A stretch of 64,000 bases of DNA. Origin: an uncultured Pseudomonadota bacterium (GTDB lineage Bacteria > Oederibacteriota > Muellerivitia > Muellerivitales > Muellerivitaceae). Positions 1 through 64,000 of this stretch are shown here, piece by piece (the stretch's first letter is position 1; every line of letters starts with the position of its first letter). The DNA lies in contig CAWIIP010000002.1 of NCBI GenBank assembly GCA_963836235.1, positions 139,454 through 203,453 of the forward strand. The letters run 5' to 3'. The position numbers and the translations under genes are program-made. The notes beneath the pieces are model-generated. The model had not been told where the DNA came from. It did no database searches and worked only from the letters and a program-made list of their open reading frames with translations.

Positions 1-753
1 AAAAATAGCCAATCCCGGAAAAGTGATGAGCCACCAAGCGTCGGTTAAATGATCCCGTCCCTCTTCCAGCATATTTCCCCAGCTCGGGGTAGGCGGCTGG
101 ACCCCTAGGCCGAGGAAACTAAGCGAGGACTCAATCAGGATGGCCCCCCCAATTCCCAAGGTCGCCACCACCAAGACTGGACCCAAGGCATTTGGTAAAA
201 GATGCCTCAAAATGATGCGGGAATCGGTCATACCAATAACCCGGGCTGCCTGAATGAATTCTCTTTCCTTCAAGGAAAGAATTTCACCCCGAACCAACCG
301 GGCAACATCCGTCCAGGAAGTGATTCCGATGATGACCATGATGTTAAGAATACTCGGGCCCACAAAAGCTATGACCATTAGGATAAGAAAAAAAGTCGGG
401 ATACAAAGCAGAATATCCACTAGCCTCATCAAAACCGAATCCAATAGCCCGCCATAATAGCCTGCTACGGCACCGACAAAGGTCCCGATAAATATATAGA
501 TGGAGACAGCCACTAAACCGACGGCCAGGGAAACACGGGAACCATAAAGCATTCGAGAAAGGACATCCCGACCATATTGGTCCGTACCCATCCAATGGTG
601 GAGGGAGGGTGACAGAAGTCGGTCCGCCAAAGTTTGCTGGAGCGGGTCGTAGGGCGAAATCCACTGGGCGGTTAGGGCCGTCAAAACTAAAATTGAAACA
701 ACAACTAAACCCCAAAACATCAAGGGATGTTGAAGAAACAATCGCTTAATCAT
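1..753 (-). CDS. Peptide ABC transporter permease, DppC/OppC family (partial, runs off window start)
   Basis: Hand translation of minus strand from the ATG at 753: MIKRLFLQHPLMFWGLVVVSILVLTALTAQWISPYDPLQ...HWMGTDQYGRDVLSRMLYGS... N-terminal TM plus GTDxxGRD motif of binding-protein-dependent permease C subunits. Not in ORF track because no stop in window. Overlaps upstream permease by 8 nt. Confidence 0.8.
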   Translation of the reverse strand, partial: MIKRLFLQHPLMFWGLVVVSILVLTALTAQWISPYDPLQQTLADRLLSPSLHHWMGTDQYGRDVLSRMLYGSRVSLAVGLVAVSIYIFIGTFVGAVAGYYGGLLDSVLMRLVDILLCIPTFFLILMVIAFVGPSILNIMVIIGITSWTDVARLVRGEILSLKEREFIQAARVIGMTDSRIILRHLLPNALGPVLVVATLGIGGAILIESSLSFLGLGVQPPTPSWGNMLEEGRDHLTDAWWLITFPGLAIF

Positions 754-1720
754 AGCGGATCCTCGGATCCAGCCAAGCATAGGTAATATCCGCCAACAGG
801 TTCCCAAAAAGCGTTAAGAAACCTGAAATGACACCGATCCCCATCAACAAGGGGTAGTCATGGGCTAGAACGGCCTCAAACCCCAGGCGCCCCATTCCCG
901 GCCAGGAAAAAAGGGTTTCGATAATGAAACTCCCGCCGATGATCCCGGGGAGCGACAAACCCATCAATGTCACAATCGGGATAAGGGCGTTAGGTAACGC
1001 ATGTTTGAAGATTACTTGAAACTCGGATAAGCCTTTAGCCCGGGCAGTGCGGATGTAGTCCTGACGGATAACTTCCAGCATGCTGGTCCGGGCGTATCTG
1101 GAAACAGAAGCCAGGCCACCGAAAGTCGTCACGACTAGAGGCAAAACCAGGTGGGAAATCAAATCCCAAACCTGGGACCACCAGGGCAGAAACTCGGCTT
1201 CGGTACTGGTCATTCCGGAAATGGGAAAGAGGTTCATTTTAACCCCAAATAAAAGCATCAACATGAGGGCAAACCAGAAACTGGGCATGGAAAAACCAAC
1301 GAATGAAAAAAGAGTGACGAACCGGTCAAACCACCTATTTTGATAGTAAGCCGCCATAACCCCCATAGGCACCGCCACGAGGAATAAAAGCACTTCAGAC
1401 AATCCCGACAACAAGAGGGTTGCGGGAAGACGCTCGGCGATGACGGCAATCACCGGCCGGTTGTCCCGAAAAGTATTGCCGAAATCCAGGAAGCATATGC
1501 GGTTGAGCCAATGCCAATATTGGACCATCAGGGGATCATCCAAGCCGTAGGACTGGCGGAGTTTGATAAGGTAACTGGGGTCAATCTTGCTGTTCATCCC
1601 TACGTTCAGGGAGGCAGGATCTCCCGGCGCCAACTGCATGATCACAAAGCTGATGAAGGAAATCCCCAAAAGGAGGGGCGCCATCATCAAAAGACGACGG
1701 ATGACATACTTTCTCATGGT
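746..1720 (-). CDS. Peptide ABC transporter permease, DppB/OppB family
   Basis: 337-aa ORF; likely start at MRKYVIRRLL (typical DppB N-terminus). Multi-TM with EAA-loop permease features. Immediately downstream of the substrate-binding protein gene. Confidence 0.85.
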   Translation of the reverse strand, partial: TMRKYVIRRLLMMAPLLLGISFISFVIMQLAPGDPASLNVGMNSKIDPSYLIKLRQSYGLDDPLMVQYWHWLNRICFLDFGNTFRDNRPVIAVIAERLPATLLLSGLSEVLLFLVAVPMGVMAAYYQNRWFDRFVTLFSFVGFSMPSFWFALMLMLLFGVKMNLFPISGMTSTEAEFLPWWSQVWDLISHLVLPLVVTTFGGLASVSRYARTSMLEVIRQDYIRTARAKGLSEFQVIFKHALPNALIPIVTLMGLSLPGIIGGSFIIETLFSWPGMGRLGFEAVLAHDYPLLMGIGVISGFLTLFGNLLADITYAWLDPRIRYD

Positions 1721-3369
1721 TTGATCGAATATTTTTGCTGAGCCAGGGGCACATACCATTTATTAACGGTCAATAAAGAAGGATCCACCAGTTGGGCAAT
1801 CCCAAATCCTTTGAACCGCTTGTGGATGGCGGCAAGGTGGTTGGGAACGACAAGAAAAGTATAAGGCTGGTCCTCGTGTAGGATGGACTGTATTTTCCAG
1901 TAGATTTTTTGGCGTTTGGCCGTATTCAGAGTCTGGCGCCCTTCCACTAACAAGCGGTCCATCTGTTTATTGTTGTAGTCCACAAAATTAAATTGGTGCT
2001 CTCCCCTTTGACTGGAATGGAAGAGCTGGTAGCAATCCGGGTCCGGGGTAATGGCCCAAGATCCGATGTAAGCGTCGAACTTCCGGGGATACATGTACTG
2101 GGAAAGAAGAGTGGTCCATTCATAAACCTGCAGGTCCATCTGAATGCCCATCTGCTTGAACTGTTGCTGGATGATGGTGGCCACCCTCTCGGCGCTAATG
2201 GACCCTTGGGCCAAGATGAGTGTGAATTTAAACGGCGTATCCTTACCGGCGATGACCTTGTGGAGCAGGCCGTCCCCACTCGGCTTCCAACCCACTTCCT
2301 TCAGGATTTGTCCCGCTTTAGCCGGATCAAAGGGCCAGGGCTTGTCGGCAGGATTGTTAGCCCAAGAATGGAGCGGGTAAGGGCTATCACAAACCACTCC
2401 CTGCCCATAACTGACATTTTGAATGATGGTTTGACGATCAATGGCCATGGTCAAGGCCTGTCGTACTTTCTTATCCTTGAAGATGGGGTTTTTCGGATTC
2501 CAACCAATGTAACTGAAAGCCAGCGAATCTGTTTTGTAGGTGTTGTAATAATCCTCAAACTTCGGGGTATCCGTTTCCTTGACATATTGTTCCGCCCTCA
2601 TACCCCCATGCATCCAGGCGCCCATGGCGTCGATTCCGCCGTTCATTAGCTCAAGAAATTCGGTGGTTTGGTCCGGAATAATTCGCATGACGAATTTTTG
2701 GATGTGGGGCTTTCCACCCCAATAGTCGGGGTTGGCTTCCAGCACGACCTTTTGGGCCGTCTGCCATTCGACGAACTTGTAAGGCCCTGTCCCGATCGGG
2801 TGGCGGTCGAAATCCGATTTATTGATGTCCTTGCCTTCCAACAAATGCTTGGGAAGAATCATGTCGAAGGTTTGGGACAAGGCCGGAGCAAAGGGCTTTT
2901 TGTAGGTTACCCGAACGGTATAGAGGTCCATAATTTCGACATTCTTAATGTCCTGGTACATGGCCCCTTCCGGGGTGTTCACCGTCGGATCGGAATAAAC
3001 CTTATAAGTAAAAAGAACGTCATCGGCCGTGAATTCCACCCCATCCTGGAAATGAACTCCCTTGCGGAGGTAATAGGTGATGACCTTGCCGTCCTTGGAA
3101 ACAGTCCATTTTTCGGCCAGGCATGGCACGGGATTGAAATTCTCGTCCATGCGGGCCAGTCCCTCAAATATCAAATAGTCAATATCCTCTCCGCCCGTCT
3201 CATCCACCAAGGGCGGCATTAAGTGCCTGGGATCGGCAGACCCCGATTCCACTAACATGTCCCCATCTGCCACCGGGCCATCCTGGGTGTAGATTTTGGG
3301 ATCTTTTTTCCCGCAACCGGAAAAGAGAACCGCCGCCATCGCCAAAACGACCAGTGACTTTCGGTACAT
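1714..3369 (-). CDS. Peptide ABC transporter substrate-binding lipoprotein (family 5 SBP)
   Basis: 577-aa ORF; real start probably MYRKSLVVLAMAAVLFSGCGKK (lipoprotein signal with lipobox). Length and composition typical of OppA/DppA-type SBP. First gene of the dppA-B-C arrangement. Confidence 0.85.
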   Translation of the reverse strand: MYRKSLVVLAMAAVLFSGCGKKDPKIYTQDGPVADGDMLVESGSADPRHLMPPLVDETGGEDIDYLIFEGLARMDENFNPVPCLAEKWTVSKDGKVITYYLRKGVHFQDGVEFTADDVLFTYKVYSDPTVNTPEGAMYQDIKNVEIMDLYTVRVTYKKPFAPALSQTFDMILPKHLLEGKDINKSDFDRHPIGTGPYKFVEWQTAQKVVLEANPDYWGGKPHIQKFVMRIIPDQTTEFLELMNGGIDAMGAWMHGGMRAEQYVKETDTPKFEDYYNTYKTDSLAFSYIGWNPKNPIFKDKKVRQALTMAIDRQTIIQNVSYGQGVVCDSPYPLHSWANNPADKPWPFDPAKAGQILKEVGWKPSGDGLLHKVIAGKDTPFKFTLILAQGSISAERVATIIQQQFKQMGIQMDLQVYEWTTLLSQYMYPRKFDAYIGSWAITPDPDCYQLFHSSQRGEHQFNFVDYNNKQMDRLLVEGRQTLNTAKRQKIYWKIQSILHEDQPYTFLVVPNHLAAIHKRFKGFGIAQLVDPSLLTVNKWYVPLAQQKYSIKP

Positions 3370-3513
3370 TTTAAAAAAACTCCTTAAAAGATTGTTAACC
3401 ACCAAGATACCAAGAGCACCAAGAACGACAAAAAGATCGAAACACAAGAAAGATATTAAAATAAAAGATTTTGTCTTTCCCTTTTCTTGGTGTCTTGGTG
3501 GTTCAAATAGATT

Positions 3514-6201
3514 TTAAGCGCCGTGGCACTTCTTGTATTTCTTGCCGGACCCGCAAGGGCAAGGGTCATTCCGACCCACCTTGGGCTCATCCCTGCGGAT
3601 GGTGGCGACCTTCCCCGTTTCCTGAGACTGGTTTCCTTGGGCCTGCTGCCAAGTGTCCATGCCCGGGGGCGGCGCTATTCCTGGCGGCATATTTCCTCCC
3701 AACATTCCCATAGGCTGGGTCTCCATAGGTGCCGGAGCGGGAGTGGCCTGTGCGTGCGGATCGAAATCCGGGTGTTCTTCCTTGATGTTCTTGAGATCTC
3801 CTTGGGGAAATAATTCTTCTTTGGAACTCACGGTTTGAATGAGGAACAAAAGCTTAAGAGAATCTACTTTAATTTGTCCCACCATCTCCTGGAACATTTG
3901 GAACCCTTCCCTTTTATATTCGATCAAGGGGTCTTTTTGACCATAAGCTTGCAGTCCGATGCCTTCTTTCAAATGATCCATCGATAGAAGATGGTCTTTC
4001 CAAAGGTTATCCACAACTTGGAGAATAATCGCCCTTTCCAGAGAACGCATAACATCAGGCGTCAGGGCCTTTTCCTTGTCTTCGTAGGCCTTGATAATTT
4101 CGTCTTTCAGCGCGGCGTAAAAAGCATCTCGGTCCAGTCGGCGGAAGCTTTCTTCCTTCCATCCCAGCTCTTTTTGAAAAACCTCTTGATACCACTTTTT
4201 CAAACCCTCATGGTTCCATTCCTCGGGTTTAGTTTTCTCCGGCAGGTGGGTATCGATACCCAATACCGCCACATCTTCCAGAATTTCAAGCATGTGGGCT
4301 CGAATGTCTTTTTCCCTTAAAACCCGGTTTCTTTCCCGGTAAATCACCTCGCGCTGCTTGTTCATAACGTCGTCATATTCGAGCAAGTGTTTACGGATGT
4401 CGAAATTGTGGGACTCGACCGCTTTCTGCGCCCTTTCAATGGATTTAGACACCCAAGGATGGGAAATCACTTCCCCTTCCTCCATGCCCAACCGGGTCAT
4501 CCAATCCTTTAGTTTGTCCGAACCGAAGATACGCATCAGATCATCCTCAAGGGACACGTAAAAGCGGGACAATCCCGGATCGCCCTGGCGCCCCGACCGG
4601 CCACGAAGCTGGTTATCGATACGGCGGCTCTCATGCCGTTCCGTGCCAAAAACAGCCAACCCACCGACCTCTTTAACACCAGGGCCCAACACGATATCCG
4701 TGCCTCGGCCTGCCATGTTCGTGGCGATGGTGACCGCGCCCGGCTGTCCAGCTAGGGAGATGATGTCCGATTCCCGGTCATGGAACTTGGCGTTCAAGAC
4801 CTCATGCTTGACCCCCCGCTTCTTCAATAAGCCGGAGAGCATTTCATTTTTCTCAATGGAAACGGTACCAACCAGCACCGGTTGGCCTTTTTGGTTCAAC
4901 TCGACGACGTCGTCGACGATCGCGTTGAATTTTTCCTTGATCGAGCGGTAAACCGCGTCCGAATCGTCTTTGCGAACCATGGGGTTATGGGTGGGAATAG
5001 TCAAAACGTCCAGATTATAAATGTCCTTGAACTCCGCAGCCTCGGTTTCGGCAGTCCCGGTCATTCCCGCTAGCTTTTTGTACATACGAAAGAAATTTTG
5101 GAAAGTGATCGTCGCCAGAGTTTGATTCTCCGCCTCGATCTTGACTTTTTCCTTGGCTTCCAGGGCTTGATGCAGGCCATCGGAATAGCGACGCCCCGGC
5201 ATGAGGCGGCCCGTGAATTCATCGACGATGATGACTTCACCGTCTTTCACGATGTAATCCACGTCCCGTTTGAAGACGACATGAGCTTTCAAAGCCTGGT
5301 TGACGTGGTGGACCAACCGGACATTTTTATGGTCATAAAGATTGTCTACCTTAAGGAGACTTTCCACGTGGCGCACTCCGGCTTCGGTTAAAAAGGCCGA
5401 CCGGGTTTTTTCTTCCGTGTCATAATCCTTGTCTTTTCCGAGAGCAAGCGAAGGGATAATGCGATCAATTTTGTAGTAGAGGTCGGTTGATTCTTCGGAG
5501 GGCCCCGAAATAATGAGTGGCGTTCGCGCTTCATCCACCAAGATACTGTCCACTTCGTCCACGATGGCATAGTTCAAGGCCCTTTGGACGGTATAACCCG
5601 GACCGGTCGCCATGTTGTCCCTCAAATAGTCGAAACCCAATTCGTTATTGGTACCATAAGTGATGTCACAACCATAGGCGGCCTGGCGCTCTTCATGTTC
5701 CAACCCGTGTTTGATAACGCCGGTAGTAAGACCCAAAAAATTATAAATGTTCCCCATGCCCTTGAAGGTTCCCCGGCCCAAGCTGTCGCGCTCAGCCAAG
5801 AAGTCGTTGACGGTCACCAAGTGGACACCCTTGCCTTCCAGGGCATTCAAATAAATGGGTAACGTGGCGACGAGGGTTTTACCCTCACCTGTTTTCATTT
5901 CAGCGATACAACCCGAGTGAAGCACCATGCCGCCGACCAATTGCACGTCAAAATGGCGGAGCCCCATCACGCGTTTGGAGGTTTCCCGCACGACGGCAAA
6001 AGCCTCCACCAAAAGGTCGTCGATGGTTTCCCCATGGGTAAGGCGGTCTTTAAATTCGTCGGTTTTCTTGCGTAAATCCGCGTCGGAAAGCGCCTGAAAT
6101 TGGGGTTCCAAGGCGTTGATTTGCTGTACTTTAGGCCAAAGTTTTTTCAGTTCCCGGTCGGCCTTGCTTCCGAAAATCTTGGTTAAGACGTTACCTAACA
6201 T
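3514..6201 (-). CDS. secA: Preprotein translocase ATPase SecA
   Basis: 895 aa; N-terminus [20 protein letters not shown] matches SecA; DEAD-like motor motifs; C-terminal zinc-binding tail [14 protein letters not shown]. Confidence 0.95.
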
Positions 6202-6331
6202 GTTTCCTCGTTTCGATGGGGTAGGGGTGGTAAAGAGGCCTAAGTATAAGGAGTTTGATGGGGTGGTTCAAGGCGGGAAAAGGCTAGCTGACAGTCGGTA
6301 GATTTCGGTTCCAAGCAAAGGCTTTTAAATC

Positions 6332-9601
<3,270 letters not shown>

Positions 9602-9736
9602 GGAACCCCGCTGGTTGGATGGTTAGGACCGGGGTAGTTTATCACGTAGTTTTGATGAAACATATGCTTGAAATGCGTTCGCCGTTCGCGGCCAGACTTT
9701 TAACAGTCAACGGTCAATTTTGAACCTTTGGCTGGT

Positions 9737-10093
9737 TTATCGGATCTTCTTCTGGAGGAGATAGCTAAGAATTCGCAAGCGGTTTTCCTGACTTTCATTG
9801 TAGGCCCAAAAGCGTTCCAAATTTGAAAAACGCTCGGATTTCTTGTTGAGGCGGCAAACTTGCTCCCCATCAACGCGTTTCTCAAAAGTGGCCAAACCCA
9901 ACTTCTCAAGCTTTCGCGTGGGTTTCAAGACGTCTTCGGTTGTCCGGCCCAAAAGTTGGGCGATACGGGCGGGAGTTTCCACCTCCCCCATTTTTTTGGA
10001 AACGAATATCAGCAAATCCCACATGACAAAGGAATCTACCACCTCGTCGATAAAGGCCCGGATGTCATCGGGAATGTCAATTTCCACTTTCAA
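9737..10093 (-). CDS. Hypothetical protein, possible winged-helix DNA-binding
   Basis: 118-aa ORF between phosphoesterase and nusB; no diagnostic motif recognised. Confidence 0.4.
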   Translation of the reverse strand: MKVEIDIPDDIRAFIDEVVDSFVMWDLLIFVSKKMGEVETPARIAQLLGRTTEDVLKPTRKLEKLGLATFEKRVDGEQVCRLNKKSERFSNLERFWAYNESQENRLRILSYLLQKKIR

Positions 10094-10139
10094 CTCCTAA
10101 AGAACCCCTAGCCATTGTCAAATGGCTACAAGCCACCCA

Positions 10140-10544
10140 TTACGCGCTGGTTTTATTTAATTTGTCCAAAATGCCGTTCACAAACTTGCTCGATTCTTCG
10201 GTGCTGAAACGTCTCACAATCTCGATGGCTTCATTGATGGCCACCGATTTTGGAATTTCCGAATCATAAATAATTTCATAGGTCGCCAGCCTCAAAATGT
10301 TGCGATCCACGGCGGCCATGCGAGTCAAATCCCAATTCTCGGCCAATCCCCTTAGATGCTTGTCGATATCAGCCAGCTTGTCCCAGGTGTTTCTCACCAT
10401 ACGTAGAGCCATGACCTTGGCGGCTTCCGGTGCGCTGGCCTGGGGCAAAAAACTTTCTTCAATTTCCTTTAATTGAACCGTCCCCATGTCCATTTGAAAC
10501 AACATCTGGAGCGCTAGTTCGCGGCTGCGGCGTTTCAATCCCAT
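10140..10544 (-). CDS. nusB: Transcription antitermination factor NusB
   Basis: 134 aa; N-terminus RRSRELALQMLFQMDMG and overall helical pattern match NusB; located downstream of ribH as in many bacteria. Confidence 0.9.
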   Translation of the reverse strand: MGLKRRSRELALQMLFQMDMGTVQLKEIEESFLPQASAPEAAKVMALRMVRNTWDKLADIDKHLRGLAENWDLTRMAAVDRNILRLATYEIIYDSEIPKSVAINEAIEIVRRFSTEESSKFVNGILDKLNKTSA

Positions 10545-10556
10545 TTCAAATAATCC

Positions 10557-11027
10557 TCATTGGATTTGGTCCATAACCGAAAGGGTTTCTAAAAGATGCA
10601 AGGCCGCCTCGGCACCCTTGTTTTCGTTTTTCTCCCCCGCCCGAGCCAGGGCTTGGTCCAAACTATCTGTCGTTAAAACGCCAAAAGCCACGGGCAAGCT
10701 CGATTTTTCCGAAATCCGCCGCAATCCCGAAGCTACTTCCGCGGCAATGTGTTCGTGATGGGTGGTCTCTCCCCGGATAACCGCCCCTAAAGTGATAACC
10801 CCTTGGAATCGGCCAGTCCTCACGAGTTTCGCGGCGACCACCGGTATCTCCCACGCGCCGGGCACCCAGGCAACCTCAATATTTTTCTCGATTACACCCC
10901 GGGCCGCCAAGGTTTCCAAAGCGCCCCGCAACAAGCGTTGGCCGATCAAATCGTTGAATCGGCTTACGACAATGGCAATCCGATATTTGGCGCCTTCCGG
11001 TTTTCCTTCGTAAATTTTGACGGTCAC
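10557..11027 (-). CDS. ribH: 6,7-dimethyl-8-ribityllumazine synthase
   Basis: 156 aa; KYRIAIVVSRFNDLIGQRLLRGALETL and AWVPGAWEIPVVAAKL match RibH. Confidence 0.9.
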   Translation of the reverse strand: MTVKIYEGKPEGAKYRIAIVVSRFNDLIGQRLLRGALETLAARGVIEKNIEVAWVPGAWEIPVVAAKLVRTGRFQGVITLGAVIRGETTHHEHIAAEVASGLRRISEKSSLPVAFGVLTTDSLDQALARAGEKNENKGAEAALHLLETLSVMDQIQ

Positions 11028-11119
11028 TCAATCTCCTTAAAAATCAGCACCACCGAAAAGGTCCTTAATGCCGCAAAACATTGAAAGGCTAAACCGGCAG
11101 GCATTGTAGTGCATCTTTT

Positions 11120-12331
11120 CTATTTTGGTTCGGAATTCTTGCTTAAAAAATGTCCCATCTTCAAACGTTTTGCGTCCAAATACCTGGCATTAATGGAATT
11201 AGCGGGGATTTCAATAGGAACACGTTCGACTACCTTTAACCCATATCCTTCCAAACCCACGATTTTTTTCGGGTTATTGGTCAAAAGACGAATTTCCTTA
11301 ATTCCTAAATCCACAAGGATCTGGGCGCCAATACCATAGTCCCGTAAATCGGCGGGAAAGCCCAATTTTTCGTTCGCTTCTACCGTATCCAATCCCTGGT
11401 CCTGAAGTTGATAAGCTTTTAATTTATTGAGAAGGCCGATTCCACGGCCTTCCTGTCGCATGTAAAGAACGAGTCCTTGCCCTTCTTTTTCAATCTGGGC
11501 CATCGCGGCGTGAAGCTGCTCACCGCAATCACAACGCAAAGAACCAAAAACGTCCCCCGTGAGACATTCGGAATGCACCCTGACCAGAACCGGTCCCTGA
11601 ACAATGTCGCCTTTAATAAAAGCCAAACTGTCGTCATCTTCCGTTTCGGCCTTATAGATAACGACTTTCCATTCACCCGTTTCGGTCGGTATCGGAACTT
11701 CTAACACTCGCCGTACCAATTTTTCCTTCTGGCGGCGGTAACGAATGAGCTCCGCGATGGTGATCATCGTGAGTCCGTACTTGGCCGTAAAGATTTTCAA
11801 ATCGTCCATGCGGGCCATCGTACCGTCATCTTTCATGATTTCACAAAGAACGCCAATGGGCCTTAAACCCGCCAGCTTGGCCAAGTCAACCGTGGCTTCC
11901 GTGTGCCCCGCTCGGCGGAGCACTCCTCCGGATCGGTATTTCAGGGGAAAAATATGCCCCGGTCTCACCAAATCGGAAGGTTTTGATTTCCGGTCGGCAA
12001 GGATTTGAATCGCCTTCGCCCGGTCGTGAGTTGAGATGCCGGTCGTGACCCCTTGGCGAGCATCCACGGAAACGGCGAAAGCCGTGCGAAATTGATCTTG
12101 TTGTTCCGTAACCATCAAAGAAAGATCCAAGCGGTCTAAATCCTCGCCCAGCATAGGCACGCAAATAAGGCCACGACCTTCTTTCGCCATGAAATTAACC
12201 GCCTCGGGAGTCGCCTTTTCGGCTGCGATGACCAAGTCTCCTTCATTTTCTCGGTTCTCGTCATCCACCACGACCACCATTTTCCCCTGGCGGATATCTT
12301 CAATGGCTTGTTCTATTCTCTTGGTTTCCAT
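11120..12331 (-). CDS. ribBA: Bifunctional 3,4-dihydroxy-2-butanone-4-phosphate synthase / GTP cyclohydrolase II
   Basis: ~400 aa; DHBP synthase motifs ([16 protein letters not shown]) then GTP cyclohydrolase II (CDCG zinc motif). Start taken at METKR rather than ORF-track 12358. Confidence 0.9.
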
Positions 12332-12483
12332 TTCAACACCTTTAACCCCGCAATACACGAAAAGTACGAAGTTTAATATTTAACTTTTCTAAACTCATTT
12401 ATTTACTTTGCTTAGTACACAAATGCTTTCGAGAAACCCAAGGCCCAAGCAAGTCGGCCAACTCATGCTTGAATCCGCCCTAT

Positions 12484-12915
12484 TTATGAATAAGTATCTA
12501 AAAGCATCCCACGAATCTCATCTAAAGCCGCCAGGATCCTCATGGAATCCTGCTGGCCTGCCAAAAGCAGTTGGCCCAGGTTTTCGATGGCTTCATCCAC
12601 CTTCTGCATCGTTAAATAGACAACGAACTTTCCGTCCTTTTTCTTGCCATGATGTTCCTCCATACGAAAGGAAGAATTCACCACCTTATTCATGAACTTC
12701 TTGACCGAAGCCTTATATTCCTCAAATTCTTTACGACCTTTGCTGGAAAATAGTTTCCTCCCTTTTTCCTCGACCTCGACGATCATCATGCTTAATTCCG
12801 CTTGCAAGGCGGAGTTGGTCACCCTTTTAATGCGCTCATTCAACGCGGGCGCAAAGAGCGGGGAAATGGGTTGGGGCTTTTCAAATTCACTATCACCCAA
12901 TTTTTCTATTTTCAT
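12484..12915 (-). CDS. Small conserved hypothetical protein inserted in rib operon (possibly DUF327/YaaR-like, from memory)
   Basis: 143 aa; FEEYKASVKKFMNKVV ... EIRGMLLD pattern recalled from YaaR-like proteins. Overlaps ribE start by 4 nt. Confidence 0.45.
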   Translation of the reverse strand: MKIEKLGDSEFEKPQPISPLFAPALNERIKRVTNSALQAELSMMIVEVEEKGRKLFSSKGRKEFEEYKASVKKFMNKVVNSSFRMEEHHGKKKDGKFVVYLTMQKVDEAIENLGQLLLAGQQDSMRILAALDEIRGMLLDTYS

Positions 12916-13520
12916 AGGTTTTGTACCGTCCGATATCCCGCCGAAAGCTTCTCCACGTATTTGGCGAGGAGGTCCGCTTCCACATGCAAATAATCGTCCG
13001 CCTTCCTGAATTTCAAATCGGTATTTTGAAGGGTATGGGGGATAAGCGCCACTTCCACTTCGTCGCCTTTTACCGTCACAACCGTCAAGCTGATCCCATT
13101 CAGCGCGATGCTTCCCTTTTCAATTACATAAGGCACGAGTGCGTCAGGAATCCGAACCTTTAAGCGTGCGCCTTGACCGTCCTGGTTCAATTCCAAGATT
13201 TGACCGACACCGTCAACGTGGCCCTGAACAAAATGTCCACCTAAGGGCTCGCTGAGGGTCAAAGGAGGTTCCAAATTGACGGCCTCCCCTTTTTTCAAAA
13301 GTCCAAGCACGGTACGTTTGATCGTCTCTGGAACCGCCTGGAAGGAAACAACAGGCGGCTTCACCTCCACCACCGTAAGGCAGCAACCATTGACGGCTAC
13401 GCTATCCCCAATCCTTAACTTTGGGGACAACCGGGGAGCTTCCAGCGAAAGCCACAACTCATGACCTTGCTTTTCAGCCTTTAATACAGTCCCCACTTCT
13501 TGAATCAGACCCGTGAACAT
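12912..13520 (-). CDS. ribE: Riboflavin synthase alpha subunit
   Basis: Start at MFTGLIQEVG (classic riboflavin synthase N-terminus); two lumazine-binding repeats. Confidence 0.9.
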   Translation of the reverse strand: MFTGLIQEVGTVLKAEKQGHELWLSLEAPRLSPKLRIGDSVAVNGCCLTVVEVKPPVVSFQAVPETIKRTVLGLLKKGEAVNLEPPLTLSEPLGGHFVQGHVDGVGQILELNQDGQGARLKVRIPDALVPYVIEKGSIALNGISLTVVTVKGDEVEVALIPHTLQNTDLKFRKADDYLHVEADLLAKYVEKLSAGYRTVQNL

Positions 13521-13521
13521 T

Positions 13522-14592
13522 TCACATTTTTCCCGTGAGTAAAAAATCAATACCAACTTTCCGCACTTGGATATCCTTTAAGTAAGGCGCAGTGTTGGGA
13601 TTTTCAACACCCACTCCACCCACCCAACCGGGAGCCTTTCCTCCGAAAATTTTGGGTGAAATAAAGAGATCCACCTCATCAACTTTCTTTTCCCGCAAAA
13701 ATGAAGCAAATACTTCACCGCCGCCTTCCACTAAAATTGAACGAACCTGGAGTAAATAAAGCACCTTTAAAACAGCTCTTAACGATAACATCTTTCCTTG
13801 TGAAGGCACCCGAAAAACAACCGCACCGCGCTTCACGAGGGCTTTTTCTTTGGTCTTAGAAGCTATTTGGGAGGTGAAAAGGATGGTTTTCGCCCGGCCT
13901 TGTAAAACTTTGGCCCTCAGGCCCAACCGCAAGCGGGAATCTAAAATAACTCTAAAAGGCCATCCGTCGTTTCGACGATAGCCGGGAAGCCGAATTGTAA
14001 GAGAAGGATTATCCTTCAAAGCCGTGCCACTACCCACCAGGATAGCGTCGGATTGGACCCGCATTTCGTGGGTTTTCCGGCGAGCTTTTTCCCCCGTAAT
14101 CCACTTGGACTTACCCGAAACGGTGGCAATTTTTCCATCCAAACTCATGGCCGCTTTCAAGATGACCCGAGGCCTTCGATGGGCAACACTAAACAGAAAA
14201 GCCCGATTGATTTCTTGCGCTTCTTTTTCCAATACTCCCGTCTGCACTTGTATGCCAGCTTCCGTTAACGCTTTGAATCCTCGTCCATTGACCAAGGGAA
14301 ATGGGTCTTTCATAGCCACCACAACTTTTCGAACTTCCGATTGGATGATAGCGTCTACACATGGTGGAGTTTTTCCATAATGGACGCAAGGTTCTAGGGT
14401 GATGTATAAAGTTGCGCCTTTAGCCCGCCTTCCGGCCTTCCTAAGCGTTACCCGCTCGGCGTGGGGGCCGCCATAAGGTTGGGTAGCTCCCTCCGCCACA
14501 ATCCTGCCCTTCTGAACCAAAACGGCTCCGACCCTGGGATTTGGCGAAGCATATTTCGCCCGGTTCTGCGCCAGGAAAAGCGCTCGTCTCAT
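13522..14592 (-). CDS. ribD: Bifunctional riboflavin biosynthesis deaminase/reductase RibD
   Basis: Deaminase zinc motif HAE...PCxxC (HAERVTLRKAG... LEPCVHYGKTPPC) then reductase domain. Start chosen at MRRALFLAQN; ORF track extends to 14727. Confidence 0.88.
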   Translation of the reverse strand: MRRALFLAQNRAKYASPNPRVGAVLVQKGRIVAEGATQPYGGPHAERVTLRKAGRRAKGATLYITLEPCVHYGKTPPCVDAIIQSEVRKVVVAMKDPFPLVNGRGFKALTEAGIQVQTGVLEKEAQEINRAFLFSVAHRRPRVILKAAMSLDGKIATVSGKSKWITGEKARRKTHEMRVQSDAILVGSGTALKDNPSLTIRLPGYRRNDGWPFRVILDSRLRLGLRAKVLQGRAKTILFTSQIASKTKEKALVKRGAVVFRVPSQGKMLSLRAVLKVLYLLQVRSILVEGGGEVFASFLREKKVDEVDLFISPKIFGGKAPGWVGGVGVENPNTAPYLKDIQVRKVGIDFLLTGKM

Positions 14593-14788
14593 AAATTTTA
14601 AATCCGCCTGAGCCACCTCAACCACCGTTTTAAAAATTTTGACCTCGGGCCACAGTATGCAATAGGCTCCATTGCCAATCAAGGCGTGCCGGCCCTTAGC
14701 CATTCCCCTTTTCAAAAAGGATTTCAAAGGTTAAAATCACACCGCTTTTATAGCCTCCCTATCCTGATTCCAACAAAAGGGGTTTTCA

Positions 14789-15412
14789 ATGCCGACTCTC
14801 GTTTTGGTTCGTCACGGCCAATCACAATGGAACTTGGAGAACAAATTCACCGGGTGGGTGGATGTTCCCCTAACCGAACAGGGAGAAAAAGAGGCTCACC
14901 GAGCGGGTCAACTTTTGAAAGGCTCAAAATTTGACATCGCTTTCACTTCCGATCTTCAACGCGCCCAAAAAACGTTAAATATCATTCTTCAGGAAATCAG
15001 CCAGACCAATCTCATGATTATTAAGGACAAGGCTCTCAACGAGCGACATTACGGCGCCCTCCAGGGTTTGAACAAGGCTGAGACCACCCAGAAATACGGC
15101 GAGGAGCAAGTCAAGATCTGGCGTCGTAGCTATGACGTGCCCCCGCCCAAGGACAATACCGGTTATTCCGAATCCCTCAAGGATACCGCCGCCCGGACCC
15201 TTCCCTATTTTGACCACAAAATCGTGCCCTACTTGAAAGACGGAAAAAACGTCCTCGTTGCCGCCCATGGCAATTCCTTGCGGTCCATCGTCATGCACCT
15301 GGAAAATCTGACCAAGGAACAGGTTCTGGAATTGAACCTTGATACCGGCGTTCCCCGGGTTTACGAATTGGACAAAAACTTGAAGATTCTTTCCTCAAAA
15401 GACCTGAAGTAA
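14789..15412 (+). CDS. gpmA: 2,3-bisphosphoglycerate-dependent phosphoglycerate mutase
   Basis: 207 aa; [12 protein letters not shown] phosphohistidine motif. Confidence 0.9.
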
Positions 15413-15426
15413 AGCTAACAGTCGAA

Positions 15427-16317
15427 ATGAATAAAACAGGGAAGATATCGCAGTCCATCTATTGCCTTCTGGTCATTGCTCTCTTGGCCTTGAACTGTCT
15501 TTGTGGTTGTGCCCCCCATCGCTTTGCCCTCAAGCCTTCCTCTGCTCCCGCTCCCTCCCCACCCCCGCCCCAACCTCCCGTTTTAACTATTGACCAACTT
15601 TTTGGGCTTCAAAGACCACCTGATCTTATCCGCGACAACGATTCGGACCAATATGCGCAGCGGCCCGTCATGGAAAGCTTTTGGAAGCTAAAGGAGAAGG
15701 CGGCCCAGGACGGCTGGCGTTTGATCCTAGTTTCGGGTTACAGGTCTTTTAGCCACCAACGCCACATTTGGAACCACTTTGACTCCCTTTATAAAAAAAC
15801 AGACAACTTGGACGAAAAAGGACGGGCAAGGGCGGTTATGAGCTTAGTCTCGGTACCTGGACTTTCCCGGCATCATTGGGGTACCGAACTGGATATATCG
15901 GAGGCCAGCTTGAGAGGACAGTTAGTGAACGTGCACCCCGATACTCCGAGTAAGGTAGTCCAGTTTTACGATTGGATGGAACAAAACGCGCCTTTATTTG
16001 GTTTTTGCAAGACTTACGTCGGAAAACATGGGGCAGTAAGGGATGAACCTTGGCATTGGAGCTACTTACCTTTTTCCAGGGTTTACCAACAGCAGTTTAT
16101 GGCGATAAAAGATTTCCACGAAATCATGAACGACAAAGTTTTCAATGTTGGTTTCTTGATGAAGAATTTTCCGAAGATATTGAAACAGGAGATTCGGTCC
16201 ATCAATAGCGAATGCTTTCCGGGAGAACCAACCGAAAAAAGTCAAAACTCCGGCGTGGAAACGGAAGGCAAGGGACAACTACCCCCAACCCCGAAAGGCG
16301 CTGAAGGGGCGGATTAA
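15427..16317 (+). CDS. D-alanyl-D-alanine carboxypeptidase family lipoprotein (peptidase M15B/VanY-like)
   Basis: 296 aa; lipoprotein signal; SGYRSFSHQ and HHWGTELDI zinc-ligand motifs of VanY-type peptidases. Confidence 0.7.
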   Translation: MNKTGKISQSIYCLLVIALLALNCLCGCAPHRFALKPSSAPAPSPPPPQPPVLTIDQLFGLQRPPDLIRDNDSDQYAQRPVMESFWKLKEKAAQDGWRLILVSGYRSFSHQRHIWNHFDSLYKKTDNLDEKGRARAVMSLVSVPGLSRHHWGTELDISEASLRGQLVNVHPDTPSKVVQFYDWMEQNAPLFGFCKTYVGKHGAVRDEPWHWSYLPFSRVYQQQFMAIKDFHEIMNDKVFNVGFLMKNFPKILKQEIRSINSECFPGEPTEKSQNSGVETEGKGQLPPTPKGAEGAD

Positions 16318-16379
16318 GTTCTTTGATCAGATACGGTCACTTATGGCGCCTCGGATTCCATCCCCAAATGAATTCGTCT

Positions 16380-17255
16380 CTACTTTTTGAGCCCGATAAC
16401 CTTGAGGGGATAGTTTGAGTTTTGAACCCTTAAGCGGTCCCCCAATCGGAAGGGATAAGCCAAGTTGGCTCCATCGATAAAAAGCCGACCCTCCTTCATG
16501 CGGGAAACCACTTCTAAAATTCTACCCGGTTCCAATACTCCTTTTAACAAATGGCGGGTTCCAAATTTCTTTTGATAGGCTTCTCGAACCACGTACTGGA
16601 ATTTTCCGGAGGTGGGCGGCAAGGCCTTTCCCCCCGCCGAGAAAATAGCTGCCGTGGAGCCCGCAGCCGTGCTGATCCAGATGCCACTCGACATCTGCTC
16701 CTCGGCCCGGGAACCAACTTTAAGAACGTAACGGGAAGTACCGGCGGGGCTCAAGGTGGTCACCAATAGGTCGTTTAAAACCAGCCAAGGGTTCTTTCGG
16801 CCGTTCACCCAAAACTCAAGCCGGGGAACCGCGGTCGGCTTTAACCTGCCATCGAGATAGGTTTTTAAAACCATTGGAAAGGTCTTTAAATTACAACCGC
16901 TAAAGCGGGCCACGCTTCTTAAGGGATCGGAATTGACTCCCAAGATCGGAACCCGAACAGCATGATGGGAAGCGTCCAGTAACGTTCCGTCTCCACCCAC
17001 AGAAACGAGAAATTTGAACTTTCCATCCACTCCCTTTTCGCGGTGAACCTGGTCTCGGAGAACCAGGGTCACATTCATTCCTTCTTTTTCCAAAGCTTCC
17101 CTGACGCCATTCAGAGTAAGATTGTGGCGTTGATGGCTTCCCAAAACGATGTCCCAGTAGCCGCCCTTTTTCAAGCTTTTAGCCAACTGGTTTTTGGATA
17201 GGTATTGGCTATAGGCGCTTTCTTTATAAACAACCAAAACTCGTGGTCTGGACAT
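16380..17255 (-). CDS. nadK: NAD(+) kinase
   Basis: GGDGTLL and TAAGSTAAIFSAGG motifs. Start taken at MSRPRVLVV (SD AGGAT upstream); longer ORF-track start 17384 overlaps the upstream gene. Confidence 0.75.
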   Translation of the reverse strand: MSRPRVLVVYKESAYSQYLSKNQLAKSLKKGGYWDIVLGSHQRHNLTLNGVREALEKEGMNVTLVLRDQVHREKGVDGKFKFLVSVGGDGTLLDASHHAVRVPILGVNSDPLRSVARFSGCNLKTFPMVLKTYLDGRLKPTAVPRLEFWVNGRKNPWLVLNDLLVTTLSPAGTSRYVLKVGSRAEEQMSSGIWISTAAGSTAAIFSAGGKALPPTSGKFQYVVREAYQKKFGTRHLLKGVLEPGRILEVVSRMKEGRLFIDGANLAYPFRLGDRLRVQNSNYPLKVIGLKK

Positions 17256-17263
17256 GAAATATC

Positions 17264-17863
17264 CTAATTCAGTAGGAATTGCTTGAGGGACACGAAACCC
17301 ACCCGGATCATCATAACCGCGTAAGCGGCCAAAAGAAGCGCGGCTAGTTTGGATAGTACCCGGGTGCCAGTCAGGCCCATCCACTGCATGAGTACGGTGG
17401 ATTTACGGAAAATGGACCAGGACAGGAACAAGTTCAAAATGAGGCAACACCCGATCTCGACGACAGAAAACCTATCCCGAAGAAGAATAAGAGTCGCAAA
17501 AACCGCGGGACCTACCAAAAGCGGAATTCCGAAAGGCACGATCCCCGTCGCTTCCGAGGACTCACTCATGGCCATCATTTTCTGGTCCCACACCACGTCA
17601 CGTAAAGCTACCACAAGGACCAAAAGACCGCCCGCCACCTGAAAGTCGCCGTTTTTAAGACCCAATACATCCAGCACCAGGGGGCCCAGTGGAATAAAGA
17701 GAAGACCGACCATTCCGGCCGTCAGAATGGAAAGGTTCAACATCTTCTGCCTTCTGGCAGGGGAAAGATCGGAGGTCATTTGGATAAAAATCGGCAGGAC
17801 GCCCAAAGGATCCATAGCCACAAAGAGGGGGAGAAAAAGGCTGAGGAAGTCGGAGAAGGTCAT
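17264..17863 (-). CDS. MarC family (UPF0056) integral membrane protein
   Basis: 199 aa; FLPLFVAMDPLGVLPIF signature; 6 TM. Confidence 0.8.
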   Translation of the reverse strand: MTFSDFLSLFLPLFVAMDPLGVLPIFIQMTSDLSPARRQKMLNLSILTAGMVGLLFIPLGPLVLDVLGLKNGDFQVAGGLLVLVVALRDVVWDQKMMAMSESSEATGIVPFGIPLLVGPAVFATLILLRDRFSVVEIGCCLILNLFLSWSIFRKSTVLMQWMGLTGTRVLSKLAALLLAAYAVMMIRVGFVSLKQFLLN

Positions 17864-17937
17864 AGCGCCTCGAATAAAATGATTCCCATGTTGCCATTAT
17901 AAGGCGGAGAGAGTTCCTGGTCGGAAAACCTCTAAAC

Positions 17938-20208
17938 TTATTTGGTTTTCATTACAAAAACACCATCCCAATTAACGCCGGGAGGGTCTTGTTTGAGATG
18001 ATGACACCGTTTCACGAAAATCTCAGCGGGGCCGTCTTTCGGGTCCAAGTCCAAACAATTTTTGAAGCATTTGACCGCCTCGTCCCATTTTTGGGTGCGG
18101 TAGAAAGCCAGGCCCTCTTCAAAAGCCTTCACTTTCATTTCTTTGGCGCCCGCGCCTTTCAAACGGTGGTCCACCAATTCGTAAATGCGGATCGGCTCGT
18201 TTTTCCCCTTCACCTTGATCAGGTCCAGTTCGCGGCAAAGCATGTCATTTTTTACTTGTACATAGGTGGTTTCAGAAATGATGATTTCCACGTGATATTC
18301 TTTCGTGGTCCCTTCCAGGCGGCTTCCCAAATTGACCGCATCACCGATAAGGGTATAGCTTTTCATGGATTCGGACCCCACGAACCCTACGACCATGGGC
18401 CCGCTATTCAATCCGACCCCGATCTCGAGTTTTTCCTTGCCTTCTAATTCCCATTTGGGATGCAGGACCGTATGTAGCAAATCCACCATTCCGAGCGCCG
18501 TACTGCAGGCCCGATAAGCGTTGTCCTGTTGAACTGTTGGCGCCCCCCAGAAGGCCATAATGGCGTCGCCGATGTACTTGTCTAAAGTGCCCTCGGTCTG
18601 GAAAACCAGGTAGGTCATCTGGGTCAAATATTCGTTGAGAATCTCAACCACATCGTGGGGTTTATGTTTTTCGGAGAAAGTCGTGAATCCGCGAACATCG
18701 GAAAACATGACGGTCAGGTTCTTTTCTTCCCCGCCCAGCTCGATTCCCGCCGGCAGTTTCAGGATTTCTTCGACAACTTGAGGCGCTACCATACTCTGGA
18801 ACATCTGCTTCATGTAGCGGCTATGGCGCACTTCCGTACGGAACTTGTAGGTAGTCAGCATGAGGAAAGTTACGACTAATGCCGCGGAGGGATAGGCCAA
18901 GTTGACCACATAGTTGAATTGACCAAAAAGGACACAGGCCACCGCGAAGTAAATGATGAAGACGAGGAGAAACCAAACCGTGCCCATGATGGGGGTCAGA
19001 CGGGGGATCAAGTACCACATGAGCATGGCCGCCACTACGATTAGAGCCAGGGTCAAAGGTTCAGGGGCTTTCCTGAGGAAATTTCCGGAGATGGCGTTTT
19101 CCAGGACGTTGGCGTTGACATCCATCCCGGGCGCATTGTGGGTAAAAGGCGTGGGCCTCAAGTCGAAAAGCCCCGTGGCTGTCGCCCCGAAAATCACCAC
19201 CGAATCCTTCAACTCCTCGGGCTTGATCCGGCCGTTCAACAAATCACTAGCGGAATAGGTGGGAAAAGTGAAAGTTGGCGGATTCTTTCCGTAATCGATG
19301 AAAGGCCCGCAATAATTGATAAGGGCGATGCCCAGGTCCTGGATGGGGATTTGGTGCTTCCCTACCTTCACGTATTCTCCCATGTTAAACTTGATCGGAT
19401 CCTTGTCCCCCAGGAAGTAGCGGGCCATCTGGAGTGACGCATGGGGAATCAATTTTCCCTGGTAGGAAAGGACTGTCGGATAATAACGATAGATTCCATC
19501 CCAATAAGGGAACACGGTCGTGTGGCCCGAGTCCAGCGCGGATTGCTGTAGGAGAGGTATGGAAACGAGTAATGACTTGGCGTTGATCAAATCATCGGTT
19601 GATCCCCCGAACAACTCCGCCGGGGTGAAATGAAGCTTCCGGGGGTCGGGGATGGATCCCTCGGTTTCGGAGACATAGGGCTCGATCAAGAGGAAAACAT
19701 TGCCCGCCTCCCGGATCGCCGCCGCCAATTGGGCGTCCCCGTCCTCCGACTCTTGAAACTTCTTGACGTCCGACCGGACCTTCTCCCGCATCGAGTTGGC
19801 CGTTTTGGAGGAACCCTTGAGTGAGGCTCCCAAAACTTCGTCCAGTTGGGCGAGCATTTTTTCCTGGGTGCGTTCGGGTTCCGGGAAAAAGACGTCGTAA
19901 AAAACGAATTTAACACCGTCCGCCTTGAGAAGACGGACAATCTTGGCGTGGGTGGCCCGGGGCCAGGGCCATTGGCCCACTTCCTTCAGGCTTTTCTCGT
20001 CTACCGTGATCAATTTAATGGGAGCCTGGGGAACCCTGGCACCGCGGACGGAGAAACGTAAGTCGATCGTCTTGTTTTCCAGCAAAACAAAAAAACTAAA
20101 ATCCTGGTTTTCACATGCGAAAAGAAGGAGGATCACCCCGAAGGCCATCCAAAAAGCGGTTTTTTTGCTGTAATTAACTTTGATTTCTTTGGCTTGGGGC
20201 TGGGGCAT
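17938..20208 (-). CDS. CHASE2 sensor-domain adenylate/guanylate cyclase with C-terminal TPR-like tail
   Basis: 756 aa; N-terminal TM, periplasmic CHASE2-like region, 3 TM, class III cyclase core (VMFSDVRGFTTFSE ... YIGDAIMAFWGAP). Confidence 0.85.
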   Translation of the reverse strand: MPQPQAKEIKVNYSKKTAFWMAFGVILLLFACENQDFSFFVLLENKTIDLRFSVRGARVPQAPIKLITVDEKSLKEVGQWPWPRATHAKIVRLLKADGVKFVFYDVFFPEPERTQEKMLAQLDEVLGASLKGSSKTANSMREKVRSDVKKFQESEDGDAQLAAAIREAGNVFLLIEPYVSETEGSIPDPRKLHFTPAELFGGSTDDLINAKSLLVSIPLLQQSALDSGHTTVFPYWDGIYRYYPTVLSYQGKLIPHASLQMARYFLGDKDPIKFNMGEYVKVGKHQIPIQDLGIALINYCGPFIDYGKNPPTFTFPTYSASDLLNGRIKPEELKDSVVIFGATATGLFDLRPTPFTHNAPGMDVNANVLENAISGNFLRKAPEPLTLALIVVAAMLMWYLIPRLTPIMGTVWFLLVFIIYFAVACVLFGQFNYVVNLAYPSAALVVTFLMLTTYKFRTEVRHSRYMKQMFQSMVAPQVVEEILKLPAGIELGGEEKNLTVMFSDVRGFTTFSEKHKPHDVVEILNEYLTQMTYLVFQTEGTLDKYIGDAIMAFWGAPTVQQDNAYRACSTALGMVDLLHTVLHPKWELEGKEKLEIGVGLNSGPMVVGFVGSESMKSYTLIGDAVNLGSRLEGTTKEYHVEIIISETTYVQVKNDMLCRELDLIKVKGKNEPIRIYELVDHRLKGAGAKEMKVKAFEEGLAFYRTQKWDEAVKCFKNCLDLDPKDGPAEIFVKRCHHLKQDPPGVNWDGVFVMKTK

Positions 20209-20297
20209 GGCTGCATTCTATGTTTGACCCAACAAAGGGTCAAACAGTTTTGAATTCTTAACTCGGAATTTTAACTGAATGTAACCGTGTTTCGAGG

Positions 20298-21095
20298 CTA
20301 AGAGGACGCCGATCTGTACCGCTGAAGACCCTTCTTCCAAATCCACACCGTAAAAGCCATAAACGAAAGTCCTAAGGCAAATCCGTAGAATATCCAGCCG
20401 CTTTCCAGCTTATGAATCAGGAGCCCGGCTGGGAAATTGGAAACGATCAGCATCGGGATTACCGTCATCAACACCCGGCGGATCAACCAGGGGTAAATAT
20501 CCCCGGGATAGCGGGAAAATTGACCGAACTGCCAATAAAGCTCCATGAGGTTGTTGGAGCGCCCGATCCAAAAGGTCCAAACCGAAAGGGTGAAAAGCAT
20601 GGCGTAATAAATAAGGACGCTGTTCACAACGAGGGCGGCGAAAAGAACCGCTTCCCCTAAACTAACGGTCGCCCCCATTTTATGCAGCGCGAAAAGGATC
20701 ACCCCAACACCAATCGAGCTATTGGCGATGGAAGAATAATCGGTATAGCGCAACGACACCAGGAACTGGGTGTTGATAGGCTTGATCAGGTTGAAATCCA
20801 GGTCACCTTGGCGGATCTGGTCCGTCAGCCTTGTACAGTTATCGTAAAAGAGCGCCTCGAAAAGTTGGGTGATGACGTGATTGGTGCCGGCCAAAACGAC
20901 CATCTCCCATAAAGTCCAACCCGCGATTTCCTTCGTCTGCCCGAAAATGACCCCTATATAAACAAACTGCATCGCCAGCCACATGAATTCGGTGACAAGG
21001 CGGATCAGGAAATTGGACTTGAACTGCATTTCCCGGATCAGGCAGTTTTTCATCATTAAGCCGGTCAGCCGCAGATATCTTCCCAATGGGTTCAT
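20298..21095 (-). CDS. ABC-2 type transporter permease
   Basis: 265 aa polytopic membrane protein, adjacent to second permease and ABC ATPase. Confidence 0.7.
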   Translation of the reverse strand: MNPLGRYLRLTGLMMKNCLIREMQFKSNFLIRLVTEFMWLAMQFVYIGVIFGQTKEIAGWTLWEMVVLAGTNHVITQLFEALFYDNCTRLTDQIRQGDLDFNLIKPINTQFLVSLRYTDYSSIANSSIGVGVILFALHKMGATVSLGEAVLFAALVVNSVLIYYAMLFTLSVWTFWIGRSNNLMELYWQFGQFSRYPGDIYPWLIRRVLMTVIPMLIVSNFPAGLLIHKLESGWIFYGFALGLSFMAFTVWIWKKGLQRYRSASS

Positions 21096-21096
21096 T

Positions 21097-21951
21097 TCAT
21101 CCCCCCACCGCCGAATAGCGTTTTAGGCCCGTCTTCCACGTGGCCTGACTGATCAAGTAAAAAACGCCCACCCATAAAAATCCGATTCCCAGCACCTGGG
21201 GCAATTGGGCTTGGGATACCTTCCCCATCAAAATCATACAGGGCCAATAGCCCTCATAGCCAAAAGGGGAAAGGGATAAAAAGGGCTGCATGGCCGCGGG
21301 CAGGATGTTCAACGGAATCATTTGGCCCGAAAGGAAAAACTCGATCATCATCACCACGAAAAGGAAGGTCGATATTTCCAGAAACCAAAAAGCGAGGGTT
21401 CCAATGACGAAGCAAAAAAGCATCCCGATGGCAAAAGCGATGACCAATGAAACCACGAAGGCAGCCCATTCCCACAAGGTGGGGATATGGCTGAAAAAAT
21501 GCCGCATCAGGAAAAAAATAGGCGGAAAGGTGAAAAGAGCCACGTACCAGAAAACCAATTTATGGGCCAGGCGGTACATCACTTGATACCACAGGTAACT
21601 GATCGGCCGGATAAGGTAACGGTTGAGCAGACCGTCCTTGATATCCTTGGTGATGTCCGATGTGGTGCCGGGAACGCTGGAGAAGCCCCGGGCGATATAC
21701 ATCAACGCGTTATAGGTGACCATATCGGCATAGCTCATGCCCATAATGTTAGGGGTGCCGCCTCCGGTCTTGCGGGATTGATAAACGGCGTACCAGAGAA
21801 AAATCAAGGTCACCAAGGGCAGGAAGCGGAAAACCGCCCCGAAGACATAATTAGCCCGGTAGGACATATCCTCTTGGGTGCGGGTCGAAAGGATAACCCA
21901 GTATTTGTGAAGGGGGGACTTGGATAAGGTTGTCGAGGTTGGAATCGCCAT
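21097..21951 (-). CDS. ABC-2 type transporter permease
   Basis: 284 aa polytopic membrane protein; 1-nt spacing to neighbours (operon). Confidence 0.7.
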   Translation of the reverse strand: MAIPTSTTLSKSPLHKYWVILSTRTQEDMSYRANYVFGAVFRFLPLVTLIFLWYAVYQSRKTGGGTPNIMGMSYADMVTYNALMYIARGFSSVPGTTSDITKDIKDGLLNRYLIRPISYLWYQVMYRLAHKLVFWYVALFTFPPIFFLMRHFFSHIPTLWEWAAFVVSLVIAFAIGMLFCFVIGTLAFWFLEISTFLFVVMMIEFFLSGQMIPLNILPAAMQPFLSLSPFGYEGYWPCMILMGKVSQAQLPQVLGIGFLWVGVFYLISQATWKTGLKRYSAVGG

Positions 21952-22934
21952 TAGCTCTCAGATCCTTTAAAGACCTTCTCGATTACTTCCTCGATCGGCA
22001 CTTCCTCAATATTGATATCATCTACGTCGAATTGGTTCAAAATCTCGTTGGAGGCGCTTTTCACCTTTTCCCTCGGTACCTTCAAAACCGATTTCGCCTT
22101 GGTATATTCCAGCACTTCCCCCAGGGCCGCCATCTGCTCCCGGCTCACCCCCCCGTTTTTAAAAGAAACCGAAATCAACTTGGTTTGGGAGAATTTTTCC
22201 ACCACATCGTCTAGTCGCCCGTCGAATATCTTTTTCCCATGATTGATGACGACCACTCTTTCGCAAAGCGCCTGGATGTCGTTCATATAATGGCTCGTGA
22301 GGAGAATGGTTGTCTTGGTGCGACGGTTATAATCCTTGATGAATTCCCGGATGTTCTTTTGGGCCACAACATCCAATCCGATAGTAGGCTCGTCCAGAAA
22401 CAAAACCCGGGGGCGGTGCAAAAGGGACGCGATCAGCTCGAATTTCATGCGCTCTCCCAGAGAAAGTTCGCGCACCATGATCCCCAGGAGTTTTTTCACC
22501 TGCAAAAGCTCCGTCATTTCGTCCAAGACCTTTTGATAGGCCTCATCCTCCACCCCATAGATTTCTTTATTGAGGTAAAGGGATTCTTGGGCTGGCAGGT
22601 CCCACCAAAGCTGGTTTTTCTGGCCCATCACCAGCGCGAATTGGCGGCGATATTCATTTTTGCGTTCCCAGGGAGTGAATCCCATGACTTTCGCGGTTCC
22701 CGAAGTCGGAAAGAGAATTCCGGAGAGCATTTTTAAAGTGGTAGTCTTCCCCGCCCCATTAGGGCCCAGGAAGCCGACCAACTCTCCCTCTTCGATGTTA
22801 AAGGAAACTCCATCCACCGCTCGCACTTCGGTATATTCCCGATTAAAGAGGCCTTTAAAGGCCCCGCCCAAGCCTGGAAGGCGTTTTTGAGTGCGATAGA
22901 TTTTGCTGAGGTTTTCCACTTCAATAATAGGCAT
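21951..22934 (-). CDS. ABC transporter ATP-binding protein
   Basis: Walker A GPNGAGKTTTLK, ABC signature LSLGERMK, Walker B LFLDEPT. Start at MPIIEVENLSKIYRT with SD AAGAGGA. Confidence 0.85.
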   Translation of the reverse strand: MPIIEVENLSKIYRTQKRLPGLGGAFKGLFNREYTEVRAVDGVSFNIEEGELVGFLGPNGAGKTTTLKMLSGILFPTSGTAKVMGFTPWERKNEYRRQFALVMGQKNQLWWDLPAQESLYLNKEIYGVEDEAYQKVLDEMTELLQVKKLLGIMVRELSLGERMKFELIASLLHRPRVLFLDEPTIGLDVVAQKNIREFIKDYNRRTKTTILLTSHYMNDIQALCERVVVINHGKKIFDGRLDDVVEKFSQTKLISVSFKNGGVSREQMAALGEVLEYTKAKSVLKVPREKVKSASNEILNQFDVDDINIEEVPIEEVIEKVFKGSES

Positions 22935-23055
22935 TGGGAGGCGTCCTCTTTCTTTTTGGTGAGTGGCGGTTATTATAGGAACCGCCATAAGCCTCAAACA
23001 AGGCAAGCCACAAAATATTTAGCCGTAAATCGAGGCGAATTTTAGTTGTAAGTCT

Positions 23056-23400
23056 TTAAGTGACGATTTGCCAATTCCCCACTTCCAGCTGGGACGGCAA
23101 GAAGTAGGCCTTCCCATCGGGTTGGGTCGTTTTGGTGTAGGTGACGCTGTTGGAGGGTGGGATCGCCTGGACCGACAAGCCCGTGACCGGAAAGGAATTA
23201 AGGACAGGGGTTGAGCCGGGCGTGGGGTAGGTGAGGTAATTATCGGTGACATAGACCTCAAGCGGCCCTGAGATTGGCAAGGGAGTTGGCGTGGCCTGGT
23301 TCAACGAGGGGGCGTCCGCCGCGGTGGGTACGTTTTTTTTACAGCCGTCGAGCAAAGCGAAGCCACAAGCGAGAGAAACGATTACCGACACGACCAGCAT
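23056..23400 (-). CDS. Hypothetical lipoprotein
   Basis: Start at MLVVSVIVSLACGFALLDGCKK (lipobox LDGC). First gene past the ABC transporter; start of accessory region. Confidence 0.5.
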   Translation of the reverse strand: MLVVSVIVSLACGFALLDGCKKNVPTAADAPSLNQATPTPLPISGPLEVYVTDNYLTYPTPGSTPVLNSFPVTGLSVQAIPPSNSVTYTKTTQPDGKAYFLPSQLEVGNWQIVT

Positions 23401-23434
23401 ATTTTTCTTTTTCACACGAACCCCTATTGAATTA

Positions 23435-23620
23435 CTAGACCTTGTTTTTCCTCTGATACCTTGCGTCAAGTTCCTGCTTTACGATTTCCGAAATAGTAAG
23501 CCGCCTGCCCCTCGAAGCTTCCTTGGAGATCTCCTCTTCCATCATTTCCTTGTGCATCGGCAGGACCATCGCGTGTAAACGAACGAGCTTGATCCTTTTG
23601 TTTTCCTTTGCTTGTTCCAT
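23435..23620 (-). CDS. Small basic protein, possible ribbon-helix-helix regulator
   Basis: 61 aa; weak CopG/ParD-like pattern (RRLTISEIVKQEL). Confidence 0.3.
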   Translation of the reverse strand: MEQAKENKRIKLVRLHAMVLPMHKEMMEEEISKEASRGRRLTISEIVKQELDARYQRKNKV

Positions 23621-23949
23621 GGAACCTCGCGGGATTACACATTAGATGTGGTGATAGTGTGGTGAGCGTGTGCGAGGGTTTTAACATGAGAAAAAAATTA
23701 TGCGAAAGGAAAAATGAAAATAATTCTCAAACCGAGAATGACGGACAGGCTTTGTGCGGATATCGTTTCGATGAGGAAAAGGGTATTAGTTGGACAGAAA
23801 AGTTGCGGAAAATAATTTAACCGCTCAATGAAGATAAATTCCTCCCGCCCGAATTCATTAGTGTTCAATGACTACAGACGGAGTAGGAACGATTTATTAC
23901 AGAAAATTATTAAGGAAAAGTGAAAAACGTTATGAGGTGGTTGTTGAAG

Positions 23950-24264
23950 TCACTTGAGGTAGAAGCCGCGGTGGGTGAGAAAGTTGTCAACACGCTCCAA
24001 AACCAAAGTGACTGCTTCCCCGACCGCTGGTTCTCCGGTTTCTTTTAAAATGATCGAATTGATTAATTCAAGCAGATCTATTCGGACGGTTTTGTGCCGG
24101 GCGATTAGGTCTTCGTGGGAGAGAAGCACTTCTTCCATTGCAATTAAAGGGGGGTACACCTGGTCAAAAGTGGCCGTTGTCAGACGGGTGTCCAAGATGC
24201 GCCTTATTAAGGCCAAATTGTCCATGGAACACCTATGAGGTAAACGGTATATCCAAGAGGTCAA
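23950..24264 (-). CDS. Hypothetical protein
   Basis: 104 aa, divergently oriented to the recombinase gene. Confidence 0.35.
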   Translation of the reverse strand: MTSWIYRLPHRCSMDNLALIRRILDTRLTTATFDQVYPPLIAMEEVLLSHEDLIARHKTVRIDLLELINSIILKETGEPAVGEAVTLVLERVDNFLTHRGFYLK

Positions 24265-24373
24265 TTTGTCAATTTTAGGGGGTAATGGAATACTCAGGCG
24301 CTCCGGATCGCCAATAAGAGGGGCCGCTACGGCGAAGAATTAAGGTTCGTTTAGCCCCTCAAAGGGAGAGGCA

Positions 24374-25210
24374 ATGAAAACAAACCTTAAATTAAAACCG
24401 TCCATACAAGCCGTCCTTTATGTACGGGTATCTTCTAAAGAACAAGAAAAAGGGGGGTTTTCAATCCCCGCCCAATTGAGATTGCTTCGGCAGTACGGGG
24501 AAACCCAGGGGTTTACCATTGTTAAAGAATTCCGGGACGTGGAAACCGCCAAGCAATCCGGCCGGGAGGGGTTTGGGGAGATGGTTAATTTCCTTATCAA
24601 GAATACGAACTGCAAATATTTACTGGTCGAAAAGACCGACCGTCTTTACCGAAATTTCAAGGATTACGTTTCATTAGAGGATATGGATGTGGAGATCCAC
24701 CTGGTCAAGGAAGGGTCCATCGTTTCGAATAATTCCAAATCGGCGGAAAAGTTTATCCATGGGATAAAAGTCTTAATGGCAAAAAATTACATCGATAACC
24801 TCTCGGAGGAAACGCGAAAAGGGATGACTGAAAAGGCAGAACAAGGGATTTGGCCCTCGTTAGCCCCGGTTGGTTACAAGAATGTTTTGGGAAAAGCCGG
24901 GAAAAGAACAATAAAACCTGACTCCCGGTCTGCTCCTCTTGTTATCCGCCTTTTCAAAACCTATTCATCGGGAAATTATTCCCTAGAAGGGATGGCACGA
25001 AAGTTTAAAGGAAAAGGTTTTGTTAGTGCTAAAAGGCCCTTGCACAGGAGTACCGTCCATAAAATTCTTTCGAACCAAATGTATTCAGGGCATTTCAATT
25101 GGAAGGGGAAACTTTACCAGGGGAAATATCCGCCCTTAATATCGGAAAAATTATGGGAAAAGGTACAAGGAAAATTGAGGACCAGGTGCACAACCAAATT
25201 GCAGGTTTAG
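24374..25210 (+). CDS. Serine recombinase (resolvase catalytic domain + recombinase domain), apparently truncated
   Basis: VLYVRVSSKEQ (catalytic Ser), ...KTDRLYRN..., then recombinase-domain pattern (NYIDNLSEETRKGMTEKAEQGIWPSLAPVGYKN). Ends at 278 aa where large serine recombinases continue with a zinc ribbon and coiled coil. Confidence 0.8.
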   Translation: MKTNLKLKPSIQAVLYVRVSSKEQEKGGFSIPAQLRLLRQYGETQGFTIVKEFRDVETAKQSGREGFGEMVNFLIKNTNCKYLLVEKTDRLYRNFKDYVSLEDMDVEIHLVKEGSIVSNNSKSAEKFIHGIKVLMAKNYIDNLSEETRKGMTEKAEQGIWPSLAPVGYKNVLGKAGKRTIKPDSRSAPLVIRLFKTYSSGNYSLEGMARKFKGKGFVSAKRPLHRSTVHKILSNQMYSGHFNWKGKLYQGKYPPLISEKLWEKVQGKLRTRCTTKLQV

Positions 25211-25282
25211 GGCCTTCCACGACCCCAAAAAGGGTCAAGGGGGTCGTCCCCTAGGGGTCCCCATCGTGGACAAATACCTTTT

Positions 25283-26302
25283 TTAGTCGCCATTCACCTG
25301 TTGATAGCGCTTTGTTTTAAGATCAATGCCCCAACTATCTGTAACCCTTCCCGACCCAGCTCCGGGATTCTGTTCGATATCAATGTAGTAATAATCTTCT
25401 TTTATTTTTTTTGAAGTAACTGACTGAATAACATTCAACACATTTTCAGTTAATATCATTGCTTGGGTAGGCTTTCGGGTATCGATCAAATAGGTTTTGT
25501 CGTAAATCATCCAAAGAATTAAAGGGGTATCATTAATTTCCAAGTAGTAACCCGCCCCGGTAGAATTGTCATTATCCAAGCCTAAGCTTTTAAACCTTTT
25601 CTTTAAATCAATATTTTCATCGTCGTCGCCGTCAATATCGTAAACCTCGGCGAACCTTGAATCTGGAAAAATAATCTTCGCCTTAACGAGGTCTGATGAA
25701 AGCTTAACCAAATCTTCCTTGAACGTTATTACGGTTGTGGGTTCGAAATCGGTTTCATCATTCAATCCCTTAACTTTCGATTCAGACTCAGTCGAAGCCT
25801 GATAAGAATTTTGAAATGCTTGCATCCTTAAAATATCCCTAAATTTCGGATCGCCTTTAACTTTTGCCTGTAGCGATGGGTCGAATTTCAATGCCAAAAC
25901 CAACTCACGAATCGCCAAATTTGTGTTTTGTGATGAAAGCCCGTTTTTGAAAACCCAATAACTCAAAGCTAAATTGTAATGAGCCAGGGAGGATTGCGGA
26001 TTTAACTTTATTGCTTTTTTATAAGTCTCTTCGGCTAACGCGGGTTGGTTGTTTCGATAATAGGCATATCCTAAATAGATGAATGCTTTTTCGTTCTTAT
26101 CATTTAATTCAATTGCACTTTGATAAGTTTTGATCGCCCCTAAGTAATTCTTTTCTGATATGTATTTTTTTCCAATAATTAAACATTTTTTATATTCATC
26201 GGAAACGCTTCCACTACTTTCCGCCGACAAAAGAGGACAAAGTGGAATGAAGAGGCACAAAAATACAAATTGAATTTTAACGTAGTCTTTTTTTCGCGTC
26301 AT
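25283..26302 (-). CDS. Secreted TPR-repeat protein
   Basis: Start at MTRKKDYVKIQFVFLCLF (signal peptide); multiple TPR-like repeats (AIKTYQSAIELNDKNEKAFIYLGYAYY...). Confidence 0.6.
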   Translation of the reverse strand: MTRKKDYVKIQFVFLCLFIPLCPLLSAESSGSVSDEYKKCLIIGKKYISEKNYLGAIKTYQSAIELNDKNEKAFIYLGYAYYRNNQPALAEETYKKAIKLNPQSSLAHYNLALSYWVFKNGLSSQNTNLAIRELVLALKFDPSLQAKVKGDPKFRDILRMQAFQNSYQASTESESKVKGLNDETDFEPTTVITFKEDLVKLSSDLVKAKIIFPDSRFAEVYDIDGDDDENIDLKKRFKSLGLDNDNSTGAGYYLEINDTPLILWMIYDKTYLIDTRKPTQAMILTENVLNVIQSVTSKKIKEDYYYIDIEQNPGAGSGRVTDSWGIDLKTKRYQQVNGD

Positions 26303-26377
26303 AAAATCACTTTTCCTGTAAAACAGCAACCTCTGGGTTGTCCACGACGGGTCCCCGTCGTGGACAGGTAGAATCAA

Positions 26378-28507
26378 TTATTTAAATGACCCCAGGATAT
26401 AGGCTTTGAAAAAATCATAGGGGGGATTTCCCTCAGCCCCCGGTGTATAGTTCCCGGCCGTGATGCCGCAAACCAGATCCAATTCCGGGACCACGAAAAT
26501 AAATTGTCCCCCACGGCCGGAGGCATAGAAAACCTTGGTTTTCCTGCCCTTAAAAGGCATCTGTTCCTCCCACCAGAGGTAGCCGTAATCCCCGCCACCT
26601 TGGGTCGTTGCCTGGAGCTTGGTGGATTCTTCCACCCATTTTTCCGAAACCACTTGTTGGCCGTTCCATTTCCCTTTCTGAAAAAATAATTGGCCCAGCT
26701 TGGCCATGTCGCGCGGCTTCAGCCAAAGACTTCCGCCAACCTCGGTTACCTGGTGGGGGCCGCTCTTTCCCCAACTATGTTCTTGGATACCAAGGGGATC
26801 AAAAAGGTATTTCTGGGCGAATGCCGGTATGGACATTCCACTTTTGCGGGCAATGATGGCACCCAGAGGTTCCATGCAGGAAGTGCAATAGCCCCAATGC
26901 TCCCCGGGGCGGTATTTCGAGGGGAGCGAGAAAACAAAGTCCAGCCAATCGGATGTGCCCAACATCTCCCCCATGTAGTCCGATGTCCAACCATCGTTGA
27001 TCCCGATAGTCATGCTCAGAAGGTGCTTGAGGAGGATCTTGTCTTTTTGGTCCGTCCAGTCCTTGGCACGGTATTCGGGGAAATAGTCGAAGAGCTTGTT
27101 ATTCACGTTCACCCAGCCATGGTCCTGGGCGATCCCGAAGAGGATGGAAAGAACGGATTTGCTGGCAGATTGTAACTGGTGGGTGTCCCCGGGCTCTTCA
27201 CCCATGAAATACTCGTCTAGGATCAATTTTCCATTTTTGACGACCGACAAACCCTCGATGTTTGAAAGACGCCCGTTCAATATCTCATCGATGCCCCTAG
27301 CCACTACCTGGGGGTCCAAGGCGCTTTCCAAAAGGTTCCCCACCGGCCAGCCGTCGGCCAGGGTTTGGGGAAGCTGGTAGCTGTACTCCGTGACAGCCCC
27401 GCCGTCCGCGTCCACACGGGGCAGGAGGTAATCCAAGCCTCTTTTAAAACTGAGGGGGTGGCCGGCTTCATTCCATTGGCCATGGCCGGTCAAGGAATCA
27501 CCGGCCTCGTTCAGGGTCACGCTCGCTTGGACGAGGCCATTCTCCAGCAATAAGGTCCGCCCCTTCCGAGTGACATTGAACCAATCGTTCATGCCGTTCC
27601 CAAACTGATCCAGGTCGTGGAAATAGGCCAGGTATTTCCCCTTTAGCTTTTTGATTCCCAGGCAGATCCGTTCGCGGCCGTCCAGCCCATCGACCCTCCC
27701 ATACCAGTAACCCGTCAATTCCTGGGAAGCCTTCGGTTGTTCGGTTGGAAGAGTGGCGAAATCACGGTTGAAACTCAAATTGAAATCAAAATCCTTAGAT
27801 TCCCCCGCCTTCCAAATCCAGGGCTTATCAAGGGATTCACCGTGGCTCAGGATCACCGAAAGGTTGCTATACCATTCCCATTGCCGGTAGTCCTGGAGGA
27901 TCGCGGTGAGCCCTGTTCCGGCAAATCGGACCTTGAGCTCCCCATGATGGATTGCGGGTCCAAGGGAAAGACCGTCCAGCCCTCCCGTTGCAATCAGGAC
28001 ATTGGAAGTTTTTTTCCATGGGATCTTCCCTTTGCTTTTTGAAAATCGATAGTCGGTTTCCGACCAGTCGGCGTAGGGAAAAGCAAGGTTTACCCGGGCG
28101 GCAATGACCGTGACCGGGCTCAAAGCGGTCATAACCGTATGGATATGGATTTCCGTTTTTTGGACATCCATGCTGGTCTTGATCCCAACCCTTTCCTTGT
28201 CCGTGATCTCGGTGGAACCGTCATAGCTACCTTCCGCATCCCCCGATACGAAGTAATGGTCCTTCCATCCCTCGGTGGAAACGATTGGGAGGACTATGAG
28301 CACCTGGCCCTGGGCATCGCCAATGCTGACCGCCCCGTTCCCGTAGGCCTGGACTTCCAAAGGTCCCAAGAACCGATTGTCCACGGGGGCAGTGGTGGCC
28401 GGTTCCGTGACAGGCGGAGGTGGGATCTCATCGTCATCCGCGTAAGCCCGTCCAACGGCAGTCAGGAGGGCGAGCCCGAGGAAAAACGAATAGATAAGTT
28501 TATTCAT
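26378..28507 (-). CDS. Secreted serine hydrolase, beta-lactamase family C-terminal domain with ~400-aa N-terminal domain of unknown function
   Basis: 709 aa; signal peptide; S-x-x-K motif SASKSVLSILFGIA in the C-terminal third. Confidence 0.7.
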   Translation of the reverse strand: MNKLIYSFFLGLALLTAVGRAYADDDEIPPPPVTEPATTAPVDNRFLGPLEVQAYGNGAVSIGDAQGQVLIVLPIVSTEGWKDHYFVSGDAEGSYDGSTEITDKERVGIKTSMDVQKTEIHIHTVMTALSPVTVIAARVNLAFPYADWSETDYRFSKSKGKIPWKKTSNVLIATGGLDGLSLGPAIHHGELKVRFAGTGLTAILQDYRQWEWYSNLSVILSHGESLDKPWIWKAGESKDFDFNLSFNRDFATLPTEQPKASQELTGYWYGRVDGLDGRERICLGIKKLKGKYLAYFHDLDQFGNGMNDWFNVTRKGRTLLLENGLVQASVTLNEAGDSLTGHGQWNEAGHPLSFKRGLDYLLPRVDADGGAVTEYSYQLPQTLADGWPVGNLLESALDPQVVARGIDEILNGRLSNIEGLSVVKNGKLILDEYFMGEEPGDTHQLQSASKSVLSILFGIAQDHGWVNVNNKLFDYFPEYRAKDWTDQKDKILLKHLLSMTIGINDGWTSDYMGEMLGTSDWLDFVFSLPSKYRPGEHWGYCTSCMEPLGAIIARKSGMSIPAFAQKYLFDPLGIQEHSWGKSGPHQVTEVGGSLWLKPRDMAKLGQLFFQKGKWNGQQVVSEKWVEESTKLQATTQGGGDYGYLWWEEQMPFKGRKTKVFYASGRGGQFIFVVPELDLVCGITAGNYTPGAEGNPPYDFFKAYILGSFK

Positions 28508-28720
28508 TTTAGATTTATCAATTGATAGCTCATTCCAGTTTTAATGGCGTTACCTTGTCCATGACGGGTCCCCCAAGGGGACAACCATTTTCCTCGTAAT
28601 TTACTCGATTTTACACCTTTTGAAGCATATCGGGGTGTGGTTCTTGCGTTGATTACCCCTTGCCAAATCGAGGACTGGGTTCGCTGGGCGTTAAAATTTC
28701 TTTTTTCAAAACCGACCCCT

Positions 28721-29515
28721 TTAACCCTTTGGGCCGACCCATTTCTGAAACTTGTAACGAGAGTTTGAGGGATTCGAAGGTTCCCCCGTGCTAATCGGGA
28801 CACGTTTGCAGCCCCTTTTGCGGAACTGTACCCCGACCGTATTTTCATGCAAGTGGACACCCCATTTTTCCAGGATTAAATCCCTGACCTGCGTTAGGTT
28901 CCAATGGACGGCCTTAATGCCGAATTTTTCCGGGCTGAACTCCAACCAGCCAACCGTTTCCCGCCACTGTTCTTCCGTTAAGGGTGAAGTCTGCTCCGGG
29001 CGTTTCCTTTTCGCCATTTTCCTCCGGAAGGAAGGCGTTCTCCAAAGTTTTCGAAGCACCTTGCTGCGCCGCCGACGGAAGCTTTTCGTTCCACTAATTC
29101 GCCTGGACATTTCCGACATCTCGGCCTTGTAAGTAGGGTCCGACCATCTGCCCCGCATATAGACCTGATGTTTCCCCCTCATTTCCCCGGACTTCCACGC
29201 CTTTTTCATTCCCTGGACAATTTTTTTCCTAAGCCGCGGGTTCTTCCATAGCTTTTTTCCCCTTTTAGAGTTTTTCTTAATTTCATCGGGAGTATGTTTC
29301 CGACCGATATTATGGGTGTTTCCGATGTGGATTTTTGAAAGGATTTGTCTGGTTTCGGGGCTGATAATGGTGCGAATTTTAAAATCTTTTATGTATTCAG
29401 CCTGTGTGAGGGAATGTTTGAAAAAAAGATGGGTGTGGCTGATGCTCCTGAAGGATTTATGGCAGATTTTGCAGTCGATCAAGGGTATTCCAGTCAAGGT
29501 TAGATTCACGACCAA
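28721..29515 (-). CDS. DNA-binding protein: MucR/Ros-type C2H2 zinc finger + NUMOD3-like basic repeats + IS630-type winged HTH, no nuclease/DDE domain
   Basis: CKICHKSFRSISHTHLFFKHSLTQAEY matches Ros/MucR finger (CLECGKSFKSLKRHLTTHH..TPEEY). GRKHTPDEIKKNSKRGKK and GKHQVYMRGRWSDPTYKAEMSEMSRR resemble NUMOD3. C-terminus EQWRETVGWLEFSPEKFGIKAVHWNLTQVRDLILEKWGVHLHENTV resembles the second HTH of IS630 transposases. Confidence 0.5.
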   Translation of the reverse strand: MVVNLTLTGIPLIDCKICHKSFRSISHTHLFFKHSLTQAEYIKDFKIRTIISPETRQILSKIHIGNTHNIGRKHTPDEIKKNSKRGKKLWKNPRLRKKIVQGMKKAWKSGEMRGKHQVYMRGRWSDPTYKAEMSEMSRRISGTKSFRRRRSKVLRKLWRTPSFRRKMAKRKRPEQTSPLTEEQWRETVGWLEFSPEKFGIKAVHWNLTQVRDLILEKWGVHLHENTVGVQFRKRGCKRVPISTGEPSNPSNSRYKFQKWVGPKG

Positions 29516-29542
29516 CGATGTGGGCGAAGCATGGCGAATAAG

Positions 29543-30118
29543 TCATTCAGGCTGGCCTTTTCCGAAAGGAACCGCCACAACGGTCCTTTTACTTGATTGG
29601 AGAACCCAACCGATTCCTGACTTGTAATAACGGCCCAACCACTGTCGGATAAGGCCTGGGCTAACTCCGAGCCGTTTTCCGACCTCGTTTACTTTCATCC
29701 CCTTCGCAAGCCAGGAAAGCGCCTGTAACTTTTCCTTCACCCAGGGCCGATCCTCTTTTTCCAAGAAAGATTTAATCTCTTGTGTGTTCATATTTCGTTC
29801 TGTGCGAGCGTTGAAATAACCTTTTTGGTTCCAAATCTTTGACAGCGCATGGAAAGGAATCTTTTGTTCAAGGAGCTTCGCTATTGATGAAAAAGAACCA
29901 TCAAAAAATACCGAAAGTTTCAGCAGGACATGAACATCCCGTGATCCTTCCCGCTCCCATCGCTTCCATTCCTCAAGGGTGCATCCACAACTAGCGGCGG
30001 CCTGTTTTGGGGATAGGTTCTTTTTCAGCCGAAGTTCCTGGATCACTTCCCCGATTTTTCGTTCAAACTCTTGGCGGGTCAATATCCCCTTGTCTGGCTT
30101 CTTTGATGATGATTTCAC
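29543..30118 (-). CDS. HTH(XRE)-HTH protein resembling the N-terminal DNA-binding module of IS630-family transposases (no DDE domain)
   Basis: 191 aa; N-terminal XRE-like HTH (IGEVIQELRLKKNLSPKQAAASCGCTLEEWKRWE), C-terminal HTH (KLQALSWLAKGMKVNEVGKRLGVSPGLIRQWLGRYYKSGIGW). Paralog at 45162..45770. Confidence 0.5.
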   Translation of the reverse strand: MKSSSKKPDKGILTRQEFERKIGEVIQELRLKKNLSPKQAAASCGCTLEEWKRWEREGSRDVHVLLKLSVFFDGSFSSIAKLLEQKIPFHALSKIWNQKGYFNARTERNMNTQEIKSFLEKEDRPWVKEKLQALSWLAKGMKVNEVGKRLGVSPGLIRQWLGRYYKSGIGWVLQSSKRTVVAVPFGKGQPE

Positions 30119-30121
30119 CGA

Positions 30122-30790
30122 TTATTTATTTTTAAGGAGTTTTTCAAAGAAATTCTTGGTTTTTGCAACTTCCGCCCTCGCATGAGCAATTGGGGCGGGT
30201 TTAACATTAACCTGGTTCCCGATGTTGTCCTCGGGACCGGGTTCTGGATCGGGCGTTGAAGGGAAAATCTTCGACTTAAACTTATCCAAAACCTCGGAAA
30301 GAGGAAGTATCCGGTCGGATGCCTTTAGTAATTCTGAGGGCTGGGAATCCTTGAAAAAACCGATCTCCACGGCTTTGCCTAGTTCCTTCACCGCATTAAG
30401 TACCGGTGAGTATTCCGAATCTTCGGTCACTACAATGGCCGTGTCAAAAAGGCCGCGGGCGGCGAAGTAGACCAAATCTGCCGAAAATATTGTTTTTTCA
30501 CCCTTTGGTTTAAAGTTTCCATCCGCTCCTGAGACAAGCCGTCCAAGGCGTAAATCCAGGTAAGGGGTCTTGCGGAGGGAATCAAAAAAGGATTGTTGCG
30601 TTTTGGATTGCTCGGTTGCAATGACGGGATCATAGGCGGAATTGTAATAATAGGTGCGAACAAGTTCCCGGTCGGGCCCGGCCAGGGCTTTGGAAAGCTC
30701 GTAATAGTCCACGCGGGTGGGGTAGTTGTTCCGCTTCAAGGCGAAGTAGAAGTTGCTACCGTCGATGAAAATACAAACACGGTTCTTCAT
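30122..30790 (-). CDS. NYN (LabA-like PIN-fold) domain protein with low-complexity C-terminal tail
   Basis: RVCIFIDGSNFYFAL ... SADLVYFAARG ... VVTEDSEYSPVL match NYN/LabA acidic-residue motifs. 3 nt upstream of the HTH-HTH gene. Confidence 0.75.
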   Translation of the reverse strand: MKNRVCIFIDGSNFYFALKRNNYPTRVDYYELSKALAGPDRELVRTYYYNSAYDPVIATEQSKTQQSFFDSLRKTPYLDLRLGRLVSGADGNFKPKGEKTIFSADLVYFAARGLFDTAIVVTEDSEYSPVLNAVKELGKAVEIGFFKDSQPSELLKASDRILPLSEVLDKFKSKIFPSTPDPEPGPEDNIGNQVNVKPAPIAHARAEVAKTKNFFEKLLKNK

Positions 30791-31180
30791 GGAAAACCTT
30801 CTTCGATTAATTTTAGGTGGGTGTTGGGGTAAGGTACAGTCAATCAGCGTCGAAATGAACGGCTGTTATGTCAAAGATCCAGGGTTGGTTAGACCTATTT
30901 TCCTTTGGCTTTTCTCGTATTCTTTTTATTTAGGGGATTTTTCAATGTTTGGATTGCGGATCCTAGGTTTCGATCCGCCATTTTGCCCCATTCCTTCACT
31001 TGCTTTATCCATTCCCGCATTTGATATCCTGAAGACTTCAAAGCTTTTGATTTTTTACCAACGGTTTTCTGGACCACTATTCCTACTCCGGTCACACATT
31101 TTCCCATGAGAGACTATCAAGCAAGCGGGTTAAGTTTAGACGCTTAAAAGAGGGTTTCAAGCCGATGGAAAAAATTGAGA

Positions 31181-31369
31181 TTAATGCCGGTTTGTTGAGT
31201 CTATGAGTTCCATTTCGTGGGGAAACCACACCTTTTCCAAGGTGCCAACCGTCACCAAGAAGCACTCTCCCGTATTATTCCCGAGCCTGAAGGATTGGGG
31301 GCTCTTGATTAAGCCTTCCTCGCGGGTTAGTTTGTGGACGACCGGGTCACCGGGTTTGAACTCAGCCAT
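31181..31369 (-). CDS. Small protein, DUF2158-like pattern
   Basis: 62 aa; FKPGDPVVHK ... GECFLVTV ... WFPHEMEL resembles the KxGDxV...GE...W..F pattern of small DUF2158 proteins (from memory). Confidence 0.35.
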   Translation of the reverse strand: MAEFKPGDPVVHKLTREEGLIKSPQSFRLGNNTGECFLVTVGTLEKVWFPHEMELIDSTNRH

Positions 31370-31771
31370 TAAAACCCACCTGTTAAAAGTACCTTGGGAA
31401 CCGCCCCAATATCACCTGTCTTAAGCCCTTCCGCAAATAAAATGTGGGTGGTTTATCAGGTCAAAAACGCCCTGGTTGCCGTTGATTTTCATTAAAAAGA
31501 ACTCCTACCCTATAATGCCGAAATGCACAAAGCCAACTTTCAACTCCGTGACATGTTAATCCACAAAAAAATCAAAATCGTTGGCATGGTTGTTTTCGTG
31601 GACCGGAAGAAGGGAATTTATCGGGTCAGTGTGGACGATGACATGCCGGTGGAAAACTGGAGTTTTGGCGAGGTGGAACTTTACCAAAAAGAAATCACCC
31701 AATAAAATCTACTGGCGAAGTACGGGCGATTCTTTTATTTCTAGAATTTCAGCTTATCTGGCAGTAGGTGA

Positions 31772-32230
31772 TTATTCCATTTCACCAAATTTACTTAGAA
31801 ACAGGTTTTGGAGCGCCATTTGTGCTTCCCCTGCATCCTCCCCTTCAAATATTAGAGTGAGTTCTGATCCATAGCTGGCCGCCAAAGTAATGAGATTTAA
31901 AATGGCATCCGGCAGATTGGCGATCTCATAGACCGCTTTTACAGGGTCCGAAACCTGGAAATAAAGCAAAACATCAATAATGATGGTGACGTTATCTTTG
32001 GTTATGACATTTTGTTTTGGAAATTCATAAACCGTCTCTCTTAAATCAATTCTTTCGACTTCCACTTTTCGGACAATATGATTGCCACCGATATCTGTCA
32101 GGGAATACCGCCATTGAATTTTTCGGGGACGGTCAAAGAACGGCCAAAGGATATTCACGCCGCTGTGAAGCAAGCGGTGATAACGTCCCAAACGCTCAAC
32201 GACGACGACTTCCGCCTGTTGCACGATCAT
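31772..32230 (-). CDS. SPFH/band-7 (stomatin-like) domain fragment lacking membrane anchor
   Basis: 152 aa; VVERLGRYHRLLHSGVNILWPFFD ... QNVITKDNVTIIIDVLLYFQVSDPVKAVYEI is the conserved SPFH core; no N-terminal TM and no C-terminal coiled coil, so likely truncated. Confidence 0.5.
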   Translation of the reverse strand: MIVQQAEVVVVERLGRYHRLLHSGVNILWPFFDRPRKIQWRYSLTDIGGNHIVRKVEVERIDLRETVYEFPKQNVITKDNVTIIIDVLLYFQVSDPVKAVYEIANLPDAILNLITLAASYGSELTLIFEGEDAGEAQMALQNLFLSKFGEME

Positions 32231-32237
32231 AAAACCT

Positions 32238-32774
32238 TTAATCGGTAAAGACCCCGTTGCCGTAGGTCACCGAAGACCAGGCTTGGGAACTAGGAAGGGT
32301 TTGGGTCGTCCAATTGATTCCATCCGGCGAGGTTGCCGCCACCGCGCTGTTTTGCGCGACCGCCACAAAGACACCGTTCCCAAAGGTCACCGAAACCCAT
32401 TGTTGAGAACTGGGCAGGTTTTGGGCCGTCCAATTGACCCCGTCGGGCGATGTCGCGGCCACCGCGCTCGCCTTTGAAATCGCCACAAAAATTCCTTTCC
32501 CATAGGTCACCGAGCACCAGCTCTGGAGACCAGGGAGGGTCTGAAAGGTCCAGGACGACCCGGCCAGGGGGGTTGGAGTGGGCGAACAGGTGACGGTTGA
32601 GGTGGGGGTTCCGGTGGCCTGGTTCGTGGTGGTGGAGGTGGGGGTTGAAGTGGCGGTGGCGGAAGCCACCGGGGACGCCGAGGAAGGCGATAGGGGGGTG
32701 CTAAAAGGTTTGGTACAAGCCAGCGGTATGCCCAAAAGAACAGCGGCCAAAAAAACCAGGGTCCATAATTTCAT
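32238..32774 (-). CDS. Secreted protein with Thr-rich linker and three BNR/Asp-box-like repeats
   Basis: Signal peptide; TSTPTSTTTNQATGTPTSTVT linker; three ~40-aa repeats containing SPDG(V/I)NWT (S-x-D-G-x-x-W Asp-box-like). Confidence 0.5.
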   Translation of the reverse strand: MKLWTLVFLAAVLLGIPLACTKPFSTPLSPSSASPVASATATSTPTSTTTNQATGTPTSTVTCSPTPTPLAGSSWTFQTLPGLQSWCSVTYGKGIFVAISKASAVAATSPDGVNWTAQNLPSSQQWVSVTFGNGVFVAVAQNSAVAATSPDGINWTTQTLPSSQAWSSVTYGNGVFTD

Positions 32775-33030
32775 AGATCATCCCCTCCTCAATACTGAAT
32801 TCGAAATATGGATTGAATAAAGCAATTTTGATTCCAGAAAAAGGCGTGGTTTTATTGTGGTTTTGTAAGGGAAAAGCCCGGAAAGAAGGAAGCCCCTTGG
32901 CGGAAGCCCGGCGCAAATTTGACGAATCCCTGCCCCCGGCAGGTTCTTTTTTGACTTGGGACCGGAATTTCCCGGAATTGCGGGGATGGATTATTAAACC
33001 CGCGGGTCGCGGTTCAAAGCGGAGTGGTAA

Positions 33031-36000
33031 TTACCGCAGGACCAGCAATTTGAGGATATTCCGGCCCCGGTTGGTTTGCACCACCACATAGTAAAGGCCG
33101 TTGGCCAAGGGCGTTCCCCACTCATCGGCCAAAGGAATGGGCACGCTGACCCCCGGTTGGACATTGTAATAAGTTAAATCCGCTACCTTCCGGAAGGCGG
33201 TCGTGAAGATCTCGATGCTCACGTTCGATTCAAACGTCAACCCCGGATTGAGCTGAGCCACTCCCCCCGTGGAAACGGGGTTGGGATAAAGCACTGGTTT
33301 GGCCGGAGGGGCCGGGGTCCGGGTAGCCGTGGCCGTCGGCGGTGGCGTTAAAGTTTTAGTGGCCGTTGGGGTGGCCGACGCACTGGGGGTATAAGTCGGC
33401 GTGGCGGCGGCGATGGTGACCGTGGCGCCTGGAACGGGCAATCCGGTAAAGAGAAGGGCCTGGCCGTTGCTTCCCGTGGCGTCCGTGGCGCTGAAGGAAT
33501 AGTTCCCCGCCGGTGAAGAGGAGGAGAAGTTCGCGGTGACTTCGTAGGTCACTGCTCCATTGGCCCCCGGAATGGCGCTGTTGAAGCTGAGGGTGGCGTC
33601 CGGCCCGCTGAAGGCGGCGGTGGCGATAAGCGTTCCATTGGCTGATAAATTGATCGATGTGATCCCGGTGGGAGGGGTTCCCGTCTCGGAGAGGGTGATA
33701 CTGGTGAGCGTCACCGGATTGCCGCTGGGATTGTTCACCTGGATCTGTTGGATGGGTACCCCGGAAGCCCCCGGAATTTGGATGGAGTTACCCGGCGGGC
33801 TCAACCCTTGCGAGGCCGAAACCGTCACCGGCGTGGGGCTGAAAGTGGGAGTCACCGACGCCGTTGAAGTGGCGGTTTGAGTTGGCGAAGCCGAAGGCGT
33901 AGCCGTGGCGGTAGCTGTGTTTGCCGGCGTTAGCGTCCGCGTGAGGGTAGGGGTCGCCGTAGTCGAAGCCGTGGCGGTGGAAGTGGGGGTCAAGGTACTG
34001 GTCCTGGTCGGGGTTCCGGTGTTGACCAGCGTCTCGGTAGCCGTGCCCGTAGGAGTACTTGACGGCGTAGCCGTCAATGTATTGGTCGGCGTAACCGTCG
34101 GCGTAGTGGTGGCCGTTGCCGTCGAGGTGCCGGTGGGGCTGTTGGTGGCCGTCCCGGTCGGGGTCAACGAAGAGGTGGTAGTTGGGCTGTTGCTGGCGGT
34201 ATTCGTGGCCGTAACGGTGGCGGTTGAGGTCGGGGTTCCGGTGTTGACCAGCGTCGCGGTAGCCGTGCCCGTAGGAGTACTTGACGGCGTAGCCGTCAAT
34301 GTATTGGCCGGCGTAACCGTCGGCGTATGGGTGGCCGTTGCCGTCGAGGTGCCGGTGGGGCTGTTGGTGGCTGTCCCGGTCGGGGTCAATGGGGAGGTGG
34401 CAGTTGGGCTGTTGCTGGCGGTATTCGTGGTGGTTGCCGTGGCGGTACGGGTTGCGGTGGATGTCGCGGTTAAAGTCGCCGTATTGGGCAGGGTAGTCGT
34501 GGGCGTAGGGCTAAGGGTTGGGGAGAAGGTGGAAGTAGGGCTGTTGCTGGGTGTGTTCGTGGCCGTTTTGGTGGCCGTGCCCGTAGGAGTACTTGATGGC
34601 GTAGCCGTCAATGTATTCGTCGCGGTGCTGGCAGCCGTATTCGTTGGGCTGTTCATCGGGGTATTCGTGGACGTTGGAGTGGGGGTCGAAGTCGATGTAT
34701 TCGTGGGGCTGTTCGTTGCGGTCTTGGTGGGCGTATTGGTCACGGTGGGTGTGGCGGTATTCGTGGCCGTGGGGGTGGCCGTATGGCTGGGTGTGGCGGT
34801 GGGGGTATTCGTGGGAGTGTTGGTCCGGCTAAAGGTGGGGGTGCTGGAGGCGGTGCTGGTCGCCGTACTGGTGGGAGTGCTGGTTTTCGTGGGGGTAACC
34901 GTGGCCGTGGCGGTTTTTGTGGCGGTCGCCGTCGCGGTCGCGGTCGGCGTGGATGTTTTGGTGAAGGACGCCGTGGCGGTGGGGGTCGCCGTGGCGCCGC
35001 TGGAGGAGCAACCTGGATGGGTAAGTCCCTTCAGCCAGCCATAGACCTGTTGGCCTTCATAAGACGTCAGCACCCAGCCGCTGCCGGTGGAAACCGGGGC
35101 GGACAGAGTTGAGGACCAGGCCGAAAGCAGGAGAGGCGTCGCCGAGATATCCATGTCCCAAGCCATGCCCCCATAGACGTAATTCTTGTCGTTTGTGCCG
35201 TTCATGAAGGTAATCACGCTGTTCACGAAAGTGCCGCCGTCGGTGGTATTGGCCGAATTCCCGAATTCCTCGATGAACACCGGGCCGTAGGTGAGGGCCG
35301 TATCGATGTTGGACTCCCAACCCGCCGGGGTGTTGGTGCCCTTGTTGTTGTAGATATGGGCCGAGTAGACGATGCCGTTGCCTCCGGCCTTATCCACCAC
35401 AGGACTCATGCCCACGTAATAATAGGAATACTGCTGGCCGCCGACGATGCAGATGTTTTCGGCGTTGGTGCCGCTGGCCAGGGTGCTGCCGGCGCTGGCG
35501 GTAGTGCCCCGGATGGTGTTCACGATGGACTGAAGGCCGGGCGTGGTAAAGCCCTCGGAGGCCGTGCCTCCGTTTAACCAGACGGTCCAGGAAGTTGTGT
35601 AGGGCTCGTTGAAGGTGTCGAAGAGCACGGAGGGGTTGTTGGCGTAACGGGCGGCGACGCTGGCCCAGAAAACCAGGCTGTTCTCATCAGGCATGGAGTA
35701 TTGCCCGGTGGCCGAGCCCGTGGGCCCGTCGCCGGACCATTGCAGGTCCAGGTCGCAATAGATGTTGTTGGCGTTGCAGTAGGCCACGAGGGAGTCCACG
35801 AAGCTTTGGTATCCCGATTGGCTGGTGGAACCCCTGGAGCTTTGCGCGTTGCCATCCCACCAGTCCTGGTCCAGGGGGATGCGGACGCAATTGACATTCC
35901 AATATTTGACCGCCTCCTGCAGCATTGTCAGGACCCCATTGCCGCCGGCCGGATTGTCCCCTGGCGGTACGTCCCATTCCAAAGAATCCAGATTCACCCC

Positions 36001-36144
36001 GGTCAGGCGCACGGTGCAGCCGCCGCTGGCGGTGACGATTTCGTTTCCGGAAACCTTAAGCAGGGGAGGAGCGGCTTGCGCGGGAGTTGGACCGAAAAAA
36101 GTGGAACCCAAAAGCACAAAAAGCGAAAGAAAGAAAAAGTTCAT
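33031..36144 (-). CDS. Glycoside hydrolase family 5 (cellulase-like) with ~450-aa Thr/Pro/Ala-rich linker and T9SS C-terminal sorting domain
   Basis: Start at [24 protein letters not shown] (signal peptide); GH5 NEP motif ([11 protein letters not shown]); long TPT/TAT low-complexity linker; C-terminus [10 protein letters not shown]...[13 protein letters not shown]...[22 protein letters not shown] matches T9SS/FlgD-Ig-like CTD. The antisense 379-aa VAVAV ORF is spurious. Confidence 0.8.
33990..34440. repeat. Intragenic tandem repeat, 2 x 222 bp (74 aa) ~95% identical, plus degenerate further copies, in the Thr-rich linker of the GH5 gene
   Basis: Landmark ccgtcaatgt at 34071 and 34293; ggttccggtgttgaccagcgtc at 34012 and 34234 (period 222). 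Confidence 0.8.
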
Positions 36145-36900
36145 TTCGCCCCGGGACGTTTTAAGCCGGGAACCAAAGAACGTTTTCGTTTTGAAAAATA
36201 AGTTTTGTGGAGACCTGTTCAAAGTGTCACCCGATACACTGGTTAAACCGGAATTTCCCAGATGACCTTCTCTGAAAACATTGCCGGGTAATTTGTTTCT
36301 CATTATATCGCCCCCCCCCCCCCCGCTTCTTCCATCCGAATCCGGAATTTTCCGTCCTGGGCCACTGAAATAAGCCCCAGGAAAAGGTTTCTGTGCCCAA
36401 AAAAGCTGAAATTGACCTTCTGGAAAGCCAATTCTCGTTGTGAGCGCACACCTATCCTGCGGTAGTCGCTCGGGTTGAAGCCTTGATGCCTTCCTGCGGT
36501 TATCGCAGTACTGGCGCTCGCGGCCTTACCATTGCCAGTAGCCGTATCCGATTGAGGATTTCAGCAAACAGGCGTCGGGAAACCATCACCTCCGCCATCT
36601 GGAAAATAACGTACCGCGAATGACGGATGACATTAGCCCCGATCTTGATGAGTTTTTCCCTCAAGGTCGTTAGCGACCAATGTTTCACCAGTTCTGGCAG
36701 TGCCAGTCGGCGCAGGAAGTTGCCCAGATTGTAGGCCAGGGCGAATAGTTGTAAGCGCACTTGGTTGTCCGCGAAGTCGTGGCAGCTTAGTCTTGTCCAC
36801 TTCATCGCATACTTTCCCTCTTTGATCCACTGCTCAGCCGTGCCTCTTCCGTTGTAGAATTTCACCACCTGGGGTGCCGGTCGTCGCATGTTCGTTACGA
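35985..36900. repeat. Segmental duplication copy A (916 bp): 5' end/upstream region of GH5 gene plus right end of IS1380-family element; identical to 60757..61724 except a 53-nt indel and poly-C length
   Basis: Direct comparison of the two regions; identity starts at aatccagattcacccc and ends at catgttcgttacga. Poly-C tract is C14 here (36311..36324) versus C13 in copy B. Confidence 0.9.
36248..36900 (-). mobile_element. One-ended remnant of IS1380-family element (right inverted repeat + 3' noncoding region + last 129 codons of transposase)
   Basis: Identical to the 3' part of the complete element at 61073..62778. IRR CCGGAATTTCCCAGATGA begins at 36248. Transposase fragment 36500..36889 is a pseudogene. 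Identity stops abruptly at 36900. Confidence 0.85.
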
Positions 36901-37823
36901 AGAAATCCCATTAGTGTTGATTTACCTGTTCCTCTACCTCCGATAATGGCATTTAACCAAGGGTTAAATTTTGCTGTTAGTGGTACTCCATTACCCATGT
37001 ACTTAGCGCTTTTTACCTCAATTTGATCAATTATTATTGGACTGTGGACATTTGGATCGTCCTGGGTATCTGTAGATCGTTTTATCGAATGAATACCATC
37101 AAACAAACCTAGCCGTAAACCCTCCAGACTTGGGTATGTCATTTTCACCCACGTAAATCTTCGATTTATTTCCGAAGGTTTGTGAGAATCCGATCCAATA
37201 ATTTCCGAGAGAACCCTTTTTGAAGAATGATCAGTAAATATTTGTGGTCTTTGGGAACCAATATCTTTAAATTCGACGGCCGTCAAACCTTTTGAACCTA
37301 GAGCCTGTTCTAATGCTTTCCCTGTAAGTTTAAAAAGACCTGCATGGGAATCATCGACATGCGCGGGAATTGGAATTCCACCTGCGGAAACGACTACTTC
37401 TACAACCTTTTCAAATGTTAGATCAGTAACGGCATCAGATTCACCAGCAGTTCCCTTATATCCAACCGCTCCTCTTAAAGCATCCAAATCGGCCGTTGTT
37501 TTGTTTGGGTCCAAAATAACCAATAAATGAATGCCGGGATTTACACTTATTTCCATTCCCGGGAATAAAACTAATGGTTTATAACCCACGGGCTTTTCTT
37601 GATCTAAAACTGCCAAGGCATTTTTTAAAGGATCAACCCAAGCTCCAGAATTGTGGTCTGTAATAACAACACCATCAAAGCCACCACGCATAAAATCAAG
37701 AATCCAATCTCTTGGGGAACGAGCTTTTAAACTTGGATCACCCTTTCCATAGTCAATGGAGGCGGGAGTATGCGTGTGAAAATCGAATTTCCACCAGCGA
37801 GAACCTGGGAATTCTAAACTCAT
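36834..37823 (-). pseudogene. PHP-domain + SMC-like ABC ATPase protein, third gene of type III R-M operon, truncated by the IS remnant just after the Walker A motif
   Basis: N-terminus WWKFDFHTHTPASIDYGKG and later DHNSG, HVDDSH motifs = PHP phosphoesterase fold. C-terminus WLNAIIGGRGTGKSTLMGF = N-terminal Walker A of SMC/RecF/OLD-type ABC ATPases. Authentic sequence ends at 36901; last ~20 codons are read from IS DNA. Start ATG overlaps res stop (TAATG). Confidence 0.7.
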
Positions 37824-40489
37824 TAAGACTCACCAAAAAGTCTGATTAATTGTTTAAATGATTCCGGTTTGTGTTCATCCCACGCTTCTTGCCGTATATA
37901 TAACGGTTGGTAGGTTTTACCGCGTTCGGCTTTGGTAGCGTCTTCGCACCATTGAATAAGACGGCCCCACTTTTCCGGGTCGTCCAAGTCTTCTCTACCC
38001 TTCGTCTCAATGATCCAAACGTTTTTCTGATCCTGTTTTACGATGAAATCTGGGTAGTAGTTAGAAATGAACCCATCGGCGGTTCGGTATTCGATCTTGA
38101 AAAAGGTACTTTGGGAATTCTTAATGAACGAGATTATGTCGTCACAATCGTCAAGGAAGAAAGCAAACTCAAGCTCAAGGTGGCTATCGCCGATGATCTT
38201 ATTAAAAATTGATTTTTTAGGAATCAAATATTCCTGGTTTTTAACCACAAAGGGGCGAGTCTTGCTCAATTTAATGTAATCCTTAACCTCGGTAGCCCCC
38301 TTGTCTTGGACAGTTAGATCATTAATGGCCTTTTTCAGCGTCTCCCTTAAGGTCTTATTTACTTCCGGTTCAGAAAGGTTCCTAAGAGTATTAAAGTCAT
38401 CCAAGGGGACTTTTTGGCCAAAGAGGTACTTTTCAGTGAACTCCATTAGCTTTCCAAAAAGAATGTCTTTTCCGCCCACCAACCGAAGGTCTCGCATTAT
38501 TGAGGTGGTAAAGTAGGAAATGGCGTTCTGAAAATTCGGCTCGGAATCGGTGTCTAATTCGGTAACGTGGCTGATTTCATCCTTGTCGATATCCTTAAAG
38601 ACGATCTGCCTTTTCTCTTCCTCGGTGTACTGCTTTAGGGAAACAGGTTTAAACTTTAGGTTCCCCACTTTGATGTCGTTTAAGTTCTTATATTCCCTAT
38701 AAATCCTGGGCGCTAATACAGGCAGAACAATATCCAAGCTTTCTATGTCTTTTTTGGGATTTTCCCGATCTACTTCAATCACTAAAGGGGATCTAGGGTT
38801 TTTATCCCCCATAGGGGTGTACTCGAACTCAACACCTTCGATCTTGATGGATTCCACAAATTCAATGAATTTAGAGGTCCCGATAACGCTTACTTTTTCT
38901 GATACGTCTTCACCCCGGAACATCCGCCTAAGGCCACGACCTAGCGTTTGTTCAGGTAATATTTTGGATTCGTATTGCCTTAACCCAACAATGGAAACAA
39001 CGTTTTGCACATCCCACCCCTCTTTTAATACCATTACCGAAACGACTGCTTTATAGGGGCTTTCCATGCTGTCAATTTCTCTGCTGGCTTTACGAAGTAT
39101 GTCCAAATCTTCTTTGTTTTTGTTGGTATTGCTTTCGGAGATTTCGCCGTTGTTTTTAGTATGAATAACCAACACCGCGTCTTTTAATTCTTTAAAAGTA
39201 GCTTCCAAATATTCGGCTACTTCATCGCAATTTTTGGTGTCATCGGTCATTATGAAAAGAACCGATTTCTTGTTAAGTTTGATCAATTCATCGTAAACCT
39301 TTTTCCATTCATAAACCCCAAGATGTAAATAATCCCGAAATTGTTCACAGAATTTAGAACTTTTTCTCTCCTGTAATTTTGCCCTAGAAGCCTCATCAGG
39401 GAGAACGGGTGTTTTGACGACTTGTTGGCGAATGGCTTCCACAAGGGGATAATCGCTGATCGTTTGGACAAAGATCCCACCCCCTTCATGTTTTGGTGTG
39501 GCCGTAACGTCAAACTGGGCAGAAAGTTTCCCACCCTTTATCTTCAATTTATTGGAAATTTCCTCGATAGCCTTAAACCCAGCTTGGGTATTGCTGTGAA
39601 TATGATGGGCCTCGTCGTTGAGGATTACTAAATCGGAAACCTCTCGAACGATCTTCCCTAAATCAGCTTGGGAATCGTTCGTTTTGCCGGTTGGTTTAGT
39701 CCCCAGAAAATAATCCTCTGTGTTTTCATCCTCTAAAGAAGGATTAGTCTCATTGAGGTGGATACGGTGGATATTGGTTAAGAAAATGTTCCCAGTATTG
39801 GAAATGTTCCCAATCTCGTCCTGAATATGTAGAGTCACTTGAAAATCACTTCTCCAATCCTGGCCCTCGTAACCATTCTCCGGTAGAACAGGGTCCTCGT
39901 TGAATATCCTAAGACCATCAAAGTCCACCCGAAGCCGATCCAAAACGATGATGTTCGGAGCCGTAATCAAAAAATTGGTGGAAAGATCAGAATCGGGCTC
40001 ATATCGCTTGTGGAAGTAGGACCAGGCCACCAACAAACTCATTACCTTGGTTTTTCCTGCCCCGGTGGCGAGCTTCATGACGTAACGGGTCCAGGTCTCT
40101 TCAAACATCCCCTTGCTTACTTGTTCGGAAGAGTCGTAACGAAGCAAGGAATAAGGATCGTGCGCCTTTTCTATCTCATAAAGCCAAATAGCCGATTCGA
40201 CTGCTTCTCTTTGGGCGAAGTAATATTGAAATTGACGGGGATCCCCATTGGGACCCGGGACGAAATGTTCTGTGTTGAACCAATAATTCAGGAGGGTCCT
40301 GGTCGTATGGCACGCACCTTCATAACCCCGTTTTCGCCAACTTTTCACACCTTCCCTAATCTTATGAACAAGAGGGGGTAAAAGAAGGGTAAAAGTATCG
40401 CCAAGGACAGTCTGTTCTCCTGGATACCAACGAATTGCAGGATCGAGAATGACATGGGGATCGCGAGGGAAATCAGGTGAAAGGGGCAT
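37823..40489 (-). CDS. res: Type III restriction-modification system restriction subunit (Res), SF2 helicase-nuclease
   Basis: 888 aa; Walker A KLATGAGKTKV, DEAH box (ILNDEAHHIHS), helicase C-terminal motifs, then endonuclease region. Start overlaps mod stop (TAATG). Confidence 0.85.
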   Translation of the reverse strand: MPLSPDFPRDPHVILDPAIRWYPGEQTVLGDTFTLLLPPLVHKIREGVKSWRKRGYEGACHTTRTLLNYWFNTEHFVPGPNGDPRQFQYYFAQREAVESAIWLYEIEKAHDPYSLLRYDSSEQVSKGMFEETWTRYVMKLATGAGKTKVMSLLVAWSYFHKRYEPDSDLSTNFLITAPNIIVLDRLRVDFDGLRIFNEDPVLPENGYEGQDWRSDFQVTLHIQDEIGNISNTGNIFLTNIHRIHLNETNPSLEDENTEDYFLGTKPTGKTNDSQADLGKIVREVSDLVILNDEAHHIHSNTQAGFKAIEEISNKLKIKGGKLSAQFDVTATPKHEGGGIFVQTISDYPLVEAIRQQVVKTPVLPDEASRAKLQERKSSKFCEQFRDYLHLGVYEWKKVYDELIKLNKKSVLFIMTDDTKNCDEVAEYLEATFKELKDAVLVIHTKNNGEISESNTNKNKEDLDILRKASREIDSMESPYKAVVSVMVLKEGWDVQNVVSIVGLRQYESKILPEQTLGRGLRRMFRGEDVSEKVSVIGTSKFIEFVESIKIEGVEFEYTPMGDKNPRSPLVIEVDRENPKKDIESLDIVLPVLAPRIYREYKNLNDIKVGNLKFKPVSLKQYTEEEKRQIVFKDIDKDEISHVTELDTDSEPNFQNAISYFTTSIMRDLRLVGGKDILFGKLMEFTEKYLFGQKVPLDDFNTLRNLSEPEVNKTLRETLKKAINDLTVQDKGATEVKDYIKLSKTRPFVVKNQEYLIPKKSIFNKIIGDSHLELEFAFFLDDCDDIISFIKNSQSTFFKIEYRTADGFISNYYPDFIVKQDQKNVWIIETKGREDLDDPEKWGRLIQWCEDATKAERGKTYQPLYIRQEAWDEHKPESFKQLIRLFGES

Positions 40490-42672
40490 TAAACTTTCAC
40501 CTCAACTACTTTGGTTGTGTCGTTTCCAAAAATGTCGATCACTTTGACTGCAATTTTATATTTACCCTTAGAAGGATACTCGTACTCGGCGCTTTCCATC
40601 TCGAGGGAGCGATCTTTATCAGTGCGGAAAGTCTGCCATTGGTTCTCAAAAATAAACCCTCCGGTCCAAACATCTCTTTCTTTTCCCTTTTCGTCCACCT
40701 GCTTTATTATCTCCTTACGGCTCTCATAGTCGAAGTCCACGGCCCAATAGTCGATCCAGTCTGTCCATTTCTTTGTGAGCACTTCCCTTTTTACAATGCC
40801 CTTTTTGTCCTTGGTGATCTTCACGACCTGGCCGTTCTCAACGGTTACTTTAGAACCGCCTGGTTTAAGGGATTCGGAAACAGCTTCCACGTCATCCTGG
40901 GTGTAGAAAACACCAAAATTTTTGAGGACAACGGTGGCTTTCATCCCTTTTATTTTGGGCAACACCTCACCATAAGCCGCGTCAAAGAATTTAACCTGAT
41001 TCTTTTCAACAGCACGGCGGTCAAAAACATCTTTAGGAATGTACTTCAGGGACAAGTTAATTCCGTGACGGTTAGCTTCATCTTTATAGGTTTCGATTAG
41101 GCCCATTTCAAATTCAAACCCAAGAACATCAACCTTTGTAAGCTTTAACTTTTTACAGGACTCAATTATTTCCTGAACCTGGCTAATGGTAACAGGTGCA
41201 TCCAAGGGGCCAACGAAAACAGCTACACCGCCTCTTTTACCATGAAATGGAGCTAGCTGTTGAACACGCTCTCCTTTGTAAGCTTGCAAGATAAGCTTTA
41301 GATAATCCTCCTCCTTCTGAAGGGATTGTTTCTTTCGTTCCTTCTCTGGTAGGTTTGGGTTAATTCCTACAAAGTATTGACGTTCATATTTGCCTAAGTT
41401 GAGAATTTCAAAACTACGATAGGGTTTTGTATCCTTTTTTAGTTCTCGTTGTGCCCCTATAAGGCGTTTACGAGTCGTATGAATTGAGAAACGACCTAGG
41501 TCACACCCGATCCATTTGCGGCCAAGTTTTTCAGCAACTGAAAGAGTCGTCCCGGAACCACAAAAAAAATCAGCAACCAGATCAGTGTCATTTGAGGAGG
41601 CTTTAATAATTCGTTCTAGTAATGTTTCAGGTTTTTGGGTCGCATAATTAGTTCTTTCCTCGGCCATTGAGTTAACTTCTGAAATATCAGTCCAAATATC
41701 ACCCAATGATTCCCCTTTTTCTTCATCTAAATATCTTATTAATCTTTTATTCCCACTTGAGGTTACCCAAATTTTGTTTTGTTTTTCAAACTGTTTAATT
41801 GAATCTTCCGAATAATCTCCCAAATCACAATCACGAAATAATCTTCCTTTTTTATCAGGTCGAAATTTTGTTTTAATAAAATTTTCGTCGTAGGGTTTAT
41901 AAGCACCGTTCCAAGTCCATTTCTCGGACTTGGAATAAAATAGTATAGAGTCAGAATTCCTAGCATATTGGCCAGATGTCGCTTTAGCTCCCCGGACTGG
42001 CTGCCTTCGCCATCTAATTTCATTTCGAAAATTTTCTAACCCAAATAATTCCTGCATTACCAGACGAATTACACTATTCAACCTCCAATCACAATGAACG
42101 TAAATAGAGCCATCGTTTGCCAATAAATCCTTCATTAATTTTACCCGCTCGTACATCATTGATAAATATGAGTCGGCTCCTCTACCCCATGTGTCTCTAT
42201 AGGCCACGTCTTCTATTACACTTGGCTCTTTTTCTAACAGTCCTTTGTCGCCAATCTCTAAGTTAATAGAAAAATCTGATCCAATATCAAAAGGAGGGTC
42301 GATGTAAATGAGTTTCAAACCACCCACTTCATCGATCTCTTGGCGCAAAGGCCCATTTTTTAGAGATGAAAGGACTAGTTTATTGTCACCCCAAATAAGT
42401 TTATTACTCCAACCACTAGCCTGACGGCCGCTTTGGAGATCTAAAGAAAAGAGATCCGCCACCTGGCCAGTTTTTTCTGACCTTGGTTCGTCGATTTGTT
42501 CGATGACTTGGAACGGAAGAACTGCATTCGTGACTTCTTGGGACTTCCCTTGCCACACAAGCTCAACTTCAGGAGCATCGGCAAAGAGAGAAAGGCGGTA
42601 TTTGGGTGGAAGAGGTTCTCCCCGGTCGACCATGGCTTTGATTTGTTCTTTTTCTTGATCGGAAAGGTACAC
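40489..42672 (-). CDS. mod: Type III restriction-modification system methyltransferase (Mod), N6-adenine beta-class, with ~150-aa C-terminal extension
   Basis: 727 aa; motif IV IYIDPPFDIGSDF precedes motif I DFFCGSGTTLSVAEKLGRKWIGCDL (beta-class order typical of Mod). Confidence 0.85.
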   Translation of the reverse strand: MYLSDQEKEQIKAMVDRGEPLPPKYRLSLFADAPEVELVWQGKSQEVTNAVLPFQVIEQIDEPRSEKTGQVADLFSLDLQSGRQASGWSNKLIWGDNKLVLSSLKNGPLRQEIDEVGGLKLIYIDPPFDIGSDFSINLEIGDKGLLEKEPSVIEDVAYRDTWGRGADSYLSMMYERVKLMKDLLANDGSIYVHCDWRLNSVIRLVMQELFGLENFRNEIRWRRQPVRGAKATSGQYARNSDSILFYSKSEKWTWNGAYKPYDENFIKTKFRPDKKGRLFRDCDLGDYSEDSIKQFEKQNKIWVTSSGNKRLIRYLDEEKGESLGDIWTDISEVNSMAEERTNYATQKPETLLERIIKASSNDTDLVADFFCGSGTTLSVAEKLGRKWIGCDLGRFSIHTTRKRLIGAQRELKKDTKPYRSFEILNLGKYERQYFVGINPNLPEKERKKQSLQKEEDYLKLILQAYKGERVQQLAPFHGKRGGVAVFVGPLDAPVTISQVQEIIESCKKLKLTKVDVLGFEFEMGLIETYKDEANRHGINLSLKYIPKDVFDRRAVEKNQVKFFDAAYGEVLPKIKGMKATVVLKNFGVFYTQDDVEAVSESLKPGGSKVTVENGQVVKITKDKKGIVKREVLTKKWTDWIDYWAVDFDYESRKEIIKQVDEKGKERDVWTGGFIFENQWQTFRTDKDRSLEMESAEYEYPSKGKYKIAVKVIDIFGNDTTKVVEVKV

Positions 42673-42877
42673 GAAAACTCCTCAGAGGGTTATTTCTTCT
42701 TGTAAACGTTCAGCCCAATTTTCTCGTCCCGTTCAGGGACGGAGATGTTCCCCTCTTTGGAAGCAACAATGGTTGTCTTTCCGGAAGAAGAAGGCCCAAA
42801 CTCCTTGGACAAGTCCACCTTAATAGTGAGGATGTTCCCTCAACTTTTATTTCGACGTTTTTCATTTTTACCCTCTT

Positions 42878-43894
42878 TTAAGTACCGGATTTAAAAGCGC
42901 TTGGGTTTATGTTTACCAACGAAAGATGCCCACCGTCGGAACCTTCATTTTTAGAAAAACCGGTGGGTTGAGGGGAAAAAATACACTCAGCGGCCTTGGT
43001 GAGAACAACGTCTCTATTAGCCCCTTCTTTTCCGGCTTTTACTAAAGCTTCATAAGTTGCTAAAGCATTTTGCCTGTGACGGTCAATTACGGAATTGTGT
43101 CTATGTGCTGAAAAATTCTTTACCGAAAGAATTAAAAAATAAGAAATTGTAATAAAAATTAAAAATTTACTTACAGAAAGTTGAATGGAATCAAAAACCG
43201 TAACAGGGACAAAAAATGGAATTTTATGAATAAATAGTGTCGAAACGGCATAAACCAAAAGGCAAACAGTTAACCAAATAGTTGTTGTTAACCATTTAGA
43301 TGCTTCTTCCGCGTGTTTATCAGCTTCGTTTTTAAAATATATGGCTTGTTGAGAAACACCTTGTTCCGCTGCAACTTTTCTAACAGCTTCTAAAACTTTA
43401 TCTGCTTCCAATTTCCTTTTTTCAAGTTCTGTCTGAAGTTCTCCAGCCCTATCCGTAACATCCTGAATTAATGCACGCGCCTCACGTTCAAGACGACCAA
43501 AATCGGTTGATTTTCTAACAGAATACGAAATGAATGGATGTAATGTTTTGAATGAGTTCCCATAGCCAGCTTCTAAGGCCTGGACAGAACTATCTCTTGT
43601 TTGCGTGGTAAGTCCCGGGGCCGCCTTTAAAATAGTTTCAAGCAAACGAAAATCATTGTTTGAAACATTTTTAATATTTGTCAAGATTTCATCCGGGAAC
43701 GCGTCCAAAACCTCTAAAGGTATTTGTTTATATAAATCAATAATCCTCGTTGCTGGTTCAACCGCATTGGTAAAATTAATTGCTGTCCCGAACTCCTGAA
43801 CCCTAGGTAATGAATTTACATCGAAATTTTGGAGTCTTACCAAAGAACCTTTTACTTCCTCTATTAACTTATTAGTTGTTTCAGAAATCGGCAT
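42878..43894 (-). CDS. Membrane protein of unknown function (cytoplasmic N-domain + 2 TM hairpin + C-tail), immediately upstream of mod
   Basis: 338 aa; two hydrophobic helices (WLTTTIWLTVCLLVYAVSTLF; FLIFITISYFLILSVKNF). Confidence 0.5.
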   Translation of the reverse strand: MPISETTNKLIEEVKGSLVRLQNFDVNSLPRVQEFGTAINFTNAVEPATRIIDLYKQIPLEVLDAFPDEILTNIKNVSNNDFRLLETILKAAPGLTTQTRDSSVQALEAGYGNSFKTLHPFISYSVRKSTDFGRLEREARALIQDVTDRAGELQTELEKRKLEADKVLEAVRKVAAEQGVSQQAIYFKNEADKHAEEASKWLTTTIWLTVCLLVYAVSTLFIHKIPFFVPVTVFDSIQLSVSKFLIFITISYFLILSVKNFSAHRHNSVIDRHRQNALATYEALVKAGKEGANRDVVLTKAAECIFSPQPTGFSKNEGSDGGHLSLVNINPSAFKSGT

Positions 43895-43991
43895 TTTTAT
43901 CTCCCGTTTATATTTTTATCAGAAGGTTTTCCCTTCCCCTACCATCCTAAATTAGTGCGCTTGGTGTCCTTGTGGTTCAAAAGAGGTGGCT

Positions 43992-44876
43992 CTATTTAAA
44001 TATCTCATTCAGCACGTATGCCAACCTTATCCCAGCCTTCTCAAGCTGTTGGTCCACGATGGGGCGCATTTTATCAAAGTAATCACCCGGAAGGGGCTTA
44101 TCGCTGTAATCCTGGGTCCCTGGGTCCATTCCTTTGTAGACCTTAGTCTTGGCGATCATGTAACTCTCGAAAACCCAATTTTTCTCACTCCCCTTGGTCC
44201 AGGTGGCCGCCTGGTCCCCGGGGATCGCCTTTTCAAGGGTGGAGGCCAGCTCCCGGGGATCCTCCTCGGTCTTAGACTCAATTAGATGGTCCCAAAGAGC
44301 GTGTAATTTGATTTTAGCCCCGTGGCCACGGTGGCCAGGGGCTTTGAACCGGACCATCTTCTCGTTTCCCCCGCGGTCGCCGTCATCGGCACAATGAAGG
44401 GGTTGGTGTAAGTCGCCCATGAAGTGGACGACGAATTTTAGGGCCTCTAAGCGCTTGGATTTAGGTTGGGTTTCATCCCCCAAAACACCTTCAAATATCT
44501 GGAGCTGGTTGATGACGCAATCATTATTGGGGCAATAATCCTGCTCGTCTTTAAGGGTTAGGTCTTTCCGGATAGGGAGGTCGATGAAATGCCACGGGGC
44601 TGTCTCACGGCGCGATTCACGGATTTGGTCCGCCCAATTTGAAATACTGGCCAGATCGTCCGGCTGCAATGAAGTCACAAGCTGAATTGCGGGCTTTGCC
44701 TGTGCCGATTCCATAGAAGAATCGGCCCCCTGGTCCAGGATGGAGGCTAATTTTGCCTTGGCGGCCGTGGCGAGGTTGTCCTGGGCGATATAGGCAATGG
44801 TTTCGTGGCCGACCGGACCCCATGCGGCCGCCGGCAATGTCCCAAAAAGATTTAAACAAAGTACGGCAAAAAGCAT
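43992..44876 (-). CDS. Secreted S1/P1-family zinc nuclease
   Basis: Start at MLFAVLCLNLFGTLPAAA (signal peptide) then WGPVGHETIAYIAQ; WHFID, HFMGDLHQPLH, LHALWD and RLAYVLNEIF motifs of S1/P1 nucleases. Confidence 0.8.
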   Translation of the reverse strand: MLFAVLCLNLFGTLPAAAWGPVGHETIAYIAQDNLATAAKAKLASILDQGADSSMESAQAKPAIQLVTSLQPDDLASISNWADQIRESRRETAPWHFIDLPIRKDLTLKDEQDYCPNNDCVINQLQIFEGVLGDETQPKSKRLEALKFVVHFMGDLHQPLHCADDGDRGGNEKMVRFKAPGHRGHGAKIKLHALWDHLIESKTEEDPRELASTLEKAIPGDQAATWTKGSEKNWVFESYMIAKTKVYKGMDPGTQDYSDKPLPGDYFDKMRPIVDQQLEKAGIRLAYVLNEIFK

Positions 44877-45161
44877 CCCGAAAGCCCTCAAGCTTTCGAA
44901 GGATTGTGCGAAATTCCTAAAGGTCAAAGGGGGTTTGTTTGACCTGATAAATGGAATTTTGCAAAAAAGGAGGGGTATCAGGCCCAGCGAATTGATAATC
45001 TTCGCGGCCTTCGACGAGGCTTCAAGCCGAGGAGAAAGCTTTGGGGGTGCCAATACCGGGGGTATTGGTATACCGGAGAGGTGTGACTTCGTCGAAATTA
45101 GGGGCCATAGCGTGAAAAATATTTTCATTTTTTGTACTCAATTCCTACTTCTTTTTAAAAA

Positions 45162-45770
45162 TCAATTATTAGGCGTTTGATGAGGTTTAATTCTGGTCCT
45201 GGCCCGGTCCGCTCTCGGAGGCTGATTGTGTTTGCGGGAGTTCAGCGCCCACCCGATTCCTGTCTTATAATACCGCCACAGCCAGTGCTGGATGAGACCG
45301 CCTCTCCTCCCTAGCTTTTTTGCCACATCATTAGTTTTCATCCCTTCCGCCAGGCAGGCAAGCGCCTGCAACTTTTCCCTCACCCACGGTCGTTCCTCTT
45401 TTGCCAAAAAGGACTTAATCTCCTGCAAGTTCATATTCCGCACAAGGCGAGGATGGAAAAATCCCTTGTCTGTCCAATTCTTTGATAGCGCATTGAGAGG
45501 GACCTTTCGTTCAAGGATCCTCGTTATTGAAGAAAAGGAACCGGCAAGAAATACCGAGAGTTTCAATAGCACGTGAACAGATTGGACTCCTTCTTGCTCC
45601 CATCGTCCCCATTCCTCAAGCGTGCATCCACAATTGTCGGCAGCTTGTTCTTGGGTAAGGTTCTTTTCCAAGCGGAGTTCCCTGATTACTTCCCCGGTTT
45701 TTCGCTGAACATCTTTCCGTGTGAGCTTTACCCTCGCGGTGAGCGATTTTTGGGAGTCGAATCCTTTCAT
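45162..45770 (-). CDS. HTH(XRE)-HTH protein, diverged paralog of 29543..30118
   Basis: 202 aa; same architecture and ~60% aa identity (TGEVIRELRLEKNLTQEQAADNCGCTLEEWGRWEQEG ... KLQALACLAEGMKTNDVAKKLG). Confidence 0.5.
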   Translation of the reverse strand: MKGFDSQKSLTARVKLTRKDVQRKTGEVIRELRLEKNLTQEQAADNCGCTLEEWGRWEQEGVQSVHVLLKLSVFLAGSFSSITRILERKVPLNALSKNWTDKGFFHPRLVRNMNLQEIKSFLAKEERPWVREKLQALACLAEGMKTNDVAKKLGRRGGLIQHWLWRYYKTGIGWALNSRKHNQPPRADRARTRIKPHQTPNN

Positions 45771-46090
45771 TTTTCATACTCAATTCTCAACTCTTGAAAG
45801 TAATCTAAAATCCGCCGTTTGATGAGGTTGAGTTCAACGACCTTCAGTTCCCTGCCCAAAAGGCCGACGATTTCCAGCTTGGCGTCCCGGAAGACCATAT
45901 TGAAAGCTAGTTCAAACCATTCGGTTTGTTCTGCGGGGGCAAGGTCTTGGTATGGTTTGTGGAGACGTTTGGGCCAAGGATAATCCATGAGCAGTTCCGG
46001 GCCCAAAAAGCCATTCATGAAATTCGCCACACGGAGGGCGGCGGGATTTTTATTGCTGTGGGGGTTATAAGAACCAGGGGTTTCAGACAT
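45767..46090 (-). CDS. Hypothetical protein
   Basis: 107-aa ORF, 4-nt overlap with downstream gene. Confidence 0.4.
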   Translation of the reverse strand: MSETPGSYNPHSNKNPAALRVANFMNGFLGPELLMDYPWPKRLHKPYQDLAPAEQTEWFELAFNMVFRDAKLEIVGLLGRELKVVELNLIKRRILDYFQELRIEYEK

Positions 46091-46105
46091 GAATATCTCT
46101 CCTCA

Positions 46106-46441
46106 TTAAATCCGCCGTCCGAAAAAGGCCGTTAAGGATGCCCATGAAGCGACCAGGGCAAAGAGCCAAAACCAAAACGGATGAGGTAAGGTCGTAAAGA
46201 CCGATACGGTCCCTGACGAAATGAACCGGCCCAAGACCGAGAAGATGTGGTAGGTGATAATCAGCCTATAGGCCGAAAAGACCAAAAGCACGGCCAAGGC
46301 GATCCCGAATAGTATCCTGACGAAATTCATTCCCGCCAATTTTGAGAAATGGAAAAACCTTTCGAGGTGTTCGTTGTTCATAAGGGCCGACCTTTCAGTC
46401 GGTGGTTCCTCCGAAACGATCCTGCTGTCTGTGTTTTCCAT
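46106..46441 (-). CDS. Small membrane protein (2 TM)
   Basis: Start chosen at MENTDSR; two hydrophobic helices. Confidence 0.4.
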   Translation of the reverse strand: MENTDSRIVSEEPPTERSALMNNEHLERFFHFSKLAGMNFVRILFGIALAVLLVFSAYRLIITYHIFSVLGRFISSGTVSVFTTLPHPFWFWLFALVASWASLTAFFGRRI

Positions 46442-46455
46442 AATCCAATCCTTCC

Positions 46456-46734
46456 TCAATAGTCGATCACTTCTTCCCACCGGCTCACTTTAGACGCGGG
46501 TTCCGCCTCGTGAAAGCCGAGGCCGTTGCACCTGGGGCAATCGGCCCCGCCGGGCAAGACACCTCTGCCCCCGCACGGCTTACAGCTTTCCAACCATATC
46601 GGCTGTTTCCCGCTTCCGTTGCAATCCCCACAAGGGAATTTTCCGGAATAAAATATGCCTTCCAGCCAAAAACCCGGCTCCCCTGGCTCGTCGCCCGTCC
46701 CCCCGCATTTTTGGCAGTCGACTTCGCCTCTCAT
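46456..46734 (-). CDS. Small DnaJ-type zinc-finger protein (four CxxCxGxG repeats)
   Basis: CQKCGGTG, CGDCNGSG, CKPCGGRG, CPRCNGLG. Confidence 0.5.
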   Translation of the reverse strand: MRGEVDCQKCGGTGDEPGEPGFWLEGIFYSGKFPCGDCNGSGKQPIWLESCKPCGGRGVLPGGADCPRCNGLGFHEAEPASKVSRWEEVIDY

Positions 46735-46845
46735 GGTGCCGTCCTGGATTGCATTTTAGGGCCATCCAAAAAAATCCTGAACAGAAAGTCGAATAATTTT
46801 AGACCGGGATACCGCCCCGCCGGCCAGGCCGGCGGGGCGAAAATC

Positions 46846-47214
46846 CTAATACTCGTTGGGGACCATCAGGACAGGTTTACCCTCCTGCATAGCGACGTAA
46901 AACTTCCAGGTTCCCTCCGGGAAATCCGTGAATTCGATCTCCTGCCGCACAATTTCTGGCCGGTCGTCGTCCTCCTTCATCGTAAGGATCGCCTTGGAGG
47001 CTTTGACTTCAAGCGTCCAAAACTGGATTTCCTCCTTCCGGGCATAACTGAAAATGGCGTCGATCAGCCAATAGGCCCCGGCAATCTCCGCCACGGCCTG
47101 GACCCCTTCGGTGTAAATGCCTCCCGTAATGTGCTTGAAGTAGCTCACGCTACCCGTGCTCATGGCAAAAACCTCCTCTATCCTCAACTTCTTTACGGCT
47201 TCTTCCCTGTCCAT
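46846..47214 (-). CDS. Hypothetical protein
   Basis: 122-aa ORF; SD AAGGAG upstream; preceded by structured element A1. Confidence 0.4.
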   Translation of the reverse strand: MDREEAVKKLRIEEVFAMSTGSVSYFKHITGGIYTEGVQAVAEIAGAYWLIDAIFSYARKEEIQFWTLEVKASKAILTMKEDDDRPEIVRQEIEFTDFPEGTWKFYVAMQEGKPVLMVPNEY

Positions 47215-47707
47215 AGATGCTCCTTATCTTTATTTGGGAGGGGCCCCCTCCGGGGGGCGGCCCTCAAAGAATCTGGGCCGCAACACGGAGGCGAGAGAGG
47301 GTTGGTGGGTGGAGATTGAGCCGTGCGAAAGAAGCACCTAGCCAACCCCAGCAAACCGCTTCGGGCAAAGTGCCGAAGGGCGGACGCCGCGGCGGACGCA
47401 TCTAGGCATTTAGCGGCCCTTGCCCCTGGGCCAGACGGTATTTGGCGGCCCAGGGGTGCGATCTATCAGGCCAGCGGCACGATGAGGTTTGCGAACCTTG
47501 AAGCCGTTCGATCTTGGGGGTCCGGGGGGATCTTCCGCCCGGGCTAGGAGAGGGGCGCGGGGAGAGGGGTTTTTCTTTCCCCGAAAATTCCGAGGCCCGG
47601 CATAGGGAAGGTTACACGGCCGCTTTGCGGCCGGCGAACCTTCTTCAAACCCGCCAGGGTGCCGGGCCGAGCAAAACAAAAGGCCCCCCTAAGAGGGCCT
47701 CCGGTCT
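47215..47707. promoter_or_regulatory. GC-rich structured noncoding element A1 (member of repeated family with 48934..49620 and 52236..52760)
   Basis: Shares blocks with A2/A3: cccggagggggcccctccc next to the gene start, gggggtccggggg...ccgcccgggcta, and hairpin GAAGGTTACACGGCCGCTTTGCGGCCGGCGAACCTTC. All ORFs called inside are low-complexity P/G/R translations. Confidence 0.6.
47672..47702 (-). terminator. Rho-independent terminator (minus strand) after gene 47708..48100
   Basis: Hairpin AGGCCCCCCTAAGAGGGCCT followed on the minus strand by a U-run (plus-strand caaaacaaaa). Confidence 0.6.
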
Positions 47708-48100
47708 TCAAGCCGTAGGGTGTGAAGATTTTTCCAAGGGGTGTTTCTTGGAACACTTAGGGCAAAACTTCCCGTCTCTGCCCTCGACGGGCAAGGAATC
47801 CTTCAAGAGAATTTCCGTGTTGCAAACTTGGCACCAAGTGGCGTAGGTATCATCCGAAAGGATTTGAGGAACCAATTTTTTAATAAGGCCCTTCCCTACC
47901 GTGGCCCGGCCAAATTCATAAGCCCAACGGGTGGCGGTGTACTTATCCTTTCCCGGCCAAGTAAGGCGGCGGTATTCGTCTCCCTGGGCGGCGTCCCCTC
48001 CGTCGTCGTCCTCCACCTTGAAAACTTGTAAGCCGGGAATGTCTGACACCACATCGGACAAAACCCCACCTTCCATAAAAATGATAATTTTCGGCATAAC
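47708..48100 (-). CDS. Hypothetical protein with C-terminal zinc ribbon
   Basis: Start at MPKIIIFMEGG with SD AAGGAGG; C-terminal CQVCN...CPKC. Confidence 0.45.
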   Translation of the reverse strand, partial: VMPKIIIFMEGGVLSDVVSDIPGLQVFKVEDDDGGDAAQGDEYRRLTWPGKDKYTATRWAYEFGRATVGKGLIKKLVPQILSDDTYATWCQVCNTEILLKDSLPVEGRDGKFCPKCSKKHPLEKSSHPTA

Positions 48101-48107
48101 GTCCTCC

Positions 48108-48404
48108 TTAAAGTTCGTATTTTTCGGCAAAGTTTGAAAGTGATTCAGCGGAAGCGGCACAAACGTCCAGCGCGCGCGCGGCGGCCAAGCCGACAAGGGC
48201 GCTCCCGCCTTCCTCAAAATCCAGTTTTGAAAATATCGTTTCGGCCTGGTCGGTGAGGTAGTTGTTTAAAGCTCCCGCAACTTCCAAAAGGCCGTGATGG
48301 CTTACGAGAAACGCTAAAACGTCATAAGGCTCGTAAGTCTCAAGGCGGTATTTTTTAAACTCCTTTACGGTTTCTTTTTCCGGCCCTAACAATTTGATTT
48401 CCAT
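48108..48404 (-). CDS. Hypothetical protein
   Basis: 98 aa; SD TAGGAGG 6 nt upstream of ATG. Confidence 0.45.
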   Translation of the reverse strand: MEIKLLGPEKETVKEFKKYRLETYEPYDVLAFLVSHHGLLEVAGALNNYLTDQAETIFSKLDFEEGGSALVGLAAARALDVCAASAESLSNFAEKYEL

Positions 48405-48444
48405 AAATCCTCCTAAAATTTTTCATCCCCAAAGGGGCGATTTC

Positions 48445-48933
48445 TTAAACCAAAAGCCCTGCGGTGCGGAAGGAAAAGTGGCCTTCGTGGGTGACTATCA
48501 AGTGATCATGAACGGTTATCCCCAGGGCACGGGCGGCGGTGATAATTTGGCGGGTCAATTGCTTGTCCCCTTCCGATGGTTCAAGGCTTCCGGCTGGGTG
48601 ATTGTGGGAAAATATGATCCCCGTGGCGTTTAACTCCAAAGCTTTTTTTAGTACCTCTCTTGGATAAACGGCGGTATGGTCCACGGTTCCTTCGCTGTTC
48701 AAAACCGTTTCTAAAACGTGGTTGCGGTGGTCGAGGTACATGGTGACAAAAGCCTCTTTGTCCCTGCCTCCGATGTATTTGGCAAAATAGGCCACTACAT
48801 CATCTGGGCTTGTTACAACCGGGCCTCTCTCGTAATCGGTCCTTGCTTCGGACCATGAAACCGGGGGAACCGTGGGGGGAATTTTGAACATCACTTCCAA
48901 AGGCATTTCTAACTGCTTGATTCTCTTGCTCAT
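48445..48933 (-). CDS. radC: RadC-like JAB/MPN domain protein
   Basis: HNHPAGSLEPSEGD (HNHPSG JAMM motif) and surrounding RadC-family conservation. Confidence 0.8.
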   Translation of the reverse strand: MSKRIKQLEMPLEVMFKIPPTVPPVSWSEARTDYERGPVVTSPDDVVAYFAKYIGGRDKEAFVTMYLDHRNHVLETVLNSEGTVDHTAVYPREVLKKALELNATGIIFSHNHPAGSLEPSEGDKQLTRQIITAARALGITVHDHLIVTHEGHFSFRTAGLLV

Positions 48934-49620
48934 TTTGAACGCTCCGCTTTTTTATTAGAGGAGAGAGCACCCTCCGGGTGCGCCCCCTCAAAAATCCTTG
49001 GGGGCGCATACGGAGCGAGTAAGGTGTTTGTGTTGGGGCAAATCAATGTCGGCGGGTCCTGCGCCTTGGTGTTAGCAGACCGGGAAAATTCCCAAACAGG
49101 TTTTGGGCCGAAAGACGAGGAACGAGGCGTGGCCCGTTTGGGAATTTAGGCGCTGACCGATCCCGGCGGCGATAGCCGCCCGTCGATTTGGTTTGCGTCC
49201 TCTATGTCTTTCGTTTCTGGGGTTGCCAGGGGTCACTGTCCCTTGGCTAGGGTGGGGATATAGGGGAGGGTCTTTTCCCTCCCCCTGGGGGGTCCGGGGG
49301 ATGGCTCGAACGAGCCCGCCGCCCGGGCTAGGGTGGGCACCTGGCCCGTCGCTTTCAAAGCGAGGGCCTCGCAGTGGTGGTGCAAACAGCATTGAAGCTG
49401 TTTGCAAAAGGGTAGGGGTACTTCCCTTCCCTGCTTTAATGATTTTCGAGGCGCGGCAAAGGGAAGGTTACACGGCCAAAGGCCGGCGAACCTTCCTCAA
49501 TCCCGATAGGGGCCGCACCGAGACAAAGAACACCTTAATCGGCTTTTCCCCATACACCTTCCCGACCCTTCTCAAGATAGACGCGTTTCACGTAAAGTGT
49601 AATATGTAGGCCTGGCCCCT
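48934..49620. promoter_or_regulatory. GC-rich structured noncoding element A2 (closest relative of A3)
   Basis: First ~60 nt (ttattagaggagagagcaccctccgggtgcgccccctcaaaaatccttgggggcgcatacggagcga) nearly identical to the start of A3; shared ~100-nt block ggtcact...ctagggtgggg...ggggggtccggggga...cgccgcccgggcta; perfect hairpin GCAAACAGCATTGAAGCTGTTTGC; GAAGGTTACACGGCC...GGCGAACCTTC hairpin. Confidence 0.65.
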
Positions 49621-49812
49621 TTTTCTATGGGGAAACGCCGCCCGGTCTACCGTGTGGAAATTGGAGTCGCGGGGAAAAGTTAATCCATAAAAACCGACGA
49701 ACGAATTTGGATTTTAGTGAGGAGGTTTTTAACTTTGAGGGCCGGCGATTAAAAAATTACACAGGCAAAAGGAGGAAATCTGTCCAGAGGGTCCAAAGCC
49801 CCTTTAATGGAA

Positions 49813-50409
49813 TTACTGTGAGGGTGGGAGAGGGAGAGTTGTGATATTTAATTTTTTATTGACGTATTGAATCCATTTCTCAGCGGAATTTCTTTGGTCA
49901 TCTGTCTGGGCCGTTTGAACAGCCGCATTAAAATATTTTAACGAATCTTGCCACCTATCCTCTTTAGTTAATTTTACTCCATACGAGAAGTAAGAATTAA
50001 AGTTTTCACCACCTTCCAAATTTGAAGAATTGGAAGCTTGGAGGTCGGCATTCATATTTTTCTGGTTAAGTTTATTCCAATCAGAGGTAATGGCGTCTAC
50101 GATTAAAGGAATAAAACCTAATAGGAAACCTGGAACAACATCCAAAACTATCCATCCACCATCAACACCATTACTCAACGAGCTTGTTTGGGTGGTATAT
50201 CCAGGTTTCCTAAATTCAACATTATGAGTTTTGTTAGATTCTAGAGGAACAGAAACTGGGGTAGTTCCCCTTTGCAAACCATCAACATAAACTTCTGCAC
50301 CAGGGGGATTGGAGGAAAATTCAACAGGTTCTGCACCACCTTTAAAGACCGTTGCGCAACCGGTAGAAATAAGGCTGAACACTAACATTAAAGCCATTAA
50401 CTTTTTCAT
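49813..50409 (-). CDS. PEGA-domain lipoprotein
   Basis: Start MKKLMALMLVFSLISTGC (lipobox); PPGAEVYVDGLQRGTTP = PEGA motif. Confidence 0.6.
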   Translation of the reverse strand: MKKLMALMLVFSLISTGCATVFKGGAEPVEFSSNPPGAEVYVDGLQRGTTPVSVPLESNKTHNVEFRKPGYTTQTSSLSNGVDGGWIVLDVVPGFLLGFIPLIVDAITSDWNKLNQKNMNADLQASNSSNLEGGENFNSYFSYGVKLTKEDRWQDSLKYFNAAVQTAQTDDQRNSAEKWIQYVNKKLNITTLPLPPSQ

Positions 50410-50555
50410 AACACTCCGAATGATCAAGCGTCCACTTATTTCATCGAGATATAAGGTTAATTGTCGTGACTACCCTTGGTCAACACAAAAATAGGCTAGG
50501 AGGGGAGGCACTTCCGTTGCACACCATCCTTTTTGCGACAGCCATGTGCAGGTAT

Positions 50556-50873
50556 TTAGGCACTCTTTTTCCCGCGGGCGAGTTCCCTTTCAAATAGAAT
50601 CCGCACCCCGAAAGCGTGAAGAACCTTTTCTAAACTCGAAAGGGTTGGATTTCCCTTCTCGGAAAGCATCGTGTAAAGGGATTCCCTCGCAAGTTGTGTT
50701 TCCTTGGAAAGCTTTTTCATCCCGCCTAGGGCGTCGGCCACGTTCTTCAATGCCTTCAAAAAGTATTTAAAATCTCCGGTTTCCCAAGCGGCGTTTATGT
50801 ATCGGACCCGTGTTTTAAGGTCTTGAAGTTCTTCAAACAAATAACTTTTATGGTCAATCAATCCAAATTTCAT
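50556..50873 (-). CDS. Addiction-module antidote protein, HTH type (HI1420-like)
   Basis: LKALKNVADALGGMKKLSKETQLARESLYTMLSEKGNPTLSSLEKVLHAFGV matches the conserved HI1420-type antidote pattern; 4-nt overlap with upstream toxin gene. Confidence 0.7.
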   Translation of the reverse strand: MKFGLIDHKSYLFEELQDLKTRVRYINAAWETGDFKYFLKALKNVADALGGMKKLSKETQLARESLYTMLSEKGNPTLSSLEKVLHAFGVRILFERELARGKKSA

Positions 50874-51244
50874 TTCACGCTCCCTTTAAAAGCCGCCCAT
50901 AGCTTGGTGGCTTTCTTTGTGTCATTATCCTGATTGTCTTTTTCTCCCCCACAAACCACGACGATGATGGCTCCCTTATGATAGCCGTAATAAACCCGGA
51001 AACCTCTTCCGTAATGAATCCTTAATTCCCAAAGGCCCCCGGTCTTTGGCAGGTCGTGATGATCGCCAAAATTCCCGTCCTCCATCCGGTCAACCGCCAT
51101 CCGTATAAGGTCCTTGGCGGTTTCGTCCTTTAAGCGGCGGTGCCACTCCTTGTATAAAACCTTACCGTCTACCTCCAAATATTTAACTACAAAGGGGTGG
51201 TTTTCCATGCCTGAACCTAGTGTAATATTTATATTACTCATTGT
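50870..51244 (-). CDS. Addiction-module killer protein, RelE/ParE superfamily (HI1419-like)
   Basis: GDHHDLPKTGGLWELRIHYGRGFRVYYGYHKGAIIVVVCGGEKDNQDNDTKKATKLW matches the HI1419-type toxin pattern. Start chosen at MSNINITLG; upstream part of the 172-aa ORF looks non-coding. Confidence 0.65.
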   Translation of the reverse strand, partial: TMSNINITLGSGMENHPFVVKYLEVDGKVLYKEWHRRLKDETAKDLIRMAVDRMEDGNFGDHHDLPKTGGLWELRIHYGRGFRVYYGYHKGAIIVVVCGGEKDNQDNDTKKATKLWAAFKGSVK

Positions 51245-51301
51245 CAAATCTTCCTTTCGAAAACAATCCCGAAAGGGGCCGCACCGAGACAAAGAACACC
51301 C

Positions 51302-51343
51302 CAAAAAAAGCCCCCCGGTTTGAAACCGGGGGGCTTTTCTTCC
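51302..51343. terminator. Bidirectional rho-independent terminator downstream of ardC
   Basis: Hairpin GCCCCCCGGTTTGAAACCGGGGGGC flanked by caaaaaaa (5') and ttttcttcc (3'). Confidence 0.65.
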
Positions 51344-51362
51344 TGAAAGGATGGAGCTGTTA

Positions 51363-52235
51363 TTAAGCGGCTTCCTCCTTCTTTTCAAATTTCACGCCTA
51401 AGATAAAGTCGGCTGCGGATTGGGCGAGTGATGCCGCCCGGAAAATGGCGCGGGTGTCATCCTTTAAAACCTTGATCCAGTTTTGGACATAGGCGGCGTG
51501 TTGGGTGTCGTATTCGTAGCCGACATGCCCAGCCAAGAAAGCCCCGCCTATTTCGGCGACAAGTTCCTCGAAGGCATAATCAACTGAACCGAAAACCAGG
51601 GACTGCTTGCGGTTAAGCCGTTTCGGGTGGCCGCTCCAGTGGGTTAGCTCATGGTAACTCGTGGAAAAAAATTTCTCCTCCGTCTTGAAAGAACGGCGAG
51701 GGGGAAGGTTGATATAGTCCAAAGTCGGGGAGTAAAAAGCCTTGTCGGGGTTTTCTTCAACGATCTTCGCCCCGGATTGGGTGAGGATGCGCTCGGCTTC
51801 CTCGTTCTTGTTGAAAGGCTTTTCCTCGGCGCTCTTGGGCCGCAAGTGGTCGAGTCCCTCGGTTTGGTCCAGGTTGAAAACCGTAAAATATTTTAGGTAT
51901 TTGATAACCTTCTTTTCAAAATCCCCTTCCGCTTTTTCCTCCTTCACCGTCAAGGGCTTGAAGAAAATGACCTCAACCCCCTTGGCCCCGGCCTTGATGT
52001 TGCCTCCCGCTGTTTTGGCCTGTTGGTAGGTGAGCCAAGAGTTACAGGAAAAACCCTGGCGGCTCGCAACCGAGGTAAGCCAAATAACATTCACCCCCCG
52101 GTATGCCTTCCGGGTGGCGGCGTTCTTGGGGAAGTTTCCGGTTTTAATCCAGGGCGTTTCCCAAAAAAGATTTCCTTTCTCCATGTCCTCCAAAATTTGG
52201 TTGGTGATTTTCTCCATCAAATCGTTTGTTTTCAT
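51363..52235 (-). CDS. ardC: ArdC-like antirestriction protein (N-terminal ssDNA-binding domain + C-terminal HExxH zincin domain)
   Basis: N-terminus KAYRGVNVIWLTSVASRQGFSCNSWLTYQQAKTAGGNIKAGAKG matches ArdC-N; C-terminal YHELTHWSGH metalloprotease motif. Confidence 0.75.
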   Translation of the reverse strand: MKTNDLMEKITNQILEDMEKGNLFWETPWIKTGNFPKNAATRKAYRGVNVIWLTSVASRQGFSCNSWLTYQQAKTAGGNIKAGAKGVEVIFFKPLTVKEEKAEGDFEKKVIKYLKYFTVFNLDQTEGLDHLRPKSAEEKPFNKNEEAERILTQSGAKIVEENPDKAFYSPTLDYINLPPRRSFKTEEKFFSTSYHELTHWSGHPKRLNRKQSLVFGSVDYAFEELVAEIGGAFLAGHVGYEYDTQHAAYVQNWIKVLKDDTRAIFRAASLAQSAADFILGVKFEKKEEAA

Positions 52236-52760
52236 CTGGCCTGCTCCCTTTGATTTATTAGAGGAGAGCCGCCCTCCGGGTGGGCCCCCTCAAAAATCCT
52301 TGGGGGCCCAAACGGAGCGAAAGAGGTGTTGTTGTTGGGGTAAAACAAGATCGAGGGTCCTGCGGTGTTCCTTTAGCAGATCGGGAAAATTCCAAAACAG
52401 TTGTGGGGCCGGATAAGCCGACGAAGGAGGCCCGGCCCGTTTTGAAATTTAGGCGCCGACCGATCCCGACGGCGTTTATCCGCCCTCACCCTCCAGGTGA
52501 GGGCGAAGGTTGATAATGCCAACTCTATAAGAGTTGGTAAAAGCCGCCCGGCGATTTGTTTTGCGTCCACGTTGTCTTTCGCTTCCGGGGGTTCCGGGGG
52601 TCACTTCCCGCCGGGCTAGGGATGGGAATAGGGAAGGGGCTGTTCCCTTCCCTTGGGGGGGTCCGGGGGAAACGCCGCCCGGACTACAGGTTTGGGAAAC
52701 GGTTGAAAAGGTTGGGGGATAAATCGGCGGGAACAAAACCTTTAAAAAAAAGCCGAAAGG
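52236..52760. promoter_or_regulatory. GC-rich structured noncoding element A3
   Basis: See A2; directly abuts the ardC start codon. Divergent intergenic region shared with SpoVG-like gene 1. Confidence 0.65.
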
Positions 52761-53127
52761 CTTTTCACCTTATGGGCCAAAAAAGCGACCGGCCTTGGGT
52801 CTCACGCCCCTTCCCTCGTCCCCAAATACCGTGGACGGTGAACCAGGCCTCGAACGCTGCCGTTGCACTCTCGCGATTCGTCGCTTAAAGGATTGCCTGA
52901 CCAGAGCTCCAGGTCATCCGCTCCGCTACTTCCCTTCCGCCAAAAGCACGCGGAAGTCCCTTAATCATCGTTGCCGGAAAAACCGGCAACCTCGACTTCC
53001 GCACCAGGCAGGCCTGCTTGAGGGCAGGCCGCCAAGAATCCTTTTTACCCGCGCCCCCCTACTCGTTCGTAGAGGGGGGCGCAGTAAAAAGGCGCGAAAC
53101 CCTCAAATAAAAATGAGGAGGATTCGC

Positions 53128-53547
53128 ATGAATCCAAAGATTGAAGTAGAGAAGTTGAATATCGCCAAGAAAGGACAGCAGGTCGGGACGTTCTCCGCTC
53201 GGGTGGGCTTCGATGGCGGGTGTGAGGTTACTCTACCCGGTATGAGGATCGTCGAGGGGGCCAAAGGGACTTTCGTGGATGTTCCGTCAAGGCAGTTCAA
53301 GGACGTGGGCTTTGTTCCCTTTTACTACTTGAACAAGGCCTTAAGGGATTTAATCACGCATGAGGCGCTGGATGCCTACCGCAAAGCGGTGGCGGAAAAG
53401 GCGGGTGAGAAACCGACGAGTCCGGCGGTGCCGGCGGCCCCTGCAGGGCCCGCAGTTGCGGCGGTAAAGCCGGAAAGTCCAGTGGTTCCCTCTCAAGCGA
53501 AAACGTGGCCACGGAAGGAATGGAAGCCAAACCCGGCAAGGAAATAG
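53128..53547 (+). CDS. SpoVG-like nucleic-acid-binding protein, paralog 1
   Basis: Start at MNPKIEV preceded by SD GGAGGA. FSARVGFDGGCEVTLPGMRIVEGAKGTFVDVPSRQFKDVGFVPFYYLNKALRDLI aligns with SpoVG core ([52 protein letters not shown]). ~250-nt conserved leader at 52840..53127. Confidence 0.6.
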   Translation: MNPKIEVEKLNIAKKGQQVGTFSARVGFDGGCEVTLPGMRIVEGAKGTFVDVPSRQFKDVGFVPFYYLNKALRDLITHEALDAYRKAVAEKAGEKPTSPAVPAAPAGPAVAAVKPESPVVPSQAKTWPRKEWKPNPARK

Positions 53548-53561
53548 AAGATAAAAGAAGG

Positions 53562-53595
53562 GCCCGGGGCCGAGAGGCTCCGGGCTCTTTTTGTT
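53562..53595 (+). terminator. Rho-independent terminator after SpoVG-like gene 1
   Basis: GCCCGGGGCCGAGAGGCTCCGGGC + TCTTTTTGTT. Confidence 0.65.
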
Positions 53596-53645
53596 GAAGG
53601 GGGAAGGTTTGGAGGGGCGTACTACCCCCTCCAACTTTGTCAGTT

Positions 53646-54041
53646 CTAGGGTTTAGGCTGTTTAGCGAAGGTCTTGTCGAACGACCCTTTCCAGCGAATC
53701 CCCTTTACCCGACCTTCCATGATTGCGTCCGCCTTCTCGTCAATTTCTTTGGCGAGTTTGGGACCGGGTTTATAAAATTTCGTTCCATTGTATTCAAAAA
53801 GGAATTTGTTAGATTTACTTCTCAGGCGGGTCTTTTTCGGCAGGTTTGCCTTATTCGGTTTCTTAGGTTTTGATTTCACGATTTTCCCCCCAACCAAGGC
53901 ATCCGCCACGTTTTTGAGGGAAGAAAGAATATGTTTCTTATCCCGCCTGTCGAGGGCGGCGTTTAGATAACCCTTCCTGATTTCAGGGTCTTTTAGTTCC
54001 TTCAAAAGAAATTCATGATGATCGACTGTTCGGCCTTTCAT
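53646..54041 (-). CDS. Protein with HI1420-type antidote-like N-terminus fused to a basic Lys-rich tail
   Basis: KGRTVDHHEFLLKELKDPEIRKGYLNAALDRRDKKHILSSLKNVADALVGG parallels the N-terminus of 50556..50873, but the HTH part is replaced by a K/P-rich region. Confidence 0.4.
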   Translation of the reverse strand: MKGRTVDHHEFLLKELKDPEIRKGYLNAALDRRDKKHILSSLKNVADALVGGKIVKSKPKKPNKANLPKKTRLRSKSNKFLFEYNGTKFYKPGPKLAKEIDEKADAIMEGRVKGIRWKGSFDKTFAKQPKP

Positions 54042-54080
54042 ATTATCCTCCGTTGGAAAGCTCCTAAGGCGCAAACACCT

Positions 54081-54419
54081 TTAAAAGTTTACGGTTAAGT
54101 CAACGTTCTTAACCAGATCGGAAGCCGTCACCCCCAAGGCCTTGGCAATAAGGTCAATTATTCCTAAGGTCGGGCTATAGGTGCTGTTCTCGTTTTCAAT
54201 ATTCAAAACCGTCCGGCTGGAAACACCCGCCTTCTCGGCCAATTCAACTTGGGTCAATTTCTTCTTGTTCCGCAACTTAATGAGGTTCCAACCAAGGGAA
54301 ACCCTTGGGCTCGGATTCTTCAAAGAGGCGTAAAGGTCGGGCCGTCTTTTCTTAAGGTGTTTAATGTCTTCTTCAATGGAAACTCCCGGCAAAACAATTT
54401 TTTTAAAATGTGTTTTCAT
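54081..54419 (-). CDS. XRE-family HTH protein (antitoxin-like)
   Basis: LIKLRNKKKLTQVELAEKAGVSSRTVLNIEN = HTH_XRE. Confidence 0.7.
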   Translation of the reverse strand: MKTHFKKIVLPGVSIEEDIKHLKKRRPDLYASLKNPSPRVSLGWNLIKLRNKKKLTQVELAEKAGVSSRTVLNIENENSTYSPTLGIIDLIAKALGVTASDLVKNVDLTVNF

Positions 54420-54707
54420 TTATTCCCCCTCCAATGCTTTTATTTCAGCTAAGTATTTTTGAATCGCCTCTTTTTCTTTTTCGCGCGGCTCCCCCGCCCT
54501 GGTGATATGGGCGGTCAAAATGAAAAGGGCGTGCAACTTAAAAGACAAATAATAATTCACCACCAAAACCCTTTTTTCTCCCTTTAAAATTTTATCAAAA
54601 AAACCAGAACGGTCTTTAGCATAAGCAAGCCCCAAAACCTGGAACCTTAAAAGGTCAAGCTCTTCCCGGTCCATAATGTTGTCCCGGAAGTTCCGAAAAT
54701 ACGGCAT
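54420..54707 (-). CDS. Putative toxin partner of the downstream XRE antitoxin (RelE/HigB-like?)
   Basis: 95 aa; directly abuts the HTH gene in HigBA-like order; sequence assignment weak. Confidence 0.4.
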   Translation of the reverse strand: MPYFRNFRDNIMDREELDLLRFQVLGLAYAKDRSGFFDKILKGEKRVLVVNYYLSFKLHALFILTAHITRAGEPREKEKEAIQKYLAEIKALEGE

Positions 54708-54748
54708 AAATCCATAAAAACCTCACTTCTTATTATGTGTAGTATCCT

Positions 54749-54991
54749 TCATATAGTCAAGTACGACAAACTGCGCTCGATAAAATCCTCATAATCCGAA
54801 TCAAAAACATCCTGGCACTTGAGGCAGTTTCCGGTTTCTTCGTCTAACGGGAGGGCGTTGCTTCCGCACGAAAAACAAAACCCCTTGCAAGCGGGGCAGG
54901 GTGTCCCCTCTTTTTCGTCGTCCCATCCGTGGCCACATTTCCAAGCGGAAAAAGGAAAATGGAGTCCTGTTTTAGAAATTTCGTTTATCAA
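54749..54991 (-). CDS. Small Cys-rich (zinc-binding) protein
   Basis: 80 aa with CGHGW, CPACKGFCFSCG, CLKC clusters. Confidence 0.4.
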   Translation of the reverse strand: MINEISKTGLHFPFSAWKCGHGWDDEKEGTPCPACKGFCFSCGSNALPLDEETGNCLKCQDVFDSDYEDFIERSLSYLTI

Positions 54992-55098
54992 ATTTTTTCT
55001 CCTTAAATCCTTTCTTCTTTGATTAGTTCCAAAAACCTATCGATTTCCTGGTCGGGAACCCTGAAAAGTTCCTCTATGTTTTTGATCTCTTCGTTCAT

Positions 55099-55560
55099 TT
55101 CCCCTGCTCCTTCGCTTTTTTTTCGGGGCTTTTAAGTTCCTGCCCCCACCGGCACAAGCCGGCGGTGGGGGCAGGAACTTGAAGGGGATTCCGCAGGAAA
55201 AATTTGGTTTCAATGCGACAGCAGCGCCGACCTTGCCGACCATGACAATTGCGATCTTCAATTGGCGTGGGCGGTGCTTTGCAGTCGGCGCATTTGAAAG
55301 GAATTAAATTTTCTTAGGAATAGACCATTGGCAAAGCGGGGGCACCTCGCCCTTTGCCCACAAGGCAAAGGGCGGCGTCTTGGTTGTGCAAACAGCAATA
55401 AGCTGTTTGCACATAGGGGCGGGTTGGCCCCGGATGGTTAAATGGATGAAGGTTACACGCCCGCGAAATCAGCGGTCGGCGAACCTTCTTAGGTATTTTT
55501 CGAAGGGACTTAGGCTTTCAACAAGGCCTTAAAACCAAAACCGCGAACGGCGATCCGAAA
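55099..55560. promoter_or_regulatory. Structured noncoding element B1 (related to 59504..59800; contains sub-modules also found in A2)
   Basis: 17-bp hairpin TTCCTGCCCCCACCGGC-ACAA-GCCGGCGGTGGGGGCAGGAA; conserved block gacaattgcgatcttcaattggcgtgggcggtgctttgcagtcggcgcat; hairpin GCAAACAGCAATAAGCTGTTTGC; GAAGGTTACACGCCC...GGCGAACCTTC. A 31-aa micro-ORF (55003..55098, minus) sits at its edge. Confidence 0.6.
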
Positions 55561-55863
55561 CCTCAAGTCAAAGATAAAGAATGCCAACACAGATTCATAA
55601 GGAATCAGCAACCGGCCTGGCCCTCCGGGACCCCGGGCAAAATCAGCCCGGCGGCCTCGAACGCTGTCGGCCTCCTCCTCCGTCGTCGCCTTTCGCGATT
55701 CGTCGCTTAAAGCAATTTTCTAACAGGGCTACAGGTCATCCGCTCCGCTGCTTCCCTTCCGCAAAGGAACATACAAACTTTTTACCGCGCCCCCCTACTC
55801 GTTCGTAGAGGGGGGCGCAGTAAAAAGGCGCGAAACCCCAAAATAAAAATGAGGAGGATTCGA

Positions 55864-56280
55864 ATGAATCCAAAGATTGAAGTTGTGAAGTTGAATATCG
55901 CCAGGAAGGGACACCAGGTCGGGACGTTCTCCGTCAAGGTTGGGTTCGATGGCGGGTGTGAAGTGACGCTACCGGGGATGAGGATCGTCGAGGGTTCCAA
56001 AGGAACCTTCGTGGATCTGCCGGCGAGAAAGTTCAAGGAAGGGGGCTTTGTTCCCTTCTACTACTTGAACAAGTCTTTGAAGGATTTGATCACCAAGGAA
56101 GGGCTGGAGAATTACCGAAAGGCCGGGACGGGGAAGCAACCGGAGAAGGCGGCATTCGCGGTCCCTGCGGCCGCAAGGCCAGCGGCGGCCAGCGCGACCA
56201 TGGTTTCAAAACCAACGGTTCCTGCTCCGGCGAAAACGTGGCCACGGAAGGAGTGGAAACCGAATTCATTTAAAAAATAA
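55864..56280 (+). CDS. SpoVG-like nucleic-acid-binding protein, paralog 2
   Basis: MNPKIEVVKLNIARKGHQVGTFSVKVGFDGGCEVTLPGMRIVEGSKGTFVDLPARKF... ~85% identical to paralog 1 over the N-terminal 90 aa; same SD and conserved leader (55630..55863). Confidence 0.6.
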   Translation: MNPKIEVVKLNIARKGHQVGTFSVKVGFDGGCEVTLPGMRIVEGSKGTFVDLPARKFKEGGFVPFYYLNKSLKDLITKEGLENYRKAGTGKQPEKAAFAVPAAARPAAASATMVSKPTVPAPAKTWPRKEWKPNSFKK

Positions 56281-56293
56281 AAGAAGGAAAATG

Positions 56294-56327
56294 GCCCGGC
56301 TCCTAGAGGAGTCGGGCTTTTTTTGTT
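56294..56327 (+). terminator. Rho-independent terminator after SpoVG-like gene 2
   Basis: GCCCGGCTCCTAGAGGAGTCGGGC + TTTTTTTGTTT. Confidence 0.65.
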
Positions 56328-56380
56328 TCGCGGGGGGAGGTTTGGAGGGGCGTCCTACCCTCTTCTAGCCTTTTTGGGAT

Positions 56381-56581
56381 TTATTCGGGGTGAACTTCAA
56401 TTCCCTTCACGGCCCCGCTTTTCATTTCCTTATAACGAACTATGATTTCTTTATGCTCTTTGGCGGTTGGTTTCCTGAACTTTAAAGGGGCGTTTTTGTA
56501 AACAGCCTCAACCAATTCAGCCACCAGCCTCCCAACCTTGGGGACTCTTGGCCCGTGGGCCGTCTTTTTCATCAGATTCAA
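56381..56581 (-). CDS. Small protein, possible ParD/RelB-like antitoxin (C-terminal EMKSG.VK motif)
   Basis: 66 aa; C-terminus VRYKEMKSGAVKGIEV shares a motif with 57725..57976. Confidence 0.3.
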   Translation of the reverse strand: MNLMKKTAHGPRVPKVGRLVAELVEAVYKNAPLKFRKPTAKEHKEIIVRYKEMKSGAVKGIEVHPE

Positions 56582-56772
56582 ACTTTAGACAATCGGCGTT
56601 CAACTGAGCGCGAGGGCGGCATAAGTTCCTTTTTGCAAACACTTTTTATGAACTCATCCGTCTCTTTTCGATGCTTTTGATTAAACTTTACAATTCCCAG
56701 ACGGTTCATCTCGTTGGAAACTCTCTGTTTCCATTTTCTGACTTCCGTCAAACTCTTAGGTTCCTTCATCAC
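56578..56772 (-). CDS. Small hypothetical protein
   Basis: 64-aa ORF overlapping the downstream small gene by 4 nt. Confidence 0.3.
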   Translation of the reverse strand: MMKEPKSLTEVRKWKQRVSNEMNRLGIVKFNQKHRKETDEFIKSVCKKELMPPSRSVERRLSKV

Positions 56773-56802
56773 CTAACACCTCCAAAGGGGATGGCAATTT
56801 AA

Positions 56803-57156
56803 TTAATGTCCTGCCGCTGGAACCAATCCCGTCAATTTACCCGCCATTTCGAAAAGAAGCTTTTTTGTTTGGGAGGGGTGAGTTTTTATGCCTTCTGCCC
56901 AATAGCCAACCGCCGCCGGAATCGGGTTCTTACCTTGCTCCCATTTCTTTACCGTTTCCGAACTAACAGCCATGATTCGGGCGAATTGGGGTTGGGAAAC
57001 CTTCAGAATATTTCTCGCGTCCTTTATATCCTGGCCTGTAGTGCGGATGAAAAGGTTTTCGACCTTAACTTTGGCGGGTTTCCCTTGGGCAAATTTGAGA
57101 CCTTCCCTAAGGCTTTCCCTGAACAATTTCTTTTCTTCCTTTGTTTTTTTCATCAT
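56803..57156 (-). CDS. HTH (XRE/HigA-like) antitoxin
   Basis: ARNILKVSQPQFARIMAVSSETVKKWEQGKNPIPAAV = HTH of HigA-type antitoxins; 4-nt overlap with upstream toxin gene. Confidence 0.65.
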   Translation of the reverse strand: MMKKTKEEKKLFRESLREGLKFAQGKPAKVKVENLFIRTTGQDIKDARNILKVSQPQFARIMAVSSETVKKWEQGKNPIPAAVGYWAEGIKTHPSQTKKLLFEMAGKLTGLVPAAGH

Positions 57157-57602
57157 CGATCCCCTCCCTCTTTCTGGTAGGCTTTTTTTATGCCTTCCGC
57201 GGTTTTTTTTAGTTCCTTTAAATCATTGGCGTCTAAATTTAATTTATTCCTGTGGTCGTAAATTGAGAACAGGTAAATATCATGTTGAACACGAAAAAGA
57301 AGGTAAGTGAATCTAAAGCCTCCGCTTTTCCCGATGTTCCGGCTGGGTGATTTTGCCCGGCCTTTTATCCATCCTCCCGTACCTTTGATTTCGTCAAGCT
57401 TTCCGGATTCAACTTCCAACCTGATACTGTCACGTATTTCCTCGTGTAATTTGGGCTCCAACCTCACCAATTTTTTAAGGTCGCTCTCATATTGAAGGAG
57501 CTTAATGAGGCGGTATTTGATTTTCGAAACGTCAATTTCTTCCACGAGTACCCTAATCTTTATGATATGGTATCTTATACCATATGTCATATAACAGGTC
57601 AA
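57153..57602 (-). CDS. RelE/HigB-family toxin
   Basis: GKSGGFRFTYLLFRVQHDIYLFSIYDHRNKLNLDANDLKELKK matches the RelE/HigB C-terminal core. Confidence 0.6.
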   Translation of the reverse strand: MTCYMTYGIRYHIIKIRVLVEEIDVSKIKYRLIKLLQYESDLKKLVRLEPKLHEEIRDSIRLEVESGKLDEIKGTGGWIKGRAKSPSRNIGKSGGFRFTYLLFRVQHDIYLFSIYDHRNKLNLDANDLKELKKTAEGIKKAYQKEGGDR

Positions 57603-57724
57603 CCAATATATTATGAAAACCCGGATACAAAGCCTCCGGCGGGGCCATTCCTTTACTTGCCCTTTTCATCGGGAGAGCCTTGTAGACCCTAGGGCCGCTG
57701 TTCTCCTTCGAGGACCATTAGCTC

Positions 57725-57976
57725 TTAAAGTTTCTCCAAGTGTTTGATGAGGTCTTGAGAAGAAATCGTCTTGACCTTGCCGCTTTTCATTTCGGCCACC
57801 CCACGGCGAATCTCTGCCGCTTCCTTGGGTGAAGGCTTGCTAAACTTCCAGCCCTTGTGTTCAACGATATCATTTGATTTGTTACCCACGGCGGTATCTT
57901 TCAGGCCGGACTTTTTCATCGGGAATCCAAGTCCCTTCCCGGTCGGCTTTTGCGGCGGCTTTAACAATCTTCGCAT
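57725..57976 (-). CDS. Small basic protein with ParD/RelB-like C-terminal motif
   Basis: C-terminus IRRGVAEMKSGKVKTISSQDLIKHLEKL. Confidence 0.3.
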   Translation of the reverse strand: MRRLLKPPQKPTGKGLGFPMKKSGLKDTAVGNKSNDIVEHKGWKFSKPSPKEAAEIRRGVAEMKSGKVKTISSQDLIKHLEKL

Positions 57977-58057
57977 GGGTTTTAGCGTCGGGCTTGGTGA
58001 GTTTAAGCCCCATGTGTTCCACCACTACCTTTTTAATCAAAATCCCCTCCAACATTT

Positions 58058-58375
58058 TTACTTCTTCTTTCCAAATAGGCGCCGGTACTCCTCGGCGGAA
58101 ATTCCCTTGCGTTTCTTTCCGTAGCCTTCCGTAACCCTGGCCCCTCCGTGGAAGATTCCGTAACCAAGTTTCTTTTTCGCCATGGGTTGAATGGCCTCAA
58201 GGAAATCCTGCCACTTTGGATCGTGGGCCTTCTGGCCCATTTCGATGGCGGCCTGAACGGCCCCACGGGCGAAGGATGAGAAGTCCTTCACGCCCAAAGC
58301 CTTAAGGGACTCTTCCCAATACTTCGCCTGGGAAGATTTAGCTTTGAAACGGATCATCACGAATTTTCTTTTCAT
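58058..58375 (-). CDS. Hypothetical protein
   Basis: 105-aa basic protein; no motif recognised. Confidence 0.35.
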   Translation of the reverse strand: MKRKFVMIRFKAKSSQAKYWEESLKALGVKDFSSFARGAVQAAIEMGQKAHDPKWQDFLEAIQPMAKKKLGYGIFHGGARVTEGYGKKRKGISAEEYRRLFGKKK

Positions 58376-58441
58376 CCAAAGCCTTTCCTAATAAGAACCT
58401 GGCGAATAACTCCAGCCTACCCGCGACTAAAATATTTAAAC

Positions 58442-58843
58442 TTATCGAATCCACTTCACCTTAATGTCTTTTTCAACGGATTTGAATTCTTTGTCCCCGG
58501 TCACGAGGTGGGCGTTTCTCAATTTTGCCGTCGCGGCGGCGTATGCGTCGGCGTAAGACATCTTATGAGTCCCTTTGAATCGCGCCGCAACAAGGGTCAA
58601 TTCCCTACCCACGTCCAAAACCTGGATATCCATTTCCGCAAGCGTTTTTTCATACAGCATCGCTCTTTCTTCCCCGCCCTCCCTAAAAGCCGTGTACCAA
58701 ACCTCTCCCCAATTCACGATACAAAGGAAAGCCTCGGCGTGGCCGTCCGCGATTTCATTTAAAACGGAAACAACGACTTCCTTGCCCTCTTCCCCTTCCA
58801 AATAGGCCAAAAGGGCGTGGGCGTCCAAAACGTAATGTTTCAA
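58442..58843 (-). CDS. vapC: PIN-domain toxin VapC
   Basis: 133 aa; VLDAHALLAYL... and acidic residues in PIN spacing; overlaps antitoxin by 4 nt. Confidence 0.8.
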   Translation of the reverse strand: MKHYVLDAHALLAYLEGEEGKEVVVSVLNEIADGHAEAFLCIVNWGEVWYTAFREGGEERAMLYEKTLAEMDIQVLDVGRELTLVAARFKGTHKMSYADAYAAATAKLRNAHLVTGDKEFKSVEKDIKVKWIR

Positions 58844-59070
58844 AGCTCGCGCTCAGCTTTCTTTTCTTCCGCCAAAAGCTTTAAAAGCTTGCCCTTGGTC
58901 CCGAGAATCCCGCAGTTCTTCCTTATCAAATCCTTGGTCATGGGAACCATGCGGATCTCCCCGTCTTTCTCAAAAAATTTGACGGAAGTCCCCTTCTTGA
59001 TTCCGAATTTTTCCCTGAATTCAGCCGGAATGACTACTTGGCCTTTTTCGGAAACGTGTGTAATCAGCAT
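58840..59070 (-). CDS. vapB: AbrB/SpoVT-type antitoxin VapB
   Basis: Start MLITHVSEKGQVVIPAEFREKFGIKKGTSV (swapped-hairpin AbrB-like domain) with SD GGGAGG. Confidence 0.7.
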   Translation of the reverse strand: MLITHVSEKGQVVIPAEFREKFGIKKGTSVKFFEKDGEIRMVPMTKDLIRKNCGILGTKGKLLKLLAEEKKAEREL

Positions 59071-59194
59071 AAAAACCTCCCAAAAGTAAAACATATTTAC
59101 TATGTAAAACTTATTTATAAGGTACAACTTTATTGAACCGTAGTCAAATAAAGACTAATTGCCGGGTACAAAGCCCCCGGCGGGGCCGTTCCTC

Positions 59195-59503
59195 TTACTT
59201 GCCCTTTTTCACCGGGAGGGCCTTGTAGACCTTCTCGGCTTCGGGCAGAACCTCGTCGTTGAGGTTGTTGAAGGGGTAGTAGCACTTGATGAATTCAGGC
59301 TTGCCACCTTGCTCCTTCGCTTGCTTGACCTCGTGGATTGCGGAGTCCACTTTCAACCCCTTATCCGTCTGGACTAGCCGGTAGTTCGGTAGGGTGATAA
59401 GCGGCTCACCGTCCACCGACACCGTGACCTTGAAAAATGCCAGGGTCTTGGTGTCCTCCTTCTTGGTTTTTTTCATGTCCTTCACTTCGATTTGCAGTCC
59501 CAT
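59195..59503 (-). CDS. SpoVG-like protein, divergent paralog 3
   Basis: Start MGLQIEVKDMKK with SD AAGGAG. LAFFKVTVSVDGEPLITLPNYRLVQTDKGLKVDSAIHEVKQ...FIKCYYPFNN...AEKVYKAL aligns position-by-position with paralogs 1 and 2. Confidence 0.45.
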   Translation of the reverse strand: MGLQIEVKDMKKTKKEDTKTLAFFKVTVSVDGEPLITLPNYRLVQTDKGLKVDSAIHEVKQAKEQGGKPEFIKCYYPFNNLNDEVLPEAEKVYKALPVKKGK

Positions 59504-59800
59504 GACTTGCTCCTTATTTTTATTATTGCCTGGGGCCTTCGGCCTCTTTTTTGCGGGACTTTTAAATTTCCGGCCCCGCCGGCACAAGGCCGGCGGCGGG
59601 GCTGGAAATTAAGAAGGGGATTCCATCTTGGGAATTTATTCACCAAGCGATAGCGGCGCCGACCCGATGTTTTTTATCGCCCTTGGCCGAAGGCCAACGG
59701 GTAGGCCTCACATGACAATCGCGGGTTTCGATTGGCGTGGGAGGTGCCTCGCAGTCGGCGCATCTTTAAAAAATAAATTTTCAAAGGAATCTTCACGTAT
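59504..59800. promoter_or_regulatory. Structured noncoding element B2
   Basis: Hairpin TTCCGGCCCCGCCGGC-ACAA-GGCCGGCGGCGGGGCTGGAA with compensatory changes relative to B1; conserved block gacaatcgcgggtttcgattggcgtgggaggtgcctcgcagtcggcgcat. Confidence 0.6.
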
Positions 59801-59987
59801 TATTGCCCGACTGGACAATACCAGTGACCGAAGTGAAATAGTAATCAGTGAGAGGATTAGGTAAAGGGCAAAAGTTTTGGGCCTTAGCAACATTCACCAA
59901 CATTAGACAGATAAAAAATATATTCAGTTTTTGAAAAATAATTTTCAATTTCAACAACCTTAGATAGAACTTTTTCTTGAACCCGAT

Positions 59988-60725
59988 TTAATTAGAATGA
60001 TATTTTCCAACCGGTTCTGCGTACTTGACCGATGGGTCAGTTTTCATTTCTTCAATTGCGTCTTTCACGGACATTCCATTTGTAATTTGAATAAGGTAAT
60101 ATTCCATTTTAAGAGCTTGTAAAACTTCATGCTTTACGTCACCTATCGACCCCATTAGTTTGAGGACTCTTTCATTATCAGTTGCGGGAATATCTGATTT
60201 TAATCCGACCATAATTTGATTCGCATCGTAATCTTTACCTGGCACAAGCCGATCCCAATTGGGGGTCGGGTAAGGTTTGTGCGTTGGGGTTGGTGTTGGA
60301 GAAGCGAAAAAAGTTTCCAAGTTAGTAATGATAACGGGTTCAGCAAATGAAACAGCTGGATCAGCTTTCAGCTTTTCGTAAGCGCCTTTCGACGACATAC
60401 CATTTGTAACCTTGATATTCCAACCTTCCGCCCCATTGGTATTTTTTGTAACACCCATCGACATCATTATTCCAATAATTCTATTTTTTTCAGAAAGAGG
60501 GAGGTGTGGTTTTAACCCGACCAAAATCACCTTGTCTTTTTCAAGAACCGGCCAATTAAAATGACGTGTCGGAACGGGAGAAGAAGAAGTAAGGTTTGCC
60601 CCATTGACACTTCCATTTGATTGAAGTGAAGTGGGACCTGCCGAGGCCGAAGAAAAAATAAAATATTGTATTATCAACAAAAATGATAAAAATAAATTTC
60701 TATGCTTGCGAAAGTCCATTGTCAA
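59988..60725 (-). CDS. Secreted protein with two tandem subtilisin-propeptide (inhibitor I9)-like domains
   Basis: Signal peptide; two ~75-aa repeats ending VSFAEPV / VKYAEPV, typical of I9 propeptide C-termini; no protease domain. Confidence 0.5.
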   Translation of the reverse strand: MTMDFRKHRNLFLSFLLIIQYFIFSSASAGPTSLQSNGSVNGANLTSSSPVPTRHFNWPVLEKDKVILVGLKPHLPLSEKNRIIGIMMSMGVTKNTNGAEGWNIKVTNGMSSKGAYEKLKADPAVSFAEPVIITNLETFFASPTPTPTHKPYPTPNWDRLVPGKDYDANQIMVGLKSDIPATDNERVLKLMGSIGDVKHEVLQALKMEYYLIQITNGMSVKDAIEEMKTDPSVKYAEPVGKYHSN

Positions 60726-60756
60726 TATTGCTTCCTTAGTTCAAGCAGAATTAATT

Positions 60757-61724
60757 AATCCAGATTCACCCCGGTCAGGCGCACGGTGCAGCCGCCGCTG
60801 GCGGTGACGATTTCGTTTCCGGAAACCTTAAGCAGGGGAGGAGCGGCTTGCGCGGGAGTTGGACCGAAAAAAGTGGAACCCAAAAGCACAAAAAGCGAAA
60901 GAAAGAAAAAGTTCATTTCGCCCCGGGACGTTTTAAGCCGGGAACCAAAGAACGTTTTCGTTTTGAAAAATAAGTTTTGTGGAGACCTGTTCAAAGTGTC
61001 ACCCGATACACTGGTTAAAGGTTGCGGAACAATTGGCAACAAAACTCGAAATGTTTCATCGCTTCTCATGAACCGGAATTTCCCAGATGACCTTCTCTGA
61101 AAACATTGCCGGGTAATTTGTTTCTCATTATATCGCCCCCCCCCCCCCGCTTCTTCCATCCGAATCCGGAATTTTCCGTCCTGGGCCACTGAAATAAGCC
61201 CCAGGAAAAGGTTTCTGTGCCCAAAAAAGCTGAAATTGACCTTCTGGAAAGCCAATTCTCGTTGTGAGCGCACACCTATCCTGCGGTAGTCGCTCGGGTT
61301 GAAGCCTTGATGCCTTCCTGCGGTTATCGCAGTACTGGCGCTCGCGGCCTTACCATTGCCAGTAGCCGTATCCGATTGAGGATTTCAGCAAACAGGCGTC
61401 GGGAAACCATCACCTCCGCCATCTGGAAAATAACGTACCGCGAATGACGGATGACATTAGCCCCGATCTTGATGAGTTTTTCCCTCAAGGTCGTTAGCGA
61501 CCAATGTTTCACCAGTTCTGGCAGTGCCAGTCGGCGCAGGAAGTTGCCCAGATTGTAGGCCAGGGCGAATAGTTGTAAGCGCACTTGGTTGTCCGCGAAG
61601 TCGTGGCAGCTTAGTCTTGTCCACTTCATCGCATACTTTCCCTCTTTGATCCACTGCTCAGCCGTGCCTCTTCCGTTGTAGAATTTCACCACCTGGGGTG
61701 CCGGTCGTCGCATGTTCGTTACGA
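60757..61724. repeat. Segmental duplication copy B (968 bp), containing a 5' pseudogene fragment of the GH5 gene (60757..60969, minus strand)
   Basis: Identical to 35985..36900 apart from a 53-nt insertion (61020..61072) and C13 vs C14 tract. Includes the cellulase ATG (60969..60967) and first 71 codons fused to unrelated sequence. Confidence 0.9.
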
Positions 61725-62778
61725 TGAAACCCACCTTTGGGAACAATTCCCCGTTGTGATGTTCGATCTTCGCCACCACGCGGCGGGGTTTGTCCCAGCT
61801 GACGGCTTGGTATTGGAAGCTGTGAAACCGGACAACCGGCTTGTGGGAGGGGCGGCCCACGGGACGGGTTAAAAATGGCTCGATTTCCCGTTGGAGTATG
61901 GCATTGGCAGGTTGGCGGATCGCGTAAAGATATCCTTCGTCTTCTAGGTATTCGTATAGTTCCTGACGGGCGAAAGCCGCGTCACCCCGGAAAAACCGGC
62001 TGATGGAAAGACCCCGGTAGCGGGCAACTACCGGTTCAAGAACCGAACGCCATTCGTGGGCACTGGCCACATTGCCGTTGCGCAACATAGCCCGTTCCAA
62101 ATCGCCGAACTGGTTGAAGCAAAACAGGGGATGGTAACAGGTACAGCCAAAGTAACCGTTGTACAAGGAACCTTCCTGATCCCCGTAGGTCTCGCTCACT
62201 GAGCTATCCATGTCGAGGATGATCTGTTGTATGGGCTTTTTCTCATGGACTCCATCGATCCATTGGCCCGATAAGTCAATTAAGCCGGTCAAATTCTTCG
62301 ACTGGGTGAGGACCTCCGTCTCGAAACGACCCATCTGGCTGGTGGAGGCGGCCTGTTTTTCCCTGGCCCGTCCTCCGATCACATGCCGCATCGCAGGATC
62401 GACACTCAGGCGTTCTGCGTCGTTGGTATCCTCATAACCGGCCAAGCGGCTGAATACCGACTGGCGAAGAAGCGCCGTCATCGTGTGTTGCGTATTCTTA
62501 CCGGTCCGCCGATCCCAAAGGATGTTTTCTGTTCTGTCAGTCAAACCAAAAGCTTCGTCGAGTTCGCGATAGGGAATCAACCCGCCATCGGAAGTGACCT
62601 TCGCACCATGGAACTCCAACTTGAGGCCAGGATCAAAAACCACCCGAAGAGCGTCTTTTCCGCCTTCACCCATTGCATTTCCCCCTCTCATGTTCCCCAA
62701 CACGAAGAAAAACCTTTGTTTATATGGCCAAACGTTGTCTTATTATACTCGAAAGGAAATTCCATCTGGGAAATCCGG
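61073..62778 (-). mobile_element. Complete IS1380-family insertion sequence (~1.7 kb)
   Basis: Imperfect terminal inverted repeats CCGGAATTTCCCAGATGA (61073..) and CCATCTGGGAAATCCGG (..62778); single 459-aa transposase. No matching 4-bp target duplication found. ~250-bp 3' noncoding region contains the C13 tract. Confidence 0.8.
61324..62703 (-). CDS. IS1380-family DDE transposase
   Basis: N-terminus LKLEFHGAKVTSDGGLIPYRELDEAFGLTD...LLRQSVFSRLAGYEDTNDAERLSVDPAM matches the IS1380-family N-terminus; C-terminal LSCHDFADNQVRLQLFALAYNL. Confidence 0.85.
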   Translation of the reverse strand: MLGNMRGGNAMGEGGKDALRVVFDPGLKLEFHGAKVTSDGGLIPYRELDEAFGLTDRTENILWDRRTGKNTQHTMTALLRQSVFSRLAGYEDTNDAERLSVDPAMRHVIGGRAREKQAASTSQMGRFETEVLTQSKNLTGLIDLSGQWIDGVHEKKPIQQIILDMDSSVSETYGDQEGSLYNGYFGCTCYHPLFCFNQFGDLERAMLRNGNVASAHEWRSVLEPVVARYRGLSISRFFRGDAAFARQELYEYLEDEGYLYAIRQPANAILQREIEPFLTRPVGRPSHKPVVRFHSFQYQAVSWDKPRRVVAKIEHHNGELFPKVGFIVTNMRRPAPQVVKFYNGRGTAEQWIKEGKYAMKWTRLSCHDFADNQVRLQLFALAYNLGNFLRRLALPELVKHWSLTTLREKLIKIGANVIRHSRYVIFQMAEVMVSRRLFAEILNRIRLLAMVRPRAPVLR

Positions 62779-62793
62779 GTTAAGGGTTACATT

Positions 62794-63427
62794 GCCAAAT
62801 CCCAATACATCCAAGATCATCCGCGAACTTCAACGCCTTTATCCCGACACCCGATGCTTCCTGCACTATAAAACTCCCTTTCAACTACTTTGCGCCGTCA
62901 TCCTTTCCGCCCAATGCACGGACGAAAGGGTGAACATCGTGGCCCCGGAATTATTCAAAGTTTTTCCAACCCCGGAAAAGCTGGCGAAAGCCAAAATGAA
63001 AGACGTGGAAAAGCTCATCAAATCCACCGGGTTTTACCATAACAAAGCCAAGAACTTGGTTGGAGCCGCCCAAGCCTTATTGGGTTTATATAAAGGAAAG
63101 ATGCCCAAAACCATTGAAGAAATGGTGGAGATTCCCGGCGTGGGCCGAAAAACCGCAAACGTGGTTCTTGGGGAGGTTTACGGCATCTCAGAAGGCATTA
63201 CAGTGGATACCCACGTCACTCGCCTCAGCAATCGCCTAGGTTGGACCAAACACCAGGATGCCGTAAAAATCGAACAGGATTTAATGAAGATTGTTCACAG
63301 GGAAGAGTGGCTTCACTTCTCTCATCGCCTGATCCAGCACGGCCGTAAAGTTTGCGACGCCCGTAAACCCCTTTGTAACATTTGTGCTCTGGCGAAGTGG
63401 TGTCCATCCGCTAAATCTTTAAAATGA
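62794..63427 (+). CDS. nth: Endonuclease III
   Basis: FQLLCAVILSAQCTDERVN, HhH-GPD (EIPGVGRKTANVVL), [4Fe-4S] CxxxxxxCxxC..C at C-terminus. No in-frame ATG near the expected N-terminus; TTG at 62794 proposed. Confidence 0.85.
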
Positions 63428-63564
63428 GACTTGAAAAGATATCGTCCAGAACAACCGGAAAGACAATTCATGATATTATTTAGGGAACCTGGGAGTTTCG
63501 TTATAAGCCGACAACCCCGTTTATTGATTGTATCGAACCAGTAATATACCGACAGGAAAACCCT

Positions 63565-64000
63565 ATGACGGAAAACCTTCCAATCTTTCATGTTTTAAAA
63601 TCCATATCTAATAAGCCTTTCAATCAAAAAAGACTGCGCCAGATATTGTCTTCCTTTATTTATTTTCCAATCCTGATCGGTGGACTGGGTCTTATTCACC
63701 CGGATATAAGTTTCCCCTGCACTTTAAGCAGCGCTACCCTGAGTTGGGCATCGGATGACGGTGGGGAAATCTTCATCAACGGCAACCTGGCCAATCAATG
63801 TCCCGACGGTTGTTGGGTGGGTGTGAATAATATCAATATTCCCCTCGCTTGGTTAAATACCACCGGGGACAATGTTCTGGCGGCATACACCTATTCGTCG
63901 GACACGGTTTATAGCGGCACCACTTGGCTGCTCACCCTGGCTTATTCCGATTGTGGGAATACTTACATTCAATCGGGCGATCCCTGCGTTGTCGACCAGT
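63565..64000 (+). CDS. Hypothetical secreted/membrane protein (partial, runs off window end)
   Basis: ATG at 63565 with open frame to the window end; hydrophobic segment FIYFPILIGGLGLI. Confidence 0.4.
   Translation, partial: MTENLPIFHVLKSISNKPFNQKRLRQILSSFIYFPILIGGLGLIHPDISFPCTLSSATLSWASDDGGEIFINGNLANQCPDGCWVGVNNINIPLAWLNTTGDNVLAAYTYSSDTVYSGTTWLLTLAYSDCGNTYIQSGDPCVVDQ

What the first reader, a model, noticed from the sequence alone, without database searches (positions are those of the whole stretch)
28721..30790. Three-gene module: NYN RNase-fold protein, HTH-HTH protein, MucR-zinc-finger/NUMOD3/IS630-wHTH protein; the HTH-HTH gene has a paralog 15 kb away
30122..30790 (NYN/LabA-like PIN-fold) is separated by 3 nt from 29543..30118. 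That gene's two HTH domains look like the N-terminal DNA-binding part of IS630/Tc1-type transposases. The next gene (28721..29515) combines a Ros/MucR C2H2 finger, NUMOD3-like repeats (normally accessory DNA-binding modules of homing endonucleases) and the second IS630-type wHTH, again without any catalytic domain. This looks like domestication of transposase and homing-endonuclease DNA-binding modules into regulators, coupled to a putative RNase. It could be a toxin-regulator or defence-type module. A diverged paralog of the HTH-HTH gene (45162..45770, same strand) brackets the 15-kb segment holding the cellulase, IS remnant, R-M system and S1/P1 nuclease.
Basis: partly seen in the sequence, partly recalled or inferred. 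Interest (0 to 1): 0.55.

Follow-up and report, generated by a model that had tools for sequence, protein, structure and literature searches.

The report
Mobile-element NYN–regulator gene pair plus DNA-binder
The three genes are real cargo of an integrated mobile element in an uncultured FCPU426-phylum bacterium, but only the NYN gene and its helix-turn-helix neighbour (plus a small upstream gene) travel together, the NYN protein has lost one of its usual catalytic aspartates, and the third gene is a separate DNA-binding protein.

Summary
The three ORFs exist at the stated coordinates and are under purifying selection. The domain calls are largely right. The gene at 30122-30790 is a clear NYN/LabA protein. 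The gene at 29543-30118 combines an XRE-type HTH, which is not transposase-type, with an IS630-type HTH. The gene at 28721-29515 combines a MucR-like zinc finger, WxDPxYR repeats of the kind found in homing endonucleases, and an IS630-type winged HTH, with no catalytic domain. The strict NUMOD3 call is not supported.

The "three-gene module" does not hold. The recurrent unit is a 62-aa gene, NYN and HTH-HTH, preceded by a specific 25-nt element. It appears in about 7 independent loci. The zinc-finger gene appears with and without this unit. NYN copies linked to the HTH-HTH gene carry Lys or Ala in place of one canonical aspartate, whereas the chromosomal NUDIX-linked paralogs are canonical. 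NYN and HTH-HTH have discordant histories, so their partners have been shuffled by recombination.

Best reading: this is a self-regulated accessory operon on an ICE- or plasmid-like element. HTH-HTH would act as a C-protein- or Aca-like autoregulator, and NYN as an RNA-directed effector with a remodelled active site. A toxin-antitoxin reading is the main rival. No DDE domain lies downstream, and no inverted repeats flank the genes. Interest is moderate to low.

The parts
31181..31369 (-). p62, a 62-aa gene of unknown fold that recurs with the NYN gene
   Evidence: tblastn finds it next to NYN in L007, L009, L011, L013, L019 and L084 (55-89% identity). In L027 it lies between NYN and HTH-HTH. 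dN/dS is 0.06-0.29. It has no Pfam or PHROG hit.
30895..31107 (-). 70-aa ORF between p62 and NYN, a variable insert
   Evidence: It is shared only with L011/L012, at 91% aa identity, and is absent from L007, L009 and L019. It has no family hit.
30848..30872 (-). Conserved 25-nt element GACATAACAGCCGTTCATTTCGACG, 58-82 nt upstream of the NYN start; candidate operator or promoter
   Evidence: It is aligned across the NYN-HTH2 loci. It occurs once in the window, against 0 expected. Among the 75 loci then held, it is found only in the HTH2-linked NYN loci L007, L011, L012, L013 and L019. L009 carries it with one mismatch.
30122..30790 (-). NYN/LabA-type PIN-like protein, 222 aa, with a non-canonical acidic set (D10, N13, K99, D105, D124, E126)
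   Evidence: Pfam NYN E=9e-18. PADLOC HEC-09 E=2.8e-13. A family profile aligns to the solved LabA-like structure 2QIP.
29543..30118 (-). HTH2, 191 aa: an XRE-type HTH (aa 23-76) plus an IS630-type HTH (aa 128-172)
   Evidence: Domain hits are. The AF2 model has pLDDT 77, and its closest folds are C.BclI, C.AhdI and C.Esp1396I (TM 0.84-0.87 on the target). The family has 17 clusters. NYN lies immediately upstream in 7 loci.
28721..29515 (-). ZF, 253-264 aa: a MucR-like C2H2 finger (aa 15-48), four to five WxDPxYR repeats (aa ~85-170) and an IS630-type winged HTH (aa 176-260). The likely true start is the TTG at 29482.
   Evidence: Supported. Homologs start at MI[DE]CKICHK. The gene is in the same frame as HTH2, separated by one TGA and 9 codons. 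dN/dS is about 0.2.
45162..45770 (-). HTH2b, a 202-aa paralog of HTH2
   Evidence: It is 67% identical to HTH2. It is the last regulator-type gene of a conserved operon, DUF6876 / 92-aa zinc ribbon / 124 aa / 107 aa / HTH2b, followed by an S1/P1 nuclease and then variable cargo.
45767..46090 (-). 107-aa upstream partner of HTH2b, overlapping it by 4 nt
   Evidence: It has no family hit.
43992..45128 (-). S1/P1 nuclease gene directly downstream of HTH2b
   Evidence: Pfam S1-P1_nuclease E=2e-63. The same neighbourhood is seen in L004, L005 and L080.

Best explanation
The region is accessory cargo of an integrated ICE- or plasmid-like element of a candidate-division FCPU426 bacterium. The functional unit is a small operon, p62 - NYN - HTH2, preceded by a conserved 25-nt element. 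I infer that HTH2 is the operon's own DNA-binding regulator, in the manner of R-M controller (C) proteins or Aca proteins that sit beside the effector gene they throttle. It has an XRE-type domain plus a highly conserved IS630-type HTH. I infer that NYN is the effector and acts on RNA. Because Lys replaces one canonical metal-binding Asp, it may bind RNA or cleave it with altered chemistry rather than act as a standard NYN RNase. The benefit to the element could be addiction, defence or anti-defence; this is not resolved. The zinc-finger gene downstream is a separate sequence-specific DNA-binding protein. It is assembled from a MucR-type finger, homing-endonuclease-type repeats and a transposase-type winged HTH, and it moves independently among the same family of elements. 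Shown here: gene reality, domain content, recurrence of the pair, specificity of the upstream element, active-site substitutions, recombination between partners, and the mobile-element context. Inferred: autoregulation, the RNA target, and the biological role.
For: Mobile-element context. ArdC, RadC, DUF6876, a Gp49-like protein, a type III R-M system and a serine recombinase lie in the window, next to core genes (SecA, LigA, RibBA) on the left. Homologs sit beside UmuDC, ParAB, TraG, AbiE and IS21.

Recurrence. NYN lies immediately upstream of an HTH2-family gene in the window, L007/L013, L009/L010, L011/L012, L019, L027 and L084. p62 accompanies it. The 25-nt element is found only in HTH2-linked NYN loci.

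Selection. dN/dS is 0.12-0.22 for NYN, 0.19-0.53 for HTH2 and 0.06-0.29 for p62.

HTH2 fold. The XRE domain is closest to the R-M controller proteins C.BclI, C.AhdI and C.Esp1396I. Both HTH2-family contexts place the gene next to a nuclease-fold gene: NYN, or S1/P1.

Active site. HTH2-linked NYN copies read DNKDDE, DNKDEE or DNADDE at the six key positions. NUDIX-linked chromosomal paralogs read DNDDDD.

ZF independence. The zinc-finger gene occurs without HTH2 in L001, in L072-74 (where it is upstream of NYN) and in L075.
Against: No experiment or binding prediction links HTH2 to the 25-nt element. The element's variants follow the NYN lineage rather than the HTH2 lineage: the window resembles L011 for the element and NYN, but resembles L007 for HTH2. 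Simple operator-repressor co-variation is therefore not seen. Most NYN-family loci, about 50 of 59 in genomes, have no HTH2. L027 has a canonical NYN next to HTH2. The promoter scan is not above background. The similarity to C proteins is generic to XRE domains. The function of NYN/LabA proteins in bacteria is poorly known, and the HEC-09 candidate gave no phage protection when tested (bioRxiv 10.1101/2024.01.29.577857).
Confidence: 0.45

Rival explanations
1. Type II toxin-antitoxin or abortive-infection pair. NYN would be a PIN-like RNase toxin, and the downstream HTH2 would both neutralise it by direct binding and repress the operon, as in toxin-first systems such as HigBA or MqsRA.
For: The gap between the genes is 3 nt, and the pair lies on a mobile element. 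The NYN family is multi-copy per genome in FCPU426 MAGs. NYN paralogs are tightly followed by unrelated small ORFs, and HTH2 paralogs follow different upstream partners, which is a mix-and-match pattern. HTH2 gives weak MqsA-family hits. NYN hits the PADLOC candidate HEC-09.
Against: The HTH2-linked NYN clade has lost a canonical active-site Asp, and relatives have Glu at the others. NYN and HTH2 have discordant histories. Between the window and L011, dS is 0.13 for NYN but 1.66 for HTH2; between the window and L007, dS is 0.60 for NYN but 0.10 for HTH2. This argues against a tightly co-evolving protein-protein pair. No NYN/LabA toxin has been demonstrated to my knowledge. HEC-09 was inactive in the only test. 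HTH2 is larger than typical antitoxins and consists of two DNA-binding domains.
Confidence: 0.22
2. Decaying remnant of an IS630-type element. HTH2 and ZF would be the two halves of a broken transposase N-terminus, separated by a nonsense mutation and insertions, and would now have no function.
For: The HTH2 C-terminus matches IS630 model positions 4-44, and the ZF C-terminus matches positions 46-133. The two ORFs are in the same frame, separated by a single TGA and 9 codons.
Against: Both genes are under purifying selection. HTH2 homologs end with varied tails and lack ZF downstream in most loci. ZF homologs start independently at MI[DE]CKICHK behind unrelated genes. Only 213 nt separate the ZF stop from the next, full-length beta-lactamase-family gene, so there is no room for a DDE domain. 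No inverted repeats flank the genes. The bit scores of 19.7 and 22.9 are far below the IS630 equivalog cutoff of 100.
Confidence: 0.05
3. The three genes are unrelated cargo placed side by side, with no functional coupling at all. NYN would be a housekeeping-type LabA paralog, and HTH2 a regulator of other element genes.
For: The NYN family has a chromosomal NUDIX-linked ortholog in about 20 genomes. HTH2-family genes also occur without NYN, in the DUF6876 operon and after an ImmR/ImmA-like pair.
Against: NYN-HTH2 adjacency, with gaps of 3-15 nt in most cases, recurs across lineages with 58-94% NYN identity and through recombination events. The 25-nt element is specific to those loci. The active-site change is correlated with linkage to HTH2.
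Confidence: 0.15

Closest known systems
LabA/DUF88-type NYN domain proteins (Pfam PF01936; solved structure 2QIP, VPA0982) and the PADLOC candidate HEC-09
   Same: The NYN/PIN-like domain spans the full length (Pfam E=9e-18; HEC-09 HMM E=2.8e-13). The protein keeps D10, D105 and D124 and the family-wide D116, E142, D148 and D159.
   Different: Lys replaces the Asp of the 'GVD/WDV' motif, and Glu replaces the second Asp of 'DxD'. The gene is not embedded in an Hma system. It is paired with a two-HTH protein. HEC-09 itself has no demonstrated activity.
R-M controller (C) proteins and Aca-type HTH autoregulators of mobile-element effector operons
   Same: The XRE-type domain of HTH2 is structurally closest to C.BclI, C.AhdI and C.Esp1396I. 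The gene is small, adjacent to a nuclease-fold gene on a mobile element, and a conserved short element lies upstream of the operon.
   Different: HTH2 has a second, transposase-type HTH that is the most conserved part of the family. No C-box-like symmetric operator has been demonstrated. Whether it regulates anything is untested.
Toxin-first type II TA systems with XRE-HTH antitoxins (HigBA, MqsRA) and PIN-toxin systems (VapBC)
   Same: The gene order, the short gap, the mobile-element location, the multi-copy family, and the pairing of a PIN-like fold with an HTH partner.
   Different: The acidic set of the putative toxin is degenerate. The partners have recombined between lineages. There is no evidence of toxicity.
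IS630/Tc1-mariner transposase N-terminal bipartite DNA-binding region
   Same: The HTH2 C-terminus matches model positions 4-44 and the ZF C-terminus matches positions 46-133. The ZF profile also hits a 942-aa protein made of nine HTH_33-type repeats.
   Different: There is no DDE domain and there are no inverted repeats. The two halves lie in two separately evolving genes. All scores are far below the family cutoff.
Ros/MucR C2H2 zinc-finger proteins
   Same: The motif CKIC-x9-H-x-H-x4-H followed by 'SLTQAEY' aligns to ROS_MUCR profile positions 65-99. The distant homolog P0146 passes the Pfam threshold, and 9 of 123 relatives hit the family.
   Different: Only the finger core is present, without the Ros/MucR N-terminal region. 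The window protein itself is below threshold. The finger is fused to repeats and a wHTH.
Repeat-type DNA-binding arrays of homing endonucleases (NUMOD3 and related WxDPxYR repeats in GIY-YIG, HNH, Vsr and DUF559 proteins)
   Same: The repeat region gives 1975 profile hits. Among 123 of the best 150 hits (147 of them new), 20 carry GIY-YIG, 12 NUMOD3, 12 REase_MTES_1575, 9 DUF559, 5 HNH and 4 Vsr.
   Different: The window protein has no nuclease domain and no significant NUMOD3 hit. Its repeats belong to the WxDPxYR class, which Pfam picks up as spurious GerD and NHase_alpha matches.

Membership tests
NYN domain (PF01936) | Pfam score above the gathering cutoff over the whole domain | tested here: met
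   65.6 bits against a cutoff of 24.2; aa 4-163 match profile positions 1-143 of 145.
NYN domain (PF01936), as an active RNase | Complete set of conserved acidic residues: the strand-1 D, the 'GVD' D, the following D, and 'DxD' | tested here: not met
   D10, D105 and D124 are present. Position 99 is K, whereas it is D in 83 of 120 relatives and in 2QIP. Position 126 is E. Activity itself cannot be tested here.
HEC-09 (PADLOC candidate defence gene) | Match to the PADLOC HMM | tested here: met
   E=2.8e-13 over aa 3-158. No curated cutoff is available.
HEC-09 (PADLOC candidate defence gene) | Embedded within an Hma or other defence system; confers phage defence | tested here: not met
   No Hma genes are adjacent; the neighbours are p62, HTH2 and ZF. 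The type III R-M system is 7 kb away. The original candidate gave no protection. Defence by this gene was not tested.
Type II toxin-antitoxin system | Two small adjacent co-oriented genes with a short gap or overlap | tested here: met
   The gap is 3 nt. Gaps are 3-15 nt in L007, L009 and L011.
Type II toxin-antitoxin system | Toxicity of one product, neutralised by direct binding of the other | not testable with these tools
   There is no multimer prediction or experiment. The discordant histories of the two genes and the degenerate active site count against it.
IS630 family transposase (NCBIfam NF033545) | Score above the equivalog cutoff (100 bits) | tested here: not met
   19.7 bits for HTH2 and 22.9 bits for ZF.
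IS630 family transposase (NCBIfam NF033545) | DDE catalytic domain and terminal inverted repeats | tested here: not met
   Only model positions 4-133 of 299 are matched. Just 213 nt follow ZF before a beta-lactamase-family gene. No flanking inverted repeats were found.
XRE-type HTH (HTH_3 / HTH_31) | Pfam score above cutoff; five-helix fold | tested here: met
   HTH_3 scores 27.1 against 23, and HTH_31 scores 29.9 against 27. The fold matches C proteins, SinR and ClgR with rmsd about 1.7 A.
Transposase-type HTH (HTH_23 / HTH_28) | Pfam score above cutoff | tested here: met
   HTH_28 scores 31.4 against 25, and HTH_23 scores 30.4 against 24.6, over aa 128-168.
Ros/MucR (PF05443) | Pfam score above cutoff | tested here: not met
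   The window protein scores 13.8 bits against 25.4. The distant homolog P0146 scores 26.6 bits. The Cys2-His2 motif is visible in the sequence.
NUMOD3 (PF07460) | Pfam match | tested here: not met
   No hit at E<=1. Twelve of 123 profile relatives carry NUMOD3 elsewhere in their sequence.

The most novel reading that the evidence does not exclude
The HTH2-linked NYN clade would be a catalytically remodelled NYN protein (Lys in the metal site). Together with p62 and the two-HTH regulator it would form a previously undescribed mobile-element system for defence, anti-defence or addiction, confined so far to candidate phylum FCPU426. The zinc-finger protein would be a nuclease-free descendant of homing-endonuclease and transposase DNA-binding modules that acts as a site-specific guard or targeting factor for these elements.
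Probability: 0.12. Interest if true: 0.6.

Novelty: new variant of a known kind. Interest (0 to 1): 0.35.

Why it matters
If the p62-NYN-HTH2 cassette is a working unit, it would give a first functional handle on small LabA-type NYN proteins. These are abundant in bacteria but almost uncharacterised. It would also provide a natural pair of variants to compare: canonical chromosomal copies and Lys-substituted mobile copies. The zinc-finger protein shows that homing-endonuclease repeat arrays and a transposase winged helix can be recombined into a protein with no catalytic domain, which bears on how sequence-specific regulators arise. All of this lies in an uncultured peat and soil phylum, so its practical reach is limited until the genes are expressed heterologously.

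Tried and rejected
1. Read-through or fusion of HTH2 and ZF. They are in frame across a single TGA, and this is also so in L002. I rejected the idea because the window and L002 share about 99% identical DNA at that junction, which points to one origin. Other HTH2 homologs have unrelated tails and no ZF downstream. ZF homologs also start independently.

2. A DDE ORF downstream. There is none, and no room for one.

3. Terminal or inverted repeats around the genes. Only short matches at chance level were found.

4. Sequence search of solved structures. NYN alone gave no hit. ZF gave only spurious GerD and nitrile-hydratase repeat matches.

5. AF2 model of ZF. It was poor (pLDDT 62), and Foldseek gave only generic winged-helix matches with E>=0.1.

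6. Promoter and terminator scan. Results were not above shuffled background.

7. Rfam. Nothing was found in 27-33 kb or in the whole window.

8. A shared 'TTTCGACG' site upstream of both NYN and S1/P1. The 8-mer is not enriched: 5 occurrences against 3.3 expected.

9. Viral contigs. They hold no HTH2 relatives and only distant repeat matches for ZF, so there is no sign of a phage origin.

10. The paralogs as recombination boundaries. The only rearranged locus (L002) breaks inside the S1/P1 gene and the last third of HTH2, not at homologous paralog positions. It may also be an assembly chimera.

11. One Pfam call failed on a size limit, and one contig look-up found nothing.
Full report
**1. What is in the sequence**

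The three ORFs are present on the minus strand exactly as described: 30122-30790 (222 aa), 29543-30118 (191 aa, GTG start) and 28721-29515 (264 aa, TTG start). Three nucleotides separate the stop of the first from the start of the second. A paralog of the middle gene lies at 45162-45770 on the same strand and is 67% identical over 165 residues.

None of these is a chance ORF. Against homologous loci, dN/dS is 0.12-0.22 for the NYN gene, 0.19-0.53 for the HTH gene and about 0.15-0.27 for the zinc-finger gene.

**2. Domain content**

*Gene 1 (NYN).* It is a clear NYN/LabA protein, with Pfam PF01936 at E=9e-18 and 65.6 bits against a cutoff of 24.2. It also hits the PADLOC candidate HEC-09 at E=2.8e-13.

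*Gene 2 (called HTH2 here).* It has two DNA-binding domains of different origin.
- Residues 23-76 are XRE-type. HTH_3 and HTH_31 score above threshold. In an AlphaFold model (pLDDT 77) this domain is closest to the R-M controller proteins C.BclI, C.AhdI and C.Esp1396I, and to SinR and ClgR.
- Only residues 128-172 are transposase-like. HTH_28 and HTH_23 score above threshold, and NCBIfam's IS630 model is matched at positions 4-44.
- This C-terminal HTH is the most conserved part of the family.

*Gene 3 (called ZF here).* On its own it gives only sub-threshold hits: ROS_MUCR at 13.8 bits, HTH_33 and HTH_32. NUMOD3 is not detected at all.
- NCBIfam IS630 matches residues 169-259 to model positions 46-133, directly continuing the stretch matched by HTH2.
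- A profile of the seven ZF-family sequences, searched against 1.84 billion representatives, finds 1975 proteins, mostly through the repeat region. Of 123 of the best hits scanned with Pfam, 20 carry GIY-YIG, 12 NUMOD3, 12 REase_MTES_1575, 9 DUF559, 5 HNH, 4 Vsr and 9 ROS_MUCR.
- The most distant full-length homolog, P0146, passes the ROS_MUCR threshold with its N-terminal finger.

The repeats are therefore of the WxDPxYR class that accompanies homing-endonuclease domains, rather than NUMOD3 proper. The ZF structure model is weak (pLDDT 62) and shows only a helical repeat region and a C-terminal winged helix.

No catalytic domain is present in any of the three proteins. Only 213 nt separate the end of ZF from a complete beta-lactamase-family gene, so there is no hidden DDE domain. 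No inverted repeats flank the genes.

**3. Genomic setting**

- The left part of the window holds core genes: SecA, LigA, RibBA, RibD and an NAD kinase.
- From about 23 kb onward the content is that of an integrated mobile element. It includes a serine recombinase (24374-25210), the three genes, a GC-rich GH5 cellulase, a type III R-M system, an S1/P1 nuclease, DUF6876, RadC, a Gp49-like protein and ArdC.
- Homologs of the three genes lie next to UmuDC, ParA/ParB, a TraG-type coupling protein, AbiEi/AbiEii and IS21/ISL3 elements.
- Genomic relatives of the NYN gene are almost all in MAGs labelled candidate division FCPU426, often several per genome. This is very probably the source phylum.
- Nothing related to HTH2 was found in viral contigs.

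**4. Which genes belong together**

*The recurrent pair.* Context look-ups show NYN immediately upstream of an HTH2-family gene in the window, L007/L013, L009/L010, L011/L012, L019, L027 and L084.
- A 62-aa gene (window 31181-31369) accompanies the pair in these loci. In L027 it sits between the two genes.
- A 25-nt element lies 58-82 nt upstream of the NYN start (window 30848-30872). It is conserved across these loci even where the upstream gene differs.
- That element occurs once in the window against 0 expected. Among the 75 loci then held, it is found only in HTH2-linked NYN loci.

*ZF is not a constant partner.*
- It follows HTH2 only in the window and in L002. These two share about 99% identical DNA across the junction, which indicates a single origin.
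- In L001 it stands behind an unrelated 79-aa gene, upstream of UmuDC and ParAB.
- In L072-74 it lies 600 nt upstream of an NYN gene that has a different downstream partner.
- In L075 it follows a shorter ZnF-repeat paralog.

*The pairing is not universal either.* About 50 of 59 genomic NYN loci lack HTH2. HTH2-family genes also occur at the end of a conserved operon, DUF6876 / zinc-ribbon / 124 aa / 107 aa, followed by an S1/P1 nuclease. The window paralog is one of these. They also occur after an ImmR/ImmA-like pair.

**5. The NYN active site**

A family profile aligns over its full length to the solved LabA-like protein 2QIP. This identifies the canonical acidic positions: the strand-1 Asp, the 'WDV/GVD' Asp, the following Asp, and 'DxD'.

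Among 120 close relatives, position 99 is Asp in 83 and Lys in 11, including the window protein. Position 126 is Asp in 93 and Glu in 18, again including the window protein.

Sorted by neighbourhood, the six key positions read as follows:

| NYN copy | Signature |
|---|---|
| Chromosomal, next to a NUDIX gene | DNDDDD |
| HTH2-linked: window, L011 | DNKDDE |
| HTH2-linked: L007, L009, L013 | DNKDEE |
| HTH2-linked: L019 | DNADDE |
| HTH2-linked: L027 | DNDDDD |

So the mobile, HTH2-linked clade is under purifying selection but has a remodelled metal site. A standard RNase-toxin role is therefore uncertain.

**6. Recombination**

The window NYN is closest to that of L011 (dS 0.13), while its HTH2 is closest to that of L007 (dS 0.10). 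The reciprocal comparisons give dS 1.66 and 0.60. Partners have therefore been exchanged by recombination between the two genes.

ZF is also mosaic relative to L002. The first 30 codons are identical even at synonymous sites, and the rest is diverged (pS 0.4-0.9). The repeat region is the most variable part in every comparison.

**7. Interpretation**

The best-supported reading (confidence 0.45) is a small self-contained accessory operon, p62-NYN-HTH2, of an ICE- or plasmid-like element. HTH2 would be its DNA-binding regulator, working like C proteins or Aca proteins that sit beside the effector they control. NYN would be an RNA-directed effector with altered chemistry. ZF would be a separate DNA-binding protein that circulates in the same elements.

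The rivals are:
- **A type II TA or abortive-infection pair (0.22).** The layout and the mix-and-match partners favour it. The degenerate active site and the shuffled partners count against it.
- **Uncoupled neighbours (0.15).**
- **A decayed IS630 remnant (0.05).** Selection on both genes and their independent distribution contradict it.

The regulatory link, the substrate and the biological role are all inferred, not shown.

**8. Comparison with the known, and novelty**

Each domain is known. NYN candidates in defence contexts have been proposed, although HEC-09 was inactive when tested (bioRxiv 10.1101/2024.01.29.577857).

The new points are these:
- The recurrent pairing of a Lys-substituted NYN clade with a two-HTH regulator.
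- The ZF architecture of MucR finger, homing-endonuclease-type repeats and IS630 winged helix, found in only 8 clusters among 5.8 billion.

I rate this a new variant of known kinds, with moderate to low interest (0.35).

Noticed in passing
window 33031-36303 (-): The GH5 cellulase ORF (1090 aa) is a strong composition outlier. Its GC is 0.60-0.64 and its GC skew reaches +0.39, against about 0.45-0.5 GC around it. It contains internal 222-nt and 24-nt tandem repeats at 34006-34994, so it looks like a separate acquisition inside the island.
   Followed up: partly
window 31772-32230 (-): This 152-aa ORF joins an SPFH/Band-7 N-terminal part (aa 2-115) to an HPr-like C-terminal part (aa 109-144). 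It looks like a fusion of two gene fragments. Only the HPr-like end has a match in L020.
   Followed up: no
window 24374-25210 (+); L082 1896-2720: A serine recombinase (Resolvase and Recombinase domains, 278 aa) lies at the left edge of the island. A copy 89% identical lies directly after an HTH2-family gene and before an S1/P1-like gene in metagenome locus L082.
   Followed up: partly
window 23071-23309: This short stretch is 77% identical to part of a 374-aa gene that lies downstream of NYN-HTH2 in L011/L012. It is probably a remnant marking the decayed end of the element, next to the core ABC-transporter genes.
   Followed up: no
L026, L036-L046, L048, L049, L053, L055, L056, L062, L069, L071 (around 3270-4600 in each): About 20 FCPU426 genomes carry a conserved chromosomal pair: a NUDIX hydrolase (186 aa) followed by a canonical NYN paralog. 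This suggests an ancestral RNA-turnover role for the family.
   Followed up: partly
window 45162-47214 (-); L004, L005, L006, L080: The operon DUF6876 / 92-aa CxxCxGxG zinc-ribbon protein / 124 aa / 107 aa / HTH2b / S1/P1 nuclease is 98-100% identical on at least 10 contigs. It is followed by different cargo in each: type III R-M systems, a PIF1 helicase or DUF4357. This looks like a cargo hotspot.
   Followed up: partly
L002 1-1635: The 5' part of the S1/P1 nuclease gene is joined head-to-head to the last third of HTH2, followed by ZF. This is either an inversion junction or a metagenome assembly chimera.
   Followed up: partly
L047 161-2788: Here an HTH2-family gene follows an XRE gene and a 179-aa HExxH protein (an ImmR/ImmA-like pair). 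A HicA/HicB-like pair lies nearby on the opposite strand.
   Followed up: no
window 50870-52235 (-) and 48445-48933 (-): ArdC (ArdcN plus a zincin peptidase), a Gp49/HigB-like protein and RadC are present. These genes are typical of conjugative-element leading regions. No type IV secretion genes were seen in the window.
   Followed up: no
window 61324-62703 (-): There is an intact IS4-type transposase (DDE_Tnp_1_4, E=3e-132). It is unrelated to the IS630-type HTH modules discussed here.
   Followed up: no

Follow-up and report, generated by a model that had tools for sequence, protein, structure and literature searches.

To our knowledge, the capture of neighboring DNA by IS1380-family insertion sequences (ISs) has been described almost exclusively for clinical resistance genes, as in the case of ISEcp1 with blaCTX-M. 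Elements of this family contain one transposase open reading frame (ORF), span ~1.5–2 kb and carry terminal inverted repeats starting with CC (ISfinder). Their target-site duplications measure 4–5 bp (PMC12116815). The best-described member for our purpose, ISEcp1 or ISEc9, mobilizes its flanks via surrogate ends that share only 3–12 bases with the right inverted repeat (IRR) and generates 5-bp repeats, and a unit of 36 kb has been documented for it (PMC12116815). In Sphingobium herbicidovorans MH, an IS1380 element on pSHV3 copied itself together with the adjacent yfcG, gstB and part of rutE (PMC5737581).

Here we analyzed a 64,000-nucleotide stretch of DNA (the window) from an uncultured soil bacterium of candidate division FCPU426, in which an IS1380-family element and the same downstream flank occur twice. 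The locus resembles the ISEcp1 units of Enterobacterales (blaCTX-M, blaCMY and others) in several respects. The transposase belongs to the same family, a single IS lies upstream of the carried gene with the IRR towards it, the carried DNA appears to extend from the IRR to a weakly IRR-like end, the 5-bp target duplications of sister copies are AT-rich, the cargo varies in length, and nested units are possible. It differs in the host, here an uncultured candidate division and a system known from sequence alone, in the cargo, which consists of a cellulase gene or parts of genes instead of resistance genes, and in the sequence of the inverted repeats. Additionally, no promoter is detectable in the IS end; a scan for sigma-70-type promoters, which says little for FCPU426, found none there or in the native cellulase upstream region. 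With the Sphingobium element (PMC5737581), the locus shares an environmental host, non-resistance cargo, several copies of the IS that each carry an identical flank, and a far end that falls within a gene. The window's host belongs to another phylum and the element is a different one, and the published passage on the Sphingobium element analyzes neither surrogate ends nor target duplications.

The insertion sequence and its two copies

The complete element, found in copy B (Table 1), is a member of the IS1380 family: it encodes a DDE transposase in one ORF and is 1707 bp long, with inverted repeats CCCGGATTTCCCAGATG and CCGGAATTTCCCAGATG. Specifically, the transposase scores 378.5 bits against NCBIfam NF033539 (IS1380 family transposase; cut-off 180) and matches Pfam PF13701 (DDE_Tnp_1_4) with E = 3e-132. 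The IS ends were defined from at least eight copies with unrelated flanks, and six other copies, 99.7–100% identical, terminate at the same bases as copy B. Both copies in the window carry flanks at the IRR, and the 5-bp duplication was read from sister copies, five of which, in FCPU426 genomes, are bordered by perfect AT-rich 5-bp duplications (TTAAA, CTAAT, TTTAA, ATTAC and CTTAA). IS91/ISCR elements likewise move with variable one-sided DNA if transposition runs past their usual terminator end; they use an HUH (Y1/Y2) rolling-circle transposase and have neither inverted repeats nor a 5-bp duplication. This mechanism was considered and ruled out, since the window's element has a DDE transposase and inverted repeats, and its sister copies show 5-bp duplications.

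Copies A and B were compared within the window by BLASTN and a repeat finder. Positions 35985–36247 equal 60757–61019 (263 nt, 100% identical), and 36248–36900 equal 61073–61724 exactly, homopolymer aside, while imperfect similarity continues up to 36910/61733. This 916-nt identity cannot be chance. The preliminary description is borne out in its account of the repeat: a duplication over ~0.92 kb, a complete IS in B and only its right 653 bp in A, a 53-nt segment (61020–61072) that is present in B and missing from A, and a poly-C tract of C14 in A and C13 in B. The tract measures 8–9 in six other copies of the same IS, and because A and B share the expanded form they appear to be recent sister copies. 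The difference between C14 and C13 was dropped as a signal of phase variation, since a one-base change in a homopolymer of 13–14 nt is untrustworthy and the related genomes are, judging from their contig names, apparently long-read assemblies.

The origin of the carried DNA is revealed by L008, a cellulase locus without the IS from another metagenome; a search for this ancestral arrangement had been proposed earlier. L008 7898–11902 is 100% identical to window 32243–36247 with different flanks on both sides, and the 53 nt unique to B match L008 7845–7897, where the sequence reads GCGGT-TTCAT-GAG. At the sequence level, L008 settles that these 53 nt correspond to native cellulase upstream DNA. 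The 53 + 263 nt in B and the 4005 nt in A are all collinear with L008 at 100% identity, and because the 263 nt directly adjoin the 53 nt there, the two form one stretch of native DNA next to the right end of the IS. The cellulase start called in L008 is the ATG corresponding to window 36144, and the number of duplicated cellulase codons is consequently about 53 instead of the 71 counted before.

In copy A, the 4005-bp block comprises the GH5 cellulase gene (33031–36144) together with the first half of the gene that follows; this gene is intact in L008 (356 aa, 11371–12441) and in the window takes its stop codon from the target sequence. The far end of the block reads CGGGGTCTTTACCG, which is IRR-like (8/14, 10/18 and 12/22 against the IS ends; top 0.7–2.4% of native-region positions, with the last two scores in the top 0.7–1.4%), followed by ATTAA. 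On the other side, the IS remnant, with a Pfam match to the last third of the transposase, is joined to a defence ATPase gene at 36900–36910 via the imperfect microhomology GAAA(T)CCCA, and the ATPase reading frame continues into the remnant. ATPase residues 7–309 align with model positions 2–330 of 944 of NCBIfam TrlF_fam_ATP, and the match to Ppl_antiphage covers model positions 1–298 of 882. Because neither end of the 4005-bp block lies in its native context and the following gene is truncated, copy A does not represent the native locus, and its interpretation as the ancestral site is not upheld; most likely, it is an older transplanted unit of the same kind as B.

In copy B, the 53-nt piece opens next to the IRR with TTCAT, probably the target of the first IS insertion. 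The carried fragment ends at the IRR-like CGGGGTGAATCTGG(A), whose matches to the IS ends are 9/14 and 11/18 (top 0.4–0.8% of native-region positions). It had been proposed to look for an IRR-like sequence near 60757, where it is indeed found, and near 35985, which lies inside the 4005-bp block; the true break of A is at 32243, and the IRR-like sequence is there. Outside B, TTAA occurs at 60755–60758 and again at 62780–62783, within a pentamer located 8 nt upstream of the nth start. This outer duplication is perfect over 4 bp and 4/5 over the family's usual 5 bp (CTTAA vs ATTAA); it is perfect only as 4 bp or under the nested-unit model considered below. The earlier statement that neither copy shows a clean 4-bp duplication thus fails for B; in A, the side of the left inverted repeat (IRL) is deleted, hence there is no readable outer duplication.

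Table 1 Coordinates of the features discussed, in window positions.
Feature	Position	Strand	Basis or remark
Second TTAAG copy, left edge of the possible 39.7-kb island	23056..23060		Candidate target duplication
Lipoprotein gene cut at island edge	23059..23400	-	114 aa vs 320–365 aa in homologues
Truncated gene, 178 aa left of 356 aa	32238..32774	-	L008 intact gene and window ORF
Transplanted cellulase block, 4005 bp	32243..36247	-	100% identity to L008 7898–11902, foreign flanks at both ends
IS remnant, right 653–663 bp (IS positions 1047–1707), IRR intact	36248..36900	-	Alignment; Pfam
TrlF/Ppl-type defence ATPase gene, N-terminal third	36834..37823	-	NCBIfam matches
Candidate target-site copy, far end of small B unit	60754..60758		ATTAA in transposase orientation; last four TTAA
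Cellulase 5' UTR and about 53 codons	60759..61019	-	100% identical to 35987–36247 and L008
53 nt of native cellulase upstream DNA	61020..61072	-	L008 7845–7897
Complete IS1380-family insertion sequence, copy B	61073..62779	-	1707 bp; IRL at 62779, IRR at 61073
Transposase gene, 459 aa	61324..62703	-	NCBIfam and Pfam matches
5 bp outside IRL	62780..62784		TTAAG on +, CTTAA in transposase orientation

Probable one-ended transposition and its alternatives

The repeat was very probably made by an IS1380-family IS moving together with DNA beyond its IRR, in the manner of ISEcp1. Such an IS would at times skip its own IRR and take a weakly similar downstream sequence as its end, with the IS and the neighboring DNA moving as one unit. 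Reading the sequences in transposase orientation, which is the minus strand of the window, the history may have begun with entry of the IS upstream of the GH5 cellulase gene at TTCAT, with the IRR towards the gene. Units extending from the IRL to points inside the downstream genes would then have moved to ATTAA-type landing sites. The unit that is now copy A would have carried ~4.0 kb, comprising the cellulase gene plus half of the gene behind it and ending ...GGGGTCTTTACCG, while the unit that is now copy B would have carried 314 nt, namely the 53-nt upstream piece and about 53 codons, ending ...GGGGTGAATCTGG(A). Copy A would later have lost the 53 nt next to its IRR, exactly flush with the IS end, either through a transposase-made adjacent deletion into a nearby TTTAA or because it stems from an independent insertion at TTTAA. 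Finally, a separate microhomology deletion would have removed the left 1046 bp of its IS, joining the rest to codon ~305 of the TrlF/Ppl ATPase gene. In this scheme we infer the order of events, the donor copy and the action of the transposase itself.

Several observations argue for such a history. Both break points resemble IS ends far above typical native-region positions (top 0.4–2%), and ATTAA comes directly after each. A related genome harbors a sister IS in two identical copies that have 449 nt of flank on the IRR side in common, and at one of them, L013, the sister IS and this flank are enclosed together by a perfect 5-bp GTAAA duplication. These findings, along with L008, support the earlier reading of flank-carrying transposition followed by deletions. 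Because the L013 surrogate end is not IRR-like, IRR-likeness is not a strict requirement, and its weight in the window is statistical only. A rule that surrogate ends must finish in G was also dropped, since the observed ends finish in G, A or C. L015, another locus in a related genome, has the appearance of a unit of 4.9 kb in which CTTAT is duplicated and the end resembles the IRR at 12/18 positions.

Databases yielded the native locus in its IS-free form only, and neither a donor locus, with the IS upstream of the cellulase in native context, nor an empty target site was found there; their absence from the databases is not counted against the model. For small unit B, the empty site would be expected as ...TTCAAGCAGAATTAATTAAGGGTTACATTGCC..., and scans of JGI metagenome contigs gave no match to this site or to the native cellulase upstream sequence. 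Exact-protein look-ups of nth (TTG start), the truncated ATPase, the 1090-aa extended cellulase ORF and the ABC-transporter ATPase were without match and thus yielded no strain-level relative with the empty site, and a homologue search for the donor locus with the truncated 178-aa ORF returned nothing closer than 58% identity.

That the repeat is an assembly artefact, a collapsed or chimeric join at the repeated IS in a metagenome assembly, is hardly credible. The genome to which the window belongs is probably metagenome-assembled, the related FCPU426 genomes are so as well, and the homopolymer is unequal in length between the copies, all of which would fit such an error. However, Logan contigs of run ERR11718638, built independently of the window from a run that possibly holds the same data, span the four outer junctions 60757 (L007), 36900 (L088), 32243 (L089) and 23061 (L092), each with a 100% match to the window. 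Moreover, an assembler would produce neither a loss of 53 nt that stops exactly at the IS end nor breaks coinciding with IRR-like sequences. The duplication is therefore genuine and the artefact, a risk raised in the preliminary description, largely ruled out by these contigs; L088 also contains the left truncation of A at 36900, adjoining the ATPase gene, as first described.

Ordinary segmental duplication, by recombination unrelated to the transposase and with later unrelated deletions trimming both copies, would make the IS a passenger. The region is a mosaic of truncated genes, at least one deletion in copy A, at the microhomology junction 36900–36910, occurred independently of the transposase, and the 5-bp duplication of B is imperfect, as this account might predict. 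We nevertheless consider it unlikely, since the carried DNA starts exactly at the IRR in both copies, both blocks end with an IRR-like sequence plus an AT-rich target-type pentamer (joint chance ~1e-3 to 1e-4), and the same architecture occurs with a perfect duplication in the sister element. Two independent insertions into two cellulase paralogues, with B as the eroded remnant of the second, would accommodate the distance from the IS to the cellulase start, which is 53 nt greater in B than in A, and the junction pentamers TTCAT and TTTAA, both of which resemble normal targets. This history is very unlikely given that the common 263 nt are 100% identical, that both IS copies carry the rare expanded homopolymer and so are recent sisters, that the end of the B fragment is not a random point but an IRR-like site beside a target-type pentamer, and that both sites lie outside the native cellulase context seen in L008.

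A possible nested unit and the reach of flank capture

Beyond the one-ended transposition of the small units, we give roughly even chances to the idea that 23061–62779 (39,719 bp) forms one large nested IS1380 transposition unit. Such a unit would run from the IRL of copy B to a surrogate end inside the lipoprotein gene, and would be flanked by an ABC-transporter gene on one side and nth on the other. As cargo it would carry a restriction-modification system, the TrlF/Ppl remnant, toxin-antitoxin pairs, an ArdC-like gene, a truncated serine recombinase and the older cellulase unit A. The CTTAA outside the IRL recurs exactly at 23056–23060, within ~35–75 nt of the end of native-like intergenic DNA, and the sequence just inside 23061 scores 8/14 against the IS end (top 2%). 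The lipoprotein gene is cut there to 114 aa, against 320–365 aa in homologues; one search with this protein returned only the protein itself and a full HMMER search gave a few weak homologues. The nested model would also explain why the small B unit is bordered by two different pentamers, ATTAA and CTTAA.

The model predicts an empty site reading ...TTTTAGTTGTAAGTCTTTAAGGGTTACATTGCC..., with the ABC-transporter gene adjoining nth. These two genes are adjacent in two relatives (L090 and L091), and the closest relatives by nth, at ~82% DNA identity, are without the whole island, a distance at which no base-precise empty site is obtainable. Alternatively, the island may be a decayed integrative element or the result of stepwise build-up, in which case the 5-bp match would have arisen by chance (combined chance ~1e-3). 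If the nested model holds, a single IS would have relocated an entire island of defence and accessory genes in an uncultured phylum.

Flank capture itself is a known habit of IS1380 elements, and what is new here is the host, an uncultured soil bacterium of candidate division FCPU426. For annotators, the locus carries a warning: the cellulase fragment at B, the truncated ATPase gene and several other broken genes would be by-products of the IS and not functional genes. Flank capture recurs in genomes of this uncultured soil phylum, with at least two units in the window and, in a related genome, a clean one and a probable one. Among the cargo are a gene for a carbohydrate-degrading enzyme and perhaps a 40-kb island. 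Together, these data suggest that flank capture is a general property of the IS1380 family and a routine means by which genes are reshuffled in environmental bacteria.

Duplicated element and native cellulase locus

The window element belongs to the IS1380 family on every feature tested. The complete copy (copy B, near 61 kb) is bounded by the inverted repeats CCCGGATTTCCCAGATG and CCGGAATTTCCCAGATG, and its transposase exceeds the cut-off of the NCBIfam IS1380 model (378.5 vs 180 bits) and also matches Pfam DDE_Tnp_1_4. Copy A, a partial IS with a cellulase block near 36 kb, retains IS positions 1047–1707 only. As the preliminary description reported, 35985–36247 is 100% identical to 60757–61019 (263 nt), 36248–36900 equals 61073–61724 except for one additional C in a homopolymer, with weaker similarity extending to 36910, and the 53 nt at 61020–61072 between these blocks occur in copy B only. 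The homopolymer, about 60 nt from the right inverted repeat (IRR, facing the carried DNA), has the lengths reported earlier, 14 bases in A and 13 in B; the one-base difference itself is not trustworthy in assemblies that, from their contig names, appear to be long-read. Six further copies of this IS have 8–9 bases there, and the expansion common to A and B thus marks them as sister copies.

A cellulase without an upstream IS, which had been proposed as a check, was found on a 330-kb contig (ERZ25039491 contig_66206; L008). The 1037-aa cellulase encoded there is identical to that of the window, and no IS lies near it; contig positions 7898–11902 match window 36247–32243 at 100% identity over 4005 bp, and 7845–7897 is the 53-nt piece retained by copy B only, which, being contiguous with the cellulase there, is native upstream DNA. 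Since the cellulase (Pfam GH5) starts at ATG 36144, as called in the IS-free gene copy, about 53 codons are duplicated rather than the 71 counted originally. The first insertion would have taken place upstream of the cellulase at GCGGT-TTCAT-GAG, with the IRR toward the gene. Within the gene, dense repeats with a 12-nt period, along with repeats of 222 nt, code for long linker repeats rich in Thr, Pro, Ala and Ser and raise local G+C to 57–62%.

Window features and junction-spanning contigs
Feature	Position	Strand	Detail
ABC-transporter ATPase–nth interval (island)	22985–62790		truncated serine recombinase; beta-lactamase-fold protein; NYN and HTH genes; Band_7/HPr fusion ORF; unit A; TrlF remnant; restriction enzyme and methylase; S1/P1 nuclease; ArdC-like gene; toxin-antitoxin pairs
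Serine recombinase	24374–25210	+	278 aa; Resolvase and Recombinase domains, without usual C-terminal part
Band_7/HPr ORF	31772–32230	-	152 aa; start 13 nt from unit A end
Cellulase-gene repeats	32567–35100
Homopolymer, copy A	36309–36322		14 bases
Restriction endonuclease and N6/N4 methylase	37823–42672	-	directly upstream of truncated TrlF/Ppl ATPase gene
Diverged direct repeats	48970–56363		72–88% identity, spaced 2.7–3.4 kb
Homopolymer, copy B	61134–61146		13 bases
Complete element	61073–62779		1707 bp
Transposase ORF		-	459 aa; sole ORF of element
Logan contig L092	spans 23061		ERR11718638
Logan contig L089	spans 32243		ERR11718638
Logan contig L088	spans ATPase/IS junction at 36900		ERR11718638; ends 30 nt into repeat, as expected of a k-mer assembler
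Logan contig L007	spans 60757		ERR11718638

Ends of the carried DNA

Read in transposase orientation (window minus strand), the carried DNA terminates ...CGGGGTGAATCTGG(A) in copy B and ...CGGGGTCTTTACCG in copy A. Each native-region position was scored against the last 14–22 nt of the IS ends. The far end of B scores 9/14 and 11/18 (top 0.4–0.8% of positions), an outcome of the earlier proposal to look for IRR-like sequence near 35985/60757, and that of A scores 10/18 and 12/22 (top 0.7–1.4%). Directly past both ends lies ATTAA, a pentamer of the kind this IS duplicates. The original statement that neither copy has a clean 4-bp target duplication fails for B, which carries TTAA on each outer side (as 5 bp, CTTAA vs ATTAA); A has lost the side of its left inverted repeat (IRL).

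A transposase scan of reference genomes led to metagenome-assembled genomes of candidate division FCPU426 (MFD series), and the nth protein P0001 is 100% identical to that encoded right of copy B. Sister IS copies (89–100% DNA identity) have exactly the boundaries of the window copy; perfect AT-rich 5-bp target duplications (TTAAA, CTAAT, TTTAA, ATTAC, CTTAA) flank five of them, in agreement with the 4–5 bp stated for the family (PMC12116815). Genome MFD03726.bin.1.149 holds two identical sister copies, L012 and L013, with a common 449-nt IRR-side flank, after which they diverge. GTAAA stands directly outside the IRL of L013 and again directly past the 449 nt, making L013 a clean unit of IS plus flank. 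The surrogate end of this unit, scored against the IS end, is not IRR-like, as is often true of ISEcp1. In L015, from a related genome, CTTAT outside the IRL is repeated 4892 nt past the IRR, after a 12/18 IRR-like sequence (background frequency ~0.0007), and positions 4418–11013 are a probable 4.9-kb IS-plus-flank unit. A second sister copy in L018 (184–3265) is interrupted by a 1.37-kb insertion (1418–2787), with a perfect CTTAA duplication still at its outer ends. The 99.7% identical copy at L001 5925–7628, with an additional T within the IRR and end pentamers that do not match, may have arisen by recombination or be a further read-through unit.

Like ISEcp1, an IS1380-family element known for moving flanking DNA, the window element carries DNA that begins at the IRR and stops at weakly IRR-like sequences, and AT-rich 5-bp duplications enclose entire units in sister copies, as with the GTAAA pair of L013. 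These features solidly support ISEcp1-like behaviour, the flank transfer put forward in the preliminary description. An IS-bearing cellulase donor locus and an empty target site were not found by exact-protein look-ups and JGI metagenome contig scans. In a Sphingobium genome, too, an IS1380 element has been noted to capture non-resistance genes (PMC5737581).

Copy A and its junctions

Copy A does not represent the native locus: its identity with L008 ends on both sides. The stop at 32243 shortens a 356-aa gene to 178 aa, with a stop codon from the new flank. The nearby 152-aa ORF (Pfam Band_7 and a weak PTS-HPr match, both precomputed) seems to have arisen by fusion or truncation. At the other side, the 53 nt are gone exactly flush with the IS end and the IRR now adjoins TTTAA, a pentamer typical of the targets. 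Such a loss would result from an adjacent deletion made by the transposase or from a second insertion at this TTTAA site. The IS remnant is joined at 36900–36910 to a gene that over its first ~305 residues resembles TrlF/Ppl-type ATPases, matching the N-terminal third of models about 900 aa long. This joint carries imperfect microhomology, GAAA(T)CCCA, and falls inside the IS; it is therefore an ordinary deletion, not a transposase product, and upholds the proposed later truncation of A at 36900 by deletion or recombination.

Error by one assembler, a possibility raised earlier, does not account for the outer junctions. Four Logan contigs, assembled independently from a run that may or may not be the window's own read data, each span one of them and match the window at 100%.

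The 39.8-kb island and a possible nested unit

In two relatives (L090, L091), whose nth proteins are 95% and 94% identical to that of the window (DNA about 82%), an ABC-transporter ATPase gene adjoins nth; in the window the two genes are about 39.8 kb apart. Defence and mobile-element genes populate this interval, an island rich in truncated genes. Its serine recombinase is probably, from its domains, the remnant of a large serine recombinase from an integrative element. The restriction endonuclease (888 aa) is related to the BPTD_3080 family, under that model's cut-off, and lies with the 727-aa methylase in DNA of low local G+C (40–42%). The diverged direct repeats point to a tandem set of two or three paralogous modules.

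The right edge of the island is occupied by the IS of copy B, whose IRL faces outward and stands 8 nt plus a pentamer from the nth start. That pentamer, CTTAA, is found again at 23056–23060, at most 35–75 nt from the end of native-like intergenic DNA; the sequence just inside matches the IS end at 8 of 14 positions (top 2%), and the end at 23061 shortens a lipoprotein gene to 114 aa, where homologues sharing its N-terminus reach 320–365 aa. If the whole 39,719 bp were a single nested IS1380 unit, this would account for all these observations as well as for the CTTAA/ATTAA mismatch around the small B unit, and its size is not unprecedented, because a 36-kb ISEcp1 unit has been demonstrated experimentally (PMC12116815). 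Alternatively, the island may be a decayed integrative element or the result of stepwise accretion, with the pentamer matching by chance; we consider the two readings about evenly balanced. In either case, the known flank-capture behaviour of IS1380 elements is now seen in an uncultured phylum, which is useful for annotation.

Follow-up and report, generated by a model that had tools for sequence, protein, structure and literature searches.

An apparently intact Type III-like restriction-modification pair followed by a truncated TrlF/Ppl-family gene in a variable chromosomal hotspot

In restriction-modification (R-M) enzymes of the EcoP15I type, Mod methylates the host sites, and Res together with Mod cuts unmethylated DNA. 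The ATP-dependent cleavage by Type III enzymes requires two inversely oriented unmethylated sites, and their asymmetric site is hemimethylated. Type I R-M loci can harbour PrrC or RloC, both anticodon nucleases.

Embedded "backup effectors", including Schlafen RNases, have been proposed in BREX loci (PMC12839542), and stand-alone "Schlatpase" genes occur in R-M operons (bioRxiv 10.64898/2026.05.29.728809). The Ppl protein of Escherichia coli (NF042955) has been described as a single-gene anti-phage system (PMC11482910, PMC12904381). Like its TrlF relatives, it combines a PHP nuclease domain at the N-terminus with an NTPase behind it that has a Walker A motif. Its mechanism is the subject of Xu et al. 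(Mol Cell 2026), a work which PMC13434339 cites and PMC12904381 summarises; according to the summary, Ppl senses 3'-OH DNA ends. Our literature search found neither the origin of the name TrlF nor a functional study under that name, and our sequence search of the PDB did not reach any Ppl-like structure.

We have analysed a stretch of 64 kb, which we call the window. Its list of open reading frames has mod, res and a third ORF (36834-37823) one after the other on the minus strand. The features of the locus are the following:

42878..43894, minus strand: predicted membrane protein of 338 aa, GC 0.37, upstream of mod, with a weak DUF6161 match
40489..42672, minus strand: mod, Type III-like DNA methyltransferase of the beta class with 727 aa, apparently intact
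37823..40489, minus strand: res, restriction subunit of Type III-like character with 888 aa, apparently intact, overlapping mod by TAATG at 40489
36900..37823, minus strand: TrlF/Ppl-family remnant, codons 1-308, PHP domain complete plus P-loop, TAATG overlap with res at 37823
36834..36899, minus strand: tail of the chimeric ORF, 21 codons (RNEHATTGTPGGEILQRKRHG) and stop, out-of-frame transposase DNA
36246..36900, minus strand: IS1380-family fragment, 655 bp, right inverted repeat and last 129 transposase codons
61071..62781, minus strand: full-length IS copy, 1711 bp, outside the operon, the reference for the fragment

At both TAATG junctions stop and start overlap by 1 nt. Of 59 related loci, 14 share the -1 overlap between mod and res, which is thus conserved in the operon rather than due to chance. 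The three genes form one operon, as a previous sequence-only reading of this DNA had proposed. In this respect the locus resembles the auxiliary effectors of BREX and R-M systems, with an extra nuclease-type defence gene which appears to be inserted and co-transcribed in a methylation-based operon. A scan of the locus for promoters and terminators gave no signal stronger than in shuffled sequence. The 338 aa gene was considered as a fourth member of the operon and rejected, since no homologue adjoins mod in 80 R-M loci.

The order of the two R-M genes, the beta-class Mod and the combination of SF2 and PD-(D/E)xK domains in Res are those of EcoP15I-type systems. The mod gene has a GTG start, with GAGGAG just 5' of it. 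The motif DPPF (aa 125-128, nt 42289-42300) precedes FxGxG, here FCGSG (aa 370-374, nt 41551-41565), the order of a beta-class N6/N4 methyltransferase (MTase). Mod matches Pfam N6_N4_Mtase (1e-44) and PADLOC MTase_III (4e-118), its sequence matches in the PDB include the EcoP15I Mod subunit (4zcf_A), H. pylori Mod (6k0w) and Mbo45V, and it aligns over its full length with 59 relatives. Res has the SF2 helicase motifs, with Walker A at 40049-40066, DEAH at 39602-39616 and motif VI at 38924-38950, and a C-terminal PD-(D/E)xK motif at 38000-38053. The sequences of these motifs (TGAGKT, DEAHH, TATP, QTLGRGLRR and PDFIV...ETK) are invariant in its relatives, of which 80 align end to end with 55-62% identity. 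Its profile matches are PADLOC REase_III (3e-21), Pfam ResIII (2e-14), a weak one to Pfam RE_endonuc, and another weak one to the NCBIfam Type III endonuclease PRK15483 (6e-5). The best NCBIfam model is the BPTD_3080-family restriction endonuclease (2.5e-86), whose 290 bits are below the cut-off of 800. No PDB sequence matches Res, as it is too divergent. This divergence sets it apart from canonical Type III systems, as does the fact that half of the relatives in this clade carry cargo between mod and res (hypervariable genes in 30 of 59 loci). Neither Mod nor Res is shortened, and both keep every catalytic motif: They are apparently an intact Type III-like R-M pair, in agreement with the sequence-only reading.

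The third ORF codes for 329 aa, 308 native codons followed by the 21-codon IS tail. It has an HxH motif (aa 16-18, nt 37770-37778), and its Walker A motif, GGRGTGKS (aa 295-302, P-loop at nt 36918-36941), comes directly after the PHP domain and is invariant across the alignment of the TrlF/Ppl family, in which H16, H18, D56/H57, E91, H99, H155, D212 and H214 are conserved. The top-scoring profile is the NCBIfam TrlF family AAA-like ATPase (NF045780; 1.5e-67, 229 bits, positions 2-330 of 944), followed by NCBIfam Ppl (1.3e-59, 202 bits); PADLOC Ppl is matched with 1.9e-52 at positions 4-305 of 894. Both bit scores are below the curated NCBIfam cut-offs, 350 bits for TrlF and 1000 bits for Ppl, the latter a strict equivalog threshold. 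The shortfall against TrlF is due to truncation: Two thirds of the protein are gone, and positions 2-330 are covered continuously. An N-terminal PHP domain had been proposed before. Pfam does not give any match at E<=0.01, PHP included, so the PHP assignment rests on the NCBIfam and PADLOC profiles and on the fold. The AF2 model has a pLDDT of 88.9, and its top 19 Foldseek matches in the PDB are all PHP proteins, among them EndoQ (1.5e-9), TM0559, RNase AM and the PHP domain of Pol III alpha. PDB sequences do not match the remnant.

The protein homologue search only gave proteins of up to 533 aa, so the full-length relatives come from genome loci. All those tested, the gene after res in L089 among them, pass the TrlF cut-off, with 473-647 bits (583-647 in nine of them). 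They align end to end with the Ppl profile at 530-625 bits, under the Ppl equivalog cut-off, which makes them a sister clade of Ppl. AAA_21, SMC_N and AAA_15 matches, together with weak Rad50 matches, indicate an ABC/Rad50-like ATPase body of about 600 aa, with coiled region, signature motif and Walker B, which is seen in the full-length relatives and not in the window copy. The combination of PHP domain and SMC-like ATPase proposed from the sequence is thus correct for the family, with the ATPase part taken from relatives. The suggested likeness to PrrC/RloC or OLD/Gabija did not hold: The nuclease is of the PHP type, Pfam, PADLOC and NCBIfam do not give any anticodon-nuclease (PrrC/RloC) or OLD/TOPRIM match to the fragment, and the full-length relatives match GajA, AriA, PtuA and LmuB only through shared ABC P-loop regions. 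Nor is the architecture an undescribed one, as had been thought. Judged by these profiles, the third gene is a 3'-truncated copy of the known anti-phage TrlF/Ppl family, whose copies in E. coli and on a plasmid are already named TrlF by RefSeq.

The extent of the loss is clear from tblastn with the full-length relatives. Homology stops at nt 36897 (codon 308), and the rest of the ABC ATPase body is absent from the whole 64-kb window. About 620 C-terminal codons of a protein of about 930 aa are lost, so that in comparison with Ppl only the first third is present. What is left is thus the remnant of a TrlF/Ppl member, and presumably not a functional one. It had been called decapitated, but the N-terminus is kept and the 3' end is missing. 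The sequence from 36900 on, towards lower coordinates, shares 100% identity with the 3' portion of the IS1380-family element 24 kb away. This complete copy has a DDE transposase of 459 aa (61324-62703; 378 bits with the NCBIfam IS1380 transposase profile, whose cut-off is 180) and 19-nt inverted repeats which match at 17 of 19 positions. The fragment keeps the right inverted repeat (36246-36264) and transposase codons at 36500-36889, which match positions 318-433 of the 435 in the Pfam profile and 321-417 of the 419 in that of NCBIfam. It is an IS1380-family remnant, as already recognised from the sequence. At its inner end, which lies within the transposase gene, the deletion has joined it to the TrlF gene, with a few bases of microhomology between both sides. 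An IS-mediated inversion which would hide the C-terminal part of TrlF near the second IS copy was ruled out by tblastn.

Two identical IS copies in 64 kb, with a duplicated flank of about 261 bp besides the IS sequence, are typical places for a misjoin, and the junction at 36900 might be an assembly artefact of this repeat, with an intact TrlF in the real genome. We regard this as most improbable: The join lies inside the IS and has no more than those few bases in common with TrlF, which assemblers do not normally bridge, and TrlF C-terminal sequence is found neither beside the other IS copy nor elsewhere in the window. A look-up of the exact third-ORF protein did not find any contig with an identical one. 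The search for an uninterrupted, near-identical TrlF copy in related genomes, suggested in the sequence-only reading, was also negative; the nearest relatives of Mod, Res and the TrlF remnant have only 53-62% identity.

No stop interrupts the 308 codons, and with the coupled start and all invariant PHP residues preserved, a product could still be made. It might even be a working stand-alone PHP nuclease, freed of an inhibitory ATPase and kept for defence or DNA processing, and the confident model of the PHP fold would fit this idea. It is nonetheless very unlikely. The identity of both IS copies indicates a recent deletion, so that an intact ORF needs no selection. The tail is IS sequence read in another frame than the transposase of the full copy, and residues 292-305 (P-loop stub and last beta-strands) are poorly modelled, with pLDDT below 50. 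Disruption of TrlF is also common elsewhere, in 7 of the 80 species-representative loci of our TrlF survey (L010, L027, L028, L048, L054, L058 and L080). The chimeric ORF is presumably a non-functional remnant.

The same survey shows what an intact TrlF gene is accompanied by. A gene coding for a Schlafen+GHKL-ATPase protein is found directly downstream in at least 42 of the 80 loci and in 13 of the 15 closest relatives, whereas Ppl is described as a single-gene system; this partner is missing at the window locus. This partner is the same module as that found in PMC12839542 and bioRxiv 10.64898/2026.05.29.728809. Neither of these mentions a PHP-ABC ATPase, and the word PHP is absent from both. 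The linkage of TrlF to R-M is facultative. A DNA MTase gene lies within 10 kb in 26 loci, and there is none at this distance in 54. In 12 loci TrlF directly follows the MTase gene, and in ten of these it overlaps the MTase gene or lies within 40 nt; these placements cover three unrelated MTase types (PglX-like neighbour proteins were identified by Pfam and jackhmmer). At least five separate TrlF lineages adjoin this R-M family, in different gene orders. MTase linkage of TrlF is thus not rare, and the repeated adjacency to one R-M family could mean functional cooperation, both of which would speak against TrlF being mere cargo. On the other hand, TrlF stands alone in both enterobacterial neighbourhoods inspected, on a chromosome of E. 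coli and on a plasmid of Citrobacter.

It had been suggested that the third gene may be an abortive-infection backstop or an accessory nuclease of the R-M system; our survey does not support a dedicated accessory role. Among the 55 Res relatives with readable sequence 3' of res, a TrlF gene is found there in only one, L089, which has an intact mod-res-TrlF operon with a gap of 2 nt and the order mod-slot-res-TrlF. Another intact operon, in L067, has the order mod-TrlF-Schlatpase-res. A functional three-part system is still conceivable. The TrlF PHP-ATPase and its Schlafen-ATPase partner would be a back-up or accessory effector of methylation-based defence, the trigger might be the inhibition of R-M or BREX, or the effector might chew DNA ends made by them, and until the deletion a coupled system of this kind would have been present in the window. 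The ten tight placements after three kinds of MTase, the independent lineages next to this R-M family and the L089 operon would agree with this, and so would the effectors proposed in BREX and the reported sensing of 3'-OH ends by Ppl in the summary cited above. We consider it unlikely, as most TrlF loci have no MTase nearby, TrlF is a lone gene in the two enterobacterial neighbourhoods and Ppl is described as a single-gene system, and 54 of the 55 Res relatives lack TrlF downstream. Furthermore, many unrelated cargo genes occupy the same operon positions, as expected for a permissive insertion slot.

The surroundings of the operon are those of a variable hotspot inside an otherwise conserved chromosomal segment. 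The island has a low GC content of 0.37-0.43, compared with 0.52-0.61 for the flanking DNA. Other samples share the backbone with 98-100% identity as far as about nt 44700, where different cargo follows. An unrelated Type III R-M system is found at the same hotspot in L163, and in L164 a 78%-identical homologue of the 338 aa protein, again followed by different cargo; another homologue is found in L022. We did not find any tRNA gene or flanking direct repeats at the island boundaries.

In summary, we think it probable that the locus contains an intact Type III-like R-M pair and the dead remnant of an independent TrlF/Ppl defence cargo, in an acquired islet. As the third gene belongs to a known anti-phage family and the rest of it is deleted, these look like defence genes which travel together, and not like a new three-part system. 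The low-GC islet would have been acquired horizontally into the hotspot. By analogy with EcoP15I-type enzymes, Mod would methylate host sites, and Res (SF2 ATPase and PD-(D/E)xK nuclease) would cut incoming unmethylated DNA together with Mod. The whole TrlF/Ppl protein would be a PHP exonuclease at its N-terminus, fused to a Rad50/SMC-like ABC ATPase, and may degrade phage DNA from 3'-OH ends once NTP pools drop, as is described for E. coli Ppl. To judge from the relatives, a Schlafen+GHKL-ATPase partner was probably once located downstream. A recent deletion then brought codon 308 next to an internal part of an IS1380-family transposase gene and took away the ATPase body and everything downstream, so that we expect only the R-M pair to be active at present.

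Little follows for the window itself, whose annotation should be a Type III-like R-M system (intact), a TrlF/Ppl-family pseudogene and an IS1380 fragment, rather than a new tripartite restriction system. The leads come from the relatives. Most TrlF/Ppl-like genes outside enterobacteria come with a Schlafen-ATPase partner, while papers on Ppl, bacterial Schlafens and BREX auxiliary effectors leave both unconnected. It is rather unlikely, but worth stating, that the environmental TrlF clade and its "Schlatpase" neighbour are an undescribed two-gene defence module plugged into methylation-based immunity. If so, this module would have been repeatedly inserted right after the MTase gene of Type III R-M, BREX-1 and BREX-3-like operons, as a second layer which fires when restriction is blocked or degrades restriction-made DNA ends, and the window would be a decayed example. 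A further lead is that this R-M clade and BREX operons act as carriers with defined slots for such cargo, one behind the MTase gene and one between mod and res.

The mod gene, the res gene and a third gene form an operon:

40489-42672, minus strand, mod ORF, 727 aa
37823-40489, minus strand, res ORF, 888 aa
36834-37823, minus strand, third ORF, 329 aa

Both junctions (mod/res and res/third ORF) are TAATG, with one base common to stop and start, so the chain of overlaps described in the sequence-only reading is confirmed. Before both mod (GAGGAG) and res (GAGGTG) there is a purine run resembling a Shine-Dalgarno sequence. The -1 overlap between mod and res recurs in 14 of 59 related loci, and thus is a conserved operon feature. 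The GC content is 0.37–0.43 over 36.9–43.9 kb, against 0.52–0.61 on either flank. We consider it quite probable that this region is an intact Type III-like restriction-modification (R-M) operon with a co-transcribed cargo defence gene of the TrlF/Ppl family, now a remnant, which probably once had a Schlatpase partner.

Mod is matched by Pfam N6_N4_Mtase (1e-44) and PADLOC MTase_III (4e-118). Its motifs are in beta-class order (DPPF at aa 125, FxGxG at aa 370), and its matches among solved Type III Mod subunits are EcoP15I (4zcf_A), H. pylori (6k0w) and Mbo45V. Res is matched by Pfam ResIII and PADLOC REase_III, with the SF2 motifs TGAGKT, DEAHH, TATP and QTLGRGLRR and a C-terminal nuclease motif, PDFIV...ETK. 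It is divergent from canonical Type III Res: It reaches only 6e-5 with the NCBIfam model for Type III, the best NCBIfam match is the BPTD_3080 family, under that model's cut-off, and a PDB sequence search gave no match. Eighty metagenomic relatives, with 55–62% identity, align along the full length of Mod and Res, so both genes look intact, as had been proposed. We call this pair Type III-like; its mode of action would be that of EcoP15I-type enzymes, by analogy.

The third gene had been read as a PHP domain with an ABC/SMC-type ATPase, and its place in an R-M operon as an architecture not recognised as described. A Pfam search of its product gives nothing at E ≤ 0.01, but the PADLOC Ppl model aligns residues 7-309 with profile positions 4-305 of 894 (1.9e-52), and the NCBIfam models for TrlF (positions 2-330 of 944, 1.5e-67) and Ppl (positions 1-298 of 882, 1.3e-59) are also matched. 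An AlphaFold2 model with 38 homologues in its input is confident (pLDDT 88.9), and its top 19 Foldseek matches in the PDB are all PHP-family proteins, such as Endonuclease Q, TM0559, RNase AM and the PHP domain of Pol III alpha. The product has all the invariant His, Asp and Glu residues of the TrlF/Ppl family, and a Walker A motif (GGRGTGKS) at aa 295-302. In 80 species-representative genomes, homologues of this gene code for about 930 aa (median), and the C-terminal 600 residues of full-length relatives match ABC/SMC-type profiles, with weak similarity to Rad50. Both domains are thus supported. With the TrlF model, whose cut-off is 350, nine full-length relatives reach 583-647 bits; the same nine align end to end with Ppl, under its strict cut-off. 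The third gene is a member of the known TrlF/Ppl family, and an undescribed architecture is not supported.

Ppl has been described as an anti-phage system of a single gene, whose product has PHP and ATPase domains (PMC11482910). More recently it is described as a 3'-5' ssDNA exonuclease, inhibited by NTPs and activated by 3'-OH DNA ends (PMC12904381; the primary paper, Xu et al., Mol Cell 2026, is cited in PMC13434339). In RefSeq, copies from E. coli and plasmids are named "TrlF family AAA-like ATPase". Two neighbourhoods, on an E. coli chromosome and on a Citrobacter plasmid, were inspected, and in both TrlF stands alone within a mobile-element hotspot. By tblastn, 1,153 plasmid records carry TrlF-family genes, and of these records 835 are predicted conjugative, mostly from Escherichia or Klebsiella; a Hafnia-like allele is present in only 17 of 5,426 complete E. 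coli genomes.

The third gene has lost its C-terminal two thirds, and is not decapitated as had been stated. Matches to full-length TrlF relatives (tblastn) end at nt 36897, and the rest of the gene is found nowhere in the window. From 36900 down to 36312 the sequence is 100% identical to 61724-61136, part of a complete element, which agrees with the proposed IS1380 remnant. Two features are needed here:

61071-62781, complete IS1380-family element, 1711 bp, 19-nt inverted repeats, 459-aa transposase (378 bits, cut-off 180)
33031-36303, minus strand, 1090-aa secreted protein with very long Pro/Thr-rich repeats, GC 0.61

Of this element, the fragment next to the operon has retained the right inverted repeat (36246-36264) and the final 129 codons of the transposase gene, and nothing else. 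The fragment joins TrlF at a point internal to both the TrlF and the transposase genes, which indicates a deletion and rules out a simple IS insertion. At its end, the 329-aa ORF runs through 21 codons of transposase DNA in the wrong frame; that the ORF is a functional stand-alone PHP fragment is unlikely. The IS copies are perfectly identical and the retained TrlF codons show no decay, both of which point to a recent deletion. An assembly artefact is also unlikely. Frequent inactivation in this family would explain the common split or truncated copies. These are found even on long contigs in 7 of 80 TrlF loci (L010, L027, L028, L048, L054, L058, L080), and many N-terminal fragments lie on megabase contigs (proteins P0004, P0041, P0045, P0051).

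A flank of about 261 bp, beyond the IS sequence, is duplicated beside both copies (35985-36900; 60757-61724), with an extra 53 bp between flank and inverted repeat in the full copy. It comprises the promoter region of the 1090-aa gene together with its first ~55 codons, and suggests either recombination or an ISEcp1-style co-mobilisation of neighbouring DNA. Near the right end, just within the IS, a poly-C tract (36303-36330; 61127-61150) differs by one C between otherwise identical copies; in the fragment it lies upstream of a glycosidase-like gene. The 1090-aa protein has no NCBIfam match at E ≤ 1e-5. Since its longest ORF begins inside the IS end, the protein probably starts at the Met of MNFFFLSLF..., with a signal peptide.

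Intact TrlF genes usually have a partner: A protein of about 420 aa (Pfam SLFN_AlbA_2 and HATPase_c_4) is coded directly downstream on the same strand, usually with an overlap of 4-11 nt. It is found in at least 42 of 80 TrlF loci, and probably in about 13 more, where the offset is shifted by ORF-start choice or a split TrlF. Examples are L067 (9986-13875), L003 (9980-14030) and L024 (9914-14015); enterobacterial copies lack it. PADLOC covers it only as the N-terminal part of its "pAgo" model, and it corresponds to the "Schlatpase" supradomain of bioRxiv 10.64898/2026.05.29.728809. This partner accompanies 13 of the 15 relatives closest to the window fragment. The window copy most likely had one before the deletion.

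We have considered whether TrlF, with or without the Schlatpase, is functionally coupled to methylation-based immunity. This is the main rival, and agrees with the suggestion that the third gene is a dedicated R-M accessory. In its favour, TrlF is repeatedly placed tightly after methyltransferase (MTase) genes, and there are independent captures. In 12 of the 80 TrlF loci the same-strand gene immediately upstream codes for an MTase, and in 10 of them it overlaps TrlF or lies within 40 nt of it. The MTases belong to three unrelated types: This Type III Mod, a PglX-like enzyme and a 930-aa N6_N4 enzyme of BREX-3-like clusters. The BREX genes PglZ, BrxL and BrxC/DUF6079 surround many of these loci. 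Close relatives of the window Mod and Res flank TrlF in five loci (L032, L045, L060, L067, L072) with different orders, such as mod-TrlF-Schlatpase-res in L067 and mod-TrlF-res in L072. In a neighbour-joining analysis of 308 shared columns, without support values, R-M-linked TrlF genes fall into at least five separate lineages, and the nearest relatives of the window copy (L001-L003, L007) have no link to its R-M family. TrlF-Schlatpase pairs are found inside BREX-like operons in L003, L010, L011, L024, L040, L059, L068 and L076, directly after the MTase (PglX-like or 930-aa N6_N4) and before PglZ/BrxL, often overlapping the MTase stop.

Against coupling, an MTase gene is within 10 kb in only 26 of the 80 TrlF loci, single-gene action is described for Ppl, and many unrelated genes occupy the same operon slots. 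We therefore find coupling rather improbable, and do not retain the dedicated accessory. Some intact homologues are linked to R-M genes. In a reverse survey of 80 loci that encode relatives of the window Res, 55 extend for 900 nt or more past res, and L089 is the only one of these with a TrlF gene in that place (full length, 473 bits, starting 2 nt after res). OLD-type ATPase-TOPRIM and other ATPase genes follow res in several loci. Mod lies upstream of Res in 59 of these 80 Res loci, and in 30 of the 59 a gap of 0.4–2.9 kb between mod and res holds highly variable cargo: KilA-N/Bro-N, Schlatpase-like, NYN, HepT, DUF3800, PD-(D/E)XK, GIY-YIG, Fic, HerA+SIR2, AAA_21, PIN and UDG. Examples are L126 (3251-6155), L088 (6129-7820) and L145 (5419-6858). 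In this clade the Type III-like R-M operon serves as a carrier whose cargo slot is defined.

The window is chromosomal, with SecA and LigA, and belongs to a contig of 2.05 Mb. The region of about 44.7–48.9 kb is 98–100% identical in contigs from other samples (L163, L164, L165); this block, 44700-48900, contains small ORFs, DUF6876, a 202-aa HTH protein and then an S1-P1 nuclease. Identity falls inside the nuclease gene, at about 44700, with different defence cargo beyond: L163 has an unrelated Type III R-M system (Mod 25% and Res 23% identical to those of the window), and L164 a PIF1-like helicase after a homologue of this protein:

42878-43894, minus strand, 338-aa predicted membrane protein, low GC, weak DUF6161 match

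Since cargo differs past the nuclease, this place is a variable defence hotspot, which may lie on a mobile element, and the island is one of its alleles. The L164 homologue (4576-5586) has 78% aa identity; another, in L022 (5481-6509), lies upstream of a BREX-embedded TrlF locus, at a distance of about 3.3 kb. The window also has a second, diverged copy of part of the block: 29605-30072 has about 75% DNA identity to the HTH gene region (45162-45770).

Embedded auxiliary effectors are known in R-M and BREX systems: At least 1,017 taxa have Schlafen RNases in their BREX loci (PMC12839542), and Schlatpases are found on their own in R-M operons (bioRxiv 10.64898/2026.05.29.728809). We have not found the TrlF-Schlatpase pairing in the searchable Ppl, Schlafen and BREX papers; as far as we have searched, the conserved pair and its preferred position after MTase genes are unreported. 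Both are seen in related loci, while the window has only a dead TrlF fragment.

Follow-up and report, generated by a model that had tools for sequence, protein, structure and literature searches.

Positions 45162-59800 of the window (the whole 64-kb stretch of DNA analysed here) raise the question of whether the anti-restriction and addiction genes gathered there are the leading region of a conjugative element, as the initial annotation proposed, or another kind of mobile or resident gene array. We find that the region is a genuine block of genes from mobile DNA, exchanged recently, and that its host is an uncultured soil bacterium. In our best explanation, to which we give a probability of about 0.7, the array would be the establishment and maintenance module of a family of integrative mobilisable or conjugative elements, either left here as a remnant or moved in trans.

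Gene content and exchange of the array

The view that this is a mobile anti-restriction and addiction island is borne out by near-identical copies in other genomes and contexts. Copies with 97-99.9% nucleotide identity occur in four other assemblies (L012 and L008, L016, L020/L021, L026; L numbers denote related loci). These copies differ in structure, in that the PEGA segment, the HTH gene and 53.6-58.4 kb may each be present or absent, and some MAGs hold such copies more than once. The L008 copy adjoins VanY, His-phosphatase and RibD homologues, whose protein identity to window positions 13522-16317 is only 68-81%; a near-identical array beside diverged housekeeping neighbours indicates a recent between-species exchange and a different insertion point. 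This makes it hardly credible that the array is an integron-like set of cassettes or a defence island that stays fixed in the chromosome, unconnected to DNA transfer. A superficial likeness to sedentary chromosomal integrons and a chromosomal location adjoining R-M and Ppl defence genes would suit such an array, but the window has no IntI-type tyrosine recombinase, a loose attC-like pattern matches only twice, against 1.7 times in shuffles, and never with a stem, the repeats measure ~380 nt, precede genes and are tied to the ribosome-binding sites (RBS) of these, and near-identical copies recur within single MAGs and in a genome whose housekeeping genes have diverged.

Much of the gene list drawn up initially holds (Table 1): ArdC, RadC, DUF6876, three Cys-rich proteins and the HI1419/HI1420 and VapBC pairs are all present, whereas the supposed ParD-like fragments have zero matches in Pfam or NCBIfam. 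Among the type II toxin-antitoxin (TA) pairs, put at four or more, HI1419/HI1420 and VapBC are firm, while XRE plus toxin and the HigBA-like pair are only plausible, falling below family cut-offs. ArdC matches the R388 ArdC structures PDB 6SNA/6I89 over its full length (E=5e-58, residues 5-289), with an N-terminal ssDNA-binding domain and a C-terminal HExxH zincin metalloprotease (HELTH in the translation); it has 3329 homologues at E<=1e-20, and in relatives "recombinase in trio" insertions have repeatedly hit ardC. The AF2 model of the DUF6876 protein has an alpha/beta fold (pLDDT 94) whose only structural match, PDB 2r41, is a protein itself without assigned function; DUF6876 is present on 41 PLSDB plasmids, 26 of them predicted to be conjugative or mobilisable. 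In L003 the genes are arranged as in the window (ArdC, RadC, HI1420 pair, DUF6876, zinc ribbon, membrane protein). The HI1419/HI1420-type pair is kept in L003, L004, L013 and L020, and L007 and L010 have both VapBC homologues (85-91%) and the XRE gene with its 95-aa partner (74%). The 142-aa protein has partial homologues in L003 and zero matches in family-profile scans.

Table 1. Features of the array and its surroundings, by window position.
Feature	Position	Strand	Evidence or remark
Serine recombinase, island edge	24374-25210	+	Pfam
Direct repeat, left copy, ~920 bp	35985-36905	.	IS 3' end, GH5 upstream region, GH5 codons 1-106
Type III R-M res	37823-40489	-	Pfam; PADLOC REase_III 3e-21
Type III R-M mod	40489-42672	-	Pfam; PADLOC MTase_III 4e-118
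S1/P1 nuclease, signal-peptide-like N-terminus	43992-45128	-	Pfam 2e-63; conserved companion 3' of array
HTH_31 + HTH_23 regulator	45162-45770	-	Variable component, missing from L020
107-aa protein	45767-46090	-	Homologues only in near-identical copies L020, L026
Small membrane protein	46106-46480	-	Hydrophobic stretches in translation; conserved partner of zinc-ribbon gene
Zinc-ribbon protein, 8 Cys, four CxxC pairs	46456-46734	-	DnaJ-CXXCXGXG-like, Pfam 1.8e-5, below cut-off
DUF6876 protein, acidic	46846-47214	-	Pfam DUF6876 1.9e-29
Leader A copy 1, most divergent	47215-47600	-	nhmmer E=1.4e-61; directly 5' of DUF6876 gene
130-aa protein, C-terminal CxxC...CxxC zinc ribbon	47708-48100	-	Translation and homologues
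98-aa acidic protein	48108-48404	-	L016 98%, L017 74%; conserved just 3' of radC
RadC-like JAB protein	48445-48933	-	Pfam RadC 2.9e-41
Leader A copy 2	48937-49317	-	nhmmer E=1.6e-99; directly 5' of radC
PEGA-domain lipoprotein	49813-50427	-	Pfam
HI1420-type antitoxin (dnstrm_HI1420)	50556-50873	-	Pfam 1.8e-14
Gp49/HigB-type toxin, HI1419 type	50870-51241	-	Pfam 1.7e-7
ArdC	51363-52235	-	Pfam ArdcN 3e-33, MPTase-PolyVal 4e-44
Leader A copy 3, with 66-nt insert hairpin	52242-52687	-	nhmmer E=2.5e-102; directly 5' of ardC
SpoVG-like protein 1	53131-53547	+	Pfam SpoVG 3e-4, below cut-off; RBS GAGGAGG
142-aa protein	53646-54074	-	N-terminus resembles HI1420-type antitoxin by eye
XRE-family HTH of putative TA pair	54081-54419	-	Pfam HTH_3 3.6e-13
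95-aa XRE partner, putative toxin	54420-54707	-	Upstream of XRE gene; no family match
80-aa protein, 7 Cys	54749-54991	-	L008 89%, L017 61%, L005 51%
Leader C copy 1	55117-55311	-	21-bp GC-rich hairpin and A-run close 5' of RBS of 31-codon ORF
SpoVG-like protein 2	55849-56280	+	Pfam 1.3e-4
MqsA/NadS-like HTH, putative antitoxin (HigBA-like pair)	56803-57156	-	3e-8, below cut-off
RelE-like putative toxin (HigBA-like pair)	57153-57602	-	PF06296 1e-4, below cut-off
105-aa basic protein	58058-58375	-	Seen only in near-identical copy L012
VapBC PIN toxin	58442-58843	-	Pfam 3e-20
VapBC antitoxin, AbrB/MazE fold	58840-59127	-	Pfam 5e-12
Leader C copy 2	59547-59781	-	Upstream of 102-aa protein gene 59195-59503
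Direct repeat, right copy	60757-61730	.	Pairs with left copy
DDE_Tnp_1_4 transposase (IS), other island edge	61324-62703	-	Pfam 3e-132
nth, housekeeping gene past IS	about 62753-63427	+	Read from translation

Most of the small ORFs listed initially, the three Cys-rich ones among them, are real genes, since related loci hold homologues. The 8-Cys zinc-ribbon protein has homologues behind DUF6876 in L003 (54%) and L006 (65%), and its membrane partner has homologues in the same two loci (37% and 29%); the 130-aa zinc-ribbon protein has a 45% homologue in L017 and a near-identical copy in L026 (94.6% aa), and the 80-aa Cys-rich gene directly follows radC in relatives. Family, PHROG and structure searches yielded no function for the small array proteins, with zero matches for the 107-aa and 98-aa proteins in Pfam or PHROG and for the 105-aa protein in Pfam, NCBIfam or PHROG; to the eye only, the N-terminus of the last reads like ribbon-helix-helix. 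The HTH_31 + HTH_23 regulator has a paralogue at 29543-30118 (67% identical), and the PEGA gene lies within a ~1-kb segment (49538-50553) where the L008, L016, L020 and L021 alignments have a gap.

Two conserved plus-strand genes with a strong RBS, both SpoVG-like, did not figure in the initial annotation. In front of the first lies a conserved leader with a hairpin (52868-53130), and the segment of this gene is duplicated at 55778-56363 (78% nt); the protein of the second has SpoVG as its best PDB matches (E=0.04) and 68% homologues in L007 and L010. The 102-aa protein downstream of leader C copy 2 may be encoded by a third SpoVG-like gene.

Leader A, a conserved structured element

The structured elements of the array proved to be real and repeated. 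Leader A, ~380 nt long, has exactly three copies within the 64-kb window and 21 distinct copies overall, which precede radC (the commonest gene behind it in related loci), ardC, DUF6876, a DUF3560-like gene, a homologue of the T4CP partner and two small ORFs. It is a conserved structured element with clear covariation: paired cells reach 94.2% versus 86.1% in shuffles, 20 pairs have changes on both sides, and the covariation score is 0.208 versus 0.080 shuffled (reached by 0 of 500 shuffles), with a maximum of 0.099 in slid controls. None of the three copies has an Rfam family match, even at E<=5. Each copy begins right after a terminator-like hairpin and comprises a multi-branched domain of ~300 nt and a 3' hairpin, with an invariant CUCUCC tract near the 3' end that is complementary to the RBS. 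The Shine-Dalgarno is paired in 13 of 14 predicted minimum-energy RNA folds, although its sequestration by leader A is only a prediction. Fold energy is -61.05 kcal/mol on the opposite strand versus -54.58, and since leader A folds equally well there, it could act as RNA or as template-strand ssDNA.

On the establishment and maintenance reading, the element family would circulate among uncultured soil bacteria that belong to candidate division FCPU426 or are closely related to it. Upon entry, a set of establishment proteins would shield the incoming DNA: ArdC, which as an ssDNA-binding metalloprotease would defeat restriction, the RadC-like JAB protein, DUF6876, the zinc-ribbon proteins and the SpoVG-like nucleic-acid binders. 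ardC, radC and DUF6876 would be separate expression units with one ~380-nt leader A each, whose 3' end would pair the RBS with CUCUCC and keep translation off until the structure is remodelled. The type II TA pairs, two of them firm and two probable, would stabilise the island, or neutralise TA systems of the host or of rivals.

Transfer functions and island borders

Of the proposed leading region the mobile-element origin can be kept, but no oriT can be named by which the array would count as leading. On the conjugation genes that the initial annotation expected nearby, the result is divided. Pfam scans of the 64-kb window found no relaxase, T4CP, T4SS or ParAB, the island has no recognisable oriT, and tblastn with the T4CP, its partner protein and ParAB found nothing in the window, pseudogene traces included; yet a TraG/TrwB-type T4CP lies 6-8 kb upstream of three ArdC relatives (85%, 67% and 49% identity), a link based on three contigs, and L003 has ParA and ParB besides the T4CP. 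In 8-kb blocks around the other array copies, the best 25 families include no strong conjugation-family match. Since relatives carry a coupling protein, the element family would be mobilisable or conjugative, and since the island has no transfer genes, the module here is probably either a remnant or moved in trans.

A more specific reading, which we consider unlikely, takes the array for the leading region of a conjugative or mobilisable element that still functions: it would enter the recipient first, as ssDNA, and the leader elements would be ssDNA promoters of the Frpo type, active before the second strand is made; the plus strand would then be the transferred template strand, with oriT below 45.1 kb. 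The composition does resemble published islands in its anti-restriction genes, TA pairs, small genes and single strand (PMC11541004), but SSB, PsiB and an orphan methylase are all absent. The near-total co-orientation on the minus strand is confirmed (about 26 of 28 credible genes), but the whole window is equally biased (19/21 and 16/18 ORFs of at least 100 aa in the remainder, with GC skew negative throughout), so that co-orientation is not an island-specific sign, and two conserved genes have the opposite orientation. Key genes each have their own structured upstream element starting after a terminator-like hairpin, and leader A structure is as good or slightly better on the template strand; however, these elements resemble Frpo neither in sequence nor in shape, leader A is not one long hairpin and contains none of the -35/-10 promoter boxes sought in it, and its Shine-Dalgarno-complementary 3' tract is sensible only in sense-strand RNA. 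Nor are the terminators that were said to separate the genes confirmed: terminator-like sites in the array number 31 versus 29.9 in shuffled sequence, and promoter-like sites are likewise not enriched (9 versus 9.7). The T4CP in relatives would fit a leading region, but here an island without oriT, relaxase or T4CP is flanked by housekeeping genes.

The T4CP and ParAB of relatives also weigh against a prophage or phage satellite whose early anti-restriction genes would make up the array. We judge this origin very improbable: ArdC-like, RadC-like, Gp49 and SpoVG-like proteins are also known from phages, a serine recombinase is present, and related loci have thymidine-hypermodification genes (5-hmdU kinase, Nmad2), but capsid, terminase, tail and lysis families are absent from the window, the small proteins have no PHROG match, and the leader A pattern has zero matches in 2.9 million viral contigs.

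The establishment and maintenance module would sit in a mosaic island of about 39 kb (about 23-62.7 kb), with housekeeping genes on both sides, that also holds a type III R-M system, a truncated Ppl defence gene, an S1/P1 nuclease, an IS and the serine recombinase, whose homologues (75-81%) in L016 and L006 are immediate neighbours of leader A and the array. Between the ~920-bp direct repeats is a 23.85-kb unit (36906-60756) with the array inside. This unit interrupts a Ppl gene; the repeats and the cut gene mark its present borders as rearrangement breakpoints, not natural element ends. The S1/P1 nuclease has the same position in L020 (81% nt), L026 (90% aa) and L018 (38% aa). With this conserved gene 3' of the array, the island reaches beyond 45162, where it was previously taken to start. 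Three relatives likewise have the array, then the S1/P1 nuclease, then a variable R-M system, so the R-M system is more likely element cargo than target. It is probably cargo of the same element as the array, and the proposed action of the small proteins against this system 3 kb away is unlikely, given the shared order.

Relation to known systems

Leading regions of conjugative plasmids and ICEs hold anti-defence islands (Samuel et al. 2024, PMC11541004). Like them, the array groups a cluster of anti-restriction genes with TA components, whole pairs as well as orphans, and with numerous small genes that are uncharacterised; nearly all of these genes lie on one strand, and some have a structured element of their own 5' of them. 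Unlike them, it has no oriT, transfer genes, SSB, PsiB, anti-CRISPR or orphan MTase, its upstream elements have neither Frpo/ssi similarity nor -35/-10 boxes, and its host is an uncultured candidate-phylum bacterium. Its ArdC shares the two-domain architecture, full-length match and HExxH of IncW R388/pSa ArdC (6SNA, 6I89), but sequence similarity is moderate, the gene is chromosomal and it has a 380-nt structured leader.

E. coli CP4-type elements carry anti-restriction-RadC-TA arrays (yfjX-yfjY-yfjZ-ypjF and yeeS-yeeT-yeeU-yeeV), with ArdB/KlcA as the anti-restriction protein. There, as here, anti-restriction, RadC-like JAB, small genes and a TA pair are co-oriented in degenerate integrated elements without transfer genes; the differences are ArdC instead of ArdB/KlcA and other TA families, and we know of no comparable structured leaders in the CP4-type arrays. 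The radC RNA motif and the STAXI motif, reportedly described by Weinberg and colleagues in 2010, are, like Frpo, conserved structured elements that precede mobile-DNA genes for RadC, anti-restriction, ssDNA-binding and integrase proteins, and whether they function as RNA or ssDNA is debated. Leader A resembles them as a conserved structure 5' of mobile-DNA genes that poses the same question, but it is much larger (~380 nt, multi-helix) and ends in a Shine-Dalgarno-complementary tract.

In the pLS20 family, as far as the two accounts cited describe it, control of the establishment genes runs through either an ssDNA promoter or processive antitermination from a long leader (PMC8708921, PMC6294495). 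To that extent the array would be similar, with establishment genes of a conjugative element under special leader-based control, but no relation by sequence is expected and no conAn-type factor was identified in the array. Leader A matches no Rfam family, and the array as a whole belongs to a known class of mobile anti-restriction/addiction modules.

Anti-restriction and addiction genes of the array

The main finding of this analysis is that the minus-strand array of anti-restriction and addiction genes is, with a probability of about 70%, the establishment and addiction module of a family of integrative mobilisable or conjugative elements, which has recently been exchanged between species and here lies, without transfer genes, in a rearranged defence/anti-defence island. 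Most of the minus-strand genes called in the initial annotation were recovered by ORF listing and family scans, as was the enrichment in anti-defence and toxin–antitoxin (TA) genes, consisting of ArdC, two firm and two probable TA pairs; family scans of the array found no SSB, PsiB or orphan methyltransferase. ArdC aligns end to end with the solved ArdC of R388 (E=5e-58), and its two domains—an ssDNA-binding ArdcN domain and an HExxH zincin metalloprotease domain—indicate, from sequence, that it belongs to the ArdC anti-restriction family. The three Cys-rich ORFs are also present, with homologues in other genomes, and two weakly SpoVG-like genes are duplicates of each other (78% at the nucleotide level).

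The TA genes fared unequally. In the HI1419/HI1420-type pair, whose genes overlap by 4 nt, each partner scores above its own family's cut-off (Gp49 toxin, PF05973, 31.7 bits vs 23.9; HI1420 antitoxin, PF21716, 53.8 bits vs 27), and the VapBC pair is likewise sound, with a PIN toxin and an upstream AbrB/MazE-fold antitoxin. The proposed pairing of an XRE-family protein with a toxin holds in that the XRE assignment is correct and its 95-aa partner is kept alongside it in other genomes, but this partner matches no family, toxin or other. Similarly, the HigBA-like pair does consist of adjoining RelE- and HTH-like genes, but both fall below their cut-offs (PF06296, 22.9 bits vs 27; MqsA family, 33.3 bits vs 61.8). 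The supposed ParD-like fragments gain no support: the three ORFs concerned (56381-56581, 56578-56772 and 57725-57976) have no match in Pfam or NCBIfam, to the ParD/RHH family or otherwise.

Searches of the small ORFs against PHROGs and NCBIfam gave nothing useful. The predicted fold of DUF6876 is confident (pLDDT 94), and a fold search with this model found a single likeness, PDB 2r41, a protein without known function. Most small ORFs are conserved beside radC or DUF6876 in several array variants and are thus genes that travel with the array, while recurrence of the 107-aa and 105-aa ORFs is limited to near-identical array copies. We hypothesize that these small proteins have an anti-defence role, the conserved and co-transferred candidates being DUF6876, the three Cys-rich proteins, and the 98-aa and 107-aa proteins. 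DUF6876 homologues occur on 41 PLSDB plasmids, 26 of which are predicted to be conjugative or mobilisable, and in Acetobacter the gene adjoins a ParB-domain gene.

Coordinates of the features discussed (window positions unless a locus, L, is named; L loci are related loci in other assemblies)
Feature	Position	Strand	Remarks
ArdC, full-length	51363-52235	-	ArdcN + zincin metalloprotease domain, HELTH motif (Pfam, translation)
RadC-like JAB protein	48445-48933	-	family scan
DUF6876 member	46846-47214	-	Pfam
HI1419/HI1420 (Gp49/HigB-type) pair	toxin 50870-51241; antitoxin 50556-50873	-	Pfam, both partners
VapBC pair	antitoxin 58840-59127; toxin 58442-58843	-	Pfam
XRE-family protein	54081-54419	-	95-aa partner upstream
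Putative pair, RelE (PF06296) + MqsA/NadS-like HTH	57153-57602; 56803-57156	-	both below curated cut-offs
SpoVG-like (weakly) gene 1	53131-53547	+	conserved, strong ribosome-binding site
SpoVG-like (weakly) gene 2	55849-56280	+	conserved, strong ribosome-binding site
Leader A, upstream of DUF6876 gene	47215-47600	-	homologous non-coding element
Leader A, upstream of radC	48937-49317	-	homologous non-coding element
Leader A, upstream of ardC	52242-52687	-	homologous non-coding element
Leader C	55117-55311; 59547-59781		21-bp hairpin just before ribosome-binding site
Further short repeat	47588-47675; 49444-49534; 51264-51300		80-97% identical
Serine recombinase	24374-25210		island edge
HTH protein	29543-30118		67% identical to HTH protein 45162-45770
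Truncated Ppl-type defence gene	36834-37823	-	329-aa ORF, N-terminal third; cut at repeat junction
~920-bp direct repeat	35985-36905; 60757-61730		brackets 23.85-kb unit
T4CP partner, 268-297 aa	L002 1708-2601; L003 4878-5684; L019 3418-4254		conserved in all three T4CP loci

Array copies in other genomes and the chromosomal island

The evidence for recent exchange comes from relatives found with a DNA pattern derived from the conserved leader, which returned 14 loci in genome assemblies, nearly all of them in MAGs that a single soil survey yielded for candidate division FCPU426; one of the MAGs is labelled "uncultured proteobacterium". A Nitrospirae locus (L015), which has no leader A, was rejected as a chance pattern match. 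In the "uncultured proteobacterium" MAG, two adjacent 8-kb blocks (L012 and L008) match window positions 48444-59359 at 97-99.5% nucleotide identity. Adjoining the array in this MAG are homologues of VanY, histidine phosphatase and RibD with only 68-81% protein identity to window 13522-16317; the genome that carries the same array has therefore diverged, and the array is inserted at another site. Where similarity to the window ends (59359), a SpoVG-like gene of L012 is truncated at exactly that point by a perfect 38-bp inverted repeat (722-759/869-906) resembling a MITE or IS end. A second array copy in the same MAG (L016), on a 16.6-kb, possibly circular contig, adjoins a serine recombinase 75% identical to that of the window. 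Other near-identical variants are found in ENA, NCBI and JGI assemblies: the PEGA segment 49538-50553 is missing from L020 and L021, the HTH gene is missing as well from L020, which alone of these two extends that far, and L026 lacks 53.6-58.4 kb. These copies show recent DNA flow between species within an uncultured soil phylum.

The relatives also bear on the type III restriction-modification (R-M) system 3 kb from the array, against which the small proteins had been put forward as candidates. Beyond the array, L020 and L026, and also the more distantly related L018, carry an S1/P1 nuclease, after which L020 and L018 have an R-M system differing from that of the window. The favoured reading is therefore that the type III system is variable cargo of the element itself, and that the element's anti-restriction genes are not aimed at it.

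The window is chromosomal. Its first 23 kb carry SecA, LigA, a riboflavin operon, NAD kinase and an ABC transporter, and endonuclease III (nth) begins at ~62.75 kb on the other side of the island. Between these housekeeping genes lies a mosaic of uneven G+C (40-63%) that holds TPR and beta-lactamase-fold proteins, NYN and SPFH proteins, a GH5 cellulase, the type III R-M system, DUF6161, the S1/P1 nuclease, the array, a secreted protein and an IS, in addition to a Ppl-type defence gene of which a 329-aa ORF is left (PADLOC 1.9e-52, profile positions 4-305 of 894). The GH5 gene (33031-36303, minus strand) has 57-63% G+C against ~50% for the window and contains a 219-nt tandem duplication (34006-34224/34228-34446, 94% identical). 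The two HTH proteins compared in the table are HTH_31+HTH_23 paralogues that also share 75% nucleotide identity over 468 nt; they and the serine recombinase at the island edge may be traces of a related element present in a second, older copy. A scan for a tRNA as integration site found none in the window, and megablast against PLSDB plasmids and E. coli genomes found no match to the region. Look-ups of the exact sequences of SecA and a 245-aa protein, aimed at extending the view past the window, gave no record.

The array unit at present extends from the truncated Ppl gene to a point shortly past the array, and its borders are formed by a ~920-bp direct repeat whose copies differ only by a 51-nt indel and in the length of one poly-C run. 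In each copy the 3' end of the IS is combined with the sequence upstream of GH5 and with GH5 codons 1-106; the arrangement could have arisen by Campbell-type insertion, by IS-mediated rearrangement or as an assembly artefact. No att sites were identified; serine recombinase homologues abut the array in L016 and L006.

Links to transfer functions

The region had been likened to a conjugative leading region, and its gene content agrees with that, but the comparison is weakened by the housekeeping genes on both sides and by the lack of any relaxase, coupling protein (T4CP), T4SS or ParAB gene in the window (Pfam, ORFs of at least 150 aa plus island ORFs). Nor did tblastn with the relatives' proteins find remnants of T4CP, its partner protein, ParA or ParB there. 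The pairing of relaxase and T4CP that defines a conjugative element is thus missing from the window, T4CP being seen only in relatives L002, L003 and L019. There is no oriT model for this lineage, and no nic-like site could be named in the window. The co-orientation of the genes is real, the minus strand carrying ~26 of 28, but two conserved genes run in the opposite direction and the flanking chromosome shows the same bias (minus:plus ratios of 19:2 and 16:2 for ORFs of at least 100 aa in two stretches left of the array); GC skew is negative over the whole window. Promoter-like and terminator-like sites occur at shuffle level. A leading region in the strict sense, with ssDNA promoters, would account for the content and for the dedicated structured elements, but we consider it unlikely since the window lacks oriT and transfer genes, gene orientation does not set the array apart from its flanks, and the structured elements appear unlike Frpo, the ssDNA promoter of conjugative-plasmid leading regions. 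A phage origin of the array is poorly supported and very improbable, and a static, integron-like array, equally short of support, is more improbable still. An integron cassette array was rejected, there being no attC sites and no IntI integrase in the window.

What ties the establishment-module reading to transfer is found in the relatives. Three contigs in a set of 3329 ArdC homologues join ArdC to a coupling protein. The closest ArdC relatives with usable contigs (85% and 67% identity) have a TraG/TrwB-type T4CP on the same strand, 6-8 kb upstream. ParA and ParB are additionally encoded in L003, whose gene order is that of the array (ArdC, RadC, HI1420 pair, DUF6876, zinc ribbon, membrane protein). 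In an NCBI MAG, a relative with 49% identity is part of a compact ~12-kb island that runs from T4CP through its partner protein and three tyrosine recombinases to ArdC. The T4CP partner, which directly follows T4CP in L002 and L019 and has the shared motif RTPDGYFE...FVLEYE, has no Pfam or PDB match in a profile search, and we regard it as a candidate relaxase or accessory factor; in L004, leader A is followed by a shortened version of it (1385-1891). The T4CP contigs and the DUF6876 plasmids link the array to transmissible elements, without placing it relative to oriT.

Units of three tyrosine recombinases ("recombinase in trio"; L003 10761-14043, L005 640-3922, L017 1589-4715 and L019 5339-8602) interrupt ardC twice and radC once, and once lie just upstream of ardC, a placement that suggests a preferred target in these arrays. 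In L004-L017, the 8-kb blocks around leader A from FCPU426 MAGs, the neighbours include a 5-hmdU DNA kinase, Nmad2, thymidylate synthase, a ThsB-like TIR protein and Peptidase_S24, which suggests that genes for DNA hypermodification and defence lie close to some leader A copies.

Structured leaders

The island belongs to a known type, and its less ordinary part is leader A, a ~380-nt element with three copies in the array, each placed directly before its gene (DUF6876, radC or ardC), and no others in the 64 kb. That the array contains structured elements is supported by covariation. From the window and related loci we collected 21 distinct leader A copies, found most often before radC and otherwise before ardC, DUF6876, a DUF3560-like gene, the shortened T4CP-partner homologue and two small ORFs. 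Their consensus comprises a long-range closing helix, internal hairpins and a 3' hairpin, with 94.2% of cells paired (86.1% in shuffles), 20 pairs changing on both sides (12.6 in shuffles) and a covariation score of 0.208 (0.080 in shuffles), which none of 500 shuffles reached and slid controls approached to at most 0.099; one 11-pair helix shows covariation at every pair. Rfam gave no hit at gathering score in the window and none at E<=5 in the three leader A copies, the hits outside them being no better than chance, and identity with the radC or STAXI motif, or any other Rfam family, was rejected for want of a covariance-model match. Leader A is thus a well-supported structured element, without Rfam match, that is tied to establishment genes of an uncultured phylum.

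The mirror structure on the opposite strand is equally stable and the antisense alignment folds slightly better, so that structure alone cannot tell RNA from template-strand ssDNA. The G-U vs A-C count (44 vs 14) favours the sense strand, although the way in which the structure was obtained biases this count. An invariant CUCUCC(U) tract lies 10-13 nt upstream of the ribosome-binding site and is predicted to pair with it in 13 of 14 minimum-energy folds; this position and modelled pairing would favour an mRNA leader. Upstream of a 52%-identical ardC on the more distant L018 contig, only the portion of leader A with the 3' hairpin and the platform is detectable (1498-1583; model positions 292-372, E=2e-6), and the expression-platform end thus seems to be of greater age or wider distribution than leader A as a whole. 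The array also has two other repeated leaders: B precedes the SpoVG-like genes, and C is listed in the table. A further short repeat forms a nested hairpin, GGAAGGTT-CGCCGGCC...GGCCG-AACCTTCC; it precedes leader A copies 1 and 2 by ~100-150 nt and is also found immediately before the Gp49 toxin gene.

Leader A might act as an mRNA leader whose ribosome-binding site is unmasked, perhaps by the co-encoded SpoVG-like nucleic-acid binders, or alternatively as a template-strand ssDNA structure. We tentatively propose, as a possibility short of even odds, that leader A, with B and C, represents a new class of structured cis-element for establishment genes of mobile elements, which would keep ardC, radC and DUF6876 silent when resident and release them on entry. 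Such a class would be a counterpart, in function, of Frpo and the radC motif. An Frpo/ssi-type promoter is a hairpin that rebuilds -35 and -10 boxes; leader A, conserved in structure and able to fold on either strand, has no sigma-70-like boxes and is not a single hairpin. The array extends the concept of the anti-defence/establishment island from plasmids of cultured Proteobacteria and Firmicutes to an uncultured soil phylum, and leader A, common to ardC, radC and DUF6876, offers a testable handle on the timing of establishment-gene expression outside the F/Frpo paradigm.
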